A stretch of 64,000 bases of DNA from a virus: positions 1 through 64,000 of IMG/VR virus record IMGVR_UViG_3300010400_000004. One strand, given 5' to 3'. Below, in pieces: positions 1 through 64,000 of the stretch; positions within the stretch are counted from its first letter, which is position 1, and each line of letters starts with the position of its first letter. Below the pieces are notes generated by a model. That model saw only the letters and a program-made list of their open reading frames with translations, was not told where the DNA came from and made no database searches. Both the position numbers and the translations under genes were made by a program.

Positions 1-834
1 AATCCCCCGCCTCCTGAAGAATTTGAAAGCGAGATTTGGCGTAGCATAAATGGCGGAGCATTTTCGTTGCTGACGACCATCAGCAGCACTTCTCCTGATA
101 ACCCTACAATTCTGATGGGAATCGACTCGGTTTTGGGAGGGATAAAACTTCATTGGGCATCCAACGATTACACCGATACCACGGGCGGAATGGCAGCAGG
201 TGATATATGGTGTTACAAAGTCCGAAGAAGTTCCCCCACGGTCGGAAACTTTTCAGTGGAAGCGTGTGCAGTGAGGGATCAGTTTTTCCCCTTCAATACA
301 GGAACTACAGTTATTCACCCGACATGGCAGCTTGCTTTCGGAGATTTCCAGCCCTCCGATAATGTCGATGTTACGGACATAGATTTATCAGGACTCCGAG
401 CTGTGATCGGAGGGACTCTTGCTCTCGATTCTTTGTTGGTAATAAATACTCTCAATTTGAGTAACTTGATACTCGTAACAGGCAGCTTCCATTTATCGTT
501 AGCAGACCTCTCCAGCGGCACCTTGACCGTATTGTCTCTCCCATCATTGGTCAATATAAACGGAGATTTTTTCTGCGACAACACCACTTTCGTTTCGGTC
601 TCAATTCCGAACCTCATTATGCACAACGGCGGAACATACGCCTTCGATTCAGGCGCACTCGATATTTCTTCCGTCCAAGGAGTTATTGCGAGAGGAAATG
701 CCTCGGGGGTAACTTCAGCGACGATTTTTCTCGATGGCGGAACAAATGCTGGTTTTTCATCACTGTCCATACAGGGACAAGTCGGCTACGCAGCATTAGT
801 TACCGCAGGAAACACGATGAGTATCAATCCATGA
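1..834 (+). CDS. Virion protein with FN3-like and L-domain/LRR-like repeats (5' truncated), paralog of 7097-8356
   Basis: Frame is open from base 1 (NPPPPEEFESEIWRSINGG). Shares EIWRSI.GG, WCYKVR, PTWQ.AFGD and IFLD.GTNAG.SSLS..GQ..YA.LV..GNT.S.NP with 7097-8356; LxLxxLxxI repeats. Confidence 0.65.
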   Translation, partial: NPPPPEEFESEIWRSINGGAFSLLTTISSTSPDNPTILMGIDSVLGGIKLHWASNDYTDTTGGMAAGDIWCYKVRRSSPTVGNFSVEACAVRDQFFPFNTGTTVIHPTWQLAFGDFQPSDNVDVTDIDLSGLRAVIGGTLALDSLLVINTLNLSNLILVTGSFHLSLADLSSGTLTVLSLPSLVNINGDFFCDNTTFVSVSIPNLIMHNGGTYAFDSGALDISSVQGVIARGNASGVTSATIFLDGGTNAGFSSLSIQGQVGYAALVTAGNTMSINP

Positions 835-1019
835 AAGACGATGTTTTTAAAATAATGGCTCTGTCATCGGTAAACTTGAGTTTGTCATCTTTGTCTTCCT
901 GGGTGAGAGACATTGAACCTATTTTGAGAAACGCCACTTCTCTGGCTCAACTGGCTGTTGCAATTATTACCGTTGTTTTCATTTTCAAAAAGATCAAACA
1001 ACTTGATAAGAAAAAATGA
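831..1019 (+). CDS. Small membrane protein, holin candidate
   Basis: 62 aa, hydrophobic helix LAQLAVAIITVVFIF, basic C-tail, ATGA-coupled to a lipoprotein gene. Confidence 0.5.
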   Translation: MKDDVFKIMALSSVNLSLSSLSSWVRDIEPILRNATSLAQLAVAIITVVFIFKKIKQLDKKK

Positions 1020-1753
1020 AAAAAATTTGTCAGACCATTTTAGTTGTTTTTCTGACAACTGGATGCAGCAGCCTTTTCCCAAAAAAGGTGGAATTCGGAC
1101 AGGACAAAGTTGAAAAATTCCCAAGTCACCCAAAACAACAACTCGAAGCGGAGAGACAAGCTGTTTCACTCGCCGCAACGAAGGCTCGCGAGGCGGAACG
1201 AATCGCAACAGATGACAACAGCGAAGCCGCAAAACCAGCCGGTGAAGCCGCCTCACTTTCGGAATCCGTTGGCCGAGCATTGGGTCCACCTTCTGACCCG
1301 TGGTCTGGAGAGGTAAAAAAACTGACAGAAAGGCTTGATCGGCTCACCAATAGATATGGGAAACTTTTGGAGGATTTTCAAAAGCAGAACGACGAGAACG
1401 TTGGTAAAAAAATCGAAGATACGGGTTGGTTTAAAATTCCGTATTTCCTATATTTGGGAATTATAGGAGTCATTGCCTTTGTTGTATGGACAGTTCTGAA
1501 AACCGTTGCAAGTGTGGCCGCAGCCGGGAACCCGGGTGTGGCGGTGGGATTGAAAGTGGCCCAAGTGGGGGGTCGAGTATTATCCAGGGGGTTTTCTCAA
1601 GTTTTGAAAGGCGGAGAGGACTTCAAAAATTGGCTGAAAAGAGAAGTCCCCGACGAAGGATTGAAAACGAAAATACTAGAGGCGTTTAAACAGCACCACA
1701 CACAGGCTCAGGATGAGGATGTCCAGACTCTCGTGAAGGAAATTACAAAATGA
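1016..1753 (+). CDS. Lipoprotein with internal TM helix, spanin candidate
   Basis: Signal peptide with lipobox LTTG-C, about 120 aa helical region, then TM YFLYLGIIGVIAFVVWTVL. Confidence 0.55.
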   Translation: MKKICQTILVVFLTTGCSSLFPKKVEFGQDKVEKFPSHPKQQLEAERQAVSLAATKAREAERIATDDNSEAAKPAGEAASLSESVGRALGPPSDPWSGEVKKLTERLDRLTNRYGKLLEDFQKQNDENVGKKIEDTGWFKIPYFLYLGIIGVIAFVVWTVLKTVASVAAAGNPGVAVGLKVAQVGGRVLSRGFSQVLKGGEDFKNWLKREVPDEGLKTKILEAFKQHHTQAQDEDVQTLVKEITK

Positions 1754-2202
1754 CCGCTAGAAAAAAGGCTTACATGTTGGAGTATAACCAACAACCTGAG
1801 AACCGAGAGAGAGCTAGGGTTCGCAACAGAAAGTGGGCTTCTCTTCCGGAAAACAGAGAAAAACTCAGGATACTTATGTCACAGTGGTTGAAGAAACCTG
1901 AGAATAGACTCGCATCTAATCTGAGGTGCCGTATTCGACAAGCCTTGGTTCGGAATTCAAAAACAGATTCTACAAAAGAACTGGTGGGGTGTAGTTTTTC
2001 AAAACTCAAAGAGTGGTTGGAATTTTGGATGAAACCCGGCATGACTTGGGAGAATTATGGAGATTGGCATGTCGATCATAAAAAACCATGTGCCTCTTTC
2101 GATTTATCTAAACCCGAGGAACAAAAGCGGTGTTTTCATTATACGAATCTTGAGCCGCTTTGGGCTAAAGACAATCTTAGTAAAGGAGCGAGAATTTTGT
2201 GA
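1750..2202 (+). CDS. Free-standing HNH homing endonuclease
   Basis: MTWENYG.WHVDHKKPC...CFHYTNLEPLWAKDNLSKG motif. Confidence 0.85.
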   Translation: MTARKKAYMLEYNQQPENRERARVRNRKWASLPENREKLRILMSQWLKKPENRLASNLRCRIRQALVRNSKTDSTKELVGCSFSKLKEWLEFWMKPGMTWENYGDWHVDHKKPCASFDLSKPEEQKRCFHYTNLEPLWAKDNLSKGARIL

Positions 2203-2768
2203 GCAACTGTAATTCATTCAACGTGCCGAGCGGTTGTTCGAACAATCCGTGCGCGATAACGCAGCACAATACGGCTGCTTGCGAATCGCTTCCGTCGCAG
2301 ATTAGCAATTTCACCCTCCAATTTTTCGGCACGGTGGTAAAAACGGAGATCGACGGAGTTGTGAGCTGGTCTTTGCCCTGTAATCTCGACACAGGACTGC
2401 CAAATAACCCCCGGGGAGCCGATGAAGGGCTGGCCTGTTATTTTCTTCGCCTGTTCCAAGACGGAATCGTGGGTTTGACCGGTCCCCAAGGTGCCCAAGG
2501 ATGCCCTGGCAAGGACGGTTTTAACGCTTACACCGTCACTTTGCAGGCTTTCACTCAACCAACGGCGGAAAGCCCCACCTTGACCCTCCTGACGCAGTTT
2601 TCGCCCGTTATTGTCACCGGTCTGAATGTTTTCATCCAGGGTTCGGGTTATTACCAAGTAACCGGTGCGAATTCGTCTGGATTGGTGTTTTTGACGCTCA
2701 TCCGACCGGTTTCCGGAGCTTCAGGCACCATTTCAGCGGGAAAAATCGTCGTTCCTACTGGCCCTTAA
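2199..2768 (+). CDS. Virion structural protein with short collagen-like segment
   Basis: Cys-rich N-terminus, GLTGPQGAQGCPGKDG, beta-rich C-terminus, late-gene context. Confidence 0.55.
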   Translation: MSNCNSFNVPSGCSNNPCAITQHNTAACESLPSQISNFTLQFFGTVVKTEIDGVVSWSLPCNLDTGLPNNPRGADEGLACYFLRLFQDGIVGLTGPQGAQGCPGKDGFNAYTVTLQAFTQPTAESPTLTLLTQFSPVIVTGLNVFIQGSGYYQVTGANSSGLVFLTLIRPVSGASGTISAGKIVVPTGP

Positions 2769-2769
2769 T

Positions 2770-3117
2770 ATGTTAGACTGCATTGACGCCTTCAAAACTG
2801 GAGAATGCGGCTGCGGTTGTGGCTGCATACCCTGTTTAAACAACAGACCGCCACTCGGTCCGGAATGCCGTGCTTTGCCCGCCCCGGTTCCCGTTCGCGA
2901 CAATAAAGGCGATTGCGTGCCGGTCCTGCATGACCAACACCACCTAGTTGTCCACAATTGCAAACGCCCGAGGGGTGGCGACATGACGATTCGTGCGCCT
3001 GGATATTTTCTGACGATCGAAAATCCGGCAGATGATGTGGAGCGAAACTCAGACGGTTCGCCGGTAATTGTTGATGGAAAAGTCGTAGCGAAAAATACAC
3101 AACCCGAACACTGTTGA
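2770..3117 (+). CDS. Hypothetical Cys-rich protein
   Basis: 115-aa ORF tightly packed in the operon; ECGCGCGCIPC. Confidence 0.5.
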   Translation: MLDCIDAFKTGECGCGCGCIPCLNNRPPLGPECRALPAPVPVRDNKGDCVPVLHDQHHLVVHNCKRPRGGDMTIRAPGYFLTIENPADDVERNSDGSPVIVDGKVVAKNTQPEHC

Positions 3118-3119
3118 AT

Positions 3120-3473
3120 ATGGCAAAAATGAATCTTGATCTTGAGGGAGCGCAACGGGAATACGCAGATGGTGGAATTCTGATCGGTCCGGGGGGCGAA
3201 AAACAGGATTACCCTCAATTTACGTATTTTCACGATGAACCGTTCGACGGTCCTGAAGAGGGGACGATGGTTATTCGTTACTGCAAGGTGAAATCAGACG
3301 ATGATACTCGACGGCCCGCCGACAAGCAATACAGTTGCACGATCGGTGTTGAAGAAATCGTTAGTGTTAAGGCGGTGAAATCCGAAGCACCAGCCACTCG
3401 CGACAAAAGCGCGGAGGAAGCACTCGATGCTTTGGCAGAGGAGAAATCGAAAACGAACGAAAGCGAGTATTGA
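3120..3473 (+). CDS. Hypothetical acidic protein
   Basis: ORF fills the gap between neighbours. Confidence 0.55.
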   Translation: MAKMNLDLEGAQREYADGGILIGPGGEKQDYPQFTYFHDEPFDGPEEGTMVIRYCKVKSDDDTRRPADKQYSCTIGVEEIVSVKAVKSEAPATRDKSAEEALDALAEEKSKTNESEY

Positions 3474-4475
3474 TTGTTCAGAATCGATGACATTTACGAC
3501 GAAGCAAAAAAGATCATCGGACAATGCGATGATCTGAAATTTTTTCGTTGGTGTGGTGATGTAGTCACCATTATTGCGAACAAGGCGGATTTCGAAGGTT
3601 GGAAAGGCTGGATCGATATTTGCACTGCCGGATGCTCTTGCTCCAGCGGTCAGAATTGCAGCCTGGGCGCGTGCTGTGGAAAAAAGTGCGTGACTCTCCC
3701 GCGTGAAGTAAGCACTGTCATTGCGGCGAACATTGGCGGTCAACCCGCTCTTGGATTCGGACAACTTTTCAATTTTCATCTTAACGGTCCCGGCGACTGC
3801 CGACAATCTTGTGAATGGTCCTGGCAGGACCAAGGCAACTGGCATGTAACATATCGTGACTTGATTACACCGGCTGAGCTTGTCGTGCATCTCCAAAATC
3901 CGGAAGACAACAACAAGCAATTCATTATCTATGGATACGACGCAGCGGGAAATAAGTTACGAAGAGAAAGCGGTGGTCAATGGGTTGATGGACTTTTGCT
4001 TCCAACCGTGTATGGTTATGCCATCCCCAGCACACCAGCGGTGTTTGTATCTCGGATTACAGGACTATATAAAGAGCCATCTGCGGGGTCAATGCGTCTC
4101 GCTACAACAGACAGTAACGGCAAGAGCGGTGTCAATCTCTCAGTTCTGGAGCCTGACGAAACCTTGCCCCAGCTCCGAAGAATAATTTTGAATCGCTCGT
4201 GCAATTGGGTGAGGGTCGCATACATCAAATCGACCCCCACTTTCGATAGTAGGTTCGATCACGTTCCGCTCAATAGTCGAGTAGGATTTTTGATCGGCAT
4301 GCAAGCACGTAAATCTTATGCTGCGCTCGATTTTGCTAGTGCTCACTCGTGCGAAGCCGATGCTGCCCGACTGGAGCTTGAGGCGCAGATGAAGCTTGAG
4401 CCGCCGACTTACACCCCGATCCAAGTTATCGATCGCAATAACCTTCGCGACAAAAGTGACTATCGGATTGACTAA
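3474..4475 (+). CDS. Putative head-tail adaptor / tail tubular protein A-like
   Basis: 333 aa, helical N- and C-termini, immediately upstream of the nozzle-like gene; positional inference. Confidence 0.5.
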   Translation: MFRIDDIYDEAKKIIGQCDDLKFFRWCGDVVTIIANKADFEGWKGWIDICTAGCSCSSGQNCSLGACCGKKCVTLPREVSTVIAANIGGQPALGFGQLFNFHLNGPGDCRQSCEWSWQDQGNWHVTYRDLITPAELVVHLQNPEDNNKQFIIYGYDAAGNKLRRESGGQWVDGLLLPTVYGYAIPSTPAVFVSRITGLYKEPSAGSMRLATTDSNGKSGVNLSVLEPDETLPQLRRIILNRSCNWVRVAYIKSTPTFDSRFDHVPLNSRVGFLIGMQARKSYAALDFASAHSCEADAARLELEAQMKLEPPTYTPIQVIDRNNLRDKSDYRID

Positions 4476-6481
4476 TGGCTGTTCCACAATTACTCGATTT
4501 CGATTCGTCGTTCATCGCTGGAAGCAATTCCAGCGTTGATCCGTCGCAATTACAGCGCGGTCAGTTCTGGTCTGGTATCAACGTGATTAACATGAGCGGC
4601 GTGATTTCCTGCCGCCCAGGTCATCGTTGCTTATTCAAAATGCCGAAGGGCAACCTTCAAGGCGCGGCTATTTTTCGTCCGAATGTTGGCCTAGAGCAAA
4701 TCATTTTCGCAGTCGAGGGCAAGGTCTATGTCACCACATGGCCTTTCAAGGAATTCCATCAAATCGAAAACATCCAGTTCCTTCCGTCAGCGAAGCAAGT
4801 ATTTTTCTGTCAGACTATACAATCAGCTCGCAGAATCGTTCCCGGTGACGTGACTTCTCCGATCGAGTTAATCCTACCTCGTGCTGTTATGATCCTTCAG
4901 GACGGGGGCTTCACGGCACCCGCCTTTTATGACGGATCGATGTCTGGACATATCAAAGGTCTGCCTTTTCAAACCCCAATCGGAGGGCCGATGCAATGGG
5001 TCGGGGATCGTCTGTGGGTCGCTTACGGAGCACAAGTTTTCGCCAGTGACATCGCGAATCCCTTTTCATTTGTTGAACAGGTTTATCTGGGCGGCACATC
5101 GAGTTTCATTTTCAGCCGAGAGGTAACTGCGATGTCAAAAACTCCCAGCATAGAATTCCCTCAACTACTCGTTTATACCGATGATGACACCTCGCTTATT
5201 CAGGCCGATATTCGGGATCGGAATTTGTGGCTTACGACGATTGGCTTTCAGAAAGAGATTTTGCAAGTGGGTTGTTCGAGCAATCGCGCAGTCACTTCTG
5301 AAGCGGGTAGGCTCAGTTGGTGGTCGAGCGCGGGATTAGTAGTTTTCGACCCAGCGACGAGCAGAGGTTGGACGAGTCGGACTCCGATTCGCGACAACGA
5401 AATGTTGATCTCGAAAAAATTTCTGAAGGACGATCTTAGCCTAGTCGCGATGGGTGCTTTCGGGCAGTGGTTGCTAATTTCCGTTCCGGCAGAGGACACT
5501 TTCAATCGTTCAACGTGGGTTTTCAACAACGCAAGTTTCGAAACGGTCAGTGACGAGGGCGGTCCCACATGGAGCGGGACGTGGACAGGAACCCGACCGG
5601 TGGAGTGGGTATATGGAGTTATCGCAGGTGCGGAAAGAATTTTTCATGTTAGCGCCGACCGAGATGGAGAAAATCGTTTGTGGCAATCTTTTACCCCCGA
5701 TCGATTAGACAACAATTGTCCGATCGAGTGGGCTGTTTTTACTCGTAACTATTTTGGAATTTCGTCTAACGCTAACAAACCCCCGGGGGTTCAGTGCCGT
5801 TATACTTTTGCTGATATTGCTTTTACCGCAATAGAAGAATCGACTGACATAGGAGTTTTTTGTGCCCCCGGGGTCCGGGGAGCTTACAAACCCATTTCCA
5901 CCCGACAAATATCAGTAGAGAAAGGTTCATTATCATTCGACAGAGATATTACGATGAATGATGATCTGTTTGCTTACAAACCCCAATCCAGAATTCTGCG
6001 AACCGAAGATTTATCACAACAAAATCCAGACATTGAATCCGGTAGTTGTCCAGTTGAATCTAATCTAAATGATGACAATGAGGAATCTTTCGGACTCCTA
6101 ATTGTCGGTCACGGACCGGCAACCCTCCGATGGATTCGCAGTTTCGCAACAGAGGCACCCGAGGAAGATTTTGCAGGAAGTGCGAAGGCTTGTGAGAACG
6201 AGGAAGCCTTTAACGCCACTCGATTTGACGGAGAAAGTGTTTTCGATACGAATGCAGACGACGCGGAAGAACTGCTATCTGCGAAAGTGCTAAGAATTTT
6301 TTCTGCTACAGAAACAGTGTCTTTGACACAAAGCGGTATTTCCGCTGTTGGTGTTGGACATGCAACTTCGATTGTTTCTCAAGACGCAGCAGATCGAGTT
6401 GCCCAGCGAATCGCACAACGCGCAGCAGAAATTGAGATCGAGGCTTTTAGTCCTCCGTTTTTCTCGCTAGGCTTGCAATGA
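4475..6481 (+). CDS. Putative tail nozzle / tail tubular protein B (P22 gp10/T7 gp12-like)
   Basis: 668 aa, beta-propeller-like content (GDRLWVA, VFASDI, WSGTWTG), N-terminal F..G.NS..DP pattern; podovirus gene order. Confidence 0.6.
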   Translation: MAVPQLLDFDSSFIAGSNSSVDPSQLQRGQFWSGINVINMSGVISCRPGHRCLFKMPKGNLQGAAIFRPNVGLEQIIFAVEGKVYVTTWPFKEFHQIENIQFLPSAKQVFFCQTIQSARRIVPGDVTSPIELILPRAVMILQDGGFTAPAFYDGSMSGHIKGLPFQTPIGGPMQWVGDRLWVAYGAQVFASDIANPFSFVEQVYLGGTSSFIFSREVTAMSKTPSIEFPQLLVYTDDDTSLIQADIRDRNLWLTTIGFQKEILQVGCSSNRAVTSEAGRLSWWSSAGLVVFDPATSRGWTSRTPIRDNEMLISKKFLKDDLSLVAMGAFGQWLLISVPAEDTFNRSTWVFNNASFETVSDEGGPTWSGTWTGTRPVEWVYGVIAGAERIFHVSADRDGENRLWQSFTPDRLDNNCPIEWAVFTRNYFGISSNANKPPGVQCRYTFADIAFTAIEESTDIGVFCAPGVRGAYKPISTRQISVEKGSLSFDRDITMNDDLFAYKPQSRILRTEDLSQQNPDIESGSCPVESNLNDDNEESFGLLIVGHGPATLRWIRSFATEAPEEDFAGSAKACENEEAFNATRFDGESVFDTNADDAEELLSAKVLRIFSATETVSLTQSGISAVGVGHATSIVSQDAADRVAQRIAQRAAEIEIEAFSPPFFSLGLQ

Positions 6482-7104
6482 AAAACTTTGTTTTATATAG
6501 TTTGTCTAAACCCGGGGAAGAAGCCCGTTACATCGGTATAACTAGCCAACCCCTGAAAAATAGACTGCACAATCATTTGTTTAGAAAAGACGGGAGTCAT
6601 CACAAAACAGCTTGGATAGAGAAAATGAAACGGGAAGGATTTAAGCCCCTAATAATTCCGCTGTGTGTTGGGTTGTCTAAGGAAGAAGCGTGTGAGCTGG
6701 AGATTAACACAATCTCCACACTTCGAAAGCTTGGGATTGATTTAGTTAACCTTACTGACGGCGGAGATTGTGGTCCGGGAGGACTCCATACAGATGTCAC
6801 GAAGAAAAGGCTGTCTGCGTTAAACTCTGGAAAACGTCACACCCCTGAATCTCGTAGGAAAATATCGGAGGCTCTAAAAGGAAGAGTATTTTCTGAAGAG
6901 TTACGAAAGAAGATTTCTGAAGCTAGAAAAGGGAAGGGACTCGGACCTCTATCTTTAGAAACACGTAAAAAACTTTCTAAAGTTCTTACTGGTAGAAAAA
7001 TGTCTTCAGCTACAATAGAGAAGATGAGGGCTTCGAAAAAACTTCGAGACGAAGAGAGACGACAAGAAAGCATGTTAGCAGAAATGTGGGGGTCTCGTGG
7101 ATAG
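6478..7104 (+). CDS. GIY-YIG homing endonuclease with NUMOD3 repeats
   Basis: VLY...RYIGIT..L..RL..H, NLTDGGD, repeated H(T/S)PE(S/T)RRK(I/L)S. Confidence 0.9.
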   Translation: MKNFVLYSLSKPGEEARYIGITSQPLKNRLHNHLFRKDGSHHKTAWIEKMKREGFKPLIIPLCVGLSKEEACELEINTISTLRKLGIDLVNLTDGGDCGPGGLHTDVTKKRLSALNSGKRHTPESRRKISEALKGRVFSEELRKKISEARKGKGLGPLSLETRKKLSKVLTGRKMSSATIEKMRASKKLRDEERRQESMLAEMWGSRG

Positions 7105-8356
7105 TCTAATCGATCTCATCTGGCTCAGAATTCCGCCACTGGACTACATTTGCCCCGCACTCTGTCCTTTCATATTCAGCGGTAGCAGCAGCGGAAGTTT
7201 TGTTTTCGTTGACCACCCGTCGCCCTGCAAGATTACCGGACTACGGATCGAAGGCGACATACTTTTTTGGGACTTACTGACTGTCGATACCGTTTGCGGA
7301 GACCGAACATGTGATCCCCGTATTCCCGCGCTCTGTTACAACGTGTATCATGCGCCCCTCGGTTCTGAGACATACACGGTTATCGCGGAATGTATTCAGG
7401 GCGACGGCGGATTCGTCATCGGAGACCTAGAAGGATGTTTTCGTGTCACAGGAATCACTACCGAAGGTGAGTGTGATCTGAGTGATCCGGTTTGCCGTGG
7501 CGTTGTTCCACCCCCCGTTCCAGAAACACCGGAATTATTGCTTTCAACCGATTCTATAGTTGACGACATTGTTGTCGAATGGACGGTATCAGAATTGCCC
7601 GACGATTTTGAGGTGTGGAGAAGTATTGACGGGGGTTCCTTTATATTTATCGGGGAAACTACTACTACAATCTTTCACGACACCGATTCAATCGGCGCAG
7701 GCGAAGTTTGGTGTTACAAGGTCCGGGGAAAAACTGCGGGAATAACAGGCGATTTCTCGAATGAAGGGTGCGCGGTAAAGGACAAAATCTATCTCGGGAC
7801 AGGCGCGGTAAGTTATCCGACTTGGCAAATAGCCTTCGGTGATTTACAATCAGACGACATTACTCTGGTTACTTCAGCCGATTTTTCCGGATTGCGTTGC
7901 GTAAAAGCGGCAGCTATCGGGACGGGTTCGCTATTTTTCGACGCTGGGTTTATTCTAACGTCTGTCAATCTCGACAACTTGATTTTTGTCGAGCGAGACC
8001 TGCATTTTTCGGTGTGCAGCATTATTACAGACATCGGTCTTCCCAAACTTGAGAGACTCGGGAACATAAGCGGTTCGAATCACGGTAATTTGTTTGCCGA
8101 CCAATGCACTGCATTAACGAACTTTTCTTTCCCGGTTTTTATCATGCGAGATTGGAACTTCGCTTTCGATCAGGATAATCTGAGTGCCACAAGTGTTGAA
8201 CATATTCTTGCCCGTGGCGTGGCTTCTCCTATTACCAGTGCTCAAATATTCTTAGATAACGGGACAAACGCCGGTCTGTCTTCCTTATCGGCCCAAGGTC
8301 AAGCTGATTACGCTACCCTTGTCGGGGAAGGAAATACAGTCAGCACAAATCCCTAA
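7097..8356 (+). CDS. Virion protein: Cys-rich N-domain, FN3-like domain, L-domain/LRR-like C-terminus
   Basis: FEVWRSIDGG...WCYKVRG...G.FSN FN3 pattern; C-terminal paralogy with 1-834 and 55391-56551. Confidence 0.65.
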   Translation: MDSLIDLIWLRIPPLDYICPALCPFIFSGSSSGSFVFVDHPSPCKITGLRIEGDILFWDLLTVDTVCGDRTCDPRIPALCYNVYHAPLGSETYTVIAECIQGDGGFVIGDLEGCFRVTGITTEGECDLSDPVCRGVVPPPVPETPELLLSTDSIVDDIVVEWTVSELPDDFEVWRSIDGGSFIFIGETTTTIFHDTDSIGAGEVWCYKVRGKTAGITGDFSNEGCAVKDKIYLGTGAVSYPTWQIAFGDLQSDDITLVTSADFSGLRCVKAAAIGTGSLFFDAGFILTSVNLDNLIFVERDLHFSVCSIITDIGLPKLERLGNISGSNHGNLFADQCTALTNFSFPVFIMRDWNFAFDQDNLSATSVEHILARGVASPITSAQIFLDNGTNAGLSSLSAQGQADYATLVGEGNTVSTNP

Positions 8357-8374
8357 CTCGGAGCACTCTTTAAC

Positions 8375-9589
8375 GTGGCATTACAAAATACAAACCTGAT
8401 CATCCAGGGGGCACAACTCCCAGCGGCTTTTCGTGGAAAGCCGAATGATTTCTTCCAGGCGATTCTGGAGAGAATGAAAATCGTTTCGCCCTTCGGAACG
8501 AGCTTTATTGTCGTTGGTGATGTCGAACCGACAAGTAATCAGGGACCGTGGCTGAAGGGCGGAACCCAATGGTATGTTTATGATACCAACCTCAAACGAT
8601 ACGTGCCCCTCGACATTTCGGCCTCAGATACCGAATGGTATCAAGTCGGATCGACAACCCCAGCAACGACTACACCCCCGCTTTGGCTCAAGACATCTTC
8701 GGGGGTGACAATAGACGAACCAACTCCGGGGACTCCAGTTGCTTGGTATTTGCACGACGGCACGAACTGGATTCAATTCCCGGTTTTGATTCCCGACAGA
8801 GCGGTAACACGAGAGCAACTTTTCTGGACGGCGAATTATTTCGGCACCGCTTCAGGGACCGACAACTATTCGTTGACCTTTTCCCCAGGAACGAATTTTA
8901 CTCTTGGTGACGGCAGCAGCACTACCTTTGCCTTTTATGTAAGGTTTGCCAATGCGAACACAGGTGCAGTTACGCTCAACGTGAACGGTTCCGGTGCAAA
9001 GCCAGTAAAAAAATTCTCCAATGAGGCTGTCTTCGCCGGGGAAATCGAAGCTGGCGCAATTCATTTGCTCACTTTCGATGGAACGAATTTTCAAATCCTC
9101 AGTGCTCTTTCTACAATCGTGGCTGGTGTAATTCTTCAGGTCAAAACCACGACAGATACCACGATCGACACAACGGCCCTTGGTTTTCCATACGATAACA
9201 CGGTCCCGCAAATTACAGAGGGCGCACCGATTAACGGTCTCGACACTTCGTTTACCGCGATGCGTGCGACATCACAATTGATTGTGGATGTAAGTTTGCC
9301 GGTCGCGATTGCGGGTGCGAATGACGTTGTTGTTATCGCTTTATTCAGAGATAACGAATTGGATGCCTTGGCCGCTACTGGCGTATCGCTTGATCTAACC
9401 GCCGTGCAAAATCCGGGTATTCTTCGGGCAATTTTCGATGTCAACGACGCGATGCCTCATGTTTACAAGGTTCGTTTTGGAGTTTCTGGTGGTGGCGGAA
9501 CTGCTTCGACTAACTCAACCAGCGGTGGAACCGCTGTTTGGGGCGGTGTGCTGACTTCATCGGTAGTTATTACGGAGGTGTCGCAATGA
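8375..9589 (+). CDS. Tail fibre protein 1
   Basis: ANTGAVTLNVNG.GAKPVKK...GEI.AG....L.FDGTNFQ fibre motif; N-terminal ~245 aa paralogous to the next gene. Confidence 0.75.
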   Translation: MALQNTNLIIQGAQLPAAFRGKPNDFFQAILERMKIVSPFGTSFIVVGDVEPTSNQGPWLKGGTQWYVYDTNLKRYVPLDISASDTEWYQVGSTTPATTTPPLWLKTSSGVTIDEPTPGTPVAWYLHDGTNWIQFPVLIPDRAVTREQLFWTANYFGTASGTDNYSLTFSPGTNFTLGDGSSTTFAFYVRFANANTGAVTLNVNGSGAKPVKKFSNEAVFAGEIEAGAIHLLTFDGTNFQILSALSTIVAGVILQVKTTTDTTIDTTALGFPYDNTVPQITEGAPINGLDTSFTAMRATSQLIVDVSLPVAIAGANDVVVIALFRDNELDALAATGVSLDLTAVQNPGILRAIFDVNDAMPHVYKVRFGVSGGGGTASTNSTSGGTAVWGGVLTSSVVITEVSQ

Positions 9590-11034
9590 GTCTCCAAAAT
9601 ACAAACCTGATTATTCAGGGGGCACCTCTACCGGCTGCTTTCAAAGGAAAGCCGAATGATTTGTTTGTTGCGATGCTGGAAAGAATGAAAATCGTTTCGC
9701 CATTTGGAACGAGCTTTTTCGTTATATCCGACGTAATGCCGAGCAGCAATCAAGGTCCGTGGCTGAAGGGTGGAACGCAGTGGTGGGTTTTCGATCCGAA
9801 CCTCAAGACATACGTTCCTCTCGACATCAGTGAATCGGAGACAAAATGGTATCAAGTCGGAAAAGATACTCCGACAAATACTAATCCTCCCCTCTGGCTG
9901 AAGACAACGGAAAACGCAACAGAAGCAAAACCGAAGTTCGGGACTCCTATTGCGTGGTATTTGTTCGATGGAGCAACTTGGGTTCAACTTCCGGTTTTGA
10001 TTGAGGATCGGTCACTCCTTGCTCGTAAGTTCGATTACAAAGCAAATTTTTACGGCACTGCCTCAGGCACCAACAACTATTCGTTGTCCTTCGATCCGAA
10101 CACCGCATTCGATTACGGTAACGGAGTAACTGAGGCTTTCGCTGGTTATGTCAAATTCACGAACGCTAACACAGGCGCGGTTACACTCAGCTTAAATGGC
10201 GGCGGTGGAGCGCCGGTGAAGAAAGACGTGAATCAAGACTTGACTGCCGGAGAGATTGCGGCAGGTCAAATTTTGCTTCTGGTATTCGATGGAACGAATT
10301 TTCAAGTAATGTCCGGGCTGACTTCCACTGAAGTAATACCCGGTCCGATTGGCGGAGTGGGGATTTCCTTCGGTCTTATCATCACTAACGATTCTTTCGT
10401 TCCGGACGAGCAACTCGTTATTACTGCTGACGCAGTTGTAATGCAGAATCCCAGCGGAGGTAATTTTCAATCGAACTCAGTCAACGTTACTCTCGACATT
10501 ACGACCACTGGACTAGGTGGACTCGATACTGGTTCTGCAACGGCGGACACTTGGTATTACGTCTGGTTGATTTCGAACGGGACGAACACGAACGGAATTT
10601 TTTCCCTCAGTTCGACGACCCCGACACTGCCTGCCGGATACACTTTCAAGGCGTTACTTGGAGCGATTCGGACTGATTCGACGATCGATTTGTTCAAAAT
10701 CTGGCAGACAGAAAAACGGACGAGTATTCTCACGACTACCATCGCGAAGGGTCCGGACGGTTTTCAGGATTTTTCAACTCTGGTTCCGCCGATTGCGAAA
10801 ACGGTTTTCGGTTCAAGCTCTCCCTCTGGCGGACCGAACGCAAGCGGCGTGCTAACAATTGCTGGTGATGCGAATCTTGTGGGTGGGGTTTCTTCGTTCC
10901 TTCAGATTGTCGCTGCGTCTGATACCGCCTGGGCAGGATATTTTGAAGTTCCGTTGATTACTCCCCAGCAGGTTTATGCAACTTTGGCGGGAACGGTGGG
11001 AGTCGATTTCAACATCGCTGGATTCGTTCTATGA
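9586..11034 (+). CDS. Tail fibre protein 2
   Basis: Start moved to the ATG at 9586 (ATGA overlap, MSLQNTNLIIQG matches paralog); C-terminal GGLDTG..ADTWYYVW...LS.TTPTLPAGYT..A.LGAIRT fibre motif. Confidence 0.78.
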   Translation: MSLQNTNLIIQGAPLPAAFKGKPNDLFVAMLERMKIVSPFGTSFFVISDVMPSSNQGPWLKGGTQWWVFDPNLKTYVPLDISESETKWYQVGKDTPTNTNPPLWLKTTENATEAKPKFGTPIAWYLFDGATWVQLPVLIEDRSLLARKFDYKANFYGTASGTNNYSLSFDPNTAFDYGNGVTEAFAGYVKFTNANTGAVTLSLNGGGGAPVKKDVNQDLTAGEIAAGQILLLVFDGTNFQVMSGLTSTEVIPGPIGGVGISFGLIITNDSFVPDEQLVITADAVVMQNPSGGNFQSNSVNVTLDITTTGLGGLDTGSATADTWYYVWLISNGTNTNGIFSLSSTTPTLPAGYTFKALLGAIRTDSTIDLFKIWQTEKRTSILTTTIAKGPDGFQDFSTLVPPIAKTVFGSSSPSGGPNASGVLTIAGDANLVGGVSSFLQIVAASDTAWAGYFEVPLITPQQVYATLAGTVGVDFNIAGFVL

Positions 11035-11471
11035 CGTTAAATGAGCAGCAGATGAGACGCTTTGTCAGCACTGTTCTGGAAGCGAGACCTGACTTGAACG
11101 AACGGGAACCGGGCGGATTCGCCAAAATCAACTCGGAGTTTTTGACGGACTGCTGGTCGAAACTAATGGGAATCGGCGCAGGCGTGGCTTATGGCGAAGA
11201 AATCGACGGCGAACCGGTTGGGTTCTTGATCGGTAGCCATACGGAAGACGCGATGACCGGTGTTCGGACAGCTTTTGAGTATCTTTTTGTGATGAAACAC
11301 GGTCATAACGGAATCAACCTTTTGAAAGAATTCGAAGAAGGTGCGAAATTGGATGATTGTAAACAGTGCGTGGTGGGGTGCAATACTGTGTATAAACACG
11401 AAGCAGTAGGTTACTGGTGGTCAATGGTTGGATATAAACTGTGCTCGCAATCGTTTCAGAAATGGGTATGA
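11031..11471 (+). CDS. GNAT-family acetyltransferase-like protein
   Basis: VGFLIG, EYLFV, GINLLKEFE.GAK, GY motifs; position before ejection genes typical of podoviruses. Confidence 0.65.
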   Translation: MTLNEQQMRRFVSTVLEARPDLNEREPGGFAKINSEFLTDCWSKLMGIGAGVAYGEEIDGEPVGFLIGSHTEDAMTGVRTAFEYLFVMKHGHNGINLLKEFEEGAKLDDCKQCVVGCNTVYKHEAVGYWWSMVGYKLCSQSFQKWV

Positions 11472-12115
11472 AGACTTTTTTAATTTATGCTTTGAAAGAA
11501 CCCGATACTGGAGAGATTCGGTATTTTGGAAAGACCTGTCAACGAATCAAAAGTCGATTTAAAGGGCATCTCCACAATAAAGTGAAGTCTCATACTACTA
11601 ATTGGATCAAAGGATTAAAATTTCAAGGGCAGAGGCCAGGATACGAAATATTGATGACCGGACTCAATAACGAGGAAGCCTCTGAAGAAGAAATAAATTT
11701 GATTTTGTGGGGTAGGAAAACCGGACTGAGATTGACTAATCAAGCTTTGGGTGGTGACGGGAATCCCGGCTTAAAGCACTCTGAAGAGACCCGGAAAAAA
11801 ATCAGTCTTAGAAACTCTGGACTAAAGAGAACTGAAGTTTTTAAACAGAATTTAAGAACCCAAAGGATAGGTTCGGGAAATCCCATGTTTGGAAAGTCCG
11901 GAGATTTATCACCTCGCGGCGGCAAAGGAATTTCCGGATTTTTCGGGGTTACTACCACAAGAGGTTTGAAATGGAGAGCGAGTCTCCATTTTCAAGGTAA
12001 AAACATTCACATCGGTTGTTTCAAGACGGCAGAAGAAGCAGCCCGAGCGTATGATACTGCCGCACTAAAATATTTTGGCGAATTTGCCCGGATCAACTTT
12101 CCGGTAACTCGTTGA
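11468..12115 (+). CDS. GIY-YIG homing endonuclease with NUMOD3 and AP2 domains
   Basis: LIYALKEP..GEIRYFGKT, NQALGGDG, HSEETRKKIS, SGFFGV...KWRA...HIGCF.TAEEAARAYD.AA. Confidence 0.9.
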   Translation: MKTFLIYALKEPDTGEIRYFGKTCQRIKSRFKGHLHNKVKSHTTNWIKGLKFQGQRPGYEILMTGLNNEEASEEEINLILWGRKTGLRLTNQALGGDGNPGLKHSEETRKKISLRNSGLKRTEVFKQNLRTQRIGSGNPMFGKSGDLSPRGGKGISGFFGVTTTRGLKWRASLHFQGKNIHIGCFKTAEEAARAYDTAALKYFGEFARINFPVTR

Positions 12116-12128
12116 TAGAAAGGCATTT

Positions 12129-13118
12129 ACGGGCGACATTTTGGGTTTTGTTGGATCGATCGTTAGTTCGCAAATTTCCGCGAAGGCGCAGAAAGACATT
12201 GCTAACCGGCAAATCAATGCGCTGGAGCGCCAACGGCAATTTGTCTATGACCAGCTCGATCCGTCGCGCTTGCAGCAAGCCGCACTCAAGGGCGACATCG
12301 AGAACGTCAAGCAACGCCTGGAGCTTCAGAAGAAAGTCGATCCAGAACTTTTCAAATTGCGCTTCGGCGCGGAAGCAGGAATCAATGAAGCCCTTAATCA
12401 ACTTACCAGTGGTGGAGGTGTCGATGTCGAAAAGCAAGCCGCGAAAGAAGCTCTCGCCGGAACAGATGTCGCTGCCCAGGCGAAACAAAAACTCATCGAT
12501 GCCGCTTTGGAGCAATTGAGTCTTGGCGCAACTTTGCCCCCGGATGTCCAGGCGGAGCTGGTGAAGGCCGGTTTGGAGAAGGGCGGTCTCGTGACTGGTG
12601 CGGCTGGCCCGAGAGGTGTCGGCGGAACTCTCGCAAGAACGGTTCTCGGTCAGGGCGGCATTGCGCTCCAGCAGCAACGACAACAAGCCGCTTCAGGATT
12701 ACTCGGGCGAGCACAAGATTTGGAGACGCAGCGTTCGCAATTACTCGGGACACTTTTCCCGAACCTAGCGACGACTCAGCTCAACAGATTGAAGGGAACC
12801 GAAGGTGCCCTAGCATTTTCTAATGAGATGACACCGAACGCGGGACTGAGTGGAAAAGACATTGTAAATCTTTGGCTCAGTCGTGTTGGTGCGAACAGCT
12901 CTCTCGAATCTCAGAAAACTCAAGCCGATTACCTGGGGGGTATCAACCGGGCAGCGGCGTTGCAACAAGGATACGGAGCTGCGACTTCTTATGCGGCGAA
13001 TGGGGTTCCGAATACAGCTAGTTTTTTCAAAACAAATACTGATACTAGCTCATACCCGGTGTCTAAAGATATTGTGACTCGAAATCCTACCCCTAACAAT
13101 TATTATCCAGTTGGATAG
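12129..13118 (+). CDS. Internal virion / ejection protein (small); start ACG at 12129 or TTG at 12141
   Basis: Gly/Ala/Gln-rich helical protein with hydrophobic N-terminus GDILGFVGSIV; position after GNAT. Confidence 0.6.
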   Translation, partial: TGDILGFVGSIVSSQISAKAQKDIANRQINALERQRQFVYDQLDPSRLQQAALKGDIENVKQRLELQKKVDPELFKLRFGAEAGINEALNQLTSGGGVDVEKQAAKEALAGTDVAAQAKQKLIDAALEQLSLGATLPPDVQAELVKAGLEKGGLVTGAAGPRGVGGTLARTVLGQGGIALQQQRQQAASGLLGRAQDLETQRSQLLGTLFPNLATTQLNRLKGTEGALAFSNEMTPNAGLSGKDIVNLWLSRVGANSSLESQKTQADYLGGINRAAALQQGYGAATSYAANGVPNTASFFKTNTDTSSYPVSKDIVTRNPTPNNYYPVG

Positions 13119-13119
13119 T

Positions 13120-13245
13120 ATGAAAAACGCAAGGGCCGAGATTAAAAACGTGGCGAGCGTCTCGATAAATTCGGGACAAACCGCGAAACCGGACACCTCA
13201 GTTCAGATTTATGGACTGAAGAAACTTTTGAAACAACCGAAATAA
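13120..13245 (+). CDS. Small hypothetical protein (41 aa)
   Basis: MKNARAEIK...LLKQPK fills the intergenic gap almost exactly. Confidence 0.35.
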   Translation: MKNARAEIKNVASVSINSGQTAKPDTSVQIYGLKKLLKQPK

Positions 13246-13247
13246 AT

Positions 13248-14771
13248 ATGGCAGCGATCGGGCAGGAACCAGACGTGCAGCTTAGACCGGAACTATCGAC
13301 GAACCGGACGCCGATTGATTTTAACGTGGAGCAGAATGCGGTAGCTCAACTCTCCGACGCTTTTCGTAAAGGAGTTGTCACGGCTGACGACCTCATTGAG
13401 CGTTATGGCACACTAGCAAAGACGAAAGAGAAAGCGCAAATCCAGGGTCTCGATGAGTTTTTGTCACCCGAAGCAATCCAAGCTCGCCAGCAACAAACCG
13501 CTTTGATGGGATCGAAAGCGAAACAAGAAATCGCTCTTGCCCCTGCTGAGGAAGCGGCCAAGAAAGCTACGTATGAAGCAACTCGAATCGCTGCCGAACA
13601 GGGCGATAATGCTTCGGTTCGAAAAATTGCGATCGAAAACGGTTTTGGTGGGAATCTTTCTCCCTATTCGGCAGTCAATAAAGATCAAGATTTGAAGGCT
13701 TATCAAGACGCGGTAGCGTATAAAGCGGCAGTTTCCGGGGCTATCGAACTCGGAAAAGATGTTGACCGGCGCGAGCATGTTCAAGATGTTACCAAGGGCG
13801 GAATTCAAACAATTACGAAAGATTCATCGAAGGATACTCTCGCAAGTAAAACCTCCGGACACGATTATACGAAAGAAGAAACCGGTAAAGCGGCTGCACT
13901 CGCCCGAATGACCCCGCAACAATGGATTGCTGAAGGACGGCCCACACTCGGTCAATATGTTTACGGGGTAAAACCAACAGAACAACCGGCGAATAAACCG
14001 GACAAAGTTGTTCAACCTGTTTCGGAATTAGTCACCCCTCGGGTGACAACGGAGACCACGACTTATGGCGCGGACGGTTCTCGAACGGTGACTAAAAAAG
14101 TCGTCGATCCGACAGAACATCCTGATTTGCCGTTGCCGGATAATGTGACTACCTCTAAAGAGGTGGATAAACCGATGACCGCCGATGACAAAGGAAAAAT
14201 TCTCGGTCAGGTTCGAACCGCCGATGAAATGGCGGAGAAAATCAATGCTGCCCAGGCAATCGTTCACGATGAAGCTCTTCAAGCAGTCGGACCGGGGGCA
14301 CTTCAGGGGACTCGTATTGCTCAGACTTTGAATAAAGTGGGGGCCGCTTTTGGTAGTGATATCGCCGTCAAAAAAGCCGAGGCACAAAACCAACTCGATC
14401 AGTTCATCGCACAGAGTATTCAGAACACGATTCGATCGATGGCTGGTTCCGGAAACAGAGTCATGCAAGCTGAAATTGATCCTCACACCGGTTTGTTCAC
14501 TCGTGCAAATCCAACAATGTCCAGCACACCGGCAACCTGGGATAAATGGTTTGGCGAAATGAGAGATTTATTTTCTCGCGCACGGGAAGATTCTGTAAGT
14601 TTGTTACCCGATGAATTGAAGGGCAATGTTCCGAAGGCACCAGTTCCAGTAATTCCCAAAGGAGTCGGGGCGGAAACAAACCCTTCGGCTGCTCCTTCCA
14701 AGGTCGTGAACATTCCCGGCATTGGTAAAGGACATTACGACCCGGTAAAGAAGAAATTCATCGTTGAATAA
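13248..14771 (+). CDS. Internal virion / ejection protein (medium)
   Basis: 507 aa, Ala/Gln/Lys-rich helical, between the small and giant internal proteins. Confidence 0.6.
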   Translation: MAAIGQEPDVQLRPELSTNRTPIDFNVEQNAVAQLSDAFRKGVVTADDLIERYGTLAKTKEKAQIQGLDEFLSPEAIQARQQQTALMGSKAKQEIALAPAEEAAKKATYEATRIAAEQGDNASVRKIAIENGFGGNLSPYSAVNKDQDLKAYQDAVAYKAAVSGAIELGKDVDRREHVQDVTKGGIQTITKDSSKDTLASKTSGHDYTKEETGKAAALARMTPQQWIAEGRPTLGQYVYGVKPTEQPANKPDKVVQPVSELVTPRVTTETTTYGADGSRTVTKKVVDPTEHPDLPLPDNVTTSKEVDKPMTADDKGKILGQVRTADEMAEKINAAQAIVHDEALQAVGPGALQGTRIAQTLNKVGAAFGSDIAVKKAEAQNQLDQFIAQSIQNTIRSMAGSGNRVMQAEIDPHTGLFTRANPTMSSTPATWDKWFGEMRDLFSRAREDSVSLLPDELKGNVPKAPVPVIPKGVGAETNPSAAPSKVVNIPGIGKGHYDPVKKKFIVE

Positions 14772-17700
14772 TGCCAACGACCCTCGAAAGTCTCGATCTC
14801 GAACAGAGGTTGTCTCGCCCGAAACAACCTCTTTTCGATCCTACCCAGGTTGTCGGCTCAGAACCCGTGGAAGACACCACGGTTTCTGCACTCAGAGCAC
14901 AACCAATTCCGGACCTGAAGGGCTATATCGATCCTGCCGATTTGGAGCAGGGTCCGCCAGCTCCGCCTCCCGAACCACCAAAACCGGGCGATGAGGTTGA
15001 TCTAACGCCTGAACAACTCGCGGAGTATCGAAAGCAAACCGGGGAACTCGATCCGCTTCTCGATTTCACCCCCGAGCAACTCGCCCAAATCGAAATCAAC
15101 GATCCGGAGGGCGGAAATTTGCGACGGATGTATATGGATCGACCAGACCTGATTGGTGATCCGGACACAATCAAGAAACTCGCCCAGGCGAATAAACTCG
15201 TTCACGCGAGGCACGAAATTCCGACTGCGGGATTGCCGCCCGAGGTTGCCCTTGGTGCTCGTGTTGTCGGTCTCGGAGAGACGGCGATCGAGGCGGCGAA
15301 GCACATGCACCCGCTCAAGGCGGCGAAAGATTTTGCCGTGGGTGTGGCGAAGTATGCGAAGAATGCGATTCAGGGAATAGCTAGTCCGTTTGTGCCTGAG
15401 GAAACCCAGCAAGAATATCGACAAAAGGCGGCGGAGAACCTTGCTGCGTCTGAATTGGCAGTTACCGGACTTGCTGGTGGTGTTCGGACGGCGGCACACA
15501 AAGCCGCTCAGGTTGCCGGAATTGCAAAACCGTATTCAGAACTAACCGACCACGAAGCAACCGACCTTTTCTTTTCCGATTTAACAAAGGAAGCGGAACG
15601 TCAAAGAATCGTGACCGGCAAAGGCGCTATCACACAGCAAATCGCCGGTCCGGTGATTGAGGAACTGGCGCAAGCAGGCAAACCGATCAGGCCGGAAGAG
15701 GTTTCTCAACTTGCGGCTGGTGATCCATTCACTTTTTATGCTTTCGCAAAAGGATTCGGCGCGGCTGGGAGTCTGGTTCCTGCCGAAGCGAAAGCAGTAT
15801 TGAACGATGCCGCTACCTGGGTTGGCGAAGTCAGCGCGGAGTCTGCCGGAACCGCGCTTGAAGGAATCGGCGCGGCTGCTAAGAATCTCGCGAAGCCGAT
15901 TGAAGTTGTTTCTCGACAACCGAGCAGATTTTTCAAGACTGGAATCAGTGGTGGACTTTCCAAAATCGCAAAAGAAGTTGGGAAAAGAGTCCCAGGTGCC
16001 GCCGAAGGAGTTGAACAAATCGGAAAAGAGATTCGCCTGGGTGAACGCGCACCATTAGAAAATTACGGTGGAATCGTCAGTGACTCCGCCCAATTTGTTC
16101 GGGACGCAATCGAAGCGACTCCCGGTGCTGCTGGCCATGTTGCGGCAGGCGGACTTTTCGATGTATCGACGGCGGCAGTAATGTCGGAATTTCCCGAGGA
16201 AGAACGAGGAACTGGCATCGGTCTCGCGTTCGGGTTACTCGGTGCGGGTCGCGGACTTGCGGGACGAGTTATCAGCGGTCAGGAAATTGCGCCTCGCAAT
16301 TGGGGAACCAAAACGCAGATACCAACCAGCGGACCTTTCAAGGGAAGCGCGTTCGATCAACAACATGAGGGAGCTTATCGCGGGGCAGCTCCAGCAGTGA
16401 AACAGCGAATCAACGCAGTGCGGGAATTTCTTCGAACTGCCGCGCCCGGAGTTGATTTGTTTTATGTCCCCGATAAAGCTACGTTTAAACAGTCTCTCAT
16501 CGACCAGGGAGTTTCGGAAGCAGACGCGGAACTTTGGTCAAGTTCTCAAGGTCTTTCGCTCCGAGACTTGAATGGAAAACCGGTTGCTTTTGCCGCCAAC
16601 ATTGACGCAGCTCCACACGAGTCTTTTCATCCGTTCCAAGATGTCATAGGAAAACAAGCCAACGACGCCCTCAATCAAAAAGTGTTGTCAGCTTACACCG
16701 AGGCAGAGATAAATCAACGCGGAGCAACCGATGCGAAGAATCTCGGATGGGACGGCAAAGGCGATTACCGGGATTTTCTTCTCGACGTGACTGGAGAAGG
16801 CTACGCGCAAGCAATCGATTCTCTCACGCAAGAAGCCGCGAGAATCATTGAATTTTCTACAGGTCAGAAGGCGACTCCTGCTGATGCTAAGGCCCAGGCA
16901 ATGCAGATGTTCAACGATGCAATGACTGAGGCGACGAGCAAAAATCCAGGTGTGTCGCCTGAAGCGATCCGTCGAAATGTGTGGCGGGGTCTGCTTACTG
17001 AAGAGCAGCAAAAAGCGGCAGCGAATAACTACATTGCAAACGAAATTTCCGCCGATACTTGGTCAGCCGTTTTCAAGCACGGAAAAGACCCGAAAGGATT
17101 GGTGAGGCGGTTTGCGAAGGTCGCAAGCACTTTCGTTCAATTACTCGGTGGTGAACCTCTCGAAGGACGATTCGAAGATTACACACCACTCCGCAAAAAA
17201 GCGGTTGAAGCGGTGCGTGAAGCGGCCAGAGCCAGAACGGAGCAACCACCGAAACTTTTCGGTGAAGAACCGACAGTGACGCCGAAGATTCCGGAAGCAC
17301 CTGTTGCACCTCGGGCACCGTCACCATCACCAGTTTCGCCTCCAGGCACTCCTGAGGAAGAAGCGAAGATTACTAAAGACGTTGCTGCTACCGCTCCGGA
17401 AACTCCAACTGGTCCGGAAGTAAATGCTCAATCTCAGCGGGATATTCTCGGAACAATGGCGGAAGCGAAGGCAGGCAATTACGGAGTGAAAATCACTCGC
17501 CGTGCCGCTCCAGGCACTCCAGCAGGCGCAATTGAAGTCAGCCGGGGACGCCGCCGAGAACAGATTGAGACTGCCCGGGGAATTCCGGACGATCAAAAGC
17601 CGCTTTGGGAGAAAAATTTTACGCCGGTCAAGACGGTAAAACTGAATGACGGCAGCATTCAAGAGCAAGGCTGGTCGCCGGAAGTTCTCGCTGCGAATGC

Positions 17701-20700
17701 GGAGAAAGTCGCGAAGTTTTTGGCCGTCGCTGATCCGGCGTTATCGCCTTTCGAAATAGATCGAACAAAAGGCACTTTTACCCCTGAAGGATGGAAACAG
17801 CTTTTCGACAAAGTAAATGTCTTCGCTGGAAATCAAGCTGCCGGTCTGACAGGCAAAGGCACTCCGCTCGCAATCGGCAAAGCGCGTGCATTCGGATTTT
17901 TCGAACCGACCGGCAATCGAGTGCCTGTAGGTAGCTTAACCGACGCAGAGATGAATTTCATCAACTATTTGTTCGGTTATCCACTCCCGGGTGAAGGTAA
18001 ACCGACCGTGGCAAGAGGCGGCAGCAAACAATACGGCGTGCAACTCATCTCCGAGGCAACTGAACCCGGCAGGGCTTTGCCCTTGGTTGAGCCGAGAACT
18101 TTCGCAAGCAAAGAAGCGGAGAGACTCGGTTTCGCTGGCAAGCAAGTCCTCGAAGTGAATCCGCTTCGCGCAGAAATTGAAGCGACTGCTCGGGCGACTG
18201 GAAACACCGCGCCGTCGCTTATTGAGGCTTGGCAAAACCTCAACTTGCGTGACATTGTTAGGGCGGACGTTGCTCCTGAGTTGCCAGCGGTTCGACCTGT
18301 GGGAGTCACGCTTCGGGCCGGATTCAAACCCCGCGATTTGGTTACTCCAAAGATTGAAAAAGAACTCTTGGAATCGAAAGTTAGATTCGAAGACGGAACT
18401 TTGAAACCCGTATTTCACGGGACCGTTTCTAGTTTTGACTTGAAAGATTTTGATACAAGTGGATTCAGAGCACATTTCGGAGCGCCGGGTCCAGCAGCCG
18501 CGAGAACAATAGGACCACTGAGTAGCAGAACTACGGGGGCAGTTCAATCTACCGAAGGATCACAAACTATTCCCGTATTTTTAGACATCCGAAATCCGTT
18601 GAAACTGGATGATGCGGCTAACTGGAATAATGCTTTAGATGTGGTTCGGGCTTTAGAAAAAGAAACAAGCGGCAAATTAAAACTACCCCGTAAATTACGA
18701 GACAGACAAGTAGGAAATCGATTAAACGATTTATCGGATAAACTTTTTAGAGAAAAGCAAGAATCAGGTGTGAGAGAAGAGGACATCGGGGAAGCCTCGT
18801 ATTTAGAGGCCAACAAAATAGTTATCGATGAAATAAAACAACTGTTGAAAGATCAAGGATATGATGGAATCGAATATGAAAACGCTTTTGAAGTCGGTCC
18901 CCGGGTGGCACCCGATTATAGCCGAGTAGGTGAAGAATTTGAAAAGGATTACGGAGACACCTCTTACATACCCTTTTCAAACGATCAGATCAAATCTGCG
19001 GTTTCCTTTAAACCTGCCGAACGCAAAGAAATCGAAATCACTGGTCCAGACGGCAAGCGATACAAAGCGATGTTCGACGGTTATCAGGATTTTTCCGTAA
19101 CCGGGCGCGGTCTTCAGCCTCAAATCACGGCTCTCGAAAACATACCGGGTGTTACTACTGCGAAATCGACTACTTACGGGGTCACGTTGGAGAAAGCTGG
19201 CTTTACACTACCGGAATTGCCTTCGCCTGAGGTTGCTTTCAAACCGCCTCGAAGAACGGAGGATTTTGGAACGATTGAAAAACAATTCGCCTTGGAGCAC
19301 CCGAATAATGCGGGGTCTCGATTTGTGGATGAGTTTTCGAAGATTCATCAAAAAGATGAAGAACTTCGACGCTTGATGAAGGACGTGTATTTTAAAACAC
19401 CGGAAGAATCAGATGATTTATATGATCAAGCTAAAGATGTTCAAAAATCTCTTACGAAACCTTCTAATGTGGCCGAGGCAAAACTCGGGGGATACATACA
19501 GGATCGTTATCCAGAACTGGTTAAAGAATCGAAACTGGCCAACGATTACTTCGAACAGTTATTGACAACCAAAGAGCAAGACATCCCAAGAATGCCTCTT
19601 ATTGTTCAGGCAAAAGAAGGTTTCGCGATAGGAAAAATAGTTCAGGAAGGTCACGACGCCCATGAAGCGCAGCGATTCCTCGATGACTGGCGCGATGAGG
19701 GATACGCTGAAGTGAAAAGTGAAAACCCAGCCCTGGCGCGTTGGATCGATGACAATTTGTTCTCGGGTAGCGGAAAAAACGCAGCTACAGAGGGCGTGGC
19801 ATTCAAACCAAAGTCGAAACCCAATGCCGCCGATGAGGATTTCGATGCGGTTCATTACAGCTCCAATGCCGGTCTTCGGACAGTCGATCCGAGTTTCTTC
19901 GGCAAAGGAAAGGCTACTCCCGCCGATCTGAGGGGCGGACCGAAATCATATTTTTTCGTAAAAGGTAGTGACTTTGGTCAAGATGCTGCTATATTCAAGG
20001 ATGCTGGTTTGCATGAACACGAGGTTCGGATTAAAGGCTCTGATCTCTACGATCTTCGAACCGGAAAGCCGGATGATCTCGGTTGGCGGAAGACGGTTAA
20101 TCGAGAAGAGGCCGATGATTTGGTCAAGGAAGCTGGATACAAGGGCATTGTTCTCGATACGGCAGACGGTAGGCAGGTAATCGCTATGTTTGAACCGGTC
20201 AAAGTCAAAAAACCGGCACCAGTGCAATTTTCTCCGATGCCCGCGAATCCTCGCGCAATCAAACAAGCTGCGGTGCGCGACGAGAAAACCGGCGAGGTTC
20301 ATGTCGGGATGTTGCATCCATCCATTGTAAACGATCTCATACAAAAATCAGTTGCAGAAGGAAAATATCACGAAGGAATAACTGATAATCTTGTAGATGG
20401 TTTTGTAACAAATGACGGAGAATTTCTCACCCGTGATGAGGCTTTCGACCGGGCAATAGAACTTGACCAAGTATCAGAAAAAGATTTCAAACTGAGGAAT
20501 TCCTGGTTGGAAAGTCGAGCCTTCGCTGCGGAACGAAAATTCAAACCGAAACAAATCGAGCCGCCGACCCAGGCCGAATTCGACGACCCGGACACGATCA
20601 AGGACGCACTCGCCAAACCGGGCTGGGCAATACTTACCGGCACTCGGGAGAAAATCGACGGAAAAGAAGTGCCTTTCGATCATCCGGAGAACCTGAAGGC

Positions 20701-22159
20701 GAATGAAGAGCTGAAGGCGGACATGGATGCTCAGGGTCTTGATTATTTTCCAGTGGACGGAACTTACAAAGGTCAGCCGCAAGGCGAATCGTTTGTCGTT
20801 CTCGGTATCACGCCTAAGAACGCTCAAAAACTCGCCAAGAATTATGGTCAGGAATCGGTATCCGTTCCAGAAGGATTGTTATACGGCAATGGCACGATTG
20901 TCCCAGGTGATGTTTCAAAGACAATCGTTGGACCTGAGGCGAAAAAACAGGAATTTTTCTCGACTACTCCTGAGGGAGTGAGTTTCAGCATCCCCTATGA
21001 ATTCGGCAAGCCGATTGAACCGGTGGGTAATCAGCCGGAACTTTTCGGGAAATCTGTTTCAGAAACGGAAGACATCAACCGACGCCTGAGGGCACGGGTA
21101 AACAACAAAAAAGAGAAGTTTCCCGAGTCAGCTCCATTGGGTTATGTTAAAGATGACGTGGGAAATTTCAAACTCGACAAGAAAACCGGAAAGCCAATAC
21201 CAGAGAAACAGGACTATTCGTTCCTCGACTCAGGGCTTGCCAAGGAAGCCGGAAAAGGATTGCGCGGCGATGATCGAGAGGCCGCTTATGTTGAATCAGC
21301 GGGCGATAAGTTAGCCGCCGAATATCGTAAAGCGGTCAAAGACCCGAAGGTTGCGGCAGGCGCGAAATGGTATTCGACGCTTCGCACCCGGCTCAAAAGT
21401 CTCTTCGGAAAACAAGCACAGCTTGTTTGTGAGATTCTAGCCGCGCTATCCGCACGAACGCCTGTCGAGACAAATTATCGTTTCGGCATCGACGCTTTGA
21501 ATAAATTCAATGCCGGGGATTACGATGCCCAACTCAAAAAATATCAGGAGGGACTCGATAAATGGGACGCCGGAAAAATTTCGGAATATGTGGATGCAAC
21601 TGGCTTAGATAATCCAAAGCGCAGCACTTTTCTTAACTGGTGGATCGATGAATTCGATCTGAAGCCGCGCCAAACCAACGGCAAACTCTTCGCTGCTAAT
21701 TCGAAAGCGTTATTGCGGGCGTTGCATGGTTCCTGGGAAGGCGGAAAAAAGACGAGGCAATTTTCTCAGAATATGTCGGGCGCAGATTTCGGTAGCACGA
21801 TCGATGTCTGGGCTGCACGCACGCTGCACCGGCTTTCCAATGAAGGGATTGTCGATCGATGGAGAATTTTGCCTGAACACGAGAACGCGGTGCAAGATGA
21901 CGACTTTGATGTAGCACAGAAAGTGTATAAGCATGCCGCCGATAAAGTTGGAGTGAAACCCGATGCACTTCAAGGAACACTCTGGTTCAAGGAAAAAGAC
22001 TTGTGGGAAAAACGCGGTTGGACGAGAGGCGCGGGCGCGGAGAAATCTGATTTTTCATCTTTGATTTCCGAGACGGAGAAACATCCATCCGGAGAATATC
22101 GTCTGAAGACACCCCAACTTAATTTACTAGAAGTTAAACCTAGACCAATACGAAAATGA
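14771..22159 (+). CDS. Giant internal virion / polyvalent protein (HExxH peptidase-like, ART-like x2, DUF3293-like, glycosylase-like domains)
   Basis: 2462 aa; HESFH...EISAD; VFHGT..F..HFG...PVFLDIRNPL...GYDGI; AVHYS...DP; WAILT..EN..AN..L...ESF...A..L...YGQESV; WY...AALS...N...KT..F..N...TIDVWAAR...LQ..LW. Confidence 0.7.
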   Translation: MPTTLESLDLEQRLSRPKQPLFDPTQVVGSEPVEDTTVSALRAQPIPDLKGYIDPADLEQGPPAPPPEPPKPGDEVDLTPEQLAEYRKQTGELDPLLDFTPEQLAQIEINDPEGGNLRRMYMDRPDLIGDPDTIKKLAQANKLVHARHEIPTAGLPPEVALGARVVGLGETAIEAAKHMHPLKAAKDFAVGVAKYAKNAIQGIASPFVPEETQQEYRQKAAENLAASELAVTGLAGGVRTAAHKAAQVAGIAKPYSELTDHEATDLFFSDLTKEAERQRIVTGKGAITQQIAGPVIEELAQAGKPIRPEEVSQLAAGDPFTFYAFAKGFGAAGSLVPAEAKAVLNDAATWVGEVSAESAGTALEGIGAAAKNLAKPIEVVSRQPSRFFKTGISGGLSKIAKEVGKRVPGAAEGVEQIGKEIRLGERAPLENYGGIVSDSAQFVRDAIEATPGAAGHVAAGGLFDVSTAAVMSEFPEEERGTGIGLAFGLLGAGRGLAGRVISGQEIAPRNWGTKTQIPTSGPFKGSAFDQQHEGAYRGAAPAVKQRINAVREFLRTAAPGVDLFYVPDKATFKQSLIDQGVSEADAELWSSSQGLSLRDLNGKPVAFAANIDAAPHESFHPFQDVIGKQANDALNQKVLSAYTEAEINQRGATDAKNLGWDGKGDYRDFLLDVTGEGYAQAIDSLTQEAARIIEFSTGQKATPADAKAQAMQMFNDAMTEATSKNPGVSPEAIRRNVWRGLLTEEQQKAAANNYIANEISADTWSAVFKHGKDPKGLVRRFAKVASTFVQLLGGEPLEGRFEDYTPLRKKAVEAVREAARARTEQPPKLFGEEPTVTPKIPEAPVAPRAPSPSPVSPPGTPEEEAKITKDVAATAPETPTGPEVNAQSQRDILGTMAEAKAGNYGVKITRRAAPGTPAGAIEVSRGRRREQIETARGIPDDQKPLWEKNFTPVKTVKLNDGSIQEQGWSPEVLAANAEKVAKFLAVADPALSPFEIDRTKGTFTPEGWKQLFDKVNVFAGNQAAGLTGKGTPLAIGKARAFGFFEPTGNRVPVGSLTDAEMNFINYLFGYPLPGEGKPTVARGGSKQYGVQLISEATEPGRALPLVEPRTFASKEAERLGFAGKQVLEVNPLRAEIEATARATGNTAPSLIEAWQNLNLRDIVRADVAPELPAVRPVGVTLRAGFKPRDLVTPKIEKELLESKVRFEDGTLKPVFHGTVSSFDLKDFDTSGFRAHFGAPGPAAARTIGPLSSRTTGAVQSTEGSQTIPVFLDIRNPLKLDDAANWNNALDVVRALEKETSGKLKLPRKLRDRQVGNRLNDLSDKLFREKQESGVREEDIGEASYLEANKIVIDEIKQLLKDQGYDGIEYENAFEVGPRVAPDYSRVGEEFEKDYGDTSYIPFSNDQIKSAVSFKPAERKEIEITGPDGKRYKAMFDGYQDFSVTGRGLQPQITALENIPGVTTAKSTTYGVTLEKAGFTLPELPSPEVAFKPPRRTEDFGTIEKQFALEHPNNAGSRFVDEFSKIHQKDEELRRLMKDVYFKTPEESDDLYDQAKDVQKSLTKPSNVAEAKLGGYIQDRYPELVKESKLANDYFEQLLTTKEQDIPRMPLIVQAKEGFAIGKIVQEGHDAHEAQRFLDDWRDEGYAEVKSENPALARWIDDNLFSGSGKNAATEGVAFKPKSKPNAADEDFDAVHYSSNAGLRTVDPSFFGKGKATPADLRGGPKSYFFVKGSDFGQDAAIFKDAGLHEHEVRIKGSDLYDLRTGKPDDLGWRKTVNREEADDLVKEAGYKGIVLDTADGRQVIAMFEPVKVKKPAPVQFSPMPANPRAIKQAAVRDEKTGEVHVGMLHPSIVNDLIQKSVAEGKYHEGITDNLVDGFVTNDGEFLTRDEAFDRAIELDQVSEKDFKLRNSWLESRAFAAERKFKPKQIEPPTQAEFDDPDTIKDALAKPGWAILTGTREKIDGKEVPFDHPENLKANEELKADMDAQGLDYFPVDGTYKGQPQGESFVVLGITPKNAQKLAKNYGQESVSVPEGLLYGNGTIVPGDVSKTIVGPEAKKQEFFSTTPEGVSFSIPYEFGKPIEPVGNQPELFGKSVSETEDINRRLRARVNNKKEKFPESAPLGYVKDDVGNFKLDKKTGKPIPEKQDYSFLDSGLAKEAGKGLRGDDREAAYVESAGDKLAAEYRKAVKDPKVAAGAKWYSTLRTRLKSLFGKQAQLVCEILAALSARTPVETNYRFGIDALNKFNAGDYDAQLKKYQEGLDKWDAGKISEYVDATGLDNPKRSTFLNWWIDEFDLKPRQTNGKLFAANSKALLRALHGSWEGGKKTRQFSQNMSGADFGSTIDVWAARTLHRLSNEGIVDRWRILPEHENAVQDDDFDVAQKVYKHAADKVGVKPDALQGTLWFKEKDLWEKRGWTRGAGAEKSDFSSLISETEKHPSGEYRLKTPQLNLLEVKPRPIRK

Positions 22160-22320
22160 AAGCTACACCTACAGAGATAAAACAAATCGTGGAAGGCTCT
22201 CAGCAGTTCTTGAAGCCGGTTGACGATCCGAGAGACAACGAATTGTTCGACGCCTCGAAACCCGAGACTCCGCCCCTCGAAGAAAATCTTGCAGCGAGAC
22301 CGATGAAACCTCAGCACTGA
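22156..22320 (+). CDS. Small hypothetical protein (54 aa)
   Basis: ATGA-coupled to the giant gene, ends 5 nt before the next start. Confidence 0.45.
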   Translation: MKATPTEIKQIVEGSQQFLKPVDDPRDNELFDASKPETPPLEENLAARPMKPQH

Positions 22321-22325
22321 TTACT

Positions 22326-22928
22326 ATGGCAAAAGAAATGATCGATCCAGCGGCACTCGGAGATACCACCGCTCCAGAACAACCGGCTACCTCCGACCTT
22401 CCGGATGAAGTATTGCAGATACCCGCCGTCCAGGGATTGATAGCCGGTTCGCCGGTTGCAGTCTCCGCGAAAGTCAAAGACGCGGAGAAGACCGAGCAGG
22501 GCAAATTGATTATCGACAACGCTAAGGAGTTGCAGAACAACGGCATCGGTTTCTACCGATCGCTGAGTGGGGATACCGCCGTGTTATTCAACACACTGCA
22601 TATCAACGGTGAAGACATCAAAAAGGCGGACAAAGCAGGGAAACTTTTACAGATAGCGCCTCCGTTCGATCAAGTGAACGCTGAAATTTCAAAAATGGGT
22701 CCGGATGCTCATCCGTCTTTGAATTCCTCAGGGGTGCCTGGGGGTCCAGCTTCGCCTGGGGCAGCTTTGCCGCCTCAAAGTGCCCAAATGCCTATGCCAG
22801 CGAACGACGGTGCGTCTGCGGACCGTCTGAGGGCGCAAATCGCGAACATTAAGCCTCAGGCTCCGACTGCCGGTGCCCGCCCGGGGGCTGGTCGTTTACT
22901 CAACTCGATTTTGAAGCCCGTTCTTTGA
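22326..22928 (+). CDS. Hypothetical protein, last gene of the + strand block
   Basis: 200-aa ORF, Pro/Ala-rich C-terminus. Confidence 0.65.
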   Translation: MAKEMIDPAALGDTTAPEQPATSDLPDEVLQIPAVQGLIAGSPVAVSAKVKDAEKTEQGKLIIDNAKELQNNGIGFYRSLSGDTAVLFNTLHINGEDIKKADKAGKLLQIAPPFDQVNAEISKMGPDAHPSLNSSGVPGGPASPGAALPPQSAQMPMPANDGASADRLRAQIANIKPQAPTAGARPGAGRLLNSILKPVL

Positions 22929-23094
22929 AAACGGTATAACCTTCTTCTCGAAGCCTTCGAACAAGAATTAACCCTCGATCGATTTCGTCACCTGCTTTAT
23001 CCGCTCCGAGGGTTCCGACTTCCCGGGCAATAAGCCCCAGGCTGTAAGCAACCACATTCGGCATGCTGTGATCTAGCGGTTTTTCAGTTTTCAT
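22900..23094 (-). CDS. Hypothetical protein
   Basis: MKTEKPLDHS... 64 aa after an A-rich leader. Confidence 0.5.
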   Translation of the reverse strand: MKTEKPLDHSMPNVVAYSLGLIAREVGTLGADKAGDEIDRGLILVRRLREEGYTVFKERASKSS

Positions 23095-23098
23095 TTTA

Positions 23099-23272
23099 GT
23101 TGGGCATTGTCCGCGATCCCCGATTACGCGGGTGGTCTCTCGCAGTCTTGAGTCGGTAGCGAGCCGAAACAGAATCCGCAATCTCCCACGGTTTCAGCAC
23201 CTCGCACCTAGCTCCAGACCAGCTACGGTCCTACTCCAGCACGGGCGACGGGGACAGCGGACAACAACCAAC
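23099..23272 (-). ncRNA. 174-nt rod-shaped structured RNA, 6S-RNA-like candidate
   Basis: 5' GUUGGUUGUUGUCCGC pairs with 3' GCGGACAAUGCCCAAC; nested UCCCCG/CGGGGA, CGC..GUG/CAC..GCG and GUAGC/GCUAC; begins 7 nt after a TATTGT -10. Confidence 0.65.
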
Positions 23273-23278
23273 ATCGAT

Positions 23279-23306
23279 ACAATACACCTTCCCAGGAAGG
23301 TGTCAA
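23279..23306 (-). promoter_or_regulatory. Sigma70-type promoter TTGACA-N16-TATTGT with a palindrome across the spacer
   Basis: Exact -35; ACACCTTCC-TG-GGAAGGTGT inverted repeat at 23284-23303. Confidence 0.7.
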
Positions 23307-23308
23307 AT

Positions 23309-23536
23309 TTATTTTATGTTCCCCATGCCTTCAGGAAATTTCCCAGCTCGAACATGCTCCAGCCACCAGACACGGCGTTCGGTAACTTCTTTCACCGCCC
23401 TTTTATAGAGTATCGGGATCATTCTATTCATTAAATCCGGAAGACACGCATGGCGATATTCCGCGATGAATTTACACTGCCTAAAGTGGCGGAGTCGGAA
23501 GACGGCGAGCTTCAGGTCGATCCATGCTTTATTCAT
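23309..23536 (-). CDS. Hypothetical protein
   Basis: ORF overlaps the upstream stop by 8 nt. Confidence 0.45.
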   Translation of the reverse strand: MNKAWIDLKLAVFRLRHFRQCKFIAEYRHACLPDLMNRMIPILYKRAVKEVTERRVWWLEHVRAGKFPEGMGNIK

Positions 23537-23891
23537 ATCTCGGGGCTTCGATCCAGGGAGTGAGAAAAACTCCATTCGAAGAATCTTCTTTGCTTTTGCA
23601 TCTTAACGGAAAGCCTTCCGACACTCTTCGGGGATCGTTTTCGATAGCGTGAATCTGAGGAAATTCGGGACGTTTAAACAGAACAGGAGAAACCCGATCG
23701 AATCCTTGATTACGTAGGAATGAAAGTTCGTAAGGTGCGTTCAGCCATTCCGGATTGATGACCCAAATACCACCGACTTTTTTATAGGATGCAGCAGTTT
23801 TCCAGCATCGATCGAAAGTAATCGCCGGGGGCAGCACTACCGTCCCGGCGACGGCGGCTGCGAGGGTTTTGAAAAAGCTTCGGCGGTTCAT
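23529..23891 (-). CDS. Small protein with twin-arginine (Tat)-like signal
   Basis: MNRRSFFKTLAAAVAG matches the S/T/N-R-R-x-F-L/F-K consensus. Confidence 0.6.
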   Translation of the reverse strand: MNRRSFFKTLAAAVAGTVVLPPAITFDRCWKTAASYKKVGGIWVINPEWLNAPYELSFLRNQGFDRVSPVLFKRPEFPQIHAIENDPRRVSEGFPLRCKSKEDSSNGVFLTPWIEAPRYE

Positions 23892-24289
23892 TTTTTGAGA
23901 TAGTCGATTGCACGTTCGAGCACTTCGGGATTTTCCTTAATGTGACCGATATACATATTGCAAGGAGCGCACAGAATTCCACGCACTTCATTTGTTTTGT
24001 GATTGTGATCTACATGCGGACGATTCATAATTTTTTGACAGATCACGCACCGGCTATTTTGCTCACGAAGCATTGCCTCGTATTGTGTAGCAGACAATCC
24101 ATATCTCGCTTTTAGGTGTTTGAATTTTCTTTTTACTTTGGTGCGGGGTAGCTGGTCGTATTCTCTCTGTTTAGTATTTTCACAGGTAAAACAATGTCTA
24201 TTACGATACAACCCTCCCGGAACTTTTTTGTTCTTCTGTAAACGAAACTCGTGTATCGTTTTTTCTTTCTTGCAAGTTTTACACGTCAT
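23888..24289 (-). CDS. Endonuclease VII-family (HNH-like) homing endonuclease
   Basis: YGLS...Y..M...Q..RC.IC...HVDHNH.T..VRGILC..CN..IG. Confidence 0.9.
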   Translation of the reverse strand: MTCKTCKKEKTIHEFRLQKNKKVPGGLYRNRHCFTCENTKQREYDQLPRTKVKRKFKHLKARYGLSATQYEAMLREQNSRCVICQKIMNRPHVDHNHKTNEVRGILCAPCNMYIGHIKENPEVLERAIDYLKK

Positions 24290-25297
24290 TTATTTCTTGA
24301 TGATGAGGTGTCCTTTCACCAATTTTGCATCTGAACGAAGAAAAGGCGTATAATACCCCCTGTCAAAAAACATGTTAAATTCAAGTCGGCATCGGGTTAT
24401 TGATCCGTCCTCCGGATTAACCTTGAATTCGAGGATCGCTCCACCAACTTCCATACGAAGACGCTTCTTCCTTGCGAAAATGGTTTGATTTTGAAACCCA
24501 GGCATTCCGATGACATGGACATTTCGGTCGTTCATGTAGTTACTGACGTGGTAATGACCCTGCACCAGAATAGCCGGTTTCTCGCCGCCTTGAAAAGCTT
24601 CCACCTGCTTCTGGCCTGTGTAGCTGCGGGCGTATGTTGACCCGCCTCCTGGGTGCTGAACCTTGATGATGACGCTTCGCTTCGCACCTTTCACTTGAAC
24701 CTCGACATCCGATTCGATGTGGCCGATGTAGTGTAGGTCTGATCGGTTCGCTGTTTGCGCTACGTGTTCGAGATACGCGCCGAAATTGAAACCCTCTTTT
24801 TGCCACCAACCTTCGTGATCGTCGCCTGTGATAAAGTTCGTTGTAATGCCCTTTCTGGAGGGATAATTGTCCACCACAAACTGCGCCTGACCATCAATGC
24901 TCGTTTCTAAGGCCGATCCTCCGTTGATATGCGGCACGTATCCGTCAACGATGTTCCCCGCGTGAAGCACTGTAGTCAGACCCTCGCGTTTAAACAGGTC
25001 ATATTGCGCGTGCAAGCTGTCGAGTCGGCATTCTTTGCACGCGAGGTGCGTATCAGAGACGAGGCCGAAACGAATCCAATCCCCGCCATCGATCGATCTC
25101 AGCGGTATGTAACCGAAGTCCGGAGCGTCGAGTTTTATGTCATGCTTGAGTTTCGGCGCGTTTGGGGAATACGTTAGTTTACGCTCCACCGATTTCCGGC
25201 TTCGACCCAGCAGCTCCGCTATTTGGCGGTAACTTTTTCCCGACTCTTTTAGTTTTTCGGCTTGCGCCAGTTCGTTTGTCGTCCACGGATTGTTCAT
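24290..25297 (-). CDS. Calcineurin-like metallophosphoesterase with N-terminal HTH
   Basis: SDTH, HAGNIVDG, GDDHE, HPGGG, GHYH; N-terminal SYRQIAELLGRSRKSVE. Confidence 0.85.
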   Translation of the reverse strand: MNNPWTTNELAQAEKLKESGKSYRQIAELLGRSRKSVERKLTYSPNAPKLKHDIKLDAPDFGYIPLRSIDGGDWIRFGLVSDTHLACKECRLDSLHAQYDLFKREGLTTVLHAGNIVDGYVPHINGGSALETSIDGQAQFVVDNYPSRKGITTNFITGDDHEGWWQKEGFNFGAYLEHVAQTANRSDLHYIGHIESDVEVQVKGAKRSVIIKVQHPGGGSTYARSYTGQKQVEAFQGGEKPAILVQGHYHVSNYMNDRNVHVIGMPGFQNQTIFARKKRLRMEVGGAILEFKVNPEDGSITRCRLEFNMFFDRGYYTPFLRSDAKLVKGHLIIKK

Positions 25298-25868
25298 TTG
25301 TTTTCCCTATTTGTTGTTCGAGCTGCATCTGCCGTTCTTGTAACCATTCCACCAATTTATCCGGCATCGGATCGCCGGTAAAAAGACTGTCGAAAGCTTC
25401 GAGTGCTTCCCGGGGAGTTTTTCCGATGCCGACTACCGCATTATCCAAGTCCTCCAAGTCTCCGATATACGCCAGCCACTCGCCAGTAACCGGCAACCGG
25501 TTGAGTATCGGCCTATACGAAAAGTGTGGCGTATTCACTTCACGCGCTGCCTTGGTTTGTTCCTCGATGAAAACCGATTGTTGGTCGTAAATTTTTTCGA
25601 GTTTTCCCTCCAGCGTGTGCTGGGAATCGAAAGTCCATCGATCGGTGTCGTTGAGTATATCGTCGAGTTTGTCGCACACCTTGATAAACAGTGTCTCCGC
25701 ACTCGACTTACAGCCGCCGTCGAGTTCGATACTTTTCTGCGGTTCCGCGTGATTGCCAGCAATCATACTGGAGACGGCGAAACTGCCGACCTGAATCAAA
25801 TTGGAAATCTGATTGTAGGTAACAACGTCTCGCTGCGGGAAAGGAACTTTTGATTGTTGATTGCTCAT
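25179..25868 (-). CDS. Hypothetical protein with HicB-like G.G.T..EAL motif
   Basis: 229-aa ORF in the operon; VVGIGKTPREALEAFD. Confidence 0.55.
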   Translation of the reverse strand: MSNQQSKVPFPQRDVVTYNQISNLIQVGSFAVSSMIAGNHAEPQKSIELDGGCKSSAETLFIKVCDKLDDILNDTDRWTFDSQHTLEGKLEKIYDQQSVFIEEQTKAAREVNTPHFSYRPILNRLPVTGEWLAYIGDLEDLDNAVVGIGKTPREALEAFDSLFTGDPMPDKLVEWLQERQMQLEQQIGKTNEQSVDDKRTGASRKTKRVGKKLPPNSGAAGSKPEIGGA

Positions 25869-25871
25869 GTA

Positions 25872-26357
25872 TTATTTCATTCTACCAAGTCGATTATTCG
25901 CCCACAACCAAATCCACACGGCATCAACTCCGTTATCGTCGAGGTTTTCTGAACCTGGCATCGGTTGAGTTTTCCACAAAGCTTTGGCCATAGCTTCTTT
26001 CGTTGCTGCCCCGTTTCCGGTTGCAAATTTCTTCAAAGTTCCGACCGGGATGCAATCGAAATGAGAACCGAGGGCACAGAGCCAAACTGCACCTCGCAAA
26101 CTCGACCAGAGTTGAACCTGATACGTGCTGCTGGCAAACTCGACATCTTCTATTGCGACAATATCGAACGCGCCGAGTGCGGTTAAATTCTCGCATAGCC
26201 GTTCAATCCTAGGGTCTTTTGTCCGTCGCTGCCGATCGTGGCCCCAGGCAGTGATTTCTTTCTTCGTGGCAAGTTCCCAGGTGCCGCAAAAGAACTGTTC
26301 GTTCTTATTGTAAGCGTAGCCAGTATGAGTGCCTAAATCCAGGCCCAAAATATTCAA
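25872..26357 (-). CDS. RuvC-like Holliday junction resolvase
   Basis: ILGLDLG..TGYA, VAIE, LKKFATGNG.ATK..M, DDN..DA. Confidence 0.85.
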   Translation of the reverse strand: MNILGLDLGTHTGYAYNKNEQFFCGTWELATKKEITAWGHDRQRRTKDPRIERLCENLTALGAFDIVAIEDVEFASSTYQVQLWSSLRGAVWLCALGSHFDCIPVGTLKKFATGNGAATKEAMAKALWKTQPMPGSENLDDNGVDAVWIWLWANNRLGRMK

Positions 26358-26956
26358 AGCAGTTGATCCTTCTTCGATTGTAGCACCACGCGCAATTTTT
26401 TCAAAGCGCCTGAGTGCAGGTTTTGTATATGCTGTCGAGAGTATCCGAGCCGATCTCCGATTTCACCGAATGAAAAACCGGATTCATATCGGAGTATCAA
26501 AATCGCCCTCTCTCTATCATTCAACGATCCGAATATAGCAGGCCGCAGGCCGTTGAATAACTCTTTTGTTTCAAGCCGCGAAAAGTCCGGTTCACAATAG
26601 GTATCGACGAGAGGTTTGTCTTTTTCCGGGTAATCTGCCGAGGTGGTATAAGAATTTTTCACTACAAGGCGGCGTTTGAATTCCCGATTGATCTGACCGC
26701 GCAAATATTGCTTCGTAAAGGCGAAAAATCGGATTCCGTTCGATTTGCGCTTGCGAAAATTCTTCGCGGCCTGCCTGAGAGCAATCCAGCACATCGACAC
26801 GAGTTCTCCCTCAGGAAACTCACCCCGCGAACAGTGCCGGGAATAGTCGAGTGCTTCCGCCATATTGACGAGTGCGAGTTTGTCGAGGGCACGCTTGTTG
26901 CCCTTTTTGATTAGCTCGAATTCTTCGGATGTATCTATTGCTTTGGGAAAATCCAT
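26354..26956 (-). CDS. Phage RNA polymerase sigma70-family factor
   Basis: Region 2 (L..AAKNF.....RF.AF..QYLRGQI) and region 4 (LNDRERAIL.LRY..GFSF.EIG..LG.SRQ.I.NL...ALKKLR). Confidence 0.88.
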   Translation of the reverse strand: MDFPKAIDTSEEFELIKKGNKRALDKLALVNMAEALDYSRHCSRGEFPEGELVSMCWIALRQAAKNFRKRKSNGIRFFAFTKQYLRGQINREFKRRLVVKNSYTTSADYPEKDKPLVDTYCEPDFSRLETKELFNGLRPAIFGSLNDRERAILILRYESGFSFGEIGDRLGYSRQHIQNLHSGALKKLRVVLQSKKDQLL

Positions 26957-29022
26957 AATCGCGATTTGTTTTCTCCGGTCTCAACGAAGCATTTAATCAT
27001 GCCGTCCTTTTGTAACACTTCAAGAAACCGGTTGATTTGTTCGAGTTTGTAACCTCTGAGCAAAAAATCATTCATCGGATTGCTGTTCAACAATCGGGCG
27101 AGTTGTGTGAGAGTGCCGCGCCACTCCGTTGCCTCCGGAGTCTGAGCGAAAAAGTCCTTGAGTTGTTCGAGTAAAATTTCCTTAATCGGAGCTGCCCTGC
27201 TGGTCTGGTGTGTTTGGTCAATCAAATGGGCGTCGTGATACGGCAAATACCCGTATCGACCGTCCCGCGCAATGTAATCGGGCGGAGTCCAGGCGAGGGC
27301 ATAAGCACAGAGTTGCGGCAATTCCGTCTTGAGCCTCTTCTGCAATTCGTATCTCTCGGGAAAATCGATTTTATCGGTAGTGCATCGATACACACAGGTT
27401 TTCTCCGCCGAAGAGTTATCGAGTGATCCGAGTATCCTCGAACTGGTAAAATCCATATTGGCGGTGATGCCAATTCTACCGGCCCACTCAACTGTTACAG
27501 GAACCCGGAATTTTTCGTTCACTCGGAATTCTTGATTCGCTGCCGCCTTTTTCAGCATAGCACTAAACCGGTCGTGAGCACTGAGAGAATTGCCCGGGGT
27601 CTCGTCGTCGATCGCCCACAACGGAACGTGATAGTTTTCTGAGCCAAAGTCGTCGCCCTGCACAATATATTTCGCGGCATCCACGAATCCTCCGACAGTT
27701 GCTCCGACAACATGCCGAAGCGCGAAGGTCTTGCCGCGATTCGCTACACCGAGGATGAAAATATTCTGTCCTGGACGGGGCAATAATTCGTATCCGGAGG
27801 TGTAAAAATGCTTATACCATGCAAGGAACCATTCGAATTGAATCGGCCCGAAAAGCTGTTTGAGGAAATCCAGCACCCACAAATTCTCCGAGTAGGTCTC
27901 ACTCGGACGCATCACGTTGTTACGCCAAGTGTTCAGGACTTTCCGATGATTGTATTCGATTAAGCCCGGTGTGCGATACACGAACGGAGCTGCACCGACC
28001 ACCCGGGCGTTTTCGTGAAGATGAAATAGCGTGTCTTCGATTTTCTTCTCAGGAATGCCGCAACCTTTCTTGAGATAGATTTTCATCGCTGATTCGTTCA
28101 CCGATTGATAAATCCCATCTATTTTTCGCCAGTAAGCTTGCCCATCGTGGTAAATATCTAGCGTTGCTTTTGCGATTGCGCCTTCATTGATCTCTTTGAC
28201 GAAATCTTTGCCGAGGATTTCCGACCAGGGATAGAAGGGTTTACTTGCGTGAGCACTGAAGGTAAGCATGCCTTCAGCTTTGATAATGGCAGAAAGCGGA
28301 CTAACCGATTCGGCAATCCAAAAACTCGGCCCCTGTGTATCAAGATCAAATGCCGAGGGCCATGAAAAACCTGGGAACCTTTCTTTAATCGCCGCTTCCA
28401 CCACTTCAAGAGGGATTTCGTTTCCTTCGGGGGCTTTGAATTTGAACTTTTTGATTGCTTCGACATAGAATGACTGTAGTTGAATTTCACTTACGGCATC
28501 GGGCGAACCAAGAACTTTACGCCAAGCCGCTCCGTTACAGTAAAGACGGGTTGGGTTTTCAAAAGCTGGCGAATCGAGACCCGGAAGTAGATCGAGAGAA
28601 AGCCACTTGCGAGCCATCTGAAGAATCCAGACAGCAAAGTCTGTGGTTTCAACCGCCATCGGACGAGACAATAACCAGACGAGACGGCAATTACCTCCCA
28701 AGGATCGTTCGATCCACTGAGGCTTGATGGACATGGATGCCACGGCTTCGTCGATTCTATCATCGGGGATTCGGACATCGTAATCGGCCACGAAGGCGTG
28801 AATGAACTTGGCGGGGTTATCTTTACTGAGTCTTTGATTGCAGTTGGCGGGTTCGATGGATGTGTAGAAGTTCCATTTTGTGTTATGAGTTCTGTAAAAA
28901 ATTTGTCTCTCATTTTTATCCTGTTTTACTTTTTCGGATGGCATCTGATCTGGTTTGTATTCCCAAGGAATACAGGGGACCAGAACCTTCTCAATTAAAT
29001 TTCCACAGGCAAAGAACTTCAT
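26935..29022 (-). CDS. Primase-polymerase (AEP-like) fused to SF3 helicase
   Basis: N-terminal FVADYD (DxD) and SLGGNCRLVW; Walker A GVANRGKT, Walker B AIDDE, N.KF, TAN. Confidence 0.75.
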   Translation of the reverse strand: MKFFACGNLIEKVLVPCIPWEYKPDQMPSEKVKQDKNERQIFYRTHNTKWNFYTSIEPANCNQRLSKDNPAKFIHAFVADYDVRIPDDRIDEAVASMSIKPQWIERSLGGNCRLVWLLSRPMAVETTDFAVWILQMARKWLSLDLLPGLDSPAFENPTRLYCNGAAWRKVLGSPDAVSEIQLQSFYVEAIKKFKFKAPEGNEIPLEVVEAAIKERFPGFSWPSAFDLDTQGPSFWIAESVSPLSAIIKAEGMLTFSAHASKPFYPWSEILGKDFVKEINEGAIAKATLDIYHDGQAYWRKIDGIYQSVNESAMKIYLKKGCGIPEKKIEDTLFHLHENARVVGAAPFVYRTPGLIEYNHRKVLNTWRNNVMRPSETYSENLWVLDFLKQLFGPIQFEWFLAWYKHFYTSGYELLPRPGQNIFILGVANRGKTFALRHVVGATVGGFVDAAKYIVQGDDFGSENYHVPLWAIDDETPGNSLSAHDRFSAMLKKAAANQEFRVNEKFRVPVTVEWAGRIGITANMDFTSSRILGSLDNSSAEKTCVYRCTTDKIDFPERYELQKRLKTELPQLCAYALAWTPPDYIARDGRYGYLPYHDAHLIDQTHQTSRAAPIKEILLEQLKDFFAQTPEATEWRGTLTQLARLLNSNPMNDFLLRGYKLEQINRFLEVLQKDGMIKCFVETGENKSRLWIFPKQ

Positions 29023-29498
29023 CGAAAATTCGGGGCTGCAAATTTTCCAAAATATTTCTTGGCTGCACGGTCATACGCAATGGCAGCTTCTTTTTCATTA
29101 TGAAAGTAACCTAAATGGAAATGCCGTCCACCCATCCTAAGACCCGCCCTCCATTTACCGGCGAAACGATTCCAGCACACCCCCCGATATTTTGACGACT
29201 TCCTAGCTTGGGGTTTTTGAACAGACATGTGGTTTTGACTGTTAGTTGCTATTCGTATTTTTCTCCGTCGATTATCGAGACCGTTTCCGAATCTATGATC
29301 GACCTCAACTCCGGAGGGAGCGTTCAATACTTCCCGATGCATTAAGACTAGATTCGGTTTCTCTCCTTTAGGACGGTGCCGTGCAGCATAAAACTGCTGG
29401 CCCATTTTAGAAGCATACCATTTGTAACGATTCAACCGGTGAAAATCTCGATTATCCACCATCGCAAATTTTCCTTGCGTCAAAGGTATTAGTTTCAT
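29019..29498 (-). CDS. HNH-AP2 homing endonuclease
   Basis: IPLTQGKFA.VD, MHR, VDH..GNGLDNRR...AT.SQN, SKYRGV, LGYF..E.EAA.AYD. Confidence 0.92.
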   Translation of the reverse strand: MKLIPLTQGKFAMVDNRDFHRLNRYKWYASKMGQQFYAARHRPKGEKPNLVLMHREVLNAPSGVEVDHRFGNGLDNRRRKIRIATNSQNHMSVQKPQARKSSKYRGVCWNRFAGKWRAGLRMGGRHFHLGYFHNEKEAAIAYDRAAKKYFGKFAAPNFR

Positions 29499-29499
29499 G

Positions 29500-29694
29500 T
29501 CAGTTCTTCGCTATCGACGCCAGATGCCAAACAAAATCGTGCATCAGAATTAGTTCGCCATCGATCATTGCTTGCGCGTAATCTTTACCTTTTACGCGCA
29601 CAAGATGCCATTTGTGTTTGTTTATCTGTTCAAACAAATCGTCGTCCACGGTTGCTTGTTTTCCGTTACCATTTACTAATTCTATTTTTTTCAT
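29500..29694 (-). CDS. Truncated HNH-endonuclease N-terminal domain
   Basis: A.VDDD.FE..NKHKW...YA...MH matches the N-terminus of HNH-AP2 enzymes but ends before the catalytic DH. Confidence 0.55.
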   Translation of the reverse strand: MKKIELVNGNGKQATVDDDLFEQINKHKWHLVRVKGKDYAQAMIDGELILMHDFVWHLASIAKN

Positions 29695-29696
29695 AT

Positions 29697-31682
29697 CTAC
29701 TTTAAATAATGCAGAACCTCTTTTGCCTCGGCTTTCACTGGCAACCCGGCGCACCATTCCGGACACTCCGACATGATGGTTTCAACATCGTGTTTGGTGA
29801 TGTGTTGGTCCGCTTCGAGGATCGCTTCATCGTGGCTGGAAAATAAAATGTCAATTCCGGATGTGGCATGCAGGGTTAATAAGTGATCTGAAAATACGTC
29901 TCGCGCCATTCCTTGAGTAACGTTGGCTGTAAAAGCTCCCCCATAGTATTCAAAACGTCTGCCGCCGATTTCGCATGTAAACACTGTTGACAGTTTTGGT
30001 TTGCCGTCCTGGTCCGGTTTTATCCGTCTCTCACATCGGACTTTTTCATACAATAGCGCACGTCCATTCGGGAGAACAACTCTAAAGTCTGAGCCGACGC
30101 TGCGTTTAAACATTGCGTCAAGTCTTGCCCAAATGCCTTTTTCTTTGTCAGCAATCAAAGGATTTTTAGACCGATAATCAGCTACAATTTCTTTCGATTT
30201 TTTTCCATACCCACTGATACGAGTGCCATCCGGCAATTCGATCCATTCGGGGTCTTCGGCTGTTAAATCCGTGCCCGTATAGAGGGCACTCATCGCTATA
30301 AATTTTTCCCAGCCAGCCCCATAACCGAGTGCCAATTCTCTCGCCTTCGCTTCTGCATAAAGCAGCGGATTTTCTTCCTTCAAATCGCCCCCGGTCCACC
30401 CAAGGTTCGTTCGAGCGTGCGCTTCGTAAATACTCATGCCGCCGCGAACCCAATCTAATTTTGCGGTATCTTTAGCAAGCCACGCAAGACACCTTGGCTC
30501 GATTTGCGACAAATCAGAAACAATCATCTTCTTTCCAGGGCGCGGTATTACGAGGTGTCTGAAATCAATCGGATACTTTACCCACTCCGGAAAATTTCCC
30601 TCTTTTTTCTTTTGTTCCAGTGCTGCTTTGATTAGTTTTTCATCGGTCTCCATTACTCCGAGTTGATTGCAAAGAATCGGTTCTTTTCGCATGTTTTGCA
30701 TGTTTATCTTTGCATCTCCGCTCCACCTGCCGGTAATCGCACCGAAATACTTCAAACCAAAGGGCATCGTTCCGTCCGAGCGAATTCTTTCCTTCACCGT
30801 GAGAAAAGTTTTGTAAAGCTTGTTGATCGATCGCCAGCTACTCAAAGCACTGATCCAGGGATTAGCATCTCGATATGTATTTTCCCATTCTTCGTAAGCC
30901 TCTTCGCCCTCATGCGCTTTTACCGGAGGTGACGGAATGCCGACTCTCCTACACTGCTCTGCAATACATTTTGTGGAAGTCGGGGCTGTATCGAAGTCCT
31001 CCCAAGTGTCCTCGTCGCTTCCGTCGTCTTCGAGCCAAGGCAACAGTTTTTCGGTCGCCAGCTTCATTGAATGACTCTGACAAATGTAGGTATCGAGCAG
31101 CTCAGTATTGATCTGCACTCCCCGCATGCCCTGGTCGATTGTCATGTTCGATAATCGCTTTTCTTTCTCGGGCCATTTCGCAGAGTGATCGACCCAAATT
31201 TTTCGACACCAAAAAGGATCGTTGCGCGAATACTCCAGCATGATTTTTTGCTGTTCCGGCGTGAAGTCTGCGGGCCATTTTTTACCATCCGAGCTGTCGC
31301 GAGGGTCTTTGGACAACTTGATTTTGTAGAGGTATTCGAGTGCCTGAGAGAGTGATCTTCGATTGCAGAGGTATGCGGTTAAGTTCGCACTACAGTGCCA
31401 CTCCGCATAAGCAATTTTTGGTGCCCAGCCGCGAGTCACCATTTCATTGTAAACGGTATTGTCGAAATATCGATTATGACTGATAAGCGTTGCCCCTTCT
31501 AGGCACGACCAATTAAAGTCTCTCGGAGAACCGGCCCAGCAACTTGCGCCGTCTGAGACAGAAATTAAATACGGATCAAAGAGGGAATGCTTGCAGTATT
31601 GCTCTGCAATCATCTGCTTCAAGCCGTATTTCAGGCGTTTTGAGAAGTAGGTCTCAAAATCGACCCCGAGGATTTGTCCCAT
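29697..31682 (-). CDS. polA: Family A DNA polymerase with 3'-5' exonuclease
   Basis: Exo DFET, HN.YFD, Y..ND; TGRWSG, N.QN; motif A DLSQIEPR; motif B KARELALGYG; motif C HDE. Confidence 0.93.
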   Translation of the reverse strand: MGQILGVDFETYFSKRLKYGLKQMIAEQYCKHSLFDPYLISVSDGASCWAGSPRDFNWSCLEGATLISHNRYFDNTVYNEMVTRGWAPKIAYAEWHCSANLTAYLCNRRSLSQALEYLYKIKLSKDPRDSSDGKKWPADFTPEQQKIMLEYSRNDPFWCRKIWVDHSAKWPEKEKRLSNMTIDQGMRGVQINTELLDTYICQSHSMKLATEKLLPWLEDDGSDEDTWEDFDTAPTSTKCIAEQCRRVGIPSPPVKAHEGEEAYEEWENTYRDANPWISALSSWRSINKLYKTFLTVKERIRSDGTMPFGLKYFGAITGRWSGDAKINMQNMRKEPILCNQLGVMETDEKLIKAALEQKKKEGNFPEWVKYPIDFRHLVIPRPGKKMIVSDLSQIEPRCLAWLAKDTAKLDWVRGGMSIYEAHARTNLGWTGGDLKEENPLLYAEAKARELALGYGAGWEKFIAMSALYTGTDLTAEDPEWIELPDGTRISGYGKKSKEIVADYRSKNPLIADKEKGIWARLDAMFKRSVGSDFRVVLPNGRALLYEKVRCERRIKPDQDGKPKLSTVFTCEIGGRRFEYYGGAFTANVTQGMARDVFSDHLLTLHATSGIDILFSSHDEAILEADQHITKHDVETIMSECPEWCAGLPVKAEAKEVLHYLK

Positions 31683-31793
31683 AAAATTTGTGGGCGGTCT
31701 CTCCCGCCAGTCACGGTGTCCGGTATGGCGCAATTCTTTGCCGTTAGTATTTTCCGGCTCACGCTCTGGCTGTCACCGTTTAACCGTTAAGTT

Positions 31794-32003
31794 CTAAGAC
31801 GCTCCGCCGTTCCATTTAAGCGGATCGAGCCGACTTTCTAAGTTTGCCACTTCTTCCTTCAGGTTCACAACTTGTTTTTTCAGTTGTTCAACCTGGGTGT
31901 CAACGATGAGTAATTCCTTGTCGAGCCGTTCGATATTGAAACATACCGGGCAGCGGTCCGACTCGAAAAGCACCGGATCATGGCCAGCGTGACAGGTCTT
32001 CAT
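31794..32003 (-). CDS. Hypothetical protein (Cys/His knuckle and coiled coil)
   Basis: C..GH...CPVC then heptad repeats; ATGA-coupled. Confidence 0.55.
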   Translation of the reverse strand: MKTCHAGHDPVLFESDRCPVCFNIERLDKELLIVDTQVEQLKKQVVNLKEEVANLESRLDPLKWNGGAS

Positions 32004-32308
32004 TCGGGCACCTCTTCCACAAGTTTGACGATGGAGGCTTCTCGATTCGGATAGGCCCGATTTTTAAAATCAAGGGCATCTTCCCGAAGGACAAAAAATT
32101 GACTTAATAGCCCGTATTCCGAAATATCCAGGGCGTATCGAACCCGAGGTTCCGGCTTGATTCGATATTCACAGCGCGGATTTTCGAATCCGAGGTTTTC
32201 TCCGTTCAACCAAATATCATTAGATTCTGGAAACCGATATTGAACAGGTTTTCCTTCAGCATAAGCCGTGATAAACGGCAACATTTTCTTTGCGTGTTCT
32301 CGTGTCAT
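32000..32308 (-). CDS. Hypothetical phage protein
   Basis: I.AYAEGK.VQ...W...F...EYRIKP pattern common in phage ORFs. Confidence 0.6.
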   Translation of the reverse strand: MTREHAKKMLPFITAYAEGKPVQYRFPESNDIWLNGENLGFENPRCEYRIKPEPRVRYALDISEYGLLSQFFVLREDALDFKNRAYPNREASIVKLVEEVPE

Positions 32309-32658
32309 TGGTTTAGTAGTTGTTCGGAAGTTTCGAGGACGGTTCGAAAAAATTCGAGATAATCTTTACGGCATACCACGTTTACTTGTAGCAGTGCCCG
32401 GGCTGCGGTGTCTCGCATCTCTTTGATCTGAGCATGAGATTTGCCCAAGTCGATTGGCTTTGCTGATGATCCACTTATCGATGTTTCATCGAGTCGTTTA
32501 TTCGGTCCGAGATTGCTACATGCCGTCCGGATCGTCGCTGAGACACTGGCGTCGAGCGCAGTAAGAAAACCCGGGCCGGATTGGTTGCCAAGACCCTTGA
32601 CTAATTTTTTCACCGCCGAGGTGACGATGAATTCCGGTTTTGATGTTTCTTCACTCAT
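32305..32658 (-). CDS. Histone-fold protein (bacterial/phage histone-like) with helical C-terminal extension
   Basis: FIVTSAVKKLVKGLGNQSGPGFLTALDASVSATIRTAC...NKRLD matches the short-alpha1, long-alpha2, basic-loop pattern of bacterial histones. Confidence 0.6.
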   Translation of the reverse strand: MSEETSKPEFIVTSAVKKLVKGLGNQSGPGFLTALDASVSATIRTACSNLGPNKRLDETSISGSSAKPIDLGKSHAQIKEMRDTAARALLQVNVVCRKDYLEFFRTVLETSEQLLNQ

Positions 32659-33277
32659 TGTCGTCGCCTTCCTCTTTCGTTCCAGCCGGTTCGAGCTTCT
32701 GCAAGCAGCTCGGACAATCCGGGGCACCGATGTCGAGCCACTTTTGCGTTATCCGGATCGTGTAGCCGCAACCTCCGCATTCGCATTTCAGAAGTCGCGT
32801 CGATTGTTTCTTGCCGGGTGCCTTGAGACCGTTGAGTGGCGAGTGCGGATATTCGCCAAGCACCGCCGTCCATGTCGAAAACTCCGAAATCAGTTTTTCG
32901 CCCGCGTTGGTGGAGGTAAGTTTTCCTTCCAGACCGACCGCCCGAGCGCACTTTCCGAAAACTTTATTGTGACCTTCCTTGTGTCCGACTACAGCGTGGA
33001 CAACCTCGTGAACGAGCGTTGCGAGGACTCCCGTGTCCGAGTCGATTTCCTCAATCGCGGGACTGATGAAAATCTGCGCGGCCTTTTTGTCGGCACTTGA
33101 TGTTTTCGACCAGCATTCACCGAGGACTCGTTTCTTGTTCGCCAAACCGCCGCGCACTGGCCAGCCGCACGCAACTCTCACCTGGGGCACTTCGTATCCT
33201 GAGGCTTTGAAAAGGCTCGTCATCGCGCCGACTGCCGCCTGGAGCCATTCTTCCCGAGTTTTGTATTGTTTGCTCAT
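32651..33277 (-). CDS. SprT-like zinc metalloprotease
   Basis: TLVHEVVH...GH...F; C-terminal C.C..CGY...CP.C. Confidence 0.8.
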   Translation of the reverse strand: MSKQYKTREEWLQAAVGAMTSLFKASGYEVPQVRVACGWPVRGGLANKKRVLGECWSKTSSADKKAAQIFISPAIEEIDSDTGVLATLVHEVVHAVVGHKEGHNKVFGKCARAVGLEGKLTSTNAGEKLISEFSTWTAVLGEYPHSPLNGLKAPGKKQSTRLLKCECGGCGYTIRITQKWLDIGAPDCPSCLQKLEPAGTKEEGDDNE

Positions 33278-33480
33278 ATTTTTTGTGGAACGTAATTCGC
33301 TAGTTCGTATTGAATTTCCGGCCATTGTTTTCGGCAGTCATCGAGGAAAGTCTCTGCTGCTTCGACAGACTGCCCGATATTACAATACCACACCTCGCCA
33401 TTTTCCTTGCGCGTGCATCGAATCCAGTAGCATTGACTGGCTGGCAGAATTTGATCCGCCTTCATCGGTTCCCGGTTCAT
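33274..33480 (-). CDS. Hypothetical protein
   Basis: ORF packed between neighbours. Confidence 0.45.
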   Translation of the reverse strand: MNREPMKADQILPASQCYWIRCTRKENGEVWYCNIGQSVEAAETFLDDCRKQWPEIQYELANYVPQKI

Positions 33481-33481
33481 G

Positions 33482-33781
33482 TTACTTGCTCCCGTGTTCA
33501 AGTCCGCGAAAATAGGCTCGCACGGTGGGATACCGGCCAGCCTGCAAAAACGACTTCGCGATGTCCACCGACAATTCAGCGATAGCGCGGAGGTTGGCCT
33601 TGTAAAGTTTCGAAACCCAATAGCTTTGGTCTGCGATTGCGCGAACCTGATCGTAAGCAATCACGCTTAGTTTCGCGGGATTCTGCTGTTCAGCGATTTT
33701 CTTTTCGGCAAACTGCAACCAGTCAATTGCCACCATCGAAGCCACCGCTTCCGCGTATTTTGAATTGTGTTTTTGTTTCAT
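33482..33781 (-). CDS. Hypothetical protein
   Basis: ATG after an A-rich leader, 99 aa. Confidence 0.5.
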   Translation of the reverse strand: MKQKHNSKYAEAVASMVAIDWLQFAEKKIAEQQNPAKLSVIAYDQVRAIADQSYWVSKLYKANLRAIAELSVDIAKSFLQAGRYPTVRAYFRGLEHGSK

Positions 33782-33827
33782 ATTTTTTTTTGTTGGTCGT
33801 TTATTCGACTTCACTACTTATCGCACC

Positions 33828-35660
33828 TTATCCAACGAATGTCAAATGTTTCTTTGCCCGGGTCAGCGCCACGTAGTAAATATTCGCTTCCTCGTCTGAC
33901 CGCCCAGGCTTGAAAGTCGCCTGGAGAAGAAATACTCGACTCCACTCTAAACCCTTGGCCTTGTGGACACTAGAGAGAACCACAGCGGGTTTCGCGGTCT
34001 TGCTGTCGGAGTCTTGGAAAAGGCTGTAAATTCTTGACTCGATGTCACTTACACTCGAAGCGTCTTGCGCCACTGCCGCGAGGGTTTCAACAGTATCGTT
34101 GACCTGGGCGATCTTCGCTTCCGCATTCTTGCCGACTGCCATCCGTTTGCGTTGCTTTGTCGCCCAAGAGTCGAGCTTACGGAAAAAGTCTGGAACCGAT
34201 TTCGCCCTGAGTTTCCTCACCGTGTTAACTAGTTGGGCACCAATGTCCCGGCCTTCAATTCTGGCGGAAACGCCGCGTTTCAGCAAATTCAAGCAGGTGG
34301 ACATTAAAGGCGCGTTTAAACGGCTGAGGATCGCGTCCCCGATAACCGCGTGTTCGACGGCGGAGACAACCTCGTCAACGATACCCTCCGGAGCACTCGG
34401 GGCAGCGTTGTAATCGGGCACGATTTCAGCCGCCAGAGCCACTACAGCCTTCGGGCAACGGTAAGTGGTGGTAAGAGACAACTTCGTTGCCGAAAGCCTC
34501 TCCTGCATCATCCTCATTCCATCCTGAGCCGCTCCACGAAACGCATAGATCGCTTGGCGGTCGTCGCCCACTACGCAAATCCGGCCTCCAGGCAAGCACG
34601 CCCGAATCGCCATTTCGAGCTGAGGGACATTCATGTCCTGGCATTCGTCAACCACGACCAGCGGGAACCTGGGGAAAACCCAATTCATCGCGACTGGCAA
34701 CCAGACCATATCGTTGAAGCTAATTCGGCCTTCAACATCTCGCTCTTTGGCCAGTTCCAGGGCGGTGAATGCGACCGAGGCGAGGCGAGCCACTGTCCAG
34801 CCGCCGTCTTCAGGGGCTTCACTGGCGGAGAAAATACCCTTGTCGTTCGCCAAGTCGATCAGAAGATCAATTGTGGGCGAAATCAGGGTATTCTTGGCGA
34901 AAGCCACAAGACGTTCAACGCAACCGGAGACTTCCTCCGGAATTCCAGGGCAGGCGGCTTCGATCCGGGCCGATTCAACCGATGAGTCGGGCTTTACACC
35001 CGGCCAAACGGTTTGAATGTAAGAAAACCCAAGAGAGTGTTCGGTCCGGATTTCAACTCGCTTGTCCTTGATTTTGCGCTCCGCTTCGATCTGGTTTTTC
35101 TTGTTGAAAACGAGATACAAGGCGGAGGACTCCAGGGCATGCTTGAAAGCTTCTTCGATGGTGGTCGTTTTGCCAGTCCCGGCACGAGCACCGACAACCG
35201 CATTGCCAGTGCCCGACGCAAACCAAGCGAAAATCGCCTTCTGCTCATCGGACCAAATTCGGGAGGGAGTAGAGGGAATCGAACCCTCTACGCCTGCGCT
35301 CAAACTATCAGTGCCAGTCGAGGCACCCGAGACGCTTGACGACTGCACAGGCACGGAACCATCCACTCCCACTGAACCGACAACCGATACGTTGGAGTTG
35401 TTTGTCTCCTGTGCGATAGAGTGAGTAGTCGCACTCGTATCGGTTGTCGAGCCAGTAGTATCTAACGGTTTCTCCCATAGCAGCACCGACCAGTCGCCGG
35501 TTTGCTTGTCCTTGTCGCAACTAACGCCCTCTGCTTTCAGAGCCGCTTTATTCGACCTCCAGGCAACCCAAAAAGCCGGTGTAGGATTCGCCTTGCGGAG
35601 ATTGCCAACCCTCGTGAGTTTCGGCTCGCTCCATTTCAGATTCAGTCCGTCGATCAACAT
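33828..35660 (-). CDS. UvrD/Rep-like SF1 helicase with N-terminal accessory domain
   Basis: WSDEQ, ARAGTGKT, VDECQD, VGDDRQAIYAFRGA, TYRCP, SVHKAKGLEW, YVALTRAK. Confidence 0.93.
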   Translation of the reverse strand: MLIDGLNLKWSEPKLTRVGNLRKANPTPAFWVAWRSNKAALKAEGVSCDKDKQTGDWSVLLWEKPLDTTGSTTDTSATTHSIAQETNNSNVSVVGSVGVDGSVPVQSSSVSGASTGTDSLSAGVEGSIPSTPSRIWSDEQKAIFAWFASGTGNAVVGARAGTGKTTTIEEAFKHALESSALYLVFNKKNQIEAERKIKDKRVEIRTEHSLGFSYIQTVWPGVKPDSSVESARIEAACPGIPEEVSGCVERLVAFAKNTLISPTIDLLIDLANDKGIFSASEAPEDGGWTVARLASVAFTALELAKERDVEGRISFNDMVWLPVAMNWVFPRFPLVVVDECQDMNVPQLEMAIRACLPGGRICVVGDDRQAIYAFRGAAQDGMRMMQERLSATKLSLTTTYRCPKAVVALAAEIVPDYNAAPSAPEGIVDEVVSAVEHAVIGDAILSRLNAPLMSTCLNLLKRGVSARIEGRDIGAQLVNTVRKLRAKSVPDFFRKLDSWATKQRKRMAVGKNAEAKIAQVNDTVETLAAVAQDASSVSDIESRIYSLFQDSDSKTAKPAVVLSSVHKAKGLEWSRVFLLQATFKPGRSDEEANIYYVALTRAKKHLTFVG

Positions 35661-35666
35661 GGCGCT

Positions 35667-35694
35667 AATATACACGAGACTGAATCACGTTCAA
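35667..35694 (-). promoter_or_regulatory. Promoter TTGAAC-N16-TATATT, leaderless to the helicase ATG
   Basis: ATG lies 6 nt after the -10. Confidence 0.6.
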
Positions 35695-35705
35695 CAACTA
35701 TTTTG

Positions 35706-35740
35706 AAAAAAGTTAGCCGATCGCATCCCGACCGGCTAAC
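35706..35740 (-). terminator. Intrinsic terminator
   Basis: GTTAGCCGGTCG-GGATG-CGATCGGCTAAC then T6 on the - strand. Confidence 0.8.
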
Positions 35741-35768
35741 CACTTGAACCCGAGCAGCTTAAGACAAA

Positions 35769-36626
35769 TTAAGCAGATACCGGCTGCACGATATTCCGAA
35801 TGAATTCCAGCACTTCCGGCGACGTAGGCCGAAGCGGTGTAGCGACAGGAACCGGTGCCGTAAAAGCGCCATCCGGCAACTTGAATTGCTTCGGCTTCGT
35901 CGTCAGTCCGAAGGCATGCGTGTAATATCCGCCGCGCAGCAATCCCATCAGCCGGTGATAGTTGAAAACGCCCTTGACAGCCTCAGTGTATGCCGATCCC
36001 TTGCAAGACCAGAATCCGATGGTGAATTGTTTGTCTCCGACAGGGAAACCGAAAACCGCTCCGCCGTCGTTGACATGCGCGGGCTTTTCGATTGCCACGA
36101 GAAGTTCAACGAGAGGCTCGAATCGACGCATGCCTTCGCCCTTCTTCAGATTCCACTCTTTGTAATCGAGTGTGCCGCCAGCGGCACGAACCTCTGCTTC
36201 GCTATCCACAATTTCACCGCCCATGCCACCCTTGATTTTCTCGGAAAAACGTTCGCTCACGATGCCGAGAACGTAAATCACGACTGGCGGCAGAGCCGCT
36301 TTCTTGATGACGCCTTGCGCTTGATCGATCTCGGGCGGAGTGTAGAGAATCGTTTCCTTGCCGAAAACAATTGCGCCAGCGGGAAAAGATTTTCCAAGTT
36401 CGCCAACTGAATACACGATATTCAATCGCGGGAGCGTAACGTCCTTGAACCCTGGCAGACGATCTCCGAGCCGGAACGCATTCGCGCCCTGAGTGGCCGG
36501 GACAGAGTGAGTGGTTGTGGTTTCGACTTTCACGTCAGCGACGGGAGTGTTGACCACTTGCTTTGTTTCCTCTACCACCGGTGCCGGTGCAGAGCCGTTA
36601 TCATTTCCGAATTTTACTTCAGGCAT
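35769..36626 (-). CDS. Putative single-stranded DNA-binding protein
   Basis: DVTLPRLNIV...G.IV pattern; position in the nuclease-SSB-helicase-PolA module; inference. Confidence 0.55.
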   Translation of the reverse strand: MPEVKFGNDNGSAPAPVVEETKQVVNTPVADVKVETTTTHSVPATQGANAFRLGDRLPGFKDVTLPRLNIVYSVGELGKSFPAGAIVFGKETILYTPPEIDQAQGVIKKAALPPVVIYVLGIVSERFSEKIKGGMGGEIVDSEAEVRAAGGTLDYKEWNLKKGEGMRRFEPLVELLVAIEKPAHVNDGGAVFGFPVGDKQFTIGFWSCKGSAYTEAVKGVFNYHRLMGLLRGGYYTHAFGLTTKPKQFKLPDGAFTAPVPVATPLRPTSPEVLEFIRNIVQPVSA

Positions 36627-36670
36627 TTTAGTTTTGTGTTAGTTGTTTGACCGACATTTTCAAATAGTTT

Positions 36671-36775
36671 CGGGGAGCCGGTTTCAGCCGAGTCCCCGGC
36701 GACTGTTACGCCGCTTGCCTTACAGGGCATTCGGGTTTTAGCTCAACCGACTGTAATCGATGAAGCGTTGTCCCC
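36671..36775 (-). ncRNA. Structured RNA / 5' leader of the SSB candidate
   Basis: Nested stems CGCUU/AAGCG, UUACAG/CUGUAA, UCGG/CCGA, then GGCG/CGCC and CGGGGA/UCCCCG hairpins; no ORF. Confidence 0.5.
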
Positions 36776-36779
36776 AAAT

Positions 36780-36878
36780 TGGCGACAGACGGGGCGTATC
36801 GGGTTTGCGCCAGCGGTTTGTCCCGAACCACCGCTACCAGAGGAAGCTATCCTCGATTGGTCTTTCCTTCCGTCTGTC
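36780..36878 (-). ncRNA. 99-nt CCA-ended multi-stem RNA
   Basis: GACAGACGG/CCGUCUGUC closing stem followed by G-CCA; three internal hairpins. Confidence 0.55.
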
Positions 36879-37932
36879 ATAAATTGTTCGCTTGATTCTG
36901 GATATAAGCCACGAGTCTTTCTGTGTTACAAATAATGTCCAAGAAAAACTCTGCGCCACGTTTCGTCTTCAGTTCCGGCCTGGGCAAGTCCCAAATAGAC
37001 GCTGCGAAGGCGAGTAATTTTTCCCGATCCGGCGCAAGCATCGCGGCCAATTCGATCGCTTTTCGTTCCGCGATTACCTTTTCCTCTTCGGCCCTTTTCG
37101 CAGCCATTTCTGCCTCTGCCTTCGCCCGGGCTTCGCGTTCGGCCTTCAAAACCAACTCTGCCGCTTCTCGTTGTTTGCGGGCCTCCATTTCCACCTTTGC
37201 GAGTGCGGCGAGTTTTTCCGCCTTGAGACGATTCGCTTCTGCGTCCGCCTTCGCTTGAGCAGTTTTCAAATTGTCAGCGATTTGTTTTTCAAGTCGAATT
37301 CTTTCAACTTGAGCTGCACGAACTGCTGCTTCTTGTTCGATAGCGAGTTTTCTCAGCCGTTCATTTTCGAGACGCTGGGCTTCAAGTCGCTCCGCTTCTA
37401 TCCGCTTCGCGGTTTCAATCGCTTCACGTTCCGCTTTTTCCCGTTCGAGTTTCGCGGTGTGCGCGGCAATCGAATCGCGAAGAAGGGCCGAATAATTTTC
37501 CTCAGTCAAATCTGCAAGGTCGATGACGACCGGAGCGGAGAGATACGGACTCAATTCAGCGGTTCGCGATTCTCGGACCCCGGTTCGAATTCGCTCAGTT
37601 TCCCGCTCCGCAAAAGTTTCCTGCAACAGCAAACGTTCTTCAAGAGGTTCGAGGATTTTCAGCAGTTCATTCTTTCCGCCGTCAATCTTCCGACTTTCCT
37701 CAAGAACGCTTTCCTTCAGCTCTCGGTGTTTGTGGACGATCGCAATCCGGAGGTTTTTGATCGTAAGACGAGTTGCCCGGGCCAGTTTCATTTCTGCCAC
37801 CTGGGAAACATCAGTCACCGTCAACGTCTCCGCCGTGGTCTTCAGTTTCTCCGCCTGGGATTTAAAGTCGTCCCACACCACGAGCTGCTTCATCCGGGCT
37901 TCCGGCAATGAATCTACAATTTCAATTTCCAT
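36877..37932 (-). CDS. Long coiled-coil protein of the recombination module
   Basis: A...RL..K..R..I....ELK...L...R.IDG, E/A/K/R-rich, PDREKL; next to an exonuclease. Confidence 0.7.
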   Translation of the reverse strand: MEIEIVDSLPEARMKQLVVWDDFKSQAEKLKTTAETLTVTDVSQVAEMKLARATRLTIKNLRIAIVHKHRELKESVLEESRKIDGGKNELLKILEPLEERLLLQETFAERETERIRTGVRESRTAELSPYLSAPVVIDLADLTEENYSALLRDSIAAHTAKLEREKAEREAIETAKRIEAERLEAQRLENERLRKLAIEQEAAVRAAQVERIRLEKQIADNLKTAQAKADAEANRLKAEKLAALAKVEMEARKQREAAELVLKAEREARAKAEAEMAAKRAEEEKVIAERKAIELAAMLAPDREKLLAFAASIWDLPRPELKTKRGAEFFLDIICNTERLVAYIQNQANNL

Positions 37933-37936
37933 ATTT

Positions 37937-39055
37937 TTAGTCTTCTTTGTTCACCGCTTGCAAAAATACTGCTTCGCGTCCTCTTTCTACCACTTCCGCC
38001 TGTTCGATCACAACTTTAAAATCTTGGATCGCTTTTTTCTTGCTGCCTCGTGGTTGTTTGAATCCGATTGCGTCTTCGACTGCGCCGAGACCGACTTCGA
38101 GCGTCTGATTAAATTCCTCTTCCGTCAGATAATGCATCGCGTATTTTTTGAATTCAGGAAGGTTCGTCACTTTCCGACTGCCAGCCCGAGATTTCAATTG
38201 ATAACCGTCAGGAAGCGGAGCGCCACGTAGCACTCGATCGCACGTAACCTTACGAAAAGCTTCAGACCATACCTTCATTACCTGGGCGAGCTGCATTCCG
38301 AGGGAGGTGTTTGCGGGGTCTTGAATCATTGACGGCGTGACACTCTCAGGAATTTTCAGTGGGGAAAATTTATGTCCAATCTTTACAGCAAATTCCGTTA
38401 CCTTCGGACAGACCCCGACGTGCTTACAGAACAGACAATTCGGAATAGTCGGATTTGCAGAAGAAAAGTCGGCTTTTCCCCGCGCCTCCCTCGCCCGAGC
38501 GACCACCACTGTAACTCGAAGTAGGAGCGCCGGGATTTCTTCCCGTTTAAAGACATGCTCCGACACAACATCGATCGCTGGCTGTTTGAAGAAGAATCGT
38601 ATTGCTTCCAGTTTAGGAAACGCTTTAAAAAGTCCCAGGACATACGCAATTGCTTGAAGATTGTTTTCTGTTTTCTCGACCGCCCAAAGGCCCGACTTCC
38701 AGTCGAAGGCTTCGCAATAAGTTCCGGACCGATCAATGAAAGCACAGTCAAAATATCCAGCAGTTGTTTCGTTATCATCCACCGGAAGATATGTCTCTGA
38801 AATTTCAGTGAGCGGGCCTTTTAACTCCGAAACACATTGTTTTCTTTTTTCGTAAAAATCCAGGCAATCCGCCGCAATTTCAGCATCGTCGTCGCTGAGG
38901 GAATTATCATCTGTTCGATCTTCAATCGCTTTGTGGATTTTGGTGCCGACTTCAGCTCTAATATGAGTCTCTGAATTGCCCTGCCAGTGAGGGCAAGACT
39001 CTAGGGCTTGGAGAGTGCTTGGGGAATATTCGTGATGCTTGCGTTCTTCGCTCAT
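37937..39055 (-). CDS. PD-(D/E)XK Cas4-like exonuclease
   Basis: H...SPS......CP, GT.IH, G..D, DWKSG, N.Q...Y, C.FC....CP. Confidence 0.85.
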   Translation of the reverse strand: MSEERKHHEYSPSTLQALESCPHWQGNSETHIRAEVGTKIHKAIEDRTDDNSLSDDDAEIAADCLDFYEKRKQCVSELKGPLTEISETYLPVDDNETTAGYFDCAFIDRSGTYCEAFDWKSGLWAVEKTENNLQAIAYVLGLFKAFPKLEAIRFFFKQPAIDVVSEHVFKREEIPALLLRVTVVVARAREARGKADFSSANPTIPNCLFCKHVGVCPKVTEFAVKIGHKFSPLKIPESVTPSMIQDPANTSLGMQLAQVMKVWSEAFRKVTCDRVLRGAPLPDGYQLKSRAGSRKVTNLPEFKKYAMHYLTEEEFNQTLEVGLGAVEDAIGFKQPRGSKKKAIQDFKVVIEQAEVVERGREAVFLQAVNKED

Positions 39056-39534
39056 TGAAAATTAAGTCTCGCGAATTTTCCGAACTGAGATTTAGCTGCA
39101 CGATCATAAGCCTTAGCTGCATCTTGTTCATTCGCGAACGAACCAAGATGTTGTTTTTTGTTGTCGATTGAGATTTGGGCCGTCCATGATTTATGGTTAC
39201 AAGCCAAGGACACTCCCCGAAATTTAGAATGCTTGTTGTCCGGAAGCTTAATCCGGTTAGCGTGGTTCTGACTCCGAGTTGCAGGTCGGAGGTTCCGAAT
39301 CAAATTATTGAGGGAGTTTCCGTCTTCGTGTTCTCCGTCGAGCGGCTGACCCCGCAACTTGAGAATCTCCCGGTGGAGAAGGATGGTTTTCTTTTTTCCA
39401 TTTCGGATTACGTCTCGGGCAGCGTAAAATTTACCACCGCCATTGCTGAGAGAATACCAGTTATATTTTACTGCCCAGGCGAAGGTTTTTGGATCGACTT
39501 CTGTTGAAAGCCCCCGTGTAAGGAAAATTTTCAT
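39052..39534 (-). CDS. HNH-AP2 homing endonuclease
   Basis: LHREI, EHEDGNSLNN...NLR.AT.SQN, SKFRGV, LGSF..E..AA.AYD. Confidence 0.9.
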   Translation of the reverse strand: MKIFLTRGLSTEVDPKTFAWAVKYNWYSLSNGGGKFYAARDVIRNGKKKTILLHREILKLRGQPLDGEHEDGNSLNNLIRNLRPATRSQNHANRIKLPDNKHSKFRGVSLACNHKSWTAQISIDNKKQHLGSFANEQDAAKAYDRAAKSQFGKFARLNFQ

Positions 39535-39725
39535 AACTCATAACCTGTCAGTTCTTTCAATCTCTTCGCCACTTTCCACAAGGCGATTGCTTCGATTTGC
39601 CTGAGTCGAGTTGTGGAAATGCCGAATTGCGCGGCGACTTCTACCGGCGATTTGAGGGGCGTCAGTTTGTTTGCGATTGCCGCGCCGATCCTCAGCCGCT
39701 CTTTGTTTTCGGGAGAGAGTGTCAT
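39531..39725 (-). CDS. Stand-alone sigma70 region-4-like HTH protein
   Basis: S..EVA..FGIS..R.RQIE..AL.K. Confidence 0.7.
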   Translation of the reverse strand: MTLSPENKERLRIGAAIANKLTPLKSPVEVAAQFGISTTRLRQIEAIALWKVAKRLKELTGYEL

Positions 39726-40033
39726 ATCAAAAGCCTCGAAAATTTTTGATGAAAACCCACCAGAGAAAAATCACGGTGGCGATTACGCCGAGTATTACCC
39801 CGGCCAGGATTAACAAGAGAGTTGTCATTTAGCACCTGCCTTGAACCGGCGATATTCCGGCTTGTCAGATCGAAGATTTTCGTGCCGGGTGATGCTGAAT
39901 TTCTTGCCGTCCGCATCGACGTTGTGATAGACAACCATTTGGACGTTCTTGCGTTCGGAGGTGGAGACTACTGTTCTGGCTTTCATGTTTCACTTTCTGC
40001 TGGCGCTTTATTGCTCCAGCTACCGAGTTTTGT

Positions 40034-40225
40034 TTAGTGTTTCCGCATTACCGCTTTCTTCAAATTCTCTTTGCCTTTGTTGTGGGTTGGAACCCAGCCA
40101 TGATCGACGGCATTTAAAAGCCGCTTCTGTGCTTCGGCGTTTTTCTTCGTCATGTTCCGGCCCTTCACGCCGCCCGGTGTCGAGTTGGTGTAGCCGCCTT
40201 TGGTTTTGCGAGTGGTCACTGGCAT
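40034..40225 (-). CDS. Small basic hypothetical protein
   Basis: 63-aa ORF, TPGGVKG...T...AEAQKRLL. Confidence 0.55.
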   Translation of the reverse strand: MPVTTRKTKGGYTNSTPGGVKGRNMTKKNAEAQKRLLNAVDHGWVPTHNKGKENLKKAVMRKH

Positions 40226-40237
40226 ATTTGAACTGTG

Positions 40238-40420
40238 TCAGAGTTTTGGTTTTTTCGCAACCTTTAATTTCCAACCATACGGGATTTCTTTTTGTTTCGC
40301 GGGTCGGGTCCGGATGGGATAAATCATCTGAAGCATTGCACAACCGCCTTCTAAAATTTCAACGACCACGAAAATTTGTCTAAGCGGAGTTTCCCACCGA
40401 TCGTTAAGTTTCCAGTTCAT
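40238..40420 (-). CDS. Hypothetical protein
   Basis: ATGA-coupled to the helicase. Confidence 0.45.
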   Translation of the reverse strand: MNWKLNDRWETPLRQIFVVVEILEGGCAMLQMIYPIRTRPAKQKEIPYGWKLKVAKKPKL

Positions 40421-41877
40421 TTTTTGAGTTTTAGATTTTCGGGTTGCAGATCGCCGTCGTTAAGAGCCGAAAGATTATCCAGTTTGCTCCGCAACGCACT
40501 ATACATTTTCATCTCCACCGTGCCAGCAGCGAACAACACCCGGTAATGCGATTTCGACTTTCCGCCGTCGCGAGGGAACCTGCCGACGAGCTGTTTAAAC
40601 GTCGTTGCGCTCCACGGCGGCGACACGAGGCCGAACCGTGGGAAATTGCCGTCTAAGTCTTGGAGTCCGATGTTGACGCTTCCGACTTCTGAGTTGAGAA
40701 CTAAGCATTTCAGATCATTGTTTTGATATTCAGCAATAATTTCATCGCGCTTTTTACCCGTAACGGTGCCGTCGATAAAAGGGCAATGAAGCAATGCGGA
40801 GATTCGTTCCAAAGAGTCTCGAAAGTTACAGAAAATTCCGACGCTGAAACCTTGCTCCATTCGGTCTCTAGCTCGCTCAACAAAGAGCGGAACTTTAAGG
40901 AGTTCGATTGCCTGTCTTGCGCGGAGGATTTTCGTAAGTTCGTGCTCGCCTTCGATTTCTTTGTAGAGTTCTTCGATTTCTTTTTCATAATCTGTGTTGA
41001 GTAGCTCCGCCTGGATGTCCACCTCGGGAAAATTCGGCACTTCATCCGTCGTTATCCGAATGCCGCGACTCGGAAAAATTTGCTGGCGAATAGTGTCCAT
41101 CGTCTGACGCTGCTTTTCCGCGCTGACCCACCATTTCCACGAAGAAAATTGTCTGTCGAATTTCGCGCCGTGACTAGCGAGCCAACCTGAGAAAACCTTT
41201 TTGACGTGTCCCTTGCTCTCCAGCAGACCGCGCATGTCGAGCGCGTGAAGGTCCAGGCTGAAGCCGATTGCCTTGAGTTGAAGTATCGTTTGAGCTGGAG
41301 TGGCCGAGAGCATGAGGTGTCGGATGCGTTGTCGCTTTGCGGCTATAAGCAGCTCCGAGTTGAGCGAGTCGAGTCCGCCGCATTTGTGACATTCGTCGAA
41401 GATGATAAATTTAACAGCGGCGTTGAACCTGAAGTCGCCTGGATTGATCCGTTTGGTTCGAAGGTCAACGCAGTGTATCCCTTCGGCGTTTGCAACGCAA
41501 GGTGATGACAAATCTTCGACCGACGAATATTTCCTCTGACAGCATTCACAAACGAATATAACGGGTCTCCCGGCGTCGAGCGCAACCTGATTTGCCCAAG
41601 AACCGTATAAAGTGTGTCCAAGTCTAAGCTTTTCATAATTTACGATGCTGAGTTTTTCGTTGAAGTGTTCGCAGACTCGCTGCCATCCACTGACGGCGAT
41701 TTTCGGCACGACCGCCAGAGTAGGTAGATTGATCGCTTGTGCAATGGCAACGGCAACAAAAGTCTTACCTGTGCCTGTATCGCTTCCATCGATAGCGGAT
41801 ATATTTTGCTGTAGTATCTCATAAAGCCGGTTCGCCGGTTGCAGTTGCCAGGGCTTGAGTTTGTCAGTAGTTATCAC
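40417..41877 (-). CDS. SF2 (SNF2-like) helicase with Cys-rich insert
   Basis: LKPWQ, DTGTGKT, FDECH, LSATP, Q.VGR..R. Confidence 0.9.
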   Translation of the reverse strand: MITTDKLKPWQLQPANRLYEILQQNISAIDGSDTGTGKTFVAVAIAQAINLPTLAVVPKIAVSGWQRVCEHFNEKLSIVNYEKLRLGHTLYGSWANQVALDAGRPVIFVCECCQRKYSSVEDLSSPCVANAEGIHCVDLRTKRINPGDFRFNAAVKFIIFDECHKCGGLDSLNSELLIAAKRQRIRHLMLSATPAQTILQLKAIGFSLDLHALDMRGLLESKGHVKKVFSGWLASHGAKFDRQFSSWKWWVSAEKQRQTMDTIRQQIFPSRGIRITTDEVPNFPEVDIQAELLNTDYEKEIEELYKEIEGEHELTKILRARQAIELLKVPLFVERARDRMEQGFSVGIFCNFRDSLERISALLHCPFIDGTVTGKKRDEIIAEYQNNDLKCLVLNSEVGSVNIGLQDLDGNFPRFGLVSPPWSATTFKQLVGRFPRDGGKSKSHYRVLFAAGTVEMKMYSALRSKLDNLSALNDGDLQPENLKLKK

Positions 41878-42105
41878 GACGATAAACTCCGACGAACAAT
41901 TTGTAAACCTGAATCATCCAGCGGCGACGGGCTGGGCAATAAGAAAAATCCAGCCATCGAGTGCCTTCGTAGTATCTTTGCCATGCCCAATGAATTTTCA
42001 TGCCCGGGAAATCCACGCGATGATTTTGAACTGAATCCTCAGACGACCGATGCAAATCGTTTTGATCGGTCCGACTGCATACCAACGGAAAAAGTTTCTC
42101 ATAAT

Positions 42106-42378
42106 TTAAACGTGGCGAGTAACGAGGTAAAAGGAGGTGTAAAGTCCGGTCTCTCGATCCGAGCAATTATACCACTCGAATTTTACGACATTCTTGTTGA
42201 AGTCGCCAATCTCGGGAACCTCGGTCGCGAAAAACATTATCTGAGGTGCCCACGGAAACCCAGGCCGGAGATTCACCGGGCAAAAAGCGATGTCGCGCTT
42301 GCCCCACAGGGCACGCGCACGGGCTTTTGATACCCGGGTGAAGGTGGTTGCGCCCGACTTGATGGTAAAGTGCCTCAT
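42106..42378 (-). CDS. Hypothetical early protein
   Basis: ORF downstream of promoter 42673-42700. Confidence 0.55.
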   Translation of the reverse strand: MRHFTIKSGATTFTRVSKARARALWGKRDIAFCPVNLRPGFPWAPQIMFFATEVPEIGDFNKNVVKFEWYNCSDRETGLYTSFYLVTRHV

Positions 42379-42385
42379 AAACGAT

Positions 42386-42631
42386 TTAGAGCGACAAGAA
42401 CGCTTCGATTTGTTGCTTGGTGAAACCTTCACGAAGAGCCTTCGCTCGAAAAACGTCAGTCTTGGAAACCGGCTTACCGAAAGCTCCGAAGGAAGGCCAG
42501 GAGTTTTGAGAAATGCGGGACAATGCTTCGGCGCGGGACATTCCGCCGACAAAATCCACAAAAGCATCTTGAGTCGCTTGCTCATCGATACCGCCGAATG
42601 TTCCGATTACTGGTTTGAAGTTTTTGCTCAT
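42386..42631 (-). CDS. Hypothetical early protein
   Basis: First ORF after the promoter and leader hairpin. Confidence 0.55.
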   Translation of the reverse strand: MSKNFKPVIGTFGGIDEQATQDAFVDFVGGMSRAEALSRISQNSWPSFGAFGKPVSKTDVFRAKALREGFTKQQIEAFLSL

Positions 42632-42644
42632 GTTTTTTGTTTCA

Positions 42645-42664
42645 GTCCGCCTTTATTGGCTGAC
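42645..42664 (-). repeat. 20-bp leader repeat copy 1 (GTCAGCCAATAAAGGCGGAC)
   Basis: Identical to 50018-50037. Confidence 0.85.
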
Positions 42665-42672
42665 CTACCCAC

Positions 42673-42700
42673 ACAATAGTCCATCCCGCGCCATTGTCAA
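42673..42700 (-). promoter_or_regulatory. Promoter TTGACA-N16-TATTGT
   Basis: Exact -35 in an intergenic gap. Confidence 0.75.
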
Positions 42701-42781
42701 CAGGTGAGGAAGAAAATAATTGCGATTATCCGCAAGTTCCTGATACGCATACACCTGCAAGTGTATTCGATTCTATCAGAC

Positions 42782-42997
42782 TCACTGTATTTTTTCAACC
42801 GAAGAAACATCGTTGTCGAAATAGGCCATGATTGTGTTCGTGAGGTTCACCGCCATCGTGAGCGATAGCGTGAATAACTCGAACCAGTCCATAGACTGCC
42901 ACGTCGAGGCTTTAAATCCTTTCGTTCCGGCCAGGAAAACCACTGCGGCGGCAGTGAAACCGTAACAAGCCCGCTTGAAAATTTTTCGCGCTTTCAT
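42782..42997 (-). CDS. Small two-TM membrane protein
   Basis: Two hydrophobic segments; ATGA-coupled to the secreted FN3 gene. Confidence 0.55.
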   Translation of the reverse strand: MKARKIFKRACYGFTAAAVVFLAGTKGFKASTWQSMDWFELFTLSLTMAVNLTNTIMAYFDNDVSSVEKIQ

Positions 42998-43923
42998 TTT
43001 GTTCGAGCGGCAATTGTTGCGGTATATGCCGAGGTGCCCGTGCTATTCGATCGGTTAGCGCGAAAATAATACAATCGCTTTCGCTTGAGGCCGCTCTTTG
43101 TAAAAGTCGATCTCGGATACCGGACCGTTCCAGCGAGTATAAAATTGTTGAGGGACATCTCGGAGTAGAAAACCGAAACAGATTCTCCGTCGAGGGTAAC
43201 GTCCCATTGTAATCCGATGGTGTTCCCGGTCGATCCGGTCACTCTGAAATTCGCCGGAGGTGCTGGAGGTTGCGGAGCTGGCGCGGCGGTTACTATGAAA
43301 CTCGTCATCGGTCCGCCGAGCCAGACGGAGGTTCCATCATTCACTGCGAGGTAAGCGTTCCAAGTTCCGAGTGAACTATTGCTATCAACCGTCCAAGTGC
43401 CTGAGTAATTTATCGTCTGCCCGGGAACAATCGTCTGTGCGGATACTGCTGGAGTTGCCCAGCGATACGGACCATCTGCGCGAGTCGCTCCGGGTTCGAG
43501 TAGCGTAAGACTGCCTTGAGTGACTACATAATTTGCAGTTCCAGTATTTTTAATCGTCGCAGTGAAGGCTATAGTCTGTCCGATTGCGACACTTGTTTTA
43601 TCAACTGTCGGGGCTGTGAACACAAGGTTCGAAGTTGCCGGGGGCGCTATATAAGTGGCGGTGCTACTCGGTCCCGATTCACCACCGCTGTTAAAAGCAG
43701 TGACGTAATAAACCGTGGTGACGGTCGCCGGTCGAGAAAACGTAAGATCGCTGGTGGTTCCGACAGCAGAAAAATTTACTCCGCCGTCTGTCGATTCAAA
43801 CAATTTATATCCCGTTGCTCCGGACGAGGGGTCCCAGGCCAGTGTTACCGTTGCTGCCTGAGAGAAAACCTGACATGCGAACAGCAAGAGGGAGGTTAGT
43901 ATCGATGAGGTTAGTTTTTTCAT
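42994..43923 (-). CDS. Secreted FN3-Ig-FN3 protein
   Basis: Start at MKKLTSS signal peptide; VTLAWD...GYK...YYVTAFN..GES.PS; Ig-like TATIKNTG; PPAPPANF...LQWD...YYFR. Confidence 0.8.
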   Translation of the reverse strand: MKKLTSSILTSLLLFACQVFSQAATVTLAWDPSSGATGYKLFESTDGGVNFSAVGTTSDLTFSRPATVTTVYYVTAFNSGGESGPSSTATYIAPPATSNLVFTAPTVDKTSVAIGQTIAFTATIKNTGTANYVVTQGSLTLLEPGATRADGPYRWATPAVSAQTIVPGQTINYSGTWTVDSNSSLGTWNAYLAVNDGTSVWLGGPMTSFIVTAAPAPQPPAPPANFRVTGSTGNTIGLQWDVTLDGESVSVFYSEMSLNNFILAGTVRYPRSTFTKSGLKRKRLYYFRANRSNSTGTSAYTATIAARTK

Positions 43924-44455
43924 TGTAGGTAGTTTGTTGTGTAAGGACGTTGAATCGACTAAGGAACAAGTCTCGGACTGCGGAGCGGGGCAAACTTTCG
44001 CCCCAGGAAAAATCCCACCAGTCGATCGGGTTCGGCGCGGCGACGATCGGAATATCTTCGTCTTTGCCGAAATAGCACGACTCCGCATACATAGCGGCTG
44101 CATCGGCTTGATGAACGAGAGGCGGCAGCGGAAACTCGAATCCGAATTTGGCTGCGATGATGGTCATTAACCGGTTTTCATAGTGCTGATATTCCGGCAT
44201 GCCGCGTTTAATCGGCTTCGCTAGATCGCCCAGGTATGCCTCGCTTGCATCGTGCAATAGCCCAGCCAGCCCGGGACCGGCATAGCTGACATAAAGCGAA
44301 TGAAGACCCACGCTGTAAAAGTGCGGGATATGTCCAGCCCATCGGCAAACCATACTGAGGGAGTGGGCGATGTCCGAGAGATGAATGTCTGCGGGGTCTG
44401 GTTCAAGCGGATAAAACTTAGTGCCCGAGATCGTTCGAATAAAATCACTCTTCAT
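43805..44455 (-). CDS. HD-domain phosphohydrolase (YfbR/5'-deoxynucleotidase-like)
   Basis: DIAHSLS..CRW.GH...YSV..HS, LLHDASEAYLGD...P.K, AD. Confidence 0.88.
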   Translation of the reverse strand: MKSDFIRTISGTKFYPLEPDPADIHLSDIAHSLSMVCRWAGHIPHFYSVGLHSLYVSYAGPGLAGLLHDASEAYLGDLAKPIKRGMPEYQHYENRLMTIIAAKFGFEFPLPPLVHQADAAAMYAESCYFGKDEDIPIVAAPNPIDWWDFSWGESLPRSAVRDLFLSRFNVLTQQTTYNEKTNLIDTNLPLAVRMSGFLSGSNGNTGLGPLVRSNGI

Positions 44456-44660
44456 ATATCGTTGAATGAACTTCCAGCTTCAAAATTCGCAAAGTTGTGT
44501 TCTTAGACCAACCTGATTTCCTTTTGGCAATTTCAGGCTTGACGTAGTTGTCTCGATGCCAAATAGCCTCAAAAAGAGTCTCGTGGTTTTCACCGATGAC
44601 GTATTTTTTACCGTCCTTCGGATCGACTGCTTCGACTTGCCAATACCGTTTGATTATCAT
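44445..44660 (-). CDS. Hypothetical protein
   Basis: ORF between dcd and the HD gene. Confidence 0.5.
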   Translation of the reverse strand: MIIKRYWQVEAVDPKDGKKYVIGENHETLFEAIWHRDNYVKPEIAKRKSGWSKNTTLRILKLEVHSTIYEE

Positions 44661-44700
44661 GCTGCTACCTTCTCAAGAAGCCACGCCGTTGATTTAGTGC

Positions 44701-45303
44701 TCACAATTTTGCTGTAGTTATTCCAGTTTGATTTTGGTATTTTCCTTTTTTATCGGCATACGAAATTTTACACACGTCCGAGGCTTGGAAAAAAATCAAC
44801 TGTGCGATACCTTCGTTGGCGTAAATTTTCGCGGGCAATGGAGTCGTGTTCGAAATTTCGATGGTGAGGTGTCCACTCCATTCTGGCTCAAGAGGCGTGA
44901 CATTCACGATGATACCACACCTTGCGTAAGTGGATTTGCCAACGCAGAGAGCGAGAATGTCCCGGGGTATTCTGAAATACTCTGCACTGACTGCGAGCGC
45001 AAAGCTATTCGGCGGAACGATGCAATATTCTTCCGTATCAATCGTAACGAAGGCATCGTCTCGAAAATCCTTAGGGTCAATAACGGTGTTGTGGACGTTG
45101 GTGAAAACTTTGAATTCGCTGCCAACTCGAATGTCGTAACCGTAGGACGACAAACCGAAGCTGATTGCTTTTTCAGAGATAACCCCGCCAGGAGATTGTC
45201 TGATTACTTCCCTTACTTGGTGGTCGTGAAACGGATTTATCATCGAGCCGGGGCCACGACCGACACAACGCTCTGAGATTTGTTTATCACTTAACACGCT
45301 CAT
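44701..45303 (-). CDS. dcd: dCTP deaminase
   Basis: [60 protein letters not shown]. Confidence 0.96.
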
Positions 45304-45629
45304 ATTTCATCTATCTTTCTACCGGCCACGCCTGCGATCACCCAATTTATTCCCCGGCGTCGTTCATTCTGTAATTCTGCCTCGCGCCAGGAACAATATT
45401 TCTCATCGAGACGGCGGATTGTTTCTTCAGAAAATCTTCGGTCTCTATCGCAGAGATGTTCGAGATTAGGTTGTAGTGTTATCAGGATGAGATTTGCTGT
45501 CAACAATCGGTATCGTAGTTTTTTCTTCGCCGTCTTTGATTACCTGAGGTTCGAGTGTGGCATCCCCGGGCCACGGCACGGTTGCGTTCGTCATATCCTC
45601 TGTAACTATTTTGGTTTTGTCGTCGTTTT

Positions 45630-46634
45630 TCATAGAGCGAGGAATTCTGCGGTTGTTAGTAGTCGGTTAGTCGGGCATGGCAGAGAATCGTTCCAGATAC
45701 AGTGCAGCTTCGGACCGACTCGTTGTTTTGAGATTTGCTGTGTCAAATTGTTATCGAGACCACGAGCGAGTTTTTCACTCATGTCGGCGGTTTCCGGTGA
45801 GTCCGTCTTGAGACCAACAGAAGCAAGACGAAGCGCCCAGGTCTGCGGCGAACACGTTACATGAAAATGTTGCCAGCCATCGGCAATTAGCTTTTTGTAT
45901 TCGTTGTTGAATCGGCAGTTTGTGACCGCCATTTTTCCTTCAGTGACTTCGGAACGTCTGAGTAATCCATCGATCCACAAATCTCGATTCTTTCCATATT
46001 TAGACCACTCCACTCCACCAAAATCGATGAGCTTCTGAGCCGCGAGAGATCGCACCATCAAACAAAACATTGAGCGTTCTACGGTATAGGGATACTGTTC
46101 GTTGACTTCATCACGACCAAATTGCCCGATCTGCTGAAGCATCTTCCGGATTCCAGCAATATTTTTTCCGTCGTTTGCTGTAACCTTTACCCCGGTGAGG
46201 TATTCAACGAGGGCATACATCGGGTCAGCGAAGCCGAGAACTTTTGCGCCAATAGCATTAGCGAGATAGTCTTTGCCTACTCCGATCCGGCCAGTAAAGA
46301 AAATTTTCCCCCCAATCGATATTCCGTTTATTGATCCGAGTGGTGGGACTGAGGCGGTAGGACTTTGTTCGGATACTATCGATTGGGAGGGTGAAGACTG
46401 CGAAGTAAACACAGGATCGGTGGTGATGACCGAGGTGCCCCTTCGGTCAAAGACTTGTGCTATCTCCGCCCGAGCTTCAGGCGGAACTACTGCCCCGGTG
46501 ATCTCCGGATTATTGAGGAAACCAACCAGGCCGCGCAGTGCGGCAGCTTCAGTGCCGAGATTGAGTTTGTCGAGGGGCTTCTTCAGCTCACCCGGCTGCA
46601 TTAAATCTTTTGTGTCGGCAGAAAACTTATCCAT
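45630..46634 (-). CDS. Deoxynucleoside monophosphate kinase-like P-loop protein with N-terminal extension
   Basis: FTGRIGVGKD, FADP, R..LQ.IG..GR, W, VT.CRF.NE, SE. Confidence 0.8.
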   Translation of the reverse strand: MDKFSADTKDLMQPGELKKPLDKLNLGTEAAALRGLVGFLNNPEITGAVVPPEARAEIAQVFDRRGTSVITTDPVFTSQSSPSQSIVSEQSPTASVPPLGSINGISIGGKIFFTGRIGVGKDYLANAIGAKVLGFADPMYALVEYLTGVKVTANDGKNIAGIRKMLQQIGQFGRDEVNEQYPYTVERSMFCLMVRSLAAQKLIDFGGVEWSKYGKNRDLWIDGLLRRSEVTEGKMAVTNCRFNNEYKKLIADGWQHFHVTCSPQTWALRLASVGLKTDSPETADMSEKLARGLDNNLTQQISKQRVGPKLHCIWNDSLPCPTNRLLTTAEFLAL

Positions 46635-46839
46635 GTTTAAAAGGTGCCAGATTTTGCGTCGAGTCACAACTCTTTTCTATGGTGAAATCGGGGAGGTGTC
46701 CGTGCCGGTCAAAATACCAGACTAGCTGTTTAAACAGTGCTTCACGATCTTTCTTCGCCTCCGGACATGCGACCAAGGCGGCATCGAGCCGAGCGTCGAT
46801 GGTGTGTTTCAGCCAGCCGGGTAAAATAATGCAGCTCAT
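46627..46839 (-). CDS. Hypothetical protein
   Basis: Coupled ORF in the operon. Confidence 0.5.
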   Translation of the reverse strand: MSCIILPGWLKHTIDARLDAALVACPEAKKDREALFKQLVWYFDRHGHLPDFTIEKSCDSTQNLAPFKHG

Positions 46840-47150
46840 AACGATTTGGCCTTCGTAGCATCCAGAGCTTCGCGAATTACCTGCCTGTCGCCGTCACTTC
46901 CAGCAAAACATGGATTTCCATCAGGATCACAAAGCACCGAAAAAACCGCTTCTCTCAGCCGTGCCACATTAGCGCGAAGCTGATTGCGTTCCTCGATCAG
47001 AGCGAGACCAGCGTTTACCTGGGCAGTCTGGAATTTCTGCGGGGTGGAAATGTCTGTCCCGGCAATACTGAGACTACTATTCAAAGCGGCTAGTCTCCAG
47101 TCGAGAATCTCAGCTCGGAGTCCCATAACATACGTTTCTTCACTCGTCAT
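46836..47150 (-). CDS. Hypothetical protein
   Basis: ATGA-coupled on both sides. Confidence 0.55.
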   Translation of the reverse strand: MTSEETYVMGLRAEILDWRLAALNSSLSIAGTDISTPQKFQTAQVNAGLALIEERNQLRANVARLREAVFSVLCDPDGNPCFAGSDGDRQVIREALDATKAKSL

Positions 47151-47389
47151 AATTTCTCCATTCGAGCGATGAGCCGCCCGAGCCTCTCCGGAATTTCCCG
47201 GGCCGCTTCGCGTGTCTGCTCCATTCCGAGCTTCGTTCCTTGCAAAATGCCCGAGAGAACTTGCTCCCGGTGGCGGTAATTTTCACAGGCGGTGTGTGCC
47301 CATTCTTCGCAAGCGAGGCGAACAATTTCAGTCCACTCTGACATCGGTCGAGAGTCGAGTTGTTTAGCCGCTATTTCCCAAGGCTTCAT
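47147..47389 (-). CDS. Hypothetical protein
   Basis: Coupled ORF. Confidence 0.5.
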   Translation of the reverse strand: MKPWEIAAKQLDSRPMSEWTEIVRLACEEWAHTACENYRHREQVLSGILQGTKLGMEQTREAAREIPERLGRLIARMEKL

Positions 47390-47582
47390 AATGTTCTCGC
47401 AGTCCTTTTCTTAGTTTTCTCAGAGCGGATCGCTCCAGTAAATTTACGTTTTGCCGAGTAGTGTTGAGGATTTCCGCTACTTGGTCAGCGGTTCGAATTT
47501 CAAAATGATACATGGCATCCTTGGCCGGATAAACCCGCTTGCGCGGGTTATTCCGGATTCGAAAAACCTCGTCAGACTCCAT
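47364..47582 (-). CDS. Stand-alone sigma70 region-4-like HTH protein
   Basis: RT..QVAEIL..TRQNV..LE.SALRKLR. Confidence 0.75.
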   Translation of the reverse strand: MESDEVFRIRNNPRKRVYPAKDAMYHFEIRTADQVAEILNTTRQNVNLLERSALRKLRKGLREHYEALGNSG

Positions 47583-47808
47583 AATGAACGGCGGGTTGAA
47601 TTTTCACCTGGGAAGCACGAACAGTGGATAACCATTCGAGTTGCTCTATCGGACGATGAGTCACCGTGGAGCAAGTCGATCCATCCGGCCACTGCCAGAT
47701 AACCCGGCACAAAGTTTTTTCACGCAGAAAACGGATAATCTGAAAATCGAGCTTCACGTTTCGGCGGAATATTGCGGGACTAGGAGGTCTTCCGATTGGC
47801 TTTTTCAT
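47572..47808 (-). CDS. Hypothetical protein
   Basis: Overlapping ORF in the early operon. Confidence 0.45.
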   Translation of the reverse strand: MKKPIGRPPSPAIFRRNVKLDFQIIRFLREKTLCRVIWQWPDGSTCSTVTHRPIEQLEWLSTVRASQVKIQPAVHYGV

Positions 47809-48187
47809 TTCGATGATTTATTTCGGTTTCGATTGCGTTGGCCTGGGCGATAAGCGGAACGACGACGGTGATGATGAAATCTTGTCGCAAGCTCTCGATC
47901 GCGAAGGTGGGAATGATCCGGTTAACTCCCCGGATTCGTTTCTCCGCCCGGAGCTTCGCCCGCTTCAGGCGGTCGATCGGCAGCCGAGACATCCGACTGG
48001 CGAGTTTCGTTTCGAGTGTCTTCGGCGTCTGTGTCGAGGTGTAATAAGTCCACCGTGCCCGATGGCAGGTCCGACGAAAAGTTCCCGTGATCCGTTTCTG
48101 ACCCAGTAATATTTCCGTCGCTGTTTCCCGTGGCATGTGATCCATGTCCAAGTTTTGTTTTATCATAGCAATATCCGCGTGTTTCAA
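47780..48187 (-). CDS. Hypothetical basic protein
   Basis: 135-aa ORF in the operon. Confidence 0.5.
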   Translation of the reverse strand: MKHADIAMIKQNLDMDHMPRETATEILLGQKRITGTFRRTCHRARWTYYTSTQTPKTLETKLASRMSRLPIDRLKRAKLRAEKRIRGVNRIIPTFAIESLRQDFIITVVVPLIAQANAIETEINHRNEKANRKTS

Positions 48188-48403
48188 GTTCAGGTGTTCG
48201 TGGTAGAATTCTTCCGCACCGGCATACGAAGTTGTTCGGGTCTGCCTGCAACTTCAGCCAGAGCGGTTCTCCGATTTTCAGCGGTTCGAGTCCATTGACG
48301 TGTCGTTTTGGGCGAGGCATATTTGAATTGCTTTCCAGCTCTCAGGAGAAATTCAATTTCTGATTCGCTGGGGGCTTCGTTGATTAGTTGTCTGAGGCCA
48401 ATG

Positions 48404-48625
48404 TTACGCATTGACGATGACTCCTTCGTAAGCGTTGACGATCGAGGCCGCTTCGTCCGGAGTGAGGCTGTCACCAGCTCCGAATTTTTTCGCCGTTCCG
48501 AAGTCGATAGTCAGCGAACCGACAATACGCATGACTTTGTAAGATTCCTGAACGTTGCTGAGTTTCTTGGTGAAGTCGTCGGGATTCGACCGAAGCAATG
48601 TGATTTTGATTTGTTTGTTTCTCAT
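48404..48625 (-). CDS. Hypothetical protein
   Basis: ATG after an A/C-rich leader. Confidence 0.5.
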   Translation of the reverse strand: MRNKQIKITLLRSNPDDFTKKLSNVQESYKVMRIVGSLTIDFGTAKKFGAGDSLTPDEAASIVNAYEGVIVNA

Positions 48626-48849
48626 GTTTGGTTTTGTTTTTGTTCGTTTACAAATTTCCTATACCGGGCGCGATAAGAAAAATCATCTGCGCCGTTCTCG
48701 ACATACCGATGACAATTCGGACATCGACAATACCGGGCTACACCAAAAAGTTTCATCTCTGTTGCGTGGCTCTCACCTCTACCGATTAGTTGCAGGCACA
48801 CGCTGCATTCGAGTGCCTGGATTTGTAACTGTTGAAAGGTGAGTCGCAC
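48622..48849 (-). CDS. Hypothetical zinc-finger protein
   Basis: CSVC...CPNC. Confidence 0.45.
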   Translation of the reverse strand: MRLTFQQLQIQALECSVCLQLIGRGESHATEMKLFGVARYCRCPNCHRYVENGADDFSYRARYRKFVNEQKQNQT

Positions 48850-48960
48850 AACTTCAATATTTGGTTGTGTCGTCGGGCATCGTGCAAATCCCCACCGATA
48901 TGATAACCGAGACCACGATTATCCAGAACAGGCGGAAGATTTCGAGTTCGATATTCATAT

Positions 48961-49329
48961 TCAAAATGTCCAGTCGTCGCCGGAAATTGTCGGCATGCGA
49001 TTGGCCGAGGTAACGTTGGCGGAAAAGTTCCACCAGTCTTCGATGGCACGTTTGGCGACGGCAAGCCTGGTGAAATATCGCTGGCTATCGGGATTGAGGG
49101 GGTCGTAATTTGGATTTTCGAAAAATTCCCGGAACTGTTTGATGGCGGCGATTTTATTCTCAGGCCGAATGTTCCCCAAGGTGGTGACGAACGGTGCCAT
49201 TGCCTCGAAAAACCTCGCAACCTCCGGATCGAGGGTCGGTGTTCGGATTACGTCCAGTTCGAAATTCTGAAGGCCGAGCTTTGCGGCGACGATGGCGTGG
49301 ACTTCGGCGAGTGTGAGTGTGATTTTCAT
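48961..49329 (-). CDS. Protein with ribosomal bL12 (L7/L12) C-terminal-domain-like motif
   Basis: NKIAAIKQFRE...RLAVAKRAIE versus the bL12 KI.VIK.VRE...L.EAK..VE pattern; start at the ATGA overlap. Confidence 0.55.
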   Translation of the reverse strand: MKITLTLAEVHAIVAAKLGLQNFELDVIRTPTLDPEVARFFEAMAPFVTTLGNIRPENKIAAIKQFREFFENPNYDPLNPDSQRYFTRLAVAKRAIEDWWNFSANVTSANRMPTISGDDWTF

Positions 49330-49550
49330 TGGCGAGCCTTTCGAACACTGACGAGGTTTTCCGCCGTGGCCACTCCAGGCGTGCCGAAACGACCGCCCAT
49401 ATTCAGGGCGACGTAGCCGGGTGAAATGATTCGTGCAGTGCCCGTCTTCGGCTTGTATTCGACTCCAGAGCGACCGATGCCAGCGGGGACGAGGATTGTG
49501 ACACGATCGCCTGGGCGAATCGTCTGAAGCAATTCTGCGGCGTTTCTCAC
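49326..49550 (-). CDS. Hypothetical early protein
   Basis: GTG start after GGAGGTG SD, GTGA overlap. Confidence 0.55.
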   Translation of the reverse strand: MRNAAELLQTIRPGDRVTILVPAGIGRSGVEYKPKTGTARIISPGYVALNMGGRFGTPGVATAENLVSVRKARQ

Positions 49551-49807
49551 TTGGCACCTCCGAAAGAAAACCGAGTTGCGCTTCCGTCGATGCCCGTCCA
49601 ATTCTGTTGTCGGCACCAGACGAAAAGGTCTCCCACGTTATCGAAAACCGGACTGACCCGACTGTCATAGTTCAGGTGGGAATTGCCCACGAACAGAAAA
49701 GACCCGAGCTTGCGAGTGTTCGCGCAGCGGCATTGAACCGCTACCTGGGCGGTTGTGCCTGGGCGATGAACCTTGCGGGGCGTTTGATCGATGATGAAGC
49801 CATTCAC
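49547..49807 (-). CDS. Hypothetical early protein
   Basis: GTGA-coupled. Confidence 0.5.
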   Translation of the reverse strand: MNGFIIDQTPRKVHRPGTTAQVAVQCRCANTRKLGSFLFVGNSHLNYDSRVSPVFDNVGDLFVWCRQQNWTGIDGSATRFSFGGAK

Positions 49808-49998
49808 TTGGCACCCCCGTTGACGCCGCAGGCGGCGAGAAAAATGTTGCGGTTGAATCGCGGATTGGCGTCCGCGAAGGTCGCCGCCAGGGAAAACGCA
49901 GTCATGCGGATTGCGTTCTGTCCCTCAGGGGAGGACTGATTCGAGTTGAATGCTGTTTTGATCGCTGCCGCCACTGCTACGAAGTCTTTTATGCTCAT
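49804..49998 (-). CDS. Hypothetical early protein
   Basis: KDF.AVA..I...LA..FA..NPRFN...FL.ACG pattern of a common small phage protein. Confidence 0.65.
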   Translation of the reverse strand: MSIKDFVAVAAAIKTAFNSNQSSPEGQNAIRMTAFSLAATFADANPRFNRNIFLAACGVNGGAK

Positions 49999-50017
49999 AA
50001 TTTTTTTTTGTTTTGTT

Positions 50018-50037
50018 GTCCGCCTTTATTGGCTGAC
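50018..50037 (-). repeat. 20-bp leader repeat copy 2
   Basis: Identical to 42645-42664. Confidence 0.85.
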
Positions 50038-50044
50038 TGGTGTT

Positions 50045-50072
50045 AATGTATCAGAGTCCGAGGGATTGTCAA
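50045..50072 (-). promoter_or_regulatory. Promoter TTGACA-N16-TACATT (extended TGn)
   Basis: Exact -35, TGa before the -10. Confidence 0.72.
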
Positions 50073-50075
50073 ATT

Positions 50076-50312
50076 TTACCAACAGGTCTGAATCTCGTAA
50101 ATCTCATCGGCGCAGCTTTGGGCGGCATTCAGATTCGTGCAGACCGCCGTGTAGAATTCGCCGCTACCCTCTTGATCGTGAGATTCAAGCTTGTTGGCGT
50201 CGATTATCATACGTCCCGCCCCATTACTGTCGTTCCACGAGGCAACCCAGGAGGCGATTGCCGAAACCGCTTTTTCGTATCCGATTACTGTTTCGAGGAC
50301 TCTGTTTTTCAT
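50076..50312 (-). CDS. Hypothetical early protein
   Basis: ORF after promoter 50351-50378. Confidence 0.5.
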   Translation of the reverse strand: MKNRVLETVIGYEKAVSAIASWVASWNDSNGAGRMIIDANKLESHDQEGSGEFYTAVCTNLNAAQSCADEIYEIQTCW

Positions 50313-50350
50313 TTTCTTTCATCCGGTCTTTGTTCTTCGACCGTGGATAC

Positions 50351-50378
50351 ACAATACTCCATATCAGAGGCAGCGCAA
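50351..50378 (-). promoter_or_regulatory. Promoter TTGCGC-N16-TATTGT with upstream A-tracts
   Basis: Same -10 and spacing as other promoters; UP-like A runs. Confidence 0.6.
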
Positions 50379-50386
50379 CTATTTTT

Positions 50387-50755
50387 TCAACTTTTTTTCG
50401 GGCCTTCGCAAGTGGTTGATACCAAGCCAAGTGTGACGCCAGCTAAGGCTGAATCAGGTAGTTTTGCACGCTTTCTTTCAAGTGAATCAATACGTTGCAG
50501 ATGAGCCAGCTTGTTTTGCAAGTCTTCGTTGACCTGTTCGAGATGAACACAACGGCGAAAAACCTCAACGCGCTCCGTCCAGGCTTCGTTTCGTTGTTCG
50601 GCGCAAATGATTTTGTATTTGCGCTCGGTCTCTGCATCCGTCCGGGCATTATCTATTTCTTCCCGGGCAATCAAAAGCTCGACCTTCAGTCGATCGATTT
50701 CGTCGAGGGCGTCACCTGACATGAAATTAAGGAACCAACGATATATTTTTTTCAT
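50387..50755 (-). CDS. Hypothetical coiled-coil protein
   Basis: Heptad pattern, 122 aa. Confidence 0.55.
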   Translation of the reverse strand: MKKIYRWFLNFMSGDALDEIDRLKVELLIAREEIDNARTDAETERKYKIICAEQRNEAWTERVEVFRRCVHLEQVNEDLQNKLAHLQRIDSLERKRAKLPDSALAGVTLGLVSTTCEGPKKS

Positions 50756-50927
50756 TTGATTGTTACACTCGCTTCATCATCGATGAGTAGCGCCCTGATT
50801 GCGTCAACAAGGTCTTCGACTCCTTGATAAACGAAAATTTCCTCATTAGACGGCAGCGTATTGTAATGAGGCTGGAAAGGACTGACGATCCATCCGTTGT
50901 TTACACGCCGCACTTCGAAATGTTTTT

Positions 50928-51146
50928 TCATGGTTGTGAAGTTTCGAGATTGTTGAGCGCAAGAATGAGCGAGTCAGCGAGAGTCACCGCTTTTGTTGCG
51001 ATTGTGTATGCTCCGGATTGGTGATCTTGTGCCGCTGACAAAAGTCCTTGCAGCGCGTGGATCGCGAAAAGTTCGCGCTTCGTCAGTCCAGTTCCAGGCG
51101 CATCATCGATGCCCGCGACAGTGTTTTCGTTCGGATTTGTTTTCAT
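50928..51146 (-). CDS. Conserved small phage protein
   Basis: GLTKRELFA..ALQGLL...A..AV.LAD.LI..L. Confidence 0.7.
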   Translation of the reverse strand: MKTNPNENTVAGIDDAPGTGLTKRELFAIHALQGLLSAAQDHQSGAYTIATKAVTLADSLILALNNLETSQP

Positions 51147-51437
51147 ACAAGCATTCCGAGACAATCATATTCAGTTAACCGAACACCGCAACGAATCAAC
51201 TCCACGATTTGCGCTTCTGTGACGACTGCGGCAAGTTCTGAGAGATCGATGCTGAGAAAAAAACTCATCATGTTCTGCGGCGGAGATAATGTCTTCTTTC
51301 CCAGGCACAATTTCGTTGAGCAAAAGAAAAGCGTGCAAGTCAGCACGTTTTGACTTTTTATTTGCGACACCAGCGAAGTTCAAAAATTCTTCGTCCTCGT
51401 GATGATTCCACAGTTCTTTCATTTTTTCTATATTCAC
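51143..51437 (-). pseudogene. Hypothetical phage gene split by a frameshift in a T7 run (51257-51263)
   Basis: ...SAAEHDEFF continues as LSIDLSELAAV... only if one T is removed; the second half ends in an ATGA overlap with the next gene. Confidence 0.6.
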
Positions 51438-51597
51438 TTGTAAACCTTTCGTGTCCGAGGGCCGCGAGTGATCGCGCCGGGTATGAATCCACGCCAGCGG
51501 ATTTCCGCATACTTCTCCCGCCATTTCGTTGATCGCTCCGCGCTACCTTTGCCAGCACCGGGCAATCCGATGTCCCGAGCATTACTCTTTGCCATAG

Positions 51598-51942
51598 TTA
51601 TTTCAATCGTGCCTCGATATGGGCGTTGATGCCATTTGAGCGACGAAGCAGACCAGCTACGCCGTTCATCAGCGGTTCGTATTCATCTTTGCAGGCGAGC
51701 CAGCTTCCGATGAATTCAGAGGCGTGTGCGCGAAGAGTGGCGCTAAGAAAAATCTCCGCCGTTTGAGTCTCGGTATCGCGTTCTTTGCTGACGAGTTTTT
51801 TGTTGGAATTCTCAGCGATAGTTGCGAGTGCCCGGGCAAGCTCGATGACCGTTTGGCGGTTAAGTGACGGGTGGATTTGGTGGATGGTTTTTTCTTCTGT
51901 AGTTGTGCTCATCATGTTGTCTCCGCGTTTGTTTGTTACCAT
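51598..51942 (-). CDS. Hypothetical protein
   Basis: 114-aa ORF, start uncertain. Confidence 0.55.
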   Translation of the reverse strand: MVTNKRGDNMMSTTTEEKTIHQIHPSLNRQTVIELARALATIAENSNKKLVSKERDTETQTAEIFLSATLRAHASEFIGSWLACKDEYEPLMNGVAGLLRRSNGINAHIEARLK

Positions 51943-52586
51943 ATTGTGTTGGGTGTTTTTGGTGGTTCAGGATCAGGGACAGAAACTCCAGTAAGGATAA
52001 TTGAACAGGTGTTTTCGGGCGTGATTACTTCGTTGTATGGAAGACGAACACCTGGGACTTCAGTCGTATAAATTGGAGCAGTTTGTTTCGATTCGAGGTT
52101 CGCGATACGCGATTCGAGGTTCGCGACGATTTTCTCCAGCTCAACCACACGAGAATTGAAAGGCTTGCCAATTCGCTTCAGTTTGAGTTTCGGTTTCTCG
52201 TCCTGGGTATGGAGGAGGTCGTCCATTTGAAAACTCGTCTCCAATTGGGCGAGGATGAAATTGGCAAGTGTTCCGCCTGATTCTTCCTCGTTCATCGTGT
52301 CGATCTTCGCCTGAGTTTCGCTGAAATTAAAACGCTTCGGACCTTTGCGGTATTTAGCGAAACGAAAAGTGGCCATGTCAGCAAAGCGAGCTGCGGTTAC
52401 TCGATCGTTGAAATAGCCGAGGGTGTGCTGAGTGCCTGAGATGCTCATTTGCACCACGAATCCGGGCGTGAATGGATAGACATAATACCCGGGCAGCGGA
52501 TCGGGCACCTCGAACGGCTGGTCGTCGAAAAGTATGTCCCGAGTTTTACGGATGATTTCTTTTGTGGCGTCGTCTAGTTTTTTCAT
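51936..52586 (-). CDS. AP2-like DNA-binding domain protein with coiled coil
   Basis: LGYF.....AARFAD.A...F......FNF; LEKIVANLESRIANLES. Confidence 0.55.
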   Translation of the reverse strand: MKKLDDATKEIIRKTRDILFDDQPFEVPDPLPGYYVYPFTPGFVVQMSISGTQHTLGYFNDRVTAARFADMATFRFAKYRKGPKRFNFSETQAKIDTMNEEESGGTLANFILAQLETSFQMDDLLHTQDEKPKLKLKRIGKPFNSRVVELEKIVANLESRIANLESKQTAPIYTTEVPGVRLPYNEVITPENTCSIILTGVSVPDPEPPKTPNTIW

Positions 52587-53026
52587 TTGAATTCGGGCAT
52601 GACTGAAAGGTCCAGATCATCGTCAAGACTAACCCAACCCCAAGAGACCTTCAATCGATTTTGTCTCTTTTTTCTTTGTTTCTTTTTTTCGGGCTGATGA
52701 TTGAGGTTCAAAAGATCACAATAATTACCCCAGAACAAAATCCACTTTTTCTCAGCGGCGTTTAAATCGCTCAACGGGTATCTCCCAAGTATTCTCATTG
52801 ATACTTCGCTTCCGGAGCTTTCCACTTCTTTAACCCATCTGAACACTCGATATTTCCTGTTTTGTGAAAAATGCTGATAGAGCCTAATTACAGGAGAGAT
52901 CGAAGTTTGACCAACATACCTCAATTGCAAAGGGAAATATTGATCGAACAATCCATAGACTACCCCAACCCCGGGAGGGAGAGCCGTCGCCCGAACATCT
53001 GTTTGAGTATCACAAAAACTGTTCAC
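52583..53026 (-). CDS. GIY-YIG nuclease
   Basis: GVVYGL......RYVGQT...RL.QH...AE..WI...LLN. Confidence 0.8.
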   Translation of the reverse strand: MNSFCDTQTDVRATALPPGVGVVYGLFDQYFPLQLRYVGQTSISPVIRLYQHFSQNRKYRVFRWVKEVESSGSEVSMRILGRYPLSDLNAAEKKWILFWGNYCDLLNLNHQPEKKKQRKKRQNRLKVSWGWVSLDDDLDLSVMPEFK

Positions 53027-53032
53027 AGGAGA

Positions 53033-53061
53033 ACCGTATCAAAAACAACCAGATCGCACAA
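53033..53061 (-). promoter_or_regulatory. Promoter TTGTGC-N17-TACGGT, leaderless to GTG 53026
   Basis: Extended TGn; start codon 6 nt after the -10. Confidence 0.45.
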
Positions 53062-53115
53062 CTTCTGTTTTGCGGAAAGAAAAGTGTCCTAAACAGGACA
53101 GTTTTCGGAACCATT

Positions 53116-53274
53116 GGTAACTTCTACCGGGGACCTCGGTAGGTAGGGACAATCGCTCCTACATATATTCTTCCCAATTTAATCTAAAAGTAGTAGTAGT
53201 AGTAGTAAGGGCGCGGGTCGTCCCCAAAAAGGACCGATTCTCCCTACCTACCAATATCCCCAGGCAAAGTTACC
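53116..53274. repeat. Long imperfect inverted repeat enclosing an AT-rich segment and (AGT)6; candidate replication origin
   Basis: GGTAACTT/AAGTTACC, GGGGA/TCCCC, GGTAGGTAGGGA/TCCCTACCTACC and AATCG/CGATT arms at the divergent strand switch. Confidence 0.7.
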
Positions 53275-53453
53275 CCGGGTCACTTTTCTGCCCTCAACCG
53301 GGCAGGACTAACTTTTCATGGCGACTTTTCGTCGCGCCGGTCACTTTCAAGTGTGAAGAGAGACGAGGACGAACTTTTCGATCGGGCCAGCCCCGACATC
53401 AAACGTTTAAACCGCCAAGCTCGAAAAGAGCGGCGACTCAAGAAAAGGGAACA

Positions 53454-53750
53454 ATGGAAACGAGACCGTTTGTTGAAGAATACCTCTATTTTGCAGGCGG
53501 AAGAACCATAGCAGGCAAAGAAGGCCGACCGAGTGACGATCGCGAATACGCCCGACAAGTTGCTGACGTAATCGAATTTGATCTGCCCTGGCCGAACACT
53601 GACGGCAATCGACCGCGTGAGTTGCTCGATCAGGACAGATTGAAAGCCGGTCAGAAGTGGGCGAAGACCGGAGACGTGGTGAATTGTTTTCCACCAGCGA
53701 GGGAGATCGTCCACTACCCGATTGCAGAGTTGAATCATGGAACCGATTAG
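53454..53750 (+). CDS. Hypothetical protein
   Basis: 98-aa ORF overlapping the next start. Confidence 0.45.
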   Translation: METRPFVEEYLYFAGGRTIAGKEGRPSDDREYARQVADVIEFDLPWPNTDGNRPRELLDQDRLKAGQKWAKTGDVVNCFPPAREIVHYPIAELNHGTD

Positions 53751-54426
53751 CATTCCGAAGAAACACACGGAGGTTGATATTGCAATGGACCGTGAGCAAG
53801 TTTTCTTGCTCTACGCGACGTTCACCGGAGACGTTGAGAAAGTCGCGCATGCAATCGGTATGCGTGCTGTTGATGTTTTGCGTATGGCTGATGAGGAAGG
53901 CTGGGCAAACAAACTCGCGCCAATTCTTGAGCTGAAGAAGAGCACTAAGCCCGGGGACTTCGAACGCGCCGTCAATCGTGCGCTCAATTTTGTCCAGGCG
54001 CGGCGACTATGGCTTTTCTTAGAGCGCGTCATGTCTCGTGTGACTGGAATGACTGAGACCGAGATGGCTGAATACCTCTTCACTGGCGAACAGTTTTTCA
54101 ATAAGGACGGCAGCGTCCAACGCGAAGTCAAGAAGCTCTCCACTCGCGCTCTGGCTGACCTTGCAGCGGCGATTGAGAAGTGCCAAGCTCTGACATACCT
54201 CGCACTCAACGACACCGCCCAGGACCGTAATAGACGCAAAGAACAGGCTTCCGATAATGATTCAGACGCGGGAGATTTAAGCGTGAGGATTGCAAAGAGT
54301 ATGGCGGCAATCAAATCGAGCAATAGCACCCGGGCACAACTGTTCGATGTAAAGCTCGAAATGGCTCAGGCCCAGGTCAAGGCAGCAGAGCATCCGGTGA
54401 ATCCTTTGGACAACGACGATCACTGA
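53737..54426 (+). CDS. Putative terminase small subunit
   Basis: N-terminal HTH (GDVEKVAHAIGM....V.R.A..EGW) then long helices; start of the + strand block containing TerL; inference. Confidence 0.5.
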   Translation: MEPISIPKKHTEVDIAMDREQVFLLYATFTGDVEKVAHAIGMRAVDVLRMADEEGWANKLAPILELKKSTKPGDFERAVNRALNFVQARRLWLFLERVMSRVTGMTETEMAEYLFTGEQFFNKDGSVQREVKKLSTRALADLAAAIEKCQALTYLALNDTAQDRNRRKEQASDNDSDAGDLSVRIAKSMAAIKSSNSTRAQLFDVKLEMAQAQVKAAEHPVNPLDNDDH

Positions 54427-54759
54427 TATTACTGATGATTCAGTAATTTCTGTCAAGACAGAAATCACAGAATAGAAAGCGAAAATCTCCCGAGCGGGAC
54501 GGATTAGCCCTTGAATGCAGCTAAATTTTACAGTGAGTGATTGCTCACTGTCGGTAAAGCGACACTTTGGACAGCAATCTGAGGTTTAATGGGAGTCCGG
54601 CCACCTCGAACCGCCGACCGGCGATCCGATCCGCGATCCGACCAGGGCGTTATCGGTCACGTTACGGTAAAGTTGGGGTGGGTGCCTTGGGGGTTTGGAG
54701 CTGGAACAACTTCGCTTAGAGCCAGTTACGCGAATTAAGAAAAAGACATCGAGAAAAAG

Positions 54760-54788
54760 TTGTGTAACGTTACTGAATCTGGTATGAT
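54760..54788 (+). promoter_or_regulatory. Promoter TTGTGT-N17-TATGAT (TGn), leaderless to ATG 54796
   Basis: Extended -10, ATG 7 nt downstream. Confidence 0.55.
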
Positions 54789-54795
54789 TTAAAAA

Positions 54796-55056
54796 ATGGA
54801 CATCGAAGCCGAAATAATCAAACTAATCCGCGAAAAGAACATCGCGGTCGAGAATCTTACCGCCGATCAACTGGCCTCCGCCCTGAAGCAAGCGATTGCC
54901 TGCGGGGACTTCCAACGGTTCATCCATCACGACGCGCAGCAAGTCGTTTATGTTCCGTTCGCCCGGGAACTGGAGCTTACTCTTCAGATCGAGGAACTCA
55001 AGAAAGAGAACGCGAAGCTTTTGCGTGATTCATTACGATGGGGAGACCCCGTGTGA
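54796..55056 (+). CDS. Hypothetical protein
   Basis: 86 aa, C-terminal coiled coil. Confidence 0.55.
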   Translation: MDIEAEIIKLIREKNIAVENLTADQLASALKQAIACGDFQRFIHHDAQQVVYVPFARELELTLQIEELKKENAKLLRDSLRWGDPV

Positions 55057-55168
55057 AAAAATCCCTTGGTGATTTCGATGCCAGCCTTTTTCATTGCTGG
55101 GAAGATGATCCGAATTGCGAAAAACATCGGTTGACACTCCGCCACTCCCGCGTCACCTCTCATTACGT

Positions 55169-55384
55169 ATGGCAACATTATCGACGGCGGAAAAGGCGAA
55201 CATTGCGTATCTAATCGAGTTTCAGCGCGGGAATTATGACACTCCCCTGGACAGTTTTGTGGCGGAGCAATTGAGCAGATACCACGCGAAGTTCGGTTAT
55301 GATTCTCAAATTGTGTATCTCGAAGCCCTTCGTGATGCTCCCCACCGCACACTACTTCAATCTCTCCTGGCAGTAGCCGCTTAA
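55169..55384 (+). CDS. Hypothetical protein
   Basis: ATG after a CACCTCT motif, 71 aa. Confidence 0.55.
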   Translation: MATLSTAEKANIAYLIEFQRGNYDTPLDSFVAEQLSRYHAKFGYDSQIVYLEALRDAPHRTLLQSLLAVAA

Positions 55385-55390
55385 TTTTCT

Positions 55391-56551
55391 ATGGGCTGGC
55401 CACTAACCGGAAATAATCTCAGCCGTTTCAATCGGCTGCTCGACGATCTGCGACAATACGGAGATTTTCCCCTCGTTGGTAGTCCGGATGACATTACCTG
55501 GCTCTGGCAAATAATTCGCGAGGCAAGTGATGGGCAATTTTCTCCGGAGCTTGATGATGTCGCGAACCGCAGTCATTATTGGATGCTCCGGCTGGTTTCT
55601 TTTCTTGGCGATCGGATTGTTCCACCGACTCCTCCGACCGAACAAACGGGAATTCATTGGGGGCCCGATGAAACTACTATTGATGTTTCGGATAACGGAG
55701 AATTCGATTTATATTATTTGACTTACAACGACCCCACAATTACTTCGCTTACCTTTGATTCATTAGAGACAATGACGGGGGGAGGCTTTACCGGAACCAA
55801 CAATACTTTTTTGACTTTCTTTTCTGCCCCAAAGTTGATTAACGTATTGGGGGATGTGGATTTTTCGGGTCAGAATTATACCAGTTTATCATTTCCGGTT
55901 TTGACAAATGTTTCGGGTCGGCTGTTCGCTAATACCATCCCCCTAATATTTTTGGATGTCTCTAAGTTGGAGACTGTCGGAGATTTTTTAGATATAGTCG
56001 ATGCAGTTCCGCTAGTTCACGCAGAGTTTACGGCCCTTAAATCGGTCGGCTTGATAACAAGTGGAGTAACTTATTACGCCGCTTATTCCTGTCCGAACCT
56101 CACCACACTTTTGCATCCAGCACTCGAAGAGGTGGACAATGCCTTGGTGATTTTTGATTGTCCGCTGTTGACAACTCTGGAGTTTCCTTCCCTTTTGTCA
56201 GCGAACATTCAAATATCAGACTGTGCCTCACTAATTAGCCTTTCTCTTCCTTTGTGGGGCGGTCTTGCTGCGGCTAATCCGAGTTTAGATACAATTGTTA
56301 ACAACACATCTTTAACTACTGTGAATGTTCCGTCTTGGTTTCCACCTGACGGCACTGGGTTTGTCTTGTCCGGAAATGCTTTTTCAGCCCCGACAGTCAA
56401 TCACATTCTGGCTCGTTGTGTGGCGAATCCCGCATTCGTTTCTGGATCAGTTGACCTCAGCGGTCAGACACCAGCGCAACCTCCAACCGGCCAAGGCATC
56501 GCAGATAAGGCGACTCTTCAAGGTCGCGGCGTAACAGTCATCACAGATTAA
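55391..56551 (+). CDS. L-domain/LRR-like repeat protein, third paralog
   Basis: Repeats L..L.FP.L..V.G; C-cap V.HILARCVA...G....ATL..RG.TV shared with 1-834 and 7097-8356. Confidence 0.7.
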   Translation: MGWPLTGNNLSRFNRLLDDLRQYGDFPLVGSPDDITWLWQIIREASDGQFSPELDDVANRSHYWMLRLVSFLGDRIVPPTPPTEQTGIHWGPDETTIDVSDNGEFDLYYLTYNDPTITSLTFDSLETMTGGGFTGTNNTFLTFFSAPKLINVLGDVDFSGQNYTSLSFPVLTNVSGRLFANTIPLIFLDVSKLETVGDFLDIVDAVPLVHAEFTALKSVGLITSGVTYYAAYSCPNLTTLLHPALEEVDNALVIFDCPLLTTLEFPSLLSANIQISDCASLISLSLPLWGGLAAANPSLDTIVNNTSLTTVNVPSWFPPDGTGFVLSGNAFSAPTVNHILARCVANPAFVSGSVDLSGQTPAQPPTGQGIADKATLQGRGVTVITD

Positions 56552-56691
56552 CTTATGACACGAGAAGAAATAATCCGCAAGCACGACGAGCTTCACGCAC
56601 AACACGCGGAACAACGCCAGCAAAGACAACTAATCAAGCTGAAGAAAATTCAAGCGGGAAAATCCAACACACAGACTAAAGCAGAGAAGGT

Positions 56692-57510
56692 ATGAAAAAA
56701 CTATCACGAATTTTGTTGACCTCAGCGATTTGTGGATTGTCGATCCTGGCATTGATCGCCGCTCCCAAAGGACATGCTGGAGGTAAAAAGCCCCCGAAGA
56801 ATAACACGGGCTGGTGGTTGCCGCCACTGACGTTCATTTCTCTCGATCCAGCAAATTGGAGCATTCGATTTTCTATCGGCATGCCGCCGAAACCTACACA
56901 AAATCCCGCTGGCCCAGGATGGTTTTTCGATTTCCCGGTTCATGCTACTTCCAATTTTTCCGATTGTAATACGACAACGTGCGTTACCCCTGGTCCGGAG
57001 TCTGTGGCGGTGTCATGTTGCGAAAGCATTCATTATCTGACGGTGCCCCATGCTGCCCCGCTTCCCGCAGGCCAGAGTCTCAAAGCAGTTATCGATATTT
57101 CGACTACGGGAAATCCGGTATTCCTTTACGACACAGAACCCGGCAATACTGGCGGCAGTCCTGCCAGCGTTCGATTTTTTGTGCAAGTTTTGGAGAACCC
57201 TCGTCCGCCTCCTTACGTGATGCTTGATGAAAACGCAAGGTGGTGGTCTAATCCGGTTGCGCTCACACTCCAGAATACTGGTGGAGCAGTTCTTGTTTCT
57301 GTGCCCATCGACCCGAGCCAATGGTCGAATGTCTCAGGACAGAGGGGAGACCTGAACTCCAACACGCTCGCTGCTTTCAACGAAGCTATGCAGAACCACG
57401 ACGGAATCGGATTCACCTTCGGAGGTGGATCGTTCTTCGGTCACGGCGTCGGTTTGGCGGCTGGTGGCACTGCCCGATTTACTCTCACTGATTTGAGGAT
57501 CGAACCTTGA
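56692..57510 (+). CDS. Secreted beta-rich protein of unknown function
   Basis: Signal peptide MKKLSRILLTSAICGLSILALIA; aromatic, Pro- and Gly-rich. Confidence 0.65.
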   Translation: MKKLSRILLTSAICGLSILALIAAPKGHAGGKKPPKNNTGWWLPPLTFISLDPANWSIRFSIGMPPKPTQNPAGPGWFFDFPVHATSNFSDCNTTTCVTPGPESVAVSCCESIHYLTVPHAAPLPAGQSLKAVIDISTTGNPVFLYDTEPGNTGGSPASVRFFVQVLENPRPPPYVMLDENARWWSNPVALTLQNTGGAVLVSVPIDPSQWSNVSGQRGDLNSNTLAAFNEAMQNHDGIGFTFGGGSFFGHGVGLAAGGTARFTLTDLRIEP

Positions 57511-57547
57511 AAAAGAAAAAAGGTCACAAGTCCAAGAAAAAAGGCTA

Positions 57548-57575
57548 TTGACGCCAGCCGTTCTTCTGCTATAGT
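57548..57575 (+). promoter_or_regulatory. Promoter TTGACG-N16-TATAGT (TGn), leaderless to ATG 57582
   Basis: Near-consensus hexamers, ATG 6 nt after the -10. Confidence 0.72.
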
Positions 57576-57581
57576 TTTGAC

Positions 57582-57905
57582 ATGAACGAATTTTTCGAGC
57601 ATGTCTTGAAGTTGTGTGAAGAACACGACATCGCAATTTATCTCCACCCCAAGTGCAGGCCCGTAGCTTTTCCTGAGGGCCGACAGATAAACATTCATCC
57701 GGTCCGGTCAGTTGTGAATTACTGTGAGGCACTCCATGAAATCGGACACATAATCACTTTTCGCTCGAATCAAACTCGCATGGAAAAAGAACTTGCCGCC
57801 TGGGAGTGGGCTGTAAACAACGCTCTTCAATGGGAAGAAGAGCACCATATTTTTATGGCGAAATGTCTTGCGCTTTGGCGGGAAGAGTGTAAAGTGAATG
57901 TATGA
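57582..57905 (+). CDS. Small HExxH metallopeptidase-like protein (ImmA/IrrE-like)
   Basis: ALHEIGH...E..AW.WA. Confidence 0.65.
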   Translation: MNEFFEHVLKLCEEHDIAIYLHPKCRPVAFPEGRQINIHPVRSVVNYCEALHEIGHIITFRSNQTRMEKELAAWEWAVNNALQWEEEHHIFMAKCLALWREECKVNV

Positions 57906-58681
57906 GTTATATCGAGCGAAATCCAGTTGAGGCGAAACAAGTCTATTCTTATATCCGGGTCAGTGGCAAAGGTCAAGTCGGCGGCGAAGGTCCGGACCGC
58001 CAGCGAGAAAGCATCAGCGCCTTCTGCTCAAACAAGGCACAACTGATTGGAGAGTTTTTCGAGGCAGGCGTCAGCGGCACAGTTGACGGCCTGGACAGAC
58101 CGGAATTCGCGGACATGATCGAGAGGATTGAGTCGTGTCGTTTAAACGGAATGGAAGTCGCGGGCTTCATCGTTGAACGGCTCGATCGGCTGGCGCGTGA
58201 TTTAATGGTGCAAGAGGTTTTGCTGTCCGAGTGCCGCAAGCGGTCAATTTGCGTCTATGCGGCTGACCAGGGCGATTTTGTTGACTTGGCGAGTGATGCC
58301 GTCGATCCGACACGCAAACTCATTAGACAGGTAATGGGCGCGATTGCTGAGTGGGAAAAATCTCAAACAGTTTTGAAGTTGCGTAAAGCGCGTCAAGCTG
58401 TTAAAAGAAAAACGGGACGGTGCGAAGGTCGCAAACCATACGGTGTTACACCGGAAGAACAGGCTATCCTGAAGGTGTTGCAGATTTTCGTCCGTCCCGA
58501 ACATACTATTCAGGAAGTCGCGGACATCCTGAATCAAGAAGGACTCCGGACTAGGTTCGGAACTGAGTGGAACCGCAAATCTGCATTCCGGATAATGAAG
58601 GTCGCCGGGGTGTGGACGAGGAAAGACCAGAGAGAACAACGGTTGAAAAACCTGAAAGGAACACATGGACGGAGCGTTTAA
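57902..58681 (+). CDS. Serine recombinase (resolvase domain + recombinase DNA-binding domain)
   Basis: YIRVS, E.GVSG, RP.F..M, VERLDRLAR, GRKPYG, VA..LN.EG.RT..G..W. Confidence 0.92.
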   Translation: MSYIERNPVEAKQVYSYIRVSGKGQVGGEGPDRQRESISAFCSNKAQLIGEFFEAGVSGTVDGLDRPEFADMIERIESCRLNGMEVAGFIVERLDRLARDLMVQEVLLSECRKRSICVYAADQGDFVDLASDAVDPTRKLIRQVMGAIAEWEKSQTVLKLRKARQAVKRKTGRCEGRKPYGVTPEEQAILKVLQIFVRPEHTIQEVADILNQEGLRTRFGTEWNRKSAFRIMKVAGVWTRKDQREQRLKNLKGTHGRSV

Positions 58682-58838
58682 AGCATTTGTGAAGGGAAAG
58701 GGAACTTGCGTGGTGGAGGATTTCGCTCGCAGGCATCGGGAAGACTGCCAGATTCGTCTTGCGCGTAAGATGAACGGGGCTTTGCCTGAGTATATCAATG
58801 GCAACCCAAAGCAACCTAATTTGAAGCGGGGTAATTAA
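58665..58838 (+). CDS. Small hypothetical protein (57 aa)
   Basis: ORF between the recombinase and the terminator. Confidence 0.4.
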   Translation: MDGAFKAFVKGKGTCVVEDFARRHREDCQIRLARKMNGALPEYINGNPKQPNLKRGN

Positions 58839-58867
58839 GACTTTCCCAGCTTCAGACATAGCAATAG

Positions 58868-58905
58868 CGACCACTGGAGGGCAAAATTCCAGTGGCCGTT
58901 TTTTT
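58868..58905 (+). terminator. Intrinsic terminator
   Basis: CCACTGGA/TCCAGTGG stem then T7. Confidence 0.75.
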
Positions 58906-58926
58906 GTGCCTAGGTCACTTATCTTA

Positions 58927-59004
58927 TGCGGGCGGCTGGTGTGAATCAGGAGTCGCCTCATAAGCTTGCTGTTGAAACGGGTTCAACTCCCGTGCCCGCA
59001 ACCA
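58927..59004 (+). tRNA. tRNA with CAT anticodon (Met or Ile2), irregular anticodon stem
   Basis: TGCGGGC/GCCCGCA acceptor, CTCATAA loop, GGTTCAACTCC T-arm, encoded CCA. Confidence 0.7.
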
Positions 59005-59006
59005 GT

Positions 59007-59081
59007 GGGACTGTAGTTTAACGGGAGAATGACCGGCTTGCACCCGGTAGATGTCAGTTCGATTCTGACCTGTATCCACCA
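59007..59081 (+). tRNA. tRNA-Ala(TGC), bulged acceptor stem
   Basis: ACCGG-CTTGCAC-CCGGT, G3:U70, TTCGATT T-loop, CCA. Confidence 0.8.
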
Positions 59082-59087
59082 ATTTTT

Positions 59088-59163
59088 CGGAATGTAATGT
59101 CAGCGGAAGACGGCTCGGCCTGGAACCGAGAGGCCGAAGGTTCGAATCCTTCCATTCCGACCA
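59088..59163 (+). tRNA. tRNA-Pro(TGG) with C33 and A37
   Basis: 76 nt, C1:G72/A73, CTCGG-CCTGGAA-CCGAG, GGTTCGAATCC, CCA. Confidence 0.88.
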
Positions 59164-59172
59164 ATTTTTTAT

Positions 59173-59244
59173 AGGGGTCTGGTGTAAATGGAACACGCCG
59201 GGAGAATTCCCGGGGATGGTCATCTGAAGGGCCGACCCCTGCCA
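59173..59244 (+). ncRNA. tRNA-like cloverleaf without a valid anticodon or T loop
   Basis: AGGGGTC/GACCCCT-G-CCA, D arm GTGT/ACAC, CCGGG-AGAATT-CCCGG, T-arm loop ATCTGAAG. Confidence 0.65.
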
Positions 59245-59250
59245 GTTGTC

Positions 59251-59369
59251 AGCAGAGTGCGATACCAACCGGAATAGGCCCCGGTCGTTGCAACGAGTTC
59301 CTACCCTATGTTCAGACGCCATAGGGAATCAGGAATGTGGCTCAGTTCCACGGTCTCACTCTGCAACCA
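59251..59369 (+). ncRNA. 119-nt CCA-ended four-hairpin RNA
   Basis: GCAGAGTG/CACTCTGC closing stem, A-A-CCA; internal ACCGG/CCGGT, TCGT/ACGA, TTCCT..CCCTATG/CATAGGG..AGGAA and GTGG/CCAC. Confidence 0.6.
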
Positions 59370-59541
59370 ATTTTGAAAAAGAAGAAAATAGTTTACACAC
59401 GAATCGATACTTCGCCCGCAGCACCCAGGCGACAAGGCGAGGACATTCGACTTTGGGACGAAGCCTGGAGACGCGCCGGATACTCAACGAAGATTTTGAT
59501 CCCCGGGGTTAATCTGCCACTTTTCGCAAAGTTTGCTGAAC

Positions 59542-61488
59542 ATGCTGACCGACCCACTTGAGAAATCCATCTCGGCTCGGGTAGCGAGTTACGTTCACGC
59601 CAACAAAAAATTCGAGGCGGCGAATTTCATTGACGATGCTCTCCGCCTGAATCTCAGGCTCGAAGATAATCCGAAGCAATACATTCCGGTGTTGCTTCAT
59701 TACATTCACCACCTCCTGAATACGGGCGGACCGGCTGAAGCTGCTCAAATACTTTGGACACCGAGTCAATTTTCTCCGCACCCACAATACACACAAGACG
59801 TGTGGAAACTTTTCGATCGGACTTCCCAAGGTCTGATTATGGGCGCGGCAAGTTGTAGCAAATCTTATGGAATGGGCGTTCGTTTTTTTCTTGAGTGGTT
59901 ACGTGATCCAGAGTGGACAGACATTCGTTTGCTTGGACCTAGCGAAGCACACCTCGAACAAAATCTTTTCTCTCATCTCGTGCGACTTCACAAGACGGCA
60001 ACTCTGCCGATGCCCGGTGAAATTGGAGAGTTGTTCATCGGCCTCGATCGACGCAACCAACTCTCAAGCATCAAGGGAGTAATTATCCCGATTGGTCAAA
60101 AGAAAAAGGCGGGAAGACTTCAGGGCGCGAAACAAATCGGGCGAACAGTTCCGCACCATGTTTTCGGAACGCGCTCCCGGCTTTTTATTTTCATCGACGA
60201 AATTGAAAATGTTCCTGGCGGTCTCTGGTCCGATGTCGATAACATCCTTTCTAATATTCAGGAAGAAGGCGATCCGAGTGGCTTCAAAGTGATGGGAGCT
60301 TTTAATCCGACAAATCAGGGAGATGAAGTAGCAAAGAGAGTTGAACCGCCCTTTGGTTGGGAAGGTTTCGACATTGAAAGTCATTATGAGTGGGTCTCGA
60401 AACGTGGCTGGGATGTTCTCCGTCTCGACGGTGAGCGATCGGAGAATGTAACCTCGGGCAAGGTTGTTTTTCCCGGCTTGCAAACAGATAACGGCCTCAA
60501 GGTTATCGCTCGCAATGCAGGTGGCAAACAAGCCGCAGGATATTTTTCAATGGGGCGCGGGGCTTATCCGCCACAAGGAATAGAATTGACAGTGATTCCT
60601 CCAGGCATGCTCGCGAAATGGAGGGGAAAGTTTATTTGGTATGACGAACCTCGGCCAGTTGGAAGCGAAGACCTTGCTCTCGAAGGTGGAGCAGCAGCGA
60701 TTTACACTTTGGGAAAATGGGGGAGAGCAACAGGTATTCTTTTTCCTCCTTCACTTGAATTTCCCCAAGGGCGTAAGTTCATGTTCAAGGACAGAAACGG
60801 GCACTCAATATCTCGATGGGCGTTACAGGCTAACCAACAGTTCATCGTGCCAAAGGGCGATACCATAGCGATGAAGGATCGAACGATTGAGGTAAATCGA
60901 CGCGCAGCAGTGCGTGGGGAATATTTTGCTTGTGACAGAACAGGCGCGGGCGCGGGAATTGCAGATTTGCTCAAGCATGAATATTCTCCGAGTATCCATG
61001 ATGTGAATTATTCCGAGGCGTGCAGCAAAGACAAAATCATGGTCGAGGATACCAAGACATGCGATCAACAATTCGAGCGAATGAATTCAGAGCTTTGGTT
61101 TGCAATGCGATCCTGGGGAGAGTTTCAATATTTTCTTATCAGTCCTGAAATCGACATGACAAAACTTCACGGCCAGCTAACGCAGCGAAAGTTTCGCACT
61201 GTTGGAGGTAAGAGTCGCGTCGAGCCGAAGAAAGACTATATGTCGAGAGGATTCGAGTCTCCGGACGAAGCGGACAGTCTCACGTTGCTCGTTCACGCCG
61301 CTCGTAAAGGCTCAGGCGTAACACTCAGCATGTCCCTCGATAACCAAGGTGAAATCGGCGGAGGCGACGACATGGACGGTTGGTATGATGAAATGACTTT
61401 GGTGGGCGGATCGAGGATCGACGAAAGCAATCGCACGAGTTTTCTCGATGACGGCAACAGGCCGATGAGGGAGGACGCGATTTTGTGA
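59542..61488 (+). CDS. terL: Terminase large subunit
   Basis: Walker A GAASCSKS (deviant), Walker B FIFIDE, FNP coupling motif; nuclease EDLALEGG, DRTG.G, SPD.ADS. Confidence 0.88.
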   Translation: MLTDPLEKSISARVASYVHANKKFEAANFIDDALRLNLRLEDNPKQYIPVLLHYIHHLLNTGGPAEAAQILWTPSQFSPHPQYTQDVWKLFDRTSQGLIMGAASCSKSYGMGVRFFLEWLRDPEWTDIRLLGPSEAHLEQNLFSHLVRLHKTATLPMPGEIGELFIGLDRRNQLSSIKGVIIPIGQKKKAGRLQGAKQIGRTVPHHVFGTRSRLFIFIDEIENVPGGLWSDVDNILSNIQEEGDPSGFKVMGAFNPTNQGDEVAKRVEPPFGWEGFDIESHYEWVSKRGWDVLRLDGERSENVTSGKVVFPGLQTDNGLKVIARNAGGKQAAGYFSMGRGAYPPQGIELTVIPPGMLAKWRGKFIWYDEPRPVGSEDLALEGGAAAIYTLGKWGRATGILFPPSLEFPQGRKFMFKDRNGHSISRWALQANQQFIVPKGDTIAMKDRTIEVNRRAAVRGEYFACDRTGAGAGIADLLKHEYSPSIHDVNYSEACSKDKIMVEDTKTCDQQFERMNSELWFAMRSWGEFQYFLISPEIDMTKLHGQLTQRKFRTVGGKSRVEPKKDYMSRGFESPDEADSLTLLVHAARKGSGVTLSMSLDNQGEIGGGDDMDGWYDEMTLVGGSRIDESNRTSFLDDGNRPMREDAIL

Positions 61489-61706
61489 ACAAAATAATCA
61501 ATGGCGAGTGGTGGAAATTAACCGAGGTGTATGTCTCGCCGTGCGGATTCGTCGCTCATTGGTTCAGTCATTCCGGACAACATTTTTATGAACCTCTCAA
61601 AACGAAGTGTGAAATTGATAGCAAAAGCCCTGGCCAAAGAAGTTACTCGTTCCAAACGAGAGTGGAGGATTTTCTTCAAGCGGGCACTCGATGCTCTGCC
61701 GCGTAA
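61485..61706 (+). CDS. Hypothetical protein
   Basis: GTGA-coupled to terL. Confidence 0.5.
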   Translation: MNKIINGEWWKLTEVYVSPCGFVAHWFSHSGQHFYEPLKTKCEIDSKSPGQRSYSFQTRVEDFLQAGTRCSAA

Positions 61707-61709
61707 ATA

Positions 61710-62291
61710 ATGGAACGAATCAACGTAAATCTTTTCCCGAAAGACGGGTATCTCTTCAAGGACTCAGACGGAACGACCGTCGCGGGCAACACCTGGGATG
61801 GAGTTGTGGCCCGAGTGCGAGCATATCGCAAACGTGCTGGTCTTCCTCCAGGCGATCCGGAGAATGAAGTGCGGGCACAAGCATGTCAGAGAAATCCGGC
61901 TCTCTGCACGAACGATGATGGACAGCACGCCGCAGCGGTGAAAGTGGCTACGCTAAAATCGAGGATACTTCAGTGGTTCGCCCGCGTGAAACGGGAAAAC
62001 TCCCGATTGCCAATAGAATTTTTCAAGTTCGAAGAGGACATGAAAAAACACGCGGACATTTGCGCGAGTTGCCCGCAGAATAAAGAAATGCCTGATGGTT
62101 GTTCCAGTTGCAGGGCGGCAGTGTCGGAACTGAGGTCAGAGATTATTGGAGGACGCCGGGTTGATGGACGCCTGACACACCACGGCTGCAATGTCCTTGG
62201 CTCGGACCTTGCGACATCGGTTTGGATAAACGAGCCAACGGTCGATAACCCGGAATTACCCGGCCATTGCTGGAGAAAGCGCACTCTATGA
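61710..62291 (+). CDS. Cys-rich putative metal-binding protein
   Basis: CASCP.N, CSSC, C, CW. Confidence 0.65.
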   Translation: MERINVNLFPKDGYLFKDSDGTTVAGNTWDGVVARVRAYRKRAGLPPGDPENEVRAQACQRNPALCTNDDGQHAAAVKVATLKSRILQWFARVKRENSRLPIEFFKFEEDMKKHADICASCPQNKEMPDGCSSCRAAVSELRSEIIGGRRVDGRLTHHGCNVLGSDLATSVWINEPTVDNPELPGHCWRKRTL

Positions 62292-62364
62292 TGATTACCA
62301 TTCTTTTAGCGGTCACACTCGCTTGGTGTATTTGGGATTCTCGCAACGACCCCGATCAAAACTG

Positions 62365-62628
62365 GTGAAAAAGATTTTTCAACTCTCCTGGGCGGCGATC
62401 CGGTTACTCATTGCAAGGTTTCTTGGTTATCGCACGATAACGACCGTGCCAGAGAGGGCGCAGCGTTTAAACGTGTGCGAACCTTGCGGATATTTTGAGC
62501 CAAACGAACGTCTTTGCACTGTTTGCGGCTGCTTCACTGATGCCAAGGTGATTCTGACAACCGAGAAGTGCCCTAAGAAGAAATGGTTGCCTATTTGGGA
62601 CCGCAAGCGCACTACTCAATCGAAGTAA
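62365..62628 (+). CDS. Small zinc-finger protein
   Basis: R..VC.PC......C.VCGCF..AK......CP..KW. Confidence 0.65.
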   Translation: MKKIFQLSWAAIRLLIARFLGYRTITTVPERAQRLNVCEPCGYFEPNERLCTVCGCFTDAKVILTTEKCPKKKWLPIWDRKRTTQSK

Positions 62629-62629
62629 T

Positions 62630-64000
62630 ATGCCCGATAATTTAGGGACCGAATACCAGACTGGCCAAGACTACCCCGGCACGATAATTCAATCTCCGCA
62701 GATTGATTCATCCGGTGAACCGACCCAACGAAGCATCAAAGATGCGAACATGGGCCGCGAAGTGGTCAAACTCATTATCCAGGCAGGCAGAAACCGATCG
62801 ATCGTTGGCTCTCGAATCCTGGCGAAATACAACGCAGAGAGGCCATACGATAGCTACAAGTTAGAGGCAGAAGGTCTCGGGTGGAAGCAAAACTTCACGA
62901 CCAAGCCAATGCCAAGCATGATCGAGAAAGTCGCACCTCGATTCACTCAGGCAGTTGACGGACTGAAATATCTCACCAACTCAAAACTTTCCGAAGATTG
63001 GGAAAACGCCTCAGAGAAAACGGAGACTTTTCGTGAAGTGATTACGCGCACGATTCGAGGGCGCAAGGGATGGACTACTCTCGTTGACGACATCGCTTTT
63101 AACAACGCCCTCTTTGGTTATTCCGCTGTTGCTTGGCTCGACGAGTTTACTTGGTTCCCGAACCATTTCAAATTCGATGAAGCGTTCGCTCCCGATGGAA
63201 CGAAGCAGGATAGCACGTATTGTCAGGTAATGATTTTGAAGGAAACTTTTCTTCCGAATGAATTGTTTTCAAAAATCCGTGACGCAGAATCAGCGAAGCA
63301 ATCCGGATACAACCTCGAAGAAACCCGGGCCGAGATCAACATCGCCAGTCCGGTGCAGATTCGCGATCGTCTCAATGTCGGCGGCACGCTCGAATTTTGG
63401 TATCAGAACGCTTTGCGAGAATTGACTATTGGCGCAAGTTACATGGCGGGCGCGAGCGTGATTGTTGTTTATCACTTACTCGCTCGCGAGGTAAACGGAA
63501 AAGTTTCCCATTATCAATTTGCTGGCCCAGGTCTCAAAGCGATTTTTTCTAAGGACGACAGGTTCGAATCGATGGAAGCCTGCCTTACATTTTTCTCTTA
63601 CCAAAAAGGAAACGGCACCCTTCACGGTTCGAAAGGCGTTGGTCGTGACATTTACGAACTCGCTGGGATGATCGACAGAACACGAAATGAAATCGTCGAT
63701 CGGGCTATTCTTTCAGGAAAAATTCCGATTCAAGGCGACGTAAAACGCATTCATACTTTCAAAATGTCGGTCGTTGGCATGACGTGTATTTTCCCGACCG
63801 GCTGGAATATTTTGGAGCAACGTCTCGACGGCAACATTGAACCTTTCCTCAAACTCGATGCTTACTTTTCTAGTCTTGTGGATCAGCTTATTGGCAATAC
63901 TTCTCCACCTCAAATGGCAGGAGGCGAAGCGTTCCGATCACCGGCTGCGTGGAACCTTCTTGCAGCGCGGGAAGAAGAAGGAAAAGATTCGCGCATAACT
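62630..64000 (+). CDS. Putative portal protein (3' truncated)
   Basis: ORF from ATG 62630 appears to run off the window end (hence absent from the ORF track; only the first ~100 codons were translated by hand: MPDNLGTEYQ...KYNAERPYD...EGLGWKQNF); follows terL. Confidence 0.72.
   Translation, partial: MPDNLGTEYQTGQDYPGTIIQSPQIDSSGEPTQRSIKDANMGREVVKLIIQAGRNRSIVGSRILAKYNAERPYDSYKLEAEGLGWKQNFTTKPMPSMIEKVAPRFTQAVDGLKYLTNSKLSEDWENASEKTETFREVITRTIRGRKGWTTLVDDIAFNNALFGYSAVAWLDEFTWFPNHFKFDEAFAPDGTKQDSTYCQVMILKETFLPNELFSKIRDAESAKQSGYNLEETRAEINIASPVQIRDRLNVGGTLEFWYQNALRELTIGASYMAGASVIVVYHLLAREVNGKVSHYQFAGPGLKAIFSKDDRFESMEACLTFFSYQKGNGTLHGSKGVGRDIYELAGMIDRTRNEIVDRAILSGKIPIQGDVKRIHTFKMSVVGMTCIFPTGWNILEQRLDGNIEPFLKLDAYFSSLVDQLIGNTSPPQMAGGEAFRSPAAWNLLAAREEEGKDSRIT

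Follow-up and report, generated by a model that had tools for sequence, protein, structure and literature searches.

Sigma region 4 binds both the -35 promoter element and the beta-flap tip, and isolated region 4 of sigma-70 is able to bind the beta flap. T4 AsiA-MotA and gp33, Thermus P23-45 gp39 and S. aureus phage G1 ORF67 bind sigma region 4 or the flap without resembling region 4 themselves. GerE, SpoIIID, archaeal Tfx and T4 gp24.3 are known or presumed sequence-specific regulators. In E. coli, 6S RNA is co-transcribed with its neighbor (ssrS-ygfA).

The window described here (64,000 nt, positions 1 to 64,000 of IMG/VR record IMGVR_UViG_3300010400_000004) is part of the complete, 74.5-kb genome of an uncultured tailed phage from a soil source (G000). 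Comparisons were made with a complete sister phage (G001), a genome fragment (G002) and six metagenome contigs carrying the gene of the first of two small sigma-4-like proteins (mini-1 and mini-2). An initial annotation had proposed a sigma switch built from mimics of host parts, comprising a phage sigma factor, two free region-4 mini-proteins and a 6S-like decoy RNA. As judged from sequence comparison, the locus is better described as a sigma cascade of the standard phage type, accompanied by small HTH regulators that resemble sigma region 4; nothing shows a coordinated decoy system of mini-proteins and orphan RNA for takeover of the host polymerase. The reading held here with slightly better than even confidence is that of a lytic-type tailed phage with a conventional sigma cascade, in which the mini-proteins would be DNA-binding regulators and the RNA would lie outside the switch.

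Phage sigma factor

The compact sigma70-family gene reported at 26354..26956 (minus strand) was confirmed by Pfam, PHROG and NCBIfam matches. Its product (P0001) has 200 aa in two domains: domain 2, whose regions 2.1-2.2 motif falls at approximately residues 50-95, and domain 4, at residues 140-192. Pfam Sigma70_r4 matched at 2.7e-14, the PHROG sigma factor families phrog_351/1740 matched residues 7-193, and NCBIfam TIGR02937 yielded 54.2 bits (cut-off 42.9) over residues 23-191, spanning both domains. The PDB matches were to region 4 of SigF, SigB, FliA and RpoH. Orthologues are present in G001 (67%) and G002 (60%). The leftward replication block measures 31 kb, and the gene is located near its distal end. 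Neither a sigma-2-only partner nor any sigma-4-like ORF beyond those described here was found in G000 or G001.

Promoters and terminators

Two promoter classes had been claimed, the first of which, sigma-70-like, is clear. A promoter of the form TTGACA-16-TATTGT is located at 23279..23306 (minus strand), just upstream of the structured RNA element, and is overlapped by a hairpin (23284-23303) which, on the plus strand, has the form of a terminator. Promoters with hexamers identical to these precede the mini-1 transcription unit (42673..42700, minus strand) and the unit upstream of mini-2 (50045..50072, minus strand); both are followed by a common 20-nt leader hairpin, which is conserved at 42645-42664 in the former and lies at 50018-50037 in the latter, and their orthologues in G001 are weaker. 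A further sigma-70-type promoter at 57548 (plus strand) is conserved in G001. The mini-1 unit is closed by a strong intrinsic terminator with a 13-bp stem and a T-run (35711..35741, minus strand). Host sigma-70-type promoters (TTGACA-N16/17-TATTGT) would drive the entire leftward early and replication block, including mini-2 (early unit), mini-1 (helicase-exonuclease unit) and, near its end, the phage sigma factor.

The second class is represented by a candidate late promoter where the rightward block begins (55131..55160, plus strand); it reads TTGACA-N17-CACCTCT here and TTGTCA-N17-CACTTCT in G001, with both boxes kept and the spacer diverged. A sister CAC-type site before the capsid gene (genome position 72515, outside the window, rightward) is likewise conserved in G001 with a diverged spacer. 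A weaker candidate, TTGCCT-N17-CACTACT (62587..62616, plus strand), immediately precedes the portal-sized gene (62630); its CACTACT box is kept in G001, its -35 box is not. What holds of the second class is the two strict sites kept in the sister phage; the loose pattern was not enriched over shuffles (13 found, 13.6 expected). A separate late promoter type, TTGACA-N17-CACnnCT, is probably present, a class drawn from two to three sites and a single sister genome. Most likely, the phage sigma factor would recruit the host core polymerase to a small number of promoters of the form TTGACA-N17-CAC(C/T)(T/A)CT, all rightward, which precede the portal-sized gene, the capsid gene and the rightward block as a whole. 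A sigma switch is likely, given the phage-encoded sigma factor and the probable existence of a distinct late promoter type; this part of the original proposal stands, whereas a mimic-built system including the RNA and the mini-proteins is unsupported or contradicted.

Small sigma region 4-like proteins

Mini-1 (P0002, 64 aa; 39531..39725, minus strand) was recognized as a free-standing sigma region-4-like three-helix HTH protein by family profile and AF2 model, and mini-2 (P0003, 72 aa; 47364..47582, minus strand), in the early small-gene region, as a second such HTH protein by Pfam Sigma70_r4. Both are real conserved genes. Mini-1 has a 73% identical orthologue in G001 and was found in all six metagenome contigs; its identity to relatives (64-86%) is on par with that of the flanking helicase and exonuclease, between whose homologues it is located in 7 of 7 relatives examined, while other small genes nearby come and go. 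For mini-2, orthologues 43-47% identical were found in L017, L020 and G001 (46% in the last), and the gene is present in both metagenome contigs covering its region.

The best or only family-level likeness of both proteins is to sigma region 4, a likeness that is real in these comparisons but weak at the single-sequence level. Against the Pfam Sigma70_r4 gathering cut-off of 24.1 bits, mini-2 scored 27.8 and mini-1 17.7 bits; Sigma70_r4 was, nevertheless, the top Pfam match in 18 of 18 close mini-1 relatives, and a family profile of 51 sequences matched region 4.2 of SigA/RpoD in the PDB (E 3e-6 to 5e-3). The same profile matched the mini-2 of G001 (E 2e-4). The PDB and NCBIfam matches of mini-2 were to Tfx-type regulators and to region 4 of RpoD/RpoS. 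At the top of the PDB list of the mini-1 profile stood a designed repeat protein; sigma factors made up nearly all the rest. The mini-1 family comprises at least 160 clusters of free-standing metagenomic proteins (55-120 aa), and the 150 representatives listed are nearly all free-standing (42-140 aa). In the ESM Atlas, the clusters closest to either protein, taken as leads only, were viral 'Sigma-70 region 4' clusters of about 75 aa. The AF2 model of mini-1 (pLDDT 89) has helices at residues 5-20, 27-34 and 38-60, and its residues 21-63 superpose on sigma region 4.2 with an rmsd of 1.6-3.0 A and Z of at most 3.5, a Z-score common for small helical proteins. The model of mini-2 is poor (pLDDT 76, below 60 for the N-terminal 30 residues).

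The mini-ORFs had been described as essentially only region 4.2. That they are genuine and sigma-4-like was borne out; their extent has to be revised, because NCBIfam alignments place residues 2-53 of mini-1 and 6-63 of mini-2 against the whole of RpoD region 4, so that both are of whole-domain size (4.1 plus 4.2). Region-4 look-alikes of this size could in principle be exchangeable modules that dock on the flap beside a sigma factor with a displaced region 4 and retarget -35 recognition, a split or auxiliary sigma modelled on T4 gp55/gp33 or B. subtilis SigO-RsoA. The candidate late promoters would fit such an arrangement in keeping a consensus TTGACA even though primary sigmas and the phage sigma factor differ in their recognition helices. 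The phage sigma factor, however, carries a complete region 4 of its own, no sigma-2-only protein is encoded, and nothing points to displacement of the host region 4, an AsiA-like match being absent; a split sigma is thus highly improbable.

Mini-1 retains the region 4.1 motif RxR(I/F)G and the region 4.2 core R-Q-I-E...A-L-x-K, and G14, G35, E45, A48 and K51 are invariant throughout close and wider relatives. Since isolated region 4 can bind the flap, mini-1 may also bind RNAP. At the start of the recognition helix (positions 38, 39, 40 and 43), entropy is zero in the 18 close relatives and 2.2-3.2 bits across the 51 wider relatives. Such a pattern is typical of proteins whose DNA specificity diverges, and a helix invariant within the clade and variable across the family suggests a sequence-specific DNA binder, not a universal beta-flap mimic. 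In the structure of Campbell from 2002, R584 and E585 of sigma-70 reportedly read the -35 hexamer. Their equivalents in mini-1 are Thr-Thr, and these positions vary freely across the wider family, which argues against a generic occluder of -35 boxes and for clade-specific DNA targets. To that extent it tells against the roles originally assigned to the free region-4 proteins, occlusion of -35 boxes or of the flap, in any generic or universal form. Fold and conservation suggest that both mini-proteins bind DNA; they are most likely small sequence-specific regulators of phage genes, similar to GerE, SpoIIID, Tfx or T4 gp24.3, and probably not decoys of the host sigma factor.

The location of mini-1, flanked by the helicase and exonuclease genes amid otherwise variable small genes, and its conservation at the level of these enzymes would also suit a DNA-binding accessory of replication or recombination (e.g., an origin-binding or helicase/exonuclease loading factor) in place of a transcription regulator, with mini-2 as an unrelated early regulator. 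This is considered unlikely, as the likeness of mini-1 is specifically to a transcription-factor domain and its profile also detects mini-2, which is located elsewhere in the genome.

Structured RNA, ORF64 and the insertion

The orphan structured RNA element (23097..23274, minus strand) was delimited by folding. It is 178 nt long and has a 22-bp closing helix, an MFE of -78 kcal/mol and a z-score of -3.5; longer folds reach z -3.8 on the minus and -4.2 on the plus strand. Three G-U pairs, read from the sequence, occur in the closing helix on the minus strand only. The predicted interior is multibranched and does not form a rod with a central bubble. An Rfam search found no family, 6S included, even at E<=10, and neither blastn nor nhmmer found homologues in G001, G002 or any retrieved locus. 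Of the 6S-like RNA first annotated, there remains a real structured element with its own promoter.

Directly downstream, beginning 3 nt past the closing helix, lies ORF64 (22900..23094, minus strand), a conserved 64-aa protein of unknown function with six metagenome homologues (62-83% identity, invariant GDEIDRGLILVRRL core) and no Pfam match; it was not found in G001 or G002. No terminator separates the RNA element from ORF64. Promoter, RNA element and ORF64 form an insertion of about 600 bp at the convergence of two transcription blocks; it is missing from G001 and G002, where the convergent genes abut and leave no room for the RNA element. The RNA, which had been proposed as a component of the takeover, is therefore not part of a conserved system. 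It may be either an ORF64 leader or a separate small RNA; most likely it belongs to the ORF64 transcript, as its leader or as a fragment processed from it, and has no part in the sigma switch.

A tentative alternative, which is possible but falls short of probable, is an independent stable small RNA of G000 that is processed from the ORF64 transcript and unrelated to the polymerase, e.g., one with a regulatory or anti-defence role carried on a moron-type insertion. The strong promoter of its own, the very stable closing helix with strand-specific G-U pairs and the insertion at a typical accessory-gene site are in line with this, whereas the continuity with ORF64, the lack of homologues for covariation and the about equally good folding of the plus strand speak against it.

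The proposal that the mini-proteins imitate host sigma region 4 and occupy the beta-flap tip or -35 boxes as decoys, with the RNA as a 6S-type trap of holoenzyme in one takeover system with the sigma factor, is very unlikely for the RNA and the proteins taken together. The mini-proteins do resemble primary-sigma region 4 above any other solved protein, mini-1 keeps core motifs like those of regions 4.1 and 4.2, and the RNA is as expected in its length, its long closing helix and its sigma-70-type promoter. The RNA, however, has neither a 6S match nor the unbranched interior and is absent from both relatives, a universal mimic should keep one interface and not vary at the R584/E585 equivalents, and sigma-4-like proteins of about 75 aa appear to be common in phages generally. 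Sigma factor, mini-1 and mini-2 do co-occur in the complete sister phage, as had been anticipated, but they do so solely within a single syntenic backbone; whole-genome synteny explains this co-occurrence, which is thus uninformative on joint function.

Comparison with known systems

T4 AsiA-MotA, gp33, Thermus P23-45 gp39 and S. aureus phage G1 ORF67 exemplify how a decoy system would work, by disturbing the contact between region 4 and the flap or taking its place, and the mini-proteins have no sequence or fold similarity to them. The RNA element is like 6S RNA (RF00013) in measuring about 180 nt, in being closed by a long helix and in having both a sigma-70-type promoter of its own and a co-transcribed downstream ORF, and unlike it in having a multibranched interior in place of a central bubble between two helices, no homologues and no counterpart in sister phages.

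Region 4 of primary SigA/RpoD (PF04545; PDB 1KU3, 1KU7, 4G6D) has the same size and three-helix core as the mini-proteins. With mini-1 it shares two motifs, R-x-R-(I/F)-G within the first helix and, within the HTH, G-(I/V)-(S/T)-x-x-R-(I/L)-R-Q-I-E-x-x-A-L-x-K, and a stretch of 26 residues is about 50% identical to SigA of B. subtilis; the mini-proteins differ in being free-standing, without domain 2 or 3, and the first helix is packed differently in the AF2 model of mini-1. GerE, SpoIIID, archaeal Tfx and T4 gp24.3 (DUF2774), with 60-95 aa, likewise consist essentially of one sigma-4-like DNA-binding domain. At Pfam thresholds GerE matched neither mini-protein, and SpoIIID and DUF2774 were absent among their Pfam matches at the thresholds used; Tfx-type proteins were the top PDB and NCBIfam matches of mini-2.

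The phage sigma factor differs from those of SPO1 and phiEco32 in being very divergent, with matches only to superfamily-level models, and its cognate promoter is a candidate drawn from two to three sites. It is like the middle- or late-gene sigma factors SPO1 gp28/gp34, phiEco32 gp36 and PHROG 351/1740 in its length of about 200 aa and in having no domains other than 2 and 4 and, like the small sigmas of these phages, is encoded in an early/replication block transcribed by host holoenzyme; as in the SPO1 and phiEco32 systems, a different -10-type element precedes structural genes.

Genome organization and relatives

The IMG/VR record is 74,533 bp long, carries direct terminal repeats and is rated complete, with the window as its first 64 kb; the only sequencing runs containing it are two soil metagenome DNA runs. 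Megablast of 20 kb returned no DNA-level match among GenBank phages. The complete genome of a sister phage, G001 (74,598 bp), is collinear with this one, about 70% of nucleotides being identical, and a further relative, G002, is a 25-kb fragment extending from structural genes to the polymerase.

The genes lie in two convergent transcription blocks. The rightward block runs from about 55.1 kb through the end and the start of the record to 22,928 and contains the structural genes, two tRNAs and a 2,462-aa virion protein. The leftward block runs from about 53.8 kb to 22,900 and contains small early genes, dCTP deaminase, helicases, exonuclease, DNA polymerase, primase-helicase, the sigma factor, RuvC and endonuclease VII; the sigma factor gene, the two genes for small region-4-like proteins (mini-1 and mini-2) and the RNA element span most of it.

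The structural block ends with the giant 2,462-aa ORF (14771-22159, + strand), whose distal part is only patchily similar to G001 at the DNA level. Among the rightward genes, those for the two tRNAs (Ala-TGC and Pro-TGG, 59007-59163, + strand) follow a sigma-70-type promoter at 57548. The end of the leftward block encodes a 120-aa protein (23529-23891, - strand) that bears a TAT-type signal peptide and is present as a tandem duplicate in G001 (L007 9652-9969 and 10088-10249). HNH-AP2 homing-endonuclease-type genes (29019-29498 and 39052-39534, - strand) are mobile within this phage group, with copies in the relatives' loci at L017 8162-8632, L018 524-778 and L019 5969-6430. A copy is found inside the helicase gene in three relatives, where the tblastn match is split near residue 213-238, which suggests an intron- or intein-less split insertion. 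Gene starts across the genome have A-rich leaders without clear Shine-Dalgarno motifs, and the promoters are of the classic TTGACA/TATTGT form. Together these features hint at a non-Bacteroidota host that makes weak use of Shine-Dalgarno motifs.

Promoters and transcription units

The initial annotation had proposed two promoter classes. The sigma-70-type class is clear, with strong promoters on the - strand (23306, 42700 and 50072) and on the + strand (57548); the last is kept in G001, where the orthologues of 42700 and 50072 are weaker. For the second class, the loose pattern shows no enrichment, with 13 sites where shuffled sequences give 13.6. The strict form TTGACA-N17-CAC(C/T)(T/A)CT is found at 55131, where the rightward block begins, and ahead of the capsid gene at genome position 72515, and at both sites the boxes are kept in G001 with diverged spacers. 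A weaker CAC-type site at 62587 retains only its CACTACT box in G001. As judged from motif and conservation, the CAC-type sites are credible as a small late promoter class, and the candidate late promoters at 55131, 62587 and 72515 would plausibly be read by the phage sigma factor.

The same 20-nt leader is found downstream of two of the sigma-70-type promoters, at 42645-42664 and 50018-50037 (- strand), and forms the hairpin GTCAGCC-AAUAAA-GGCGGAC. In the orthologous G001 leaders the AAUAAA loop is kept and the stem shows a compensatory C-G to G-C swap, which supports an element acting at the RNA level.

The phage sigma factor

The compact gene at 26354-26956 (- strand) encodes P0001, a protein of 200 aa, and its assignment to the sigma-70 family is confirmed by Pfam, PHROG, TIGR02937 and PDB matches. 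Region 4 matches PF04545 over residues 143-189 with 52.8 bits (cut-off 24.1) and an E-value of 2.7e-14. TIGR02937 matches with 54.2 bits (cut-off 42.9), residues 23-191 corresponding to positions 2-164 of the 165 in the model, and the PHROG sigma families (phrog_351) cover residues 7-193. The PDB matches of region 4 are SigF, SigB, FliA and RpoH. Pfam Sigma70_r2 gave no match in P0001; a stretch resembling regions 2.1-2.2 aligns with SigB of S. aureus. By these profile and structure matches P0001 is a genuine sigma-70-family protein in which regions 2 and 4 are both present. Its orthologues show 67% identity in G001 and 60% in G002, and a tblastn search with the sigma factor gave one weak match, to an Arthrobacter phage HTH protein. 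Within the leftward block the gene is close to the distal end, where late-gene sigma factors are usually encoded.

The region-4-like proteins

Mini-1 (P0002, 64 aa, 39531-39725, - strand) and mini-2 (P0003, 72 aa, 47364-47582, - strand) are both encoded by real, conserved genes. Six soil metagenome contigs carry mini-1, and its 17 close relatives (63-86% identity) are all 63-90 aa long and share the invariant stretch S-P-V-E-V-A...G-x-S-T-T-R-L-R-Q-I-E...A-L-x-K. When 1.84 billion representatives were searched exhaustively with HMMER, 160 relatives were found at E≤1e-3, the family size being at least 160 clusters at 50% identity, with nearly all proteins 55-120 aa long. Among the 150 relatives listed, nearly all stand alone as proteins of 42-140 aa and match the whole profile. 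The ten clusters checked consist of metagenome sequences only and bear only automatic COG-type labels, e.g., 'sigma70/sigma32'. A profile scan of genome contigs found no cellular homologue of mini-1, its sole match being 28 residues on a 270-bp contig, and viral-contig scans with the single mini-1 sequence and with a subset of the wider family (A5) found nothing besides G001.

The score of mini-1 itself against PF04545 is 17.7 bits, under the gathering cut-off of 24.1. Sigma70_r4 is the top Pfam match for all 18 members of the close clade, at E-values of 4e-4 or higher, and is matched at E<0.01 by 36 of 51 wider relatives (best 1e-7). A profile of the 51 sequences matches region 4.2 of SigA/RpoD in the PDB (E 3e-6 to 5e-3); a designed repeat protein ranks top, and the rest of the list is nearly all sigma factors. 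The AF2 model of mini-1 (pLDDT 89) has three helices, of which the first is packed unlike that of sigma. Residues 21-63 superimpose on region 4.2 with an rmsd of 1.6-3.0 Å over 35-44 residues at 30-37% identity and Z of at most 3.5, and a Foldseek search of the PDB with the model found nothing at E≤0.001. In the column of the family alignment A4 that holds P0002 residue 46, Cys is found in 34 of 51 wider-family members, within the recognition-helix motif I-E-C-(L/Q/R)-A-L; within the close clade the residue is Ala, Leu, Cys or Thr.

Mini-2 matches PF04545 with 27.8 bits, over the same cut-off, and its G001 orthologue matches RpoS and SigB models at E 2e-6 to 8e-6. The protein resembles region 4 of RpoD/RpoS and archaeal Tfx-type DNA-binding proteins alike; its AF2 model, built from 3 sequences, is poor. 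The mini-1 profile matches mini-2 of G001 at E 2e-4, and the two are therefore distant relatives. The nearest ESM Atlas clusters of both coincide (viral, about 75 aa, 52-188 members, to be taken as leads only) and are annotated as 'Sigma-70 region 4 domain-containing'.

The two ORFs had been described as essentially only region 4.2. They are indeed real sigma-4-like genes, but their size is that of the whole region: in the NCBIfam match, residues 2-53 of mini-1 align with the entire region 4 of RpoD. The N-terminal helix has an R-x-R-I-G motif resembling the L-R-x-R-F-G that sigma-70 carries in region 4.1. Each mini-protein thus has the size of an entire region-4 domain, and such proteins also occur outside this phage.

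The RNA element and its insertion

The RNA element (23097-23274, - strand) is predicted to fold into a 22-bp closing helix with a three-branch interior in both the MFE and the centroid structure (z -3.5 to -3.8), a single-sequence prediction from which the actual fold may differ. Three G-U pairs of the closing helix exist on the - strand only, and a TTGACA-16-TATTGT promoter lies directly upstream. The closing helix stops 3 nt upstream of the ATG of ORF64, a 64-aa ORF (22900-23094, - strand), with no intervening terminator. ORF64 is a real gene with six metagenome homologues; its family is small and conserved, with an invariant GDEIDRGLILVRRL core. It has no known domain, and a viral-contig scan with ORF64 (A6) yielded no further homologue.

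The initial annotation had regarded the element as a 6S-like RNA, a reading that the searches do not bear out. No Rfam model, 6S included, fits the element at the gathering threshold over the window, and the 6S models gave no match at E≤10 on either strand of 22000-26500. In 6S RNA two irregular helices form a rod with a large bubble at its centre; the single-sequence prediction gives this element a branched interior, though the actual fold may differ.

The convergent genes abut in G001 and G002, where the promoter, the RNA element, ORF64 and a doubtful 88-aa ORF are all absent. The element therefore belongs to an insertion of about 600 bp (22929-23575), specific to this strain, that comprises these four features and is located at the meeting point of the two transcription blocks. 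The expected co-occurrence with the sigma factor and mini-protein genes in relatives therefore fails, and the RNA element is not a conserved partner of these proteins. No homologues for covariation were found in G001, G002 or the fetched loci. An exact 16-mer of the closing helix gave 31 viral-contig matches, which were dismissed as chance, all being in unrelated, apparently coding sequence. The insertion of promoter, RNA and ORF64 is a separate small puzzle.

Function of the mini-proteins

In the 2002 structure of Campbell, R584 and E585 of sigma-70 are said to read G:C pairs of TTGACA. Mini-1 has T38 and T39 at these positions and keeps R42 and Q43, equivalent to R588 and Q589; across the family there is variation at the positions equivalent to R584, E585, R586 and Q589. 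The proposal that the mini-proteins are decoys for the -35 element is weakened accordingly, the residues that read it being not all retained. The start of the recognition helix (positions 38, 39, 40 and 43) is invariant in the close clade and among the most variable columns of the wider family (2.2-3.2 bits), and the core residues G14, G35, E45, A48 and K51 are unchanging throughout. Such a pattern is expected if every clade has a DNA site of its own to read. In a mimic of a universal target, such as the flap tip or the -35 consensus, a single interface should stay conserved, so the variability favours sequence-specific DNA binding over a decoy. The same reading is favoured by two absences: neither a sigma-2-only partner nor an anti-sigma-like gene, and no other sigma-like ORF, is present among the six-frame ORFs of this genome, G001 and G002 or among 30 neighbouring proteins scanned with Pfam. 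The ORFs upstream of the mini-proteins (39722-39934 and 47572-47808) were rejected as sigma-2 halves, having no Pfam matches and not being found by tblastn beside the mini-proteins in most relatives. Ordinary sequence-specific DNA binding, rather than action as a host-sigma decoy, is therefore the favoured function, as far as residue patterns and gene content indicate.

Less conservatively, though improbably, mini-1 and mini-2 might belong to a widespread class of free-standing phage region-4 domains that act on RNA polymerase itself. On this unlikely reading they would occupy the beta-flap tip or compete with host region 4, and so switch off -35-dependent host promoters or pass the polymerase to the phage sigma factor. 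If true, it would be a takeover principle by molecular mimicry of a sigma domain. A role of mini-1 in replication or recombination is a live rival, given that the gene lies between the helicase and exonuclease genes in every relative while the surrounding small genes vary, and that its unit starts from the sigma-70-type promoter at 42700 and is closed by a strong terminator (35741-35711).

Interpretation and comparison with known systems

The sigma factor, mini-proteins and RNA had been combined into one mimic-based system for takeover of the host polymerase. The pieces exist, but the joint system is unsupported. On the best reading, the phage runs a standard sigma cascade and has two small HTH regulators of the sigma-4 type, and the RNA-ORF insertion is an accessory unrelated to either. 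If this conservative reading holds, an ordinary phage sigma cascade is described in an uncultured soil phage and little is added. Of use besides is the sizeable family that mini-1 defines: free-standing sigma-region-4-like proteins, metagenome-only and apparently phage-borne with no member of known function, which would be either another family of small HTH regulators or a new kind of polymerase-directed mimic.

Split sigma factors of the T4 gp55/gp33 and SigO-RsoA type have a separate sigma-2-only partner; in the present genome none was found among the ORFs and neighbouring proteins scanned. PF00196 (GerE) is absent from the Pfam matches of P0002 and P0003 at E≤1, and it is by their way of working, not by membership, that the mini-proteins are likened to free-standing HTH regulators of the GerE/LuxR type.

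Follow-up and report, generated by a model that had tools for sequence, protein, structure and literature searches.

The locus raises the question of whether a tailed phage encodes a histone-type protein of its own among its replication genes and, if so, what that protein would do on DNA. The window, which is the whole stretch of 64,000 nucleotides analysed, belongs to a complete virus record of 74.5 kb with direct terminal repeats, in which tail-protein and replication-gene matches were found. Its source is an uncultured tailed phage.

The gene of the phage histone-fold protein, designated P0001, occupied positions 32305 to 32658 of the minus strand, stop codon included, with its start placed by homologue alignment and a Shine-Dalgarno-like motif. 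Read in the window from the ATG at 32658 to the TGA at 32305-32307, the ORF encoded 117 aa, and the N-terminal string that the earlier note had quoted for a 117-aa protein recurred in it letter for letter. The ATG at 32658 was taken as the start because of three features. The Shine-Dalgarno-like GAGGAAGG (32667 to 32674, minus strand) was read from the sequence 8 nt 5' of the ATG, within the 3' end of the SprT-like gene; all 4 close homologues (64-79% identity) began with MS[DE]E or MAET at the position of this ATG; and the ATG overlapped the stop of the SprT-like ORF by 8 nt (ATGAGTGA). An alternative start at GTG 32727 was rejected, as it would add 23 residues found in none of the homologues of P0001. 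As a member of a family of about 100 proteins with conserved residues, the ORF is more than a chance reading frame.

Searches with the single sequence of P0001 returned no match in Pfam, PHROGs or NCBIfam, and phmmer none in the PDB at E ≤ 10. Pfam, including PF00808 (CBFD_NFYB_HMF) and PF09123 (DUF1931), gave only noise and no match at E ≤ 1 for P0001 or for 24 members of its family. Among ESM Atlas neighbours, those at ranks 12 and 19 carried PF00808 in 33-38% of their members, which is a lead only. The family profile A2, built from about 100 metagenomic relatives, had HTkC (PDB 9F2C) as its sole hmmsearch match (E = 1.4e-5), over the whole domain. With profile A5, restricted to the N-terminal part, HTkC was matched at E = 3e-4 and HBb (Bd0055) came next at E = 0.08, the alignment covering HBb residues 6-45 (VVTSKVKKLIKEKGQ.NTSAETIDVL...). 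In hhalign, profile A3 and HTkC aligned over 51 columns at 33% identity, with a probability of 96%. Sequence homology to an established alpha3-truncated histone was detectable by hmmsearch and by hhalign, HTkC being that relative in both. The likeness to Bd0055 named in the earlier note was real but weak (E = 0.08). HTkC is the nearest solved relative, and P0001 has no RxTxxxxD 'RD clamp' such as Bd0055 carries.

Within the family of about 100 proteins, F31 and D36 were near-invariant, and C47 was invariant in the two-domain clade (n = 51). The motifs VxSxVKK, SPEF and G-x-K-T/R-L were common to P0001 and the alpha3 histones. In a quick IQ-TREE analysis of 65 columns, 48 of the 51 two-domain forms fell on one branch (SH-aLRT 83, weak support), which indicates a clustering of these forms and is not proof of a single gain. 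A tblastn search of 50,697 GenBank phage records with P0001 and the short relative P0044 returned no match, nor did a scan of viral contigs with P0016 and P0038, and no copy was found in the prokaryote genome contigs scanned. A host could not be inferred because the polymerase of this phage shares only about 25% identity with its counterparts in cultured phages.

The N-terminal fold, residues 9-61 (32476 to 32634, minus strand), was delimited with AF2, hmmsearch, hhalign, Foldseek and VIA-align. An AF2 model with 5 sequences was poor (pLDDT 43.9); with 37 sequences the model reached moderate confidence (pLDDT 66.7) and placed alpha1 at 13-22, L1 at 23-28, alpha2 at 29-50, L2 at 51-57 and alpha3 at 58-61. 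By the definition of Schwab et al. (2024, PMC11390915), an alpha3 histone has only 3-4 residues in its alpha3 helix, and its alpha2 is shortened. The modelled helices, with 4 residues in alpha3 and 22 in alpha2, fit that definition, at a pLDDT of only about 55 for the block. A Foldseek search, a check that the earlier note had proposed, placed HLp 9QT0, HBb 8FVX/9EZZ and HLp 9QT1 among its top five PDB matches and HTkC at rank 11, with weak E-values (0.7-4) and target-normalised TM-scores (TMt) of 0.60-0.70. Alignment to HLp, HBb and HTkC by VIA-align gave Z of 5.2-5.4 and rmsd of 1.8-2.4 A over 52-56 of 56-63 residues. The models thus support a short histone fold of bacterial/archaeal type in the N-terminal half of P0001.

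The histone fold was followed by a linker, residues 62-70 (32449 to 32475, minus strand), which had low pLDDT and varied across the family in length and sequence. A C-terminal helical hairpin came after it, residues 71-115 (32314 to 32448, minus strand), recognised by its AF2 confidence (pLDDT 70-80), its conservation and its self-contacts. Its helices were modelled at 71-90 and 97-115, in line with the helical domain of about 45 aa after a linker that had been described from the sequence. The turn of the hairpin was conserved as L90-Q-x-N93-x-x-T96-K-x-E99-[YF]100. A wide VIA-align search returned generic alpha-hairpins only, matched to residues 55-117 (CstR/FrmR, DHp, CHMP and designed bundles; Z 6-6.9), and because all of these matches were generic, no specific fold or function was assigned to the C-terminal domain.

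Self-association was modelled with four copies in ESMFold2 and the protein's own alignment. The ipSAE was 0.56; the best of 3 controls scored 0.00. Of proteins solved as one-chain pairs, 20 of 30 attained the mark of 0.56, and of those solved as single chains 1 of 23 did. The four-copy runs agreed in at least 47% of contacts, and partner pLDDT was at least 57. The tightest contacts (39-39, 35-43 and 38-42) ran antiparallel between alpha2 and alpha2'; others joined residues 16, 19, 20 and 23 with 39-47 (alpha1 on alpha2') and residue 25 with 47 (L1 near the end of alpha2'). Hairpin residues 81-108 also touched between copies. The scored copy was in confident contact with one other copy only, through both domains. 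A handshake homodimer is thereby predicted in silico, and the multimer score may reflect likeness to the alpha3 histone dimers already solved. The dimer and tetramer modelling advised earlier hence bore out histone-handshake contacts (ipSAE 0.56) but not a confident tetramer, and because the tetramer was not confidently seen, the four-copy run did not support bridging. The histone-fold reading of the earlier note held up across profile homology, secondary structure, fold searches, multimer contacts and gene context. The roles considered in that note, namely coating or bridging of DNA, protection from nucleases, silencing of host DNA and cleavage by the SprT-like protein, are conjectural.

HBb contacts DNA through T8, S9, K10, K12, K16, N22, S24, K52, T53 and R57 (PMC11317129). 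The equivalents in P0001, mapped by HMM alignment and extended by eye through loop L2, were T13, S14, A15, K17, K21, Q26, G28, K54, R55 and T59. Among the two-domain members, S14 and K17 were each conserved in 49 of 51 and K54 in 45 of 51, and position 55 was T or R in 49 of 51. From the conserved S14, K17/K18 and K54-R/T55 we infer that P0001 binds DNA. The alpha3 histones studied to date contact the DNA backbone, without sequence specificity (PMC11317129). The RxTxxxxD clamp was missing from P0001, with N53 at the position of the Arg and S60 at that of the Asp. Position 53 was A, N, M or L in most two-domain members; at one L2 position, the short relatives had K or R and the two-domain clade A or N. 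P0001 had a net charge of +2 and a pI of 8.6. The median charge of the histone domain was +3 in the two-domain clade versus +6 in the short relatives of 60-70 aa; HTkC, counted from its sequence, is also near neutral. A metal site at C27/C47 was considered and rejected for P0001, which has S27, both positions aligning to buried hydrophobic residues of HTkC (V23 and I43).

This architecture is already in the literature, where a 2024 survey (PMC11390915) named it 'phage histones' and one of 2025 (PMC13681535) VTTHFP, so that its novelty is lower than earlier assumed. The 'phage histones' of Schwab et al. (2024, PMC11390915) likewise combine an alpha3-truncated N-terminal fold with a C-terminal alpha-helical oligomerisation domain in metagenomic genomes of tailed phages, and were predicted to tetramerise and to bridge DNA. 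They also lack the RxTxxxD motif, so this motif does not define the superfamily. A Lys in alpha1 and another in L2 are conserved in both (K10/K49 there, K17/K54 here), and the K17-K54 spacing was 37-40 residues in the P0001 family against 39 in the Schwab logo. Examples of the category are A0A2E7QIQ9 and A0A516LIY4; the latter, a 'Phage histone' in the Schwab supplement, was the rank-3 BFVD fold match (E = 0.31, 109 columns). Logo positions were transferred by counting residues from the alpha1 Lys and not by the HMM of the category. By this mapping, logo R30 (+20 from the alpha1 Lys) was missing in 51 of 51 two-domain members, where the position was A, S, K or G; the equivalent position 37 was R in 0 of 51 two-domain members versus 17 of 52 short relatives. 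Logo G17 fell on position 24, which was G in 15 of 51 two-domain members, P0001 (G24) among them. The Schwab proteins differ further in having one C-terminal helix, according to the figure legend, where a two-helix hairpin was predicted here, and the invariant C47 sets the two-domain clade apart from them.

Liu et al. (2025, PMC13681535) described VTTHFP and VHHHFP, clusters of histone-fold proteins from Caudoviricetes. VTTHFP resembles P0001 in its N-terminal alpha3 fold, flexible loop and C-terminal helix, and a tetramer was predicted for it; its signature K5/K9/R29/K48 was partly matched here, without the Arg at +20 and without the Lys at -4. In VHHHFP, K8, K9, K47 and R48 resemble K17, K18, K54 and R55 of P0001, but the C-terminal helical domain of P0001 is absent. 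In the literature searched, phage alpha3 histones appeared in these two computational surveys only, and no experiment on any of them was found.

Among solved structures, HTkC (PDB 9F2C), from Thermococcus kodakarensis, came closest, with 32-35% identity and an rmsd of 1.1-1.8 A across 43-53 residues; it has the VKxxVK, SPEF and G-x-K-T-L motifs in common with P0001. HTkC differs in having 59 aa and no C-terminal domain, in forming a face-to-face, torus-shaped tetramer through its histone folds, and in retaining the Arg of the RxT motif (R51), which is N53 in P0001. HBb/Bd0055 of Bdellovibrio bacteriovorus (PDB 8FVX, 8CMP, 9EZZ and 9F0E) and HLp of Leptospira perolatii (9QT0) have the same alpha3-truncated fold, and the VVTSKVKKLIK motif of Bd0055 closely resembles FIVTSAVKKLVK of P0001. 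HBb is a dimer of 60-odd residues with the clamp R51-D58 and without a C-terminal domain; it is a chromosomal, essential and abundant nucleoid protein, whereas P0001 is encoded by a phage. A functional analogue is MJ1647 of the Methanococcales, in which a histone fold is joined to a C-terminal helical tetramerisation domain, through which DNA bridging was shown experimentally (cited in PMC11390915). MJ1647 differs in being of the archaeal nucleosomal type with a full-length alpha3, and a sequence relation to P0001 was not detected.

The replication-operon setting claimed in the earlier note was borne out, with a UvrD-like helicase, a family-A DNA polymerase and a DUF5906 protein all encoded on the minus strand. 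The gene of the UvrD-like superfamily-1 helicase lay at 33828 to 35675 of this operon (Pfam UvrD-helicase E = 2.3e-17; phrog_1967 E = 7.5e-85). Directly upstream of the histone gene, at 32651 to 33325 (minus strand), was the SprT-like zinc metalloprotease gene, with an HEVVH motif and a C-terminal CxxC...CxxC ribbon; its match to PF10263 (26.8 bits against a cut-off of 25.6, E = 4.8e-6) and to phrog_6361 (E = 7.6e-48) agreed with the protease neighbour named earlier. Downstream, an ORF of 102 aa (32000 to 32308, minus strand) had its ATG overlapping the histone stop (ATGA), a weak match to phrog_21668 and a homologue in locus L001. It overlapped by 4 nt an ORF of 69 aa (31794 to 32003, minus strand) with a Cys/His-rich N-terminus and a coiled coil, which also had a homologue in L001 and gave only coiled-coil noise in Pfam. 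The family-A-type DNA polymerase gene followed at 29697 to 31733 (minus strand; Pfam DNA_pol_A E = 5.9e-8; phrog_17 E = 9e-58). A DUF5906-containing primase/helicase-like gene of the same operon, at 26935 to 29022 (minus strand), matched PF19263 at E = 3.2e-4, below the curated cut-off, and was syntenic in L001 and L002. Rfam gave no match between 31600 and 36000, and operator-like repeats were looked for in the operon with none found.

The polymerase gene followed the histone gene at a distance of 0-3 genes in 5 of 5 related loci (L001, L002, L005, L007 and L008). In L002 additional genes were inserted, and the histone gene was still upstream of the polymerase. The SprT-like gene was directly upstream of the histone gene also in L001 and L008; it was present in 3 of the 4 loci in which the upstream gene was visible and was replaced in L007. 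All syntenic loci belong to one phage lineage, and because their polymerases are 60-75% identical, the conserved gene order may reflect simple inheritance and not functional linkage.

The reading that we consider probable is that P0001 is a phage alpha3-truncated histone, forming a handshake dimer with a self-associating hairpin, which bends or bridges dsDNA non-specifically and is produced from the replication operon. Two N-terminal domains (about 9-61) would interlock as a handshake dimer, their alpha2 helices crossing antiparallel around V39. The dimer would retain the backbone-contact positions of HBb, namely T13 and S14 in the first turn of alpha1, K17/K18/K21, N25/Q26/S27 in L1 and the K-T/R pair K54-R55 in L2, and would have lost the Arg-Asp clamp (RxTxxxxD). 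The hairpins (71-115) may self-associate into a helical bundle, and such bundling would give each particle at least two DNA-binding surfaces, or four if two dimers join. A particle of this kind could bend double-stranded DNA or bridge it, irrespective of its sequence. P0001 would be made from the replication operon ahead of the polymerase gene, in translational coupling with the SprT-like metalloprotease and the two small ORFs. Given this position in the operon, its target would most likely be phage DNA under replication or the nucleoid of the host, in the early to middle phase of infection. The mildly basic character of the two-domain clade, the missing RD clamp and the moderate confidence of the model count against this explanation.

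The gene's position could also be read as that of a replisome accessory, which we regard as unlikely: the histone-fold dimer would then be a dsDNA tether or processivity subunit of the family-A polymerase, its hairpin docking on the polymerase or another replisome protein. By analogy, its counterparts would be Dpb3-Dpb4 (POLE3-POLE4), the histone-fold subunits of eukaryotic DNA polymerase epsilon. In favour of such a subunit, the histone gene lies 0-3 genes ahead of the polymerase gene on the same strand, in the window as in the five related loci, and this position was kept despite the SprT-like replacement in L007 and the insertions in L002. The charge, lower than in the short relatives, would fit a partner-dependent protein, and a non-exhaustive scan of the operon proteins revealed no sliding-clamp or thioredoxin-type processivity factor. 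The six loci, however, are of one lineage with polymerases 60-75% identical, so that their synteny is not independent, and the self-contacts of the hairpin in the model already provide it with a role. Less likely again is a factor of gene expression or host takeover, which would bind the host nucleoid or phage promoters and bring about host shut-off or an early-to-late switch. An early/middle-type operon and the DNA-contact residues retained in the histone fold are compatible with it, as is the likeness of the dimer of hairpins to the all-alpha repressors CsoR, CstR and FrmR (Z 6-6.9), a likeness that is generic. The non-specific backbone binding of the alpha3 histones studied (PMC11317129) speaks against a promoter-directed role. 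No repeated operator-like motif was detected in the operon, and the fold matches of the hairpin were generic, which also lowers its probability.

Just as improbable as a takeover factor, in our judgement, is a protein-protein scaffold that has ceased to bind DNA, for instance one that acts with the co-translated SprT-like metalloprotease as its partner, its substrate or its regulator. DNA binding is lacking in many histone-fold proteins, among them the DUF1931 pseudodimers. The 8-nt stop/start overlap with the SprT-like gene, its place directly upstream in L001 and L008, the loss of the RD clamp, the reduced charge and the change from K/R to A/N in L2 of the clade would all suit a scaffold, and the invariant C47 with the frequent C27, C8 and C87/C111 might hint at a metal or redox role. 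The retention of S14, K17 and K54-T/R55 in nearly all members would be difficult to account for if DNA were not contacted, a gene other than the SprT-like one stands upstream in L007, and C27 and C47 align to the buried hydrophobic V23 and I43 of HTkC. That P0001 is a small helical protein with only a chance likeness to alpha3 histones is highly improbable. The empty Pfam, PHROGs, NCBIfam and single-sequence PDB searches would be expected of such a protein, the Foldseek E-values exceeded 0.1, and a VIA Z of about 5 is common among helical models. Yet independent profile-sequence matches fell on alpha3 histones only, the top-ranked fold matches were all alpha3 histones with whole-chain coverage, the motifs VxSxVKK, SPEF and G-x-K-T/R-L were in common, and the contact map was of the handshake type.

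The value of the finding is moderate, and nothing is overturned by it. P0001 gives a phage histone a conserved address, coupled to a SprT-like gene just upstream of a polymerase in a complete genome of 74.5 kb. Its clade of two-domain proteins, which is coherent and numbers about 50, departs from the published logo in having no conserved Arg, a less basic character and an invariant Cys. By analogy, and as a long shot, the histone-fold dimer might be a dedicated dsDNA tether of the family-A polymerase, with the hairpin docking and the SprT-like protease clearing it from DNA; if true, the tether would be a viral counterpart of Dpb3-Dpb4 and the first histone-fold replisome subunit outside eukaryotes. 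Residues S14, K17, K54 and C47 and the turn of the hairpin offer handles on whether phages organise or bridge DNA with histones of their own, and P0001 opens a second question, that of a tie between histone activity and replication.

P0001, the 117-residue protein under study, is read on the minus strand from an ATG at 32658 to a stop at 32305-32307, and the string quoted in the earlier note is present in the translated ORF. The start at ATG 32658, to which that note had moved the gene, is backed by a GAGGAAGG motif 8 nt upstream, by a start position common to 4/4 close homologues (64-79% identity), and by an 8-nt overlap with the stop of the preceding SprT-like ORF. The P0001 stop overlaps the ATG of a 102-aa ORF, which overlaps a 69-aa ORF by 4 nt; given these successive overlaps, 31794-33325 is, by reading of the sequence, a four-gene, translationally coupled cassette. 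Its SprT-like member was correctly named (PF10263, 26.8 bits against a cut-off of 25.6; HEVVH motif; phrog_6361, E 7.6e-48), as was the replication operon, a minus-strand block with a UvrD-like helicase, a family-A polymerase and a DUF5906 primase/helicase-like protein.

As a single sequence, P0001 had no match in Pfam, PHROGs, NCBIfam or PDB. Searching 1.84 billion representatives with a profile of the five close relatives returned 19 proteins, mostly of 105-128 aa and matching end to end, with a few of 64-68 aa matching the N-terminal half only; two more profile searches brought the family set to 103 proteins. Against PDB, a 24-sequence profile matched one solved protein (9F2C, E 1.4e-5, query positions 4-56), the crystallised face-to-face alpha3 histone HTkC of Thermococcus kodakarensis (PMC11390915). 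HTkC was again best with an N-terminal-only profile (E 3e-4), followed by HBb, the Bdellovibrio histone Bd0055 (E 0.08), so that the Bd0055 pattern given in the earlier note was found, in an alignment running through VVTSKVKKLIKEKGQ.NTSAETIDVL, but behind HTkC. In hhalign, the 37-sequence family alignment matched HTkC at 33% identity across 51 columns, with a probability of 96%.

About half of the 103 family proteins carry a C-terminal extension of 50-64 residues. In a quick histone-domain tree, built on only 65 columns and therefore weakly supported, 48/51 two-domain forms fell on one branch (SH-aLRT 83) and 44 of the short forms on another (SH-aLRT 91); a separate starred group comprised six proteins of 59-65 aa, including one from an Endomicrobiales MAG. 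The C-terminal hairpin may have been gained once within the family.

The AlphaFold model was poor with five sequences (pLDDT 43.9). With 37 sequences (pLDDT 66.7), helices were predicted at 13-22, 29-50 and 58-61, followed by a low-confidence linker (62-70) and helices at 71-90 and 97-115, in agreement with the linker and C-terminal helical domain proposed from the sequence. Alpha3 histones are defined by a 4-residue alpha3 and a shortened alpha2 (PMC11390915). The suggested fold search with Foldseek against PDB placed such histones on top: HLp of Leptospira perolatii (9QT0/9QT1) and HBb (8FVX, 9EZZ) took ranks 1-5, with E-values weak because the domain is short, and HTkC rank 11 (rmsd 1.1 A over 43 columns). 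VIA-align superposed the model on nearly whole HLp, HBb and HTkC chains (Z 5.2-5.4, rmsd 1.8-2.4 A, 52-56 residues). The top two BFVD matches (probability 1.00, 30-36% identity) were short proteins from uncultured Caudovirales phages, and the third was A0A516LIY4, entered as 'Phage histone' by Schwab et al. (PMC11390915). ESM Atlas neighbours, which are leads only, were viral clusters first and then Bdellovibrionota and archaeal clusters, partly with PF00808. The C-terminal hairpin gave only generic alpha-hairpin matches (DHp domains, CsoR/CstR/FrmR, designed bundles; Z 6-6.9).

Dimer modelling, also suggested earlier, was done with four copies of P0001 in ESMFold2, with the family alignment supplied and three controls, and gave handshake-type contacts. 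The score was 0.56 (best control 0.00), a mark reached by 20/30 proteins solved as same-chain pairs and 1/23 solved single chains, and the pass may partly reflect memory of structures because alpha3 histone dimers are already solved. Contact agreement between runs was at least 47% and partner pLDDT at least 57. The most certain contacts (39-39, 35-43, 38-42) form an antiparallel alpha2-alpha2' crossing; others set alpha1 on alpha2 of the partner (16/19/20/23 with 39-47) and L1 close to where the partner's alpha2 ends (25-47), and the predicted pattern is that of the histone handshake. Hairpin residues 81-108 were also in contact between copies. Since the scored copy was in confident touch with only one other, the run supports a predicted dimer in which histone domains and hairpins both pair; a tetramer was neither confidently predicted nor contradicted.

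In HBb, DNA is contacted by T8, S9, K10, K12, K16, N22, S24, K52, T53 and R57, and R51-D58 form the RD clamp (PMC11317129). Mapped through the N-terminal-profile alignment, extended by eye through loop L2, the P0001 equivalents are T13, S14, A15, K17, K21, Q26, G28, K54, R55 and T59, with N53 and S60 at the clamp positions. Among the 51 two-domain members, S14 and K17 were each kept in 49, K54 in 45, F31 in 50, and D36 and C47 in all, and position 55 was T or R in 49. The RD clamp is absent, and the published phage histone category likewise has no clamp motif (PMC11390915). The two-domain clade is mildly basic (median histone-domain net charge +3; whole P0001, +2, pI 8.6). Among the 52 short relatives the median charge is +6, and position 53, A/N in the two-domain clade, is K/R. 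With a clade only mildly basic, DNA binding by P0001 is plausible, not assured, and its affinity may depend on oligomerisation or a partner.

C27 occurred in 33/51 two-domain members; in the 37-sequence alignment, Cys occupied position 8 in 13/37 and position 87 or 111 in about 27/37. Among positions 8, 27, 47, 87 and 111, P0001's own clade kept C47 alone. Positions 27 and 47 align with buried hydrophobic residues of HTkC, and the family cysteines may serve in metal binding or redox chemistry.

The record is a complete virus genome (74,533 bp, direct terminal repeats, G+C about 49%) with tail-protein matches and adjacent tRNA genes for Ala(TGC) and Pro(TGG) at 59007-59163 (+). Most of its large structural ORFs had no PHROG match whatever, which argues for a phage lineage far from cultured phages; the sole PHROG match of a 2462-aa ORF in the structural half (14771-22159, +) was weak and C-terminal (phrog_3842, E 6e-9). 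Five further loci were recovered, L001 being syntenic with the window throughout. A stretch of ~550 bp (33300-33860, -), between the helicase stop (33828) and the SprT-like start (33325), has 92-98% DNA identity to L001, against 60-78% for flanking genes; it holds overlapping ORFs (33482-33814 and 33274-33660), one 100% identical over 99 aa, and Rfam found nothing in it. Either the two phages exchanged it recently or it is an element under strong constraint. Upstream of the polymerase gene, a 95-nt intergenic element (31695-31789) is 80% identical to L001 2684-2778, upstream of the UvrD-like helicase gene, and thus occupies different intergenic sites; as RNA it has a folding z of -2.64 and a GC-rich hairpin at its end. 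Insertions of small ORFs at 29019-29498 and 29500-29766 (-) separate the polymerase gene from the primase-like one, and the 159-aa product looks, by eye, like an HNH/AP2-type homing-endonuclease protein. A different HNH-like ORF lies between the histone and polymerase genes in L002 (512-763).

The most likely mechanism, and a reasonably probable one, is that a handshake dimer of P0001 would bind the DNA backbone through alpha1, L1 and L2, and that its self-associating hairpin would make a multivalent particle, this multivalence being proposed to let it bend or bridge DNA during replication. A polymerase tether, analogous to Dpb3-Dpb4, is unlikely. In 5/5 further loci a polymerase gene of the same type follows the histone gene, directly so in L005 and L007, with the SprT-like gene ahead of the histone gene in L008, and with an HNH-like and a 220-aa ORF between in L002; since the polymerases are 60-75% identical, all these loci come from a single phage lineage, whose shared gene order does not count as independent evidence.

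There is little probability that P0001 would be a scaffold that does not bind DNA and is tied to the SprT-like protease, whose gene is the upstream neighbour of the histone gene in the window, L001 and L008. It is not so in L007, where a homologue (3000-3908) of a 285-aa ORF (35769-36626, -) takes that place; this ORF is conserved (62% identity in L001, 45% in L007) and had no match in Pfam, PHROGs or NCBIfam. A role as regulator of host takeover or timing is equally improbable. That the likeness to the histone fold is due to chance is scarcely credible, and the histone-fold identification in the earlier note is right on profile homology, AlphaFold layout and predicted handshake contacts.

The phage histones of Schwab et al. 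2024, from Caudovirales metagenomes, combine an N-terminal alpha3 fold with a C-terminal helical tetramerisation domain, have no RxTxxxD motif, and conserve K10 and K49, with R30 and G17 highly conserved (PMC11390915). Liu et al. 2025, who mined IMG/VR 4 and handled phage alpha3 proteins by prediction only, described VTTHFP, with the same layout and conserved K5/K9/R29/K48, and VHHHFP, without the C-terminal helix and with conserved K8/K9/K47/R48 (PMC13681535). P0001 shares with the Schwab phage histones and VTTHFP the layout of an N-terminal alpha3 fold followed by a C-terminal helical domain, and it has the two lysines. It differs in that the Arg equivalent to R30 (+20) occurs in 0/51 of its two-domain clade, Gly at the G17 equivalent in only 15/51, and its C-terminal domain is predicted to be a hairpin with a conserved turn motif, in contrast to the single helix of the published proteins. 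On architecture and the two lysines, and as compared with published descriptions, P0001 is filed as a phage alpha3 histone with a C-terminal oligomerisation domain, a new clade-level member of a class already in the literature.
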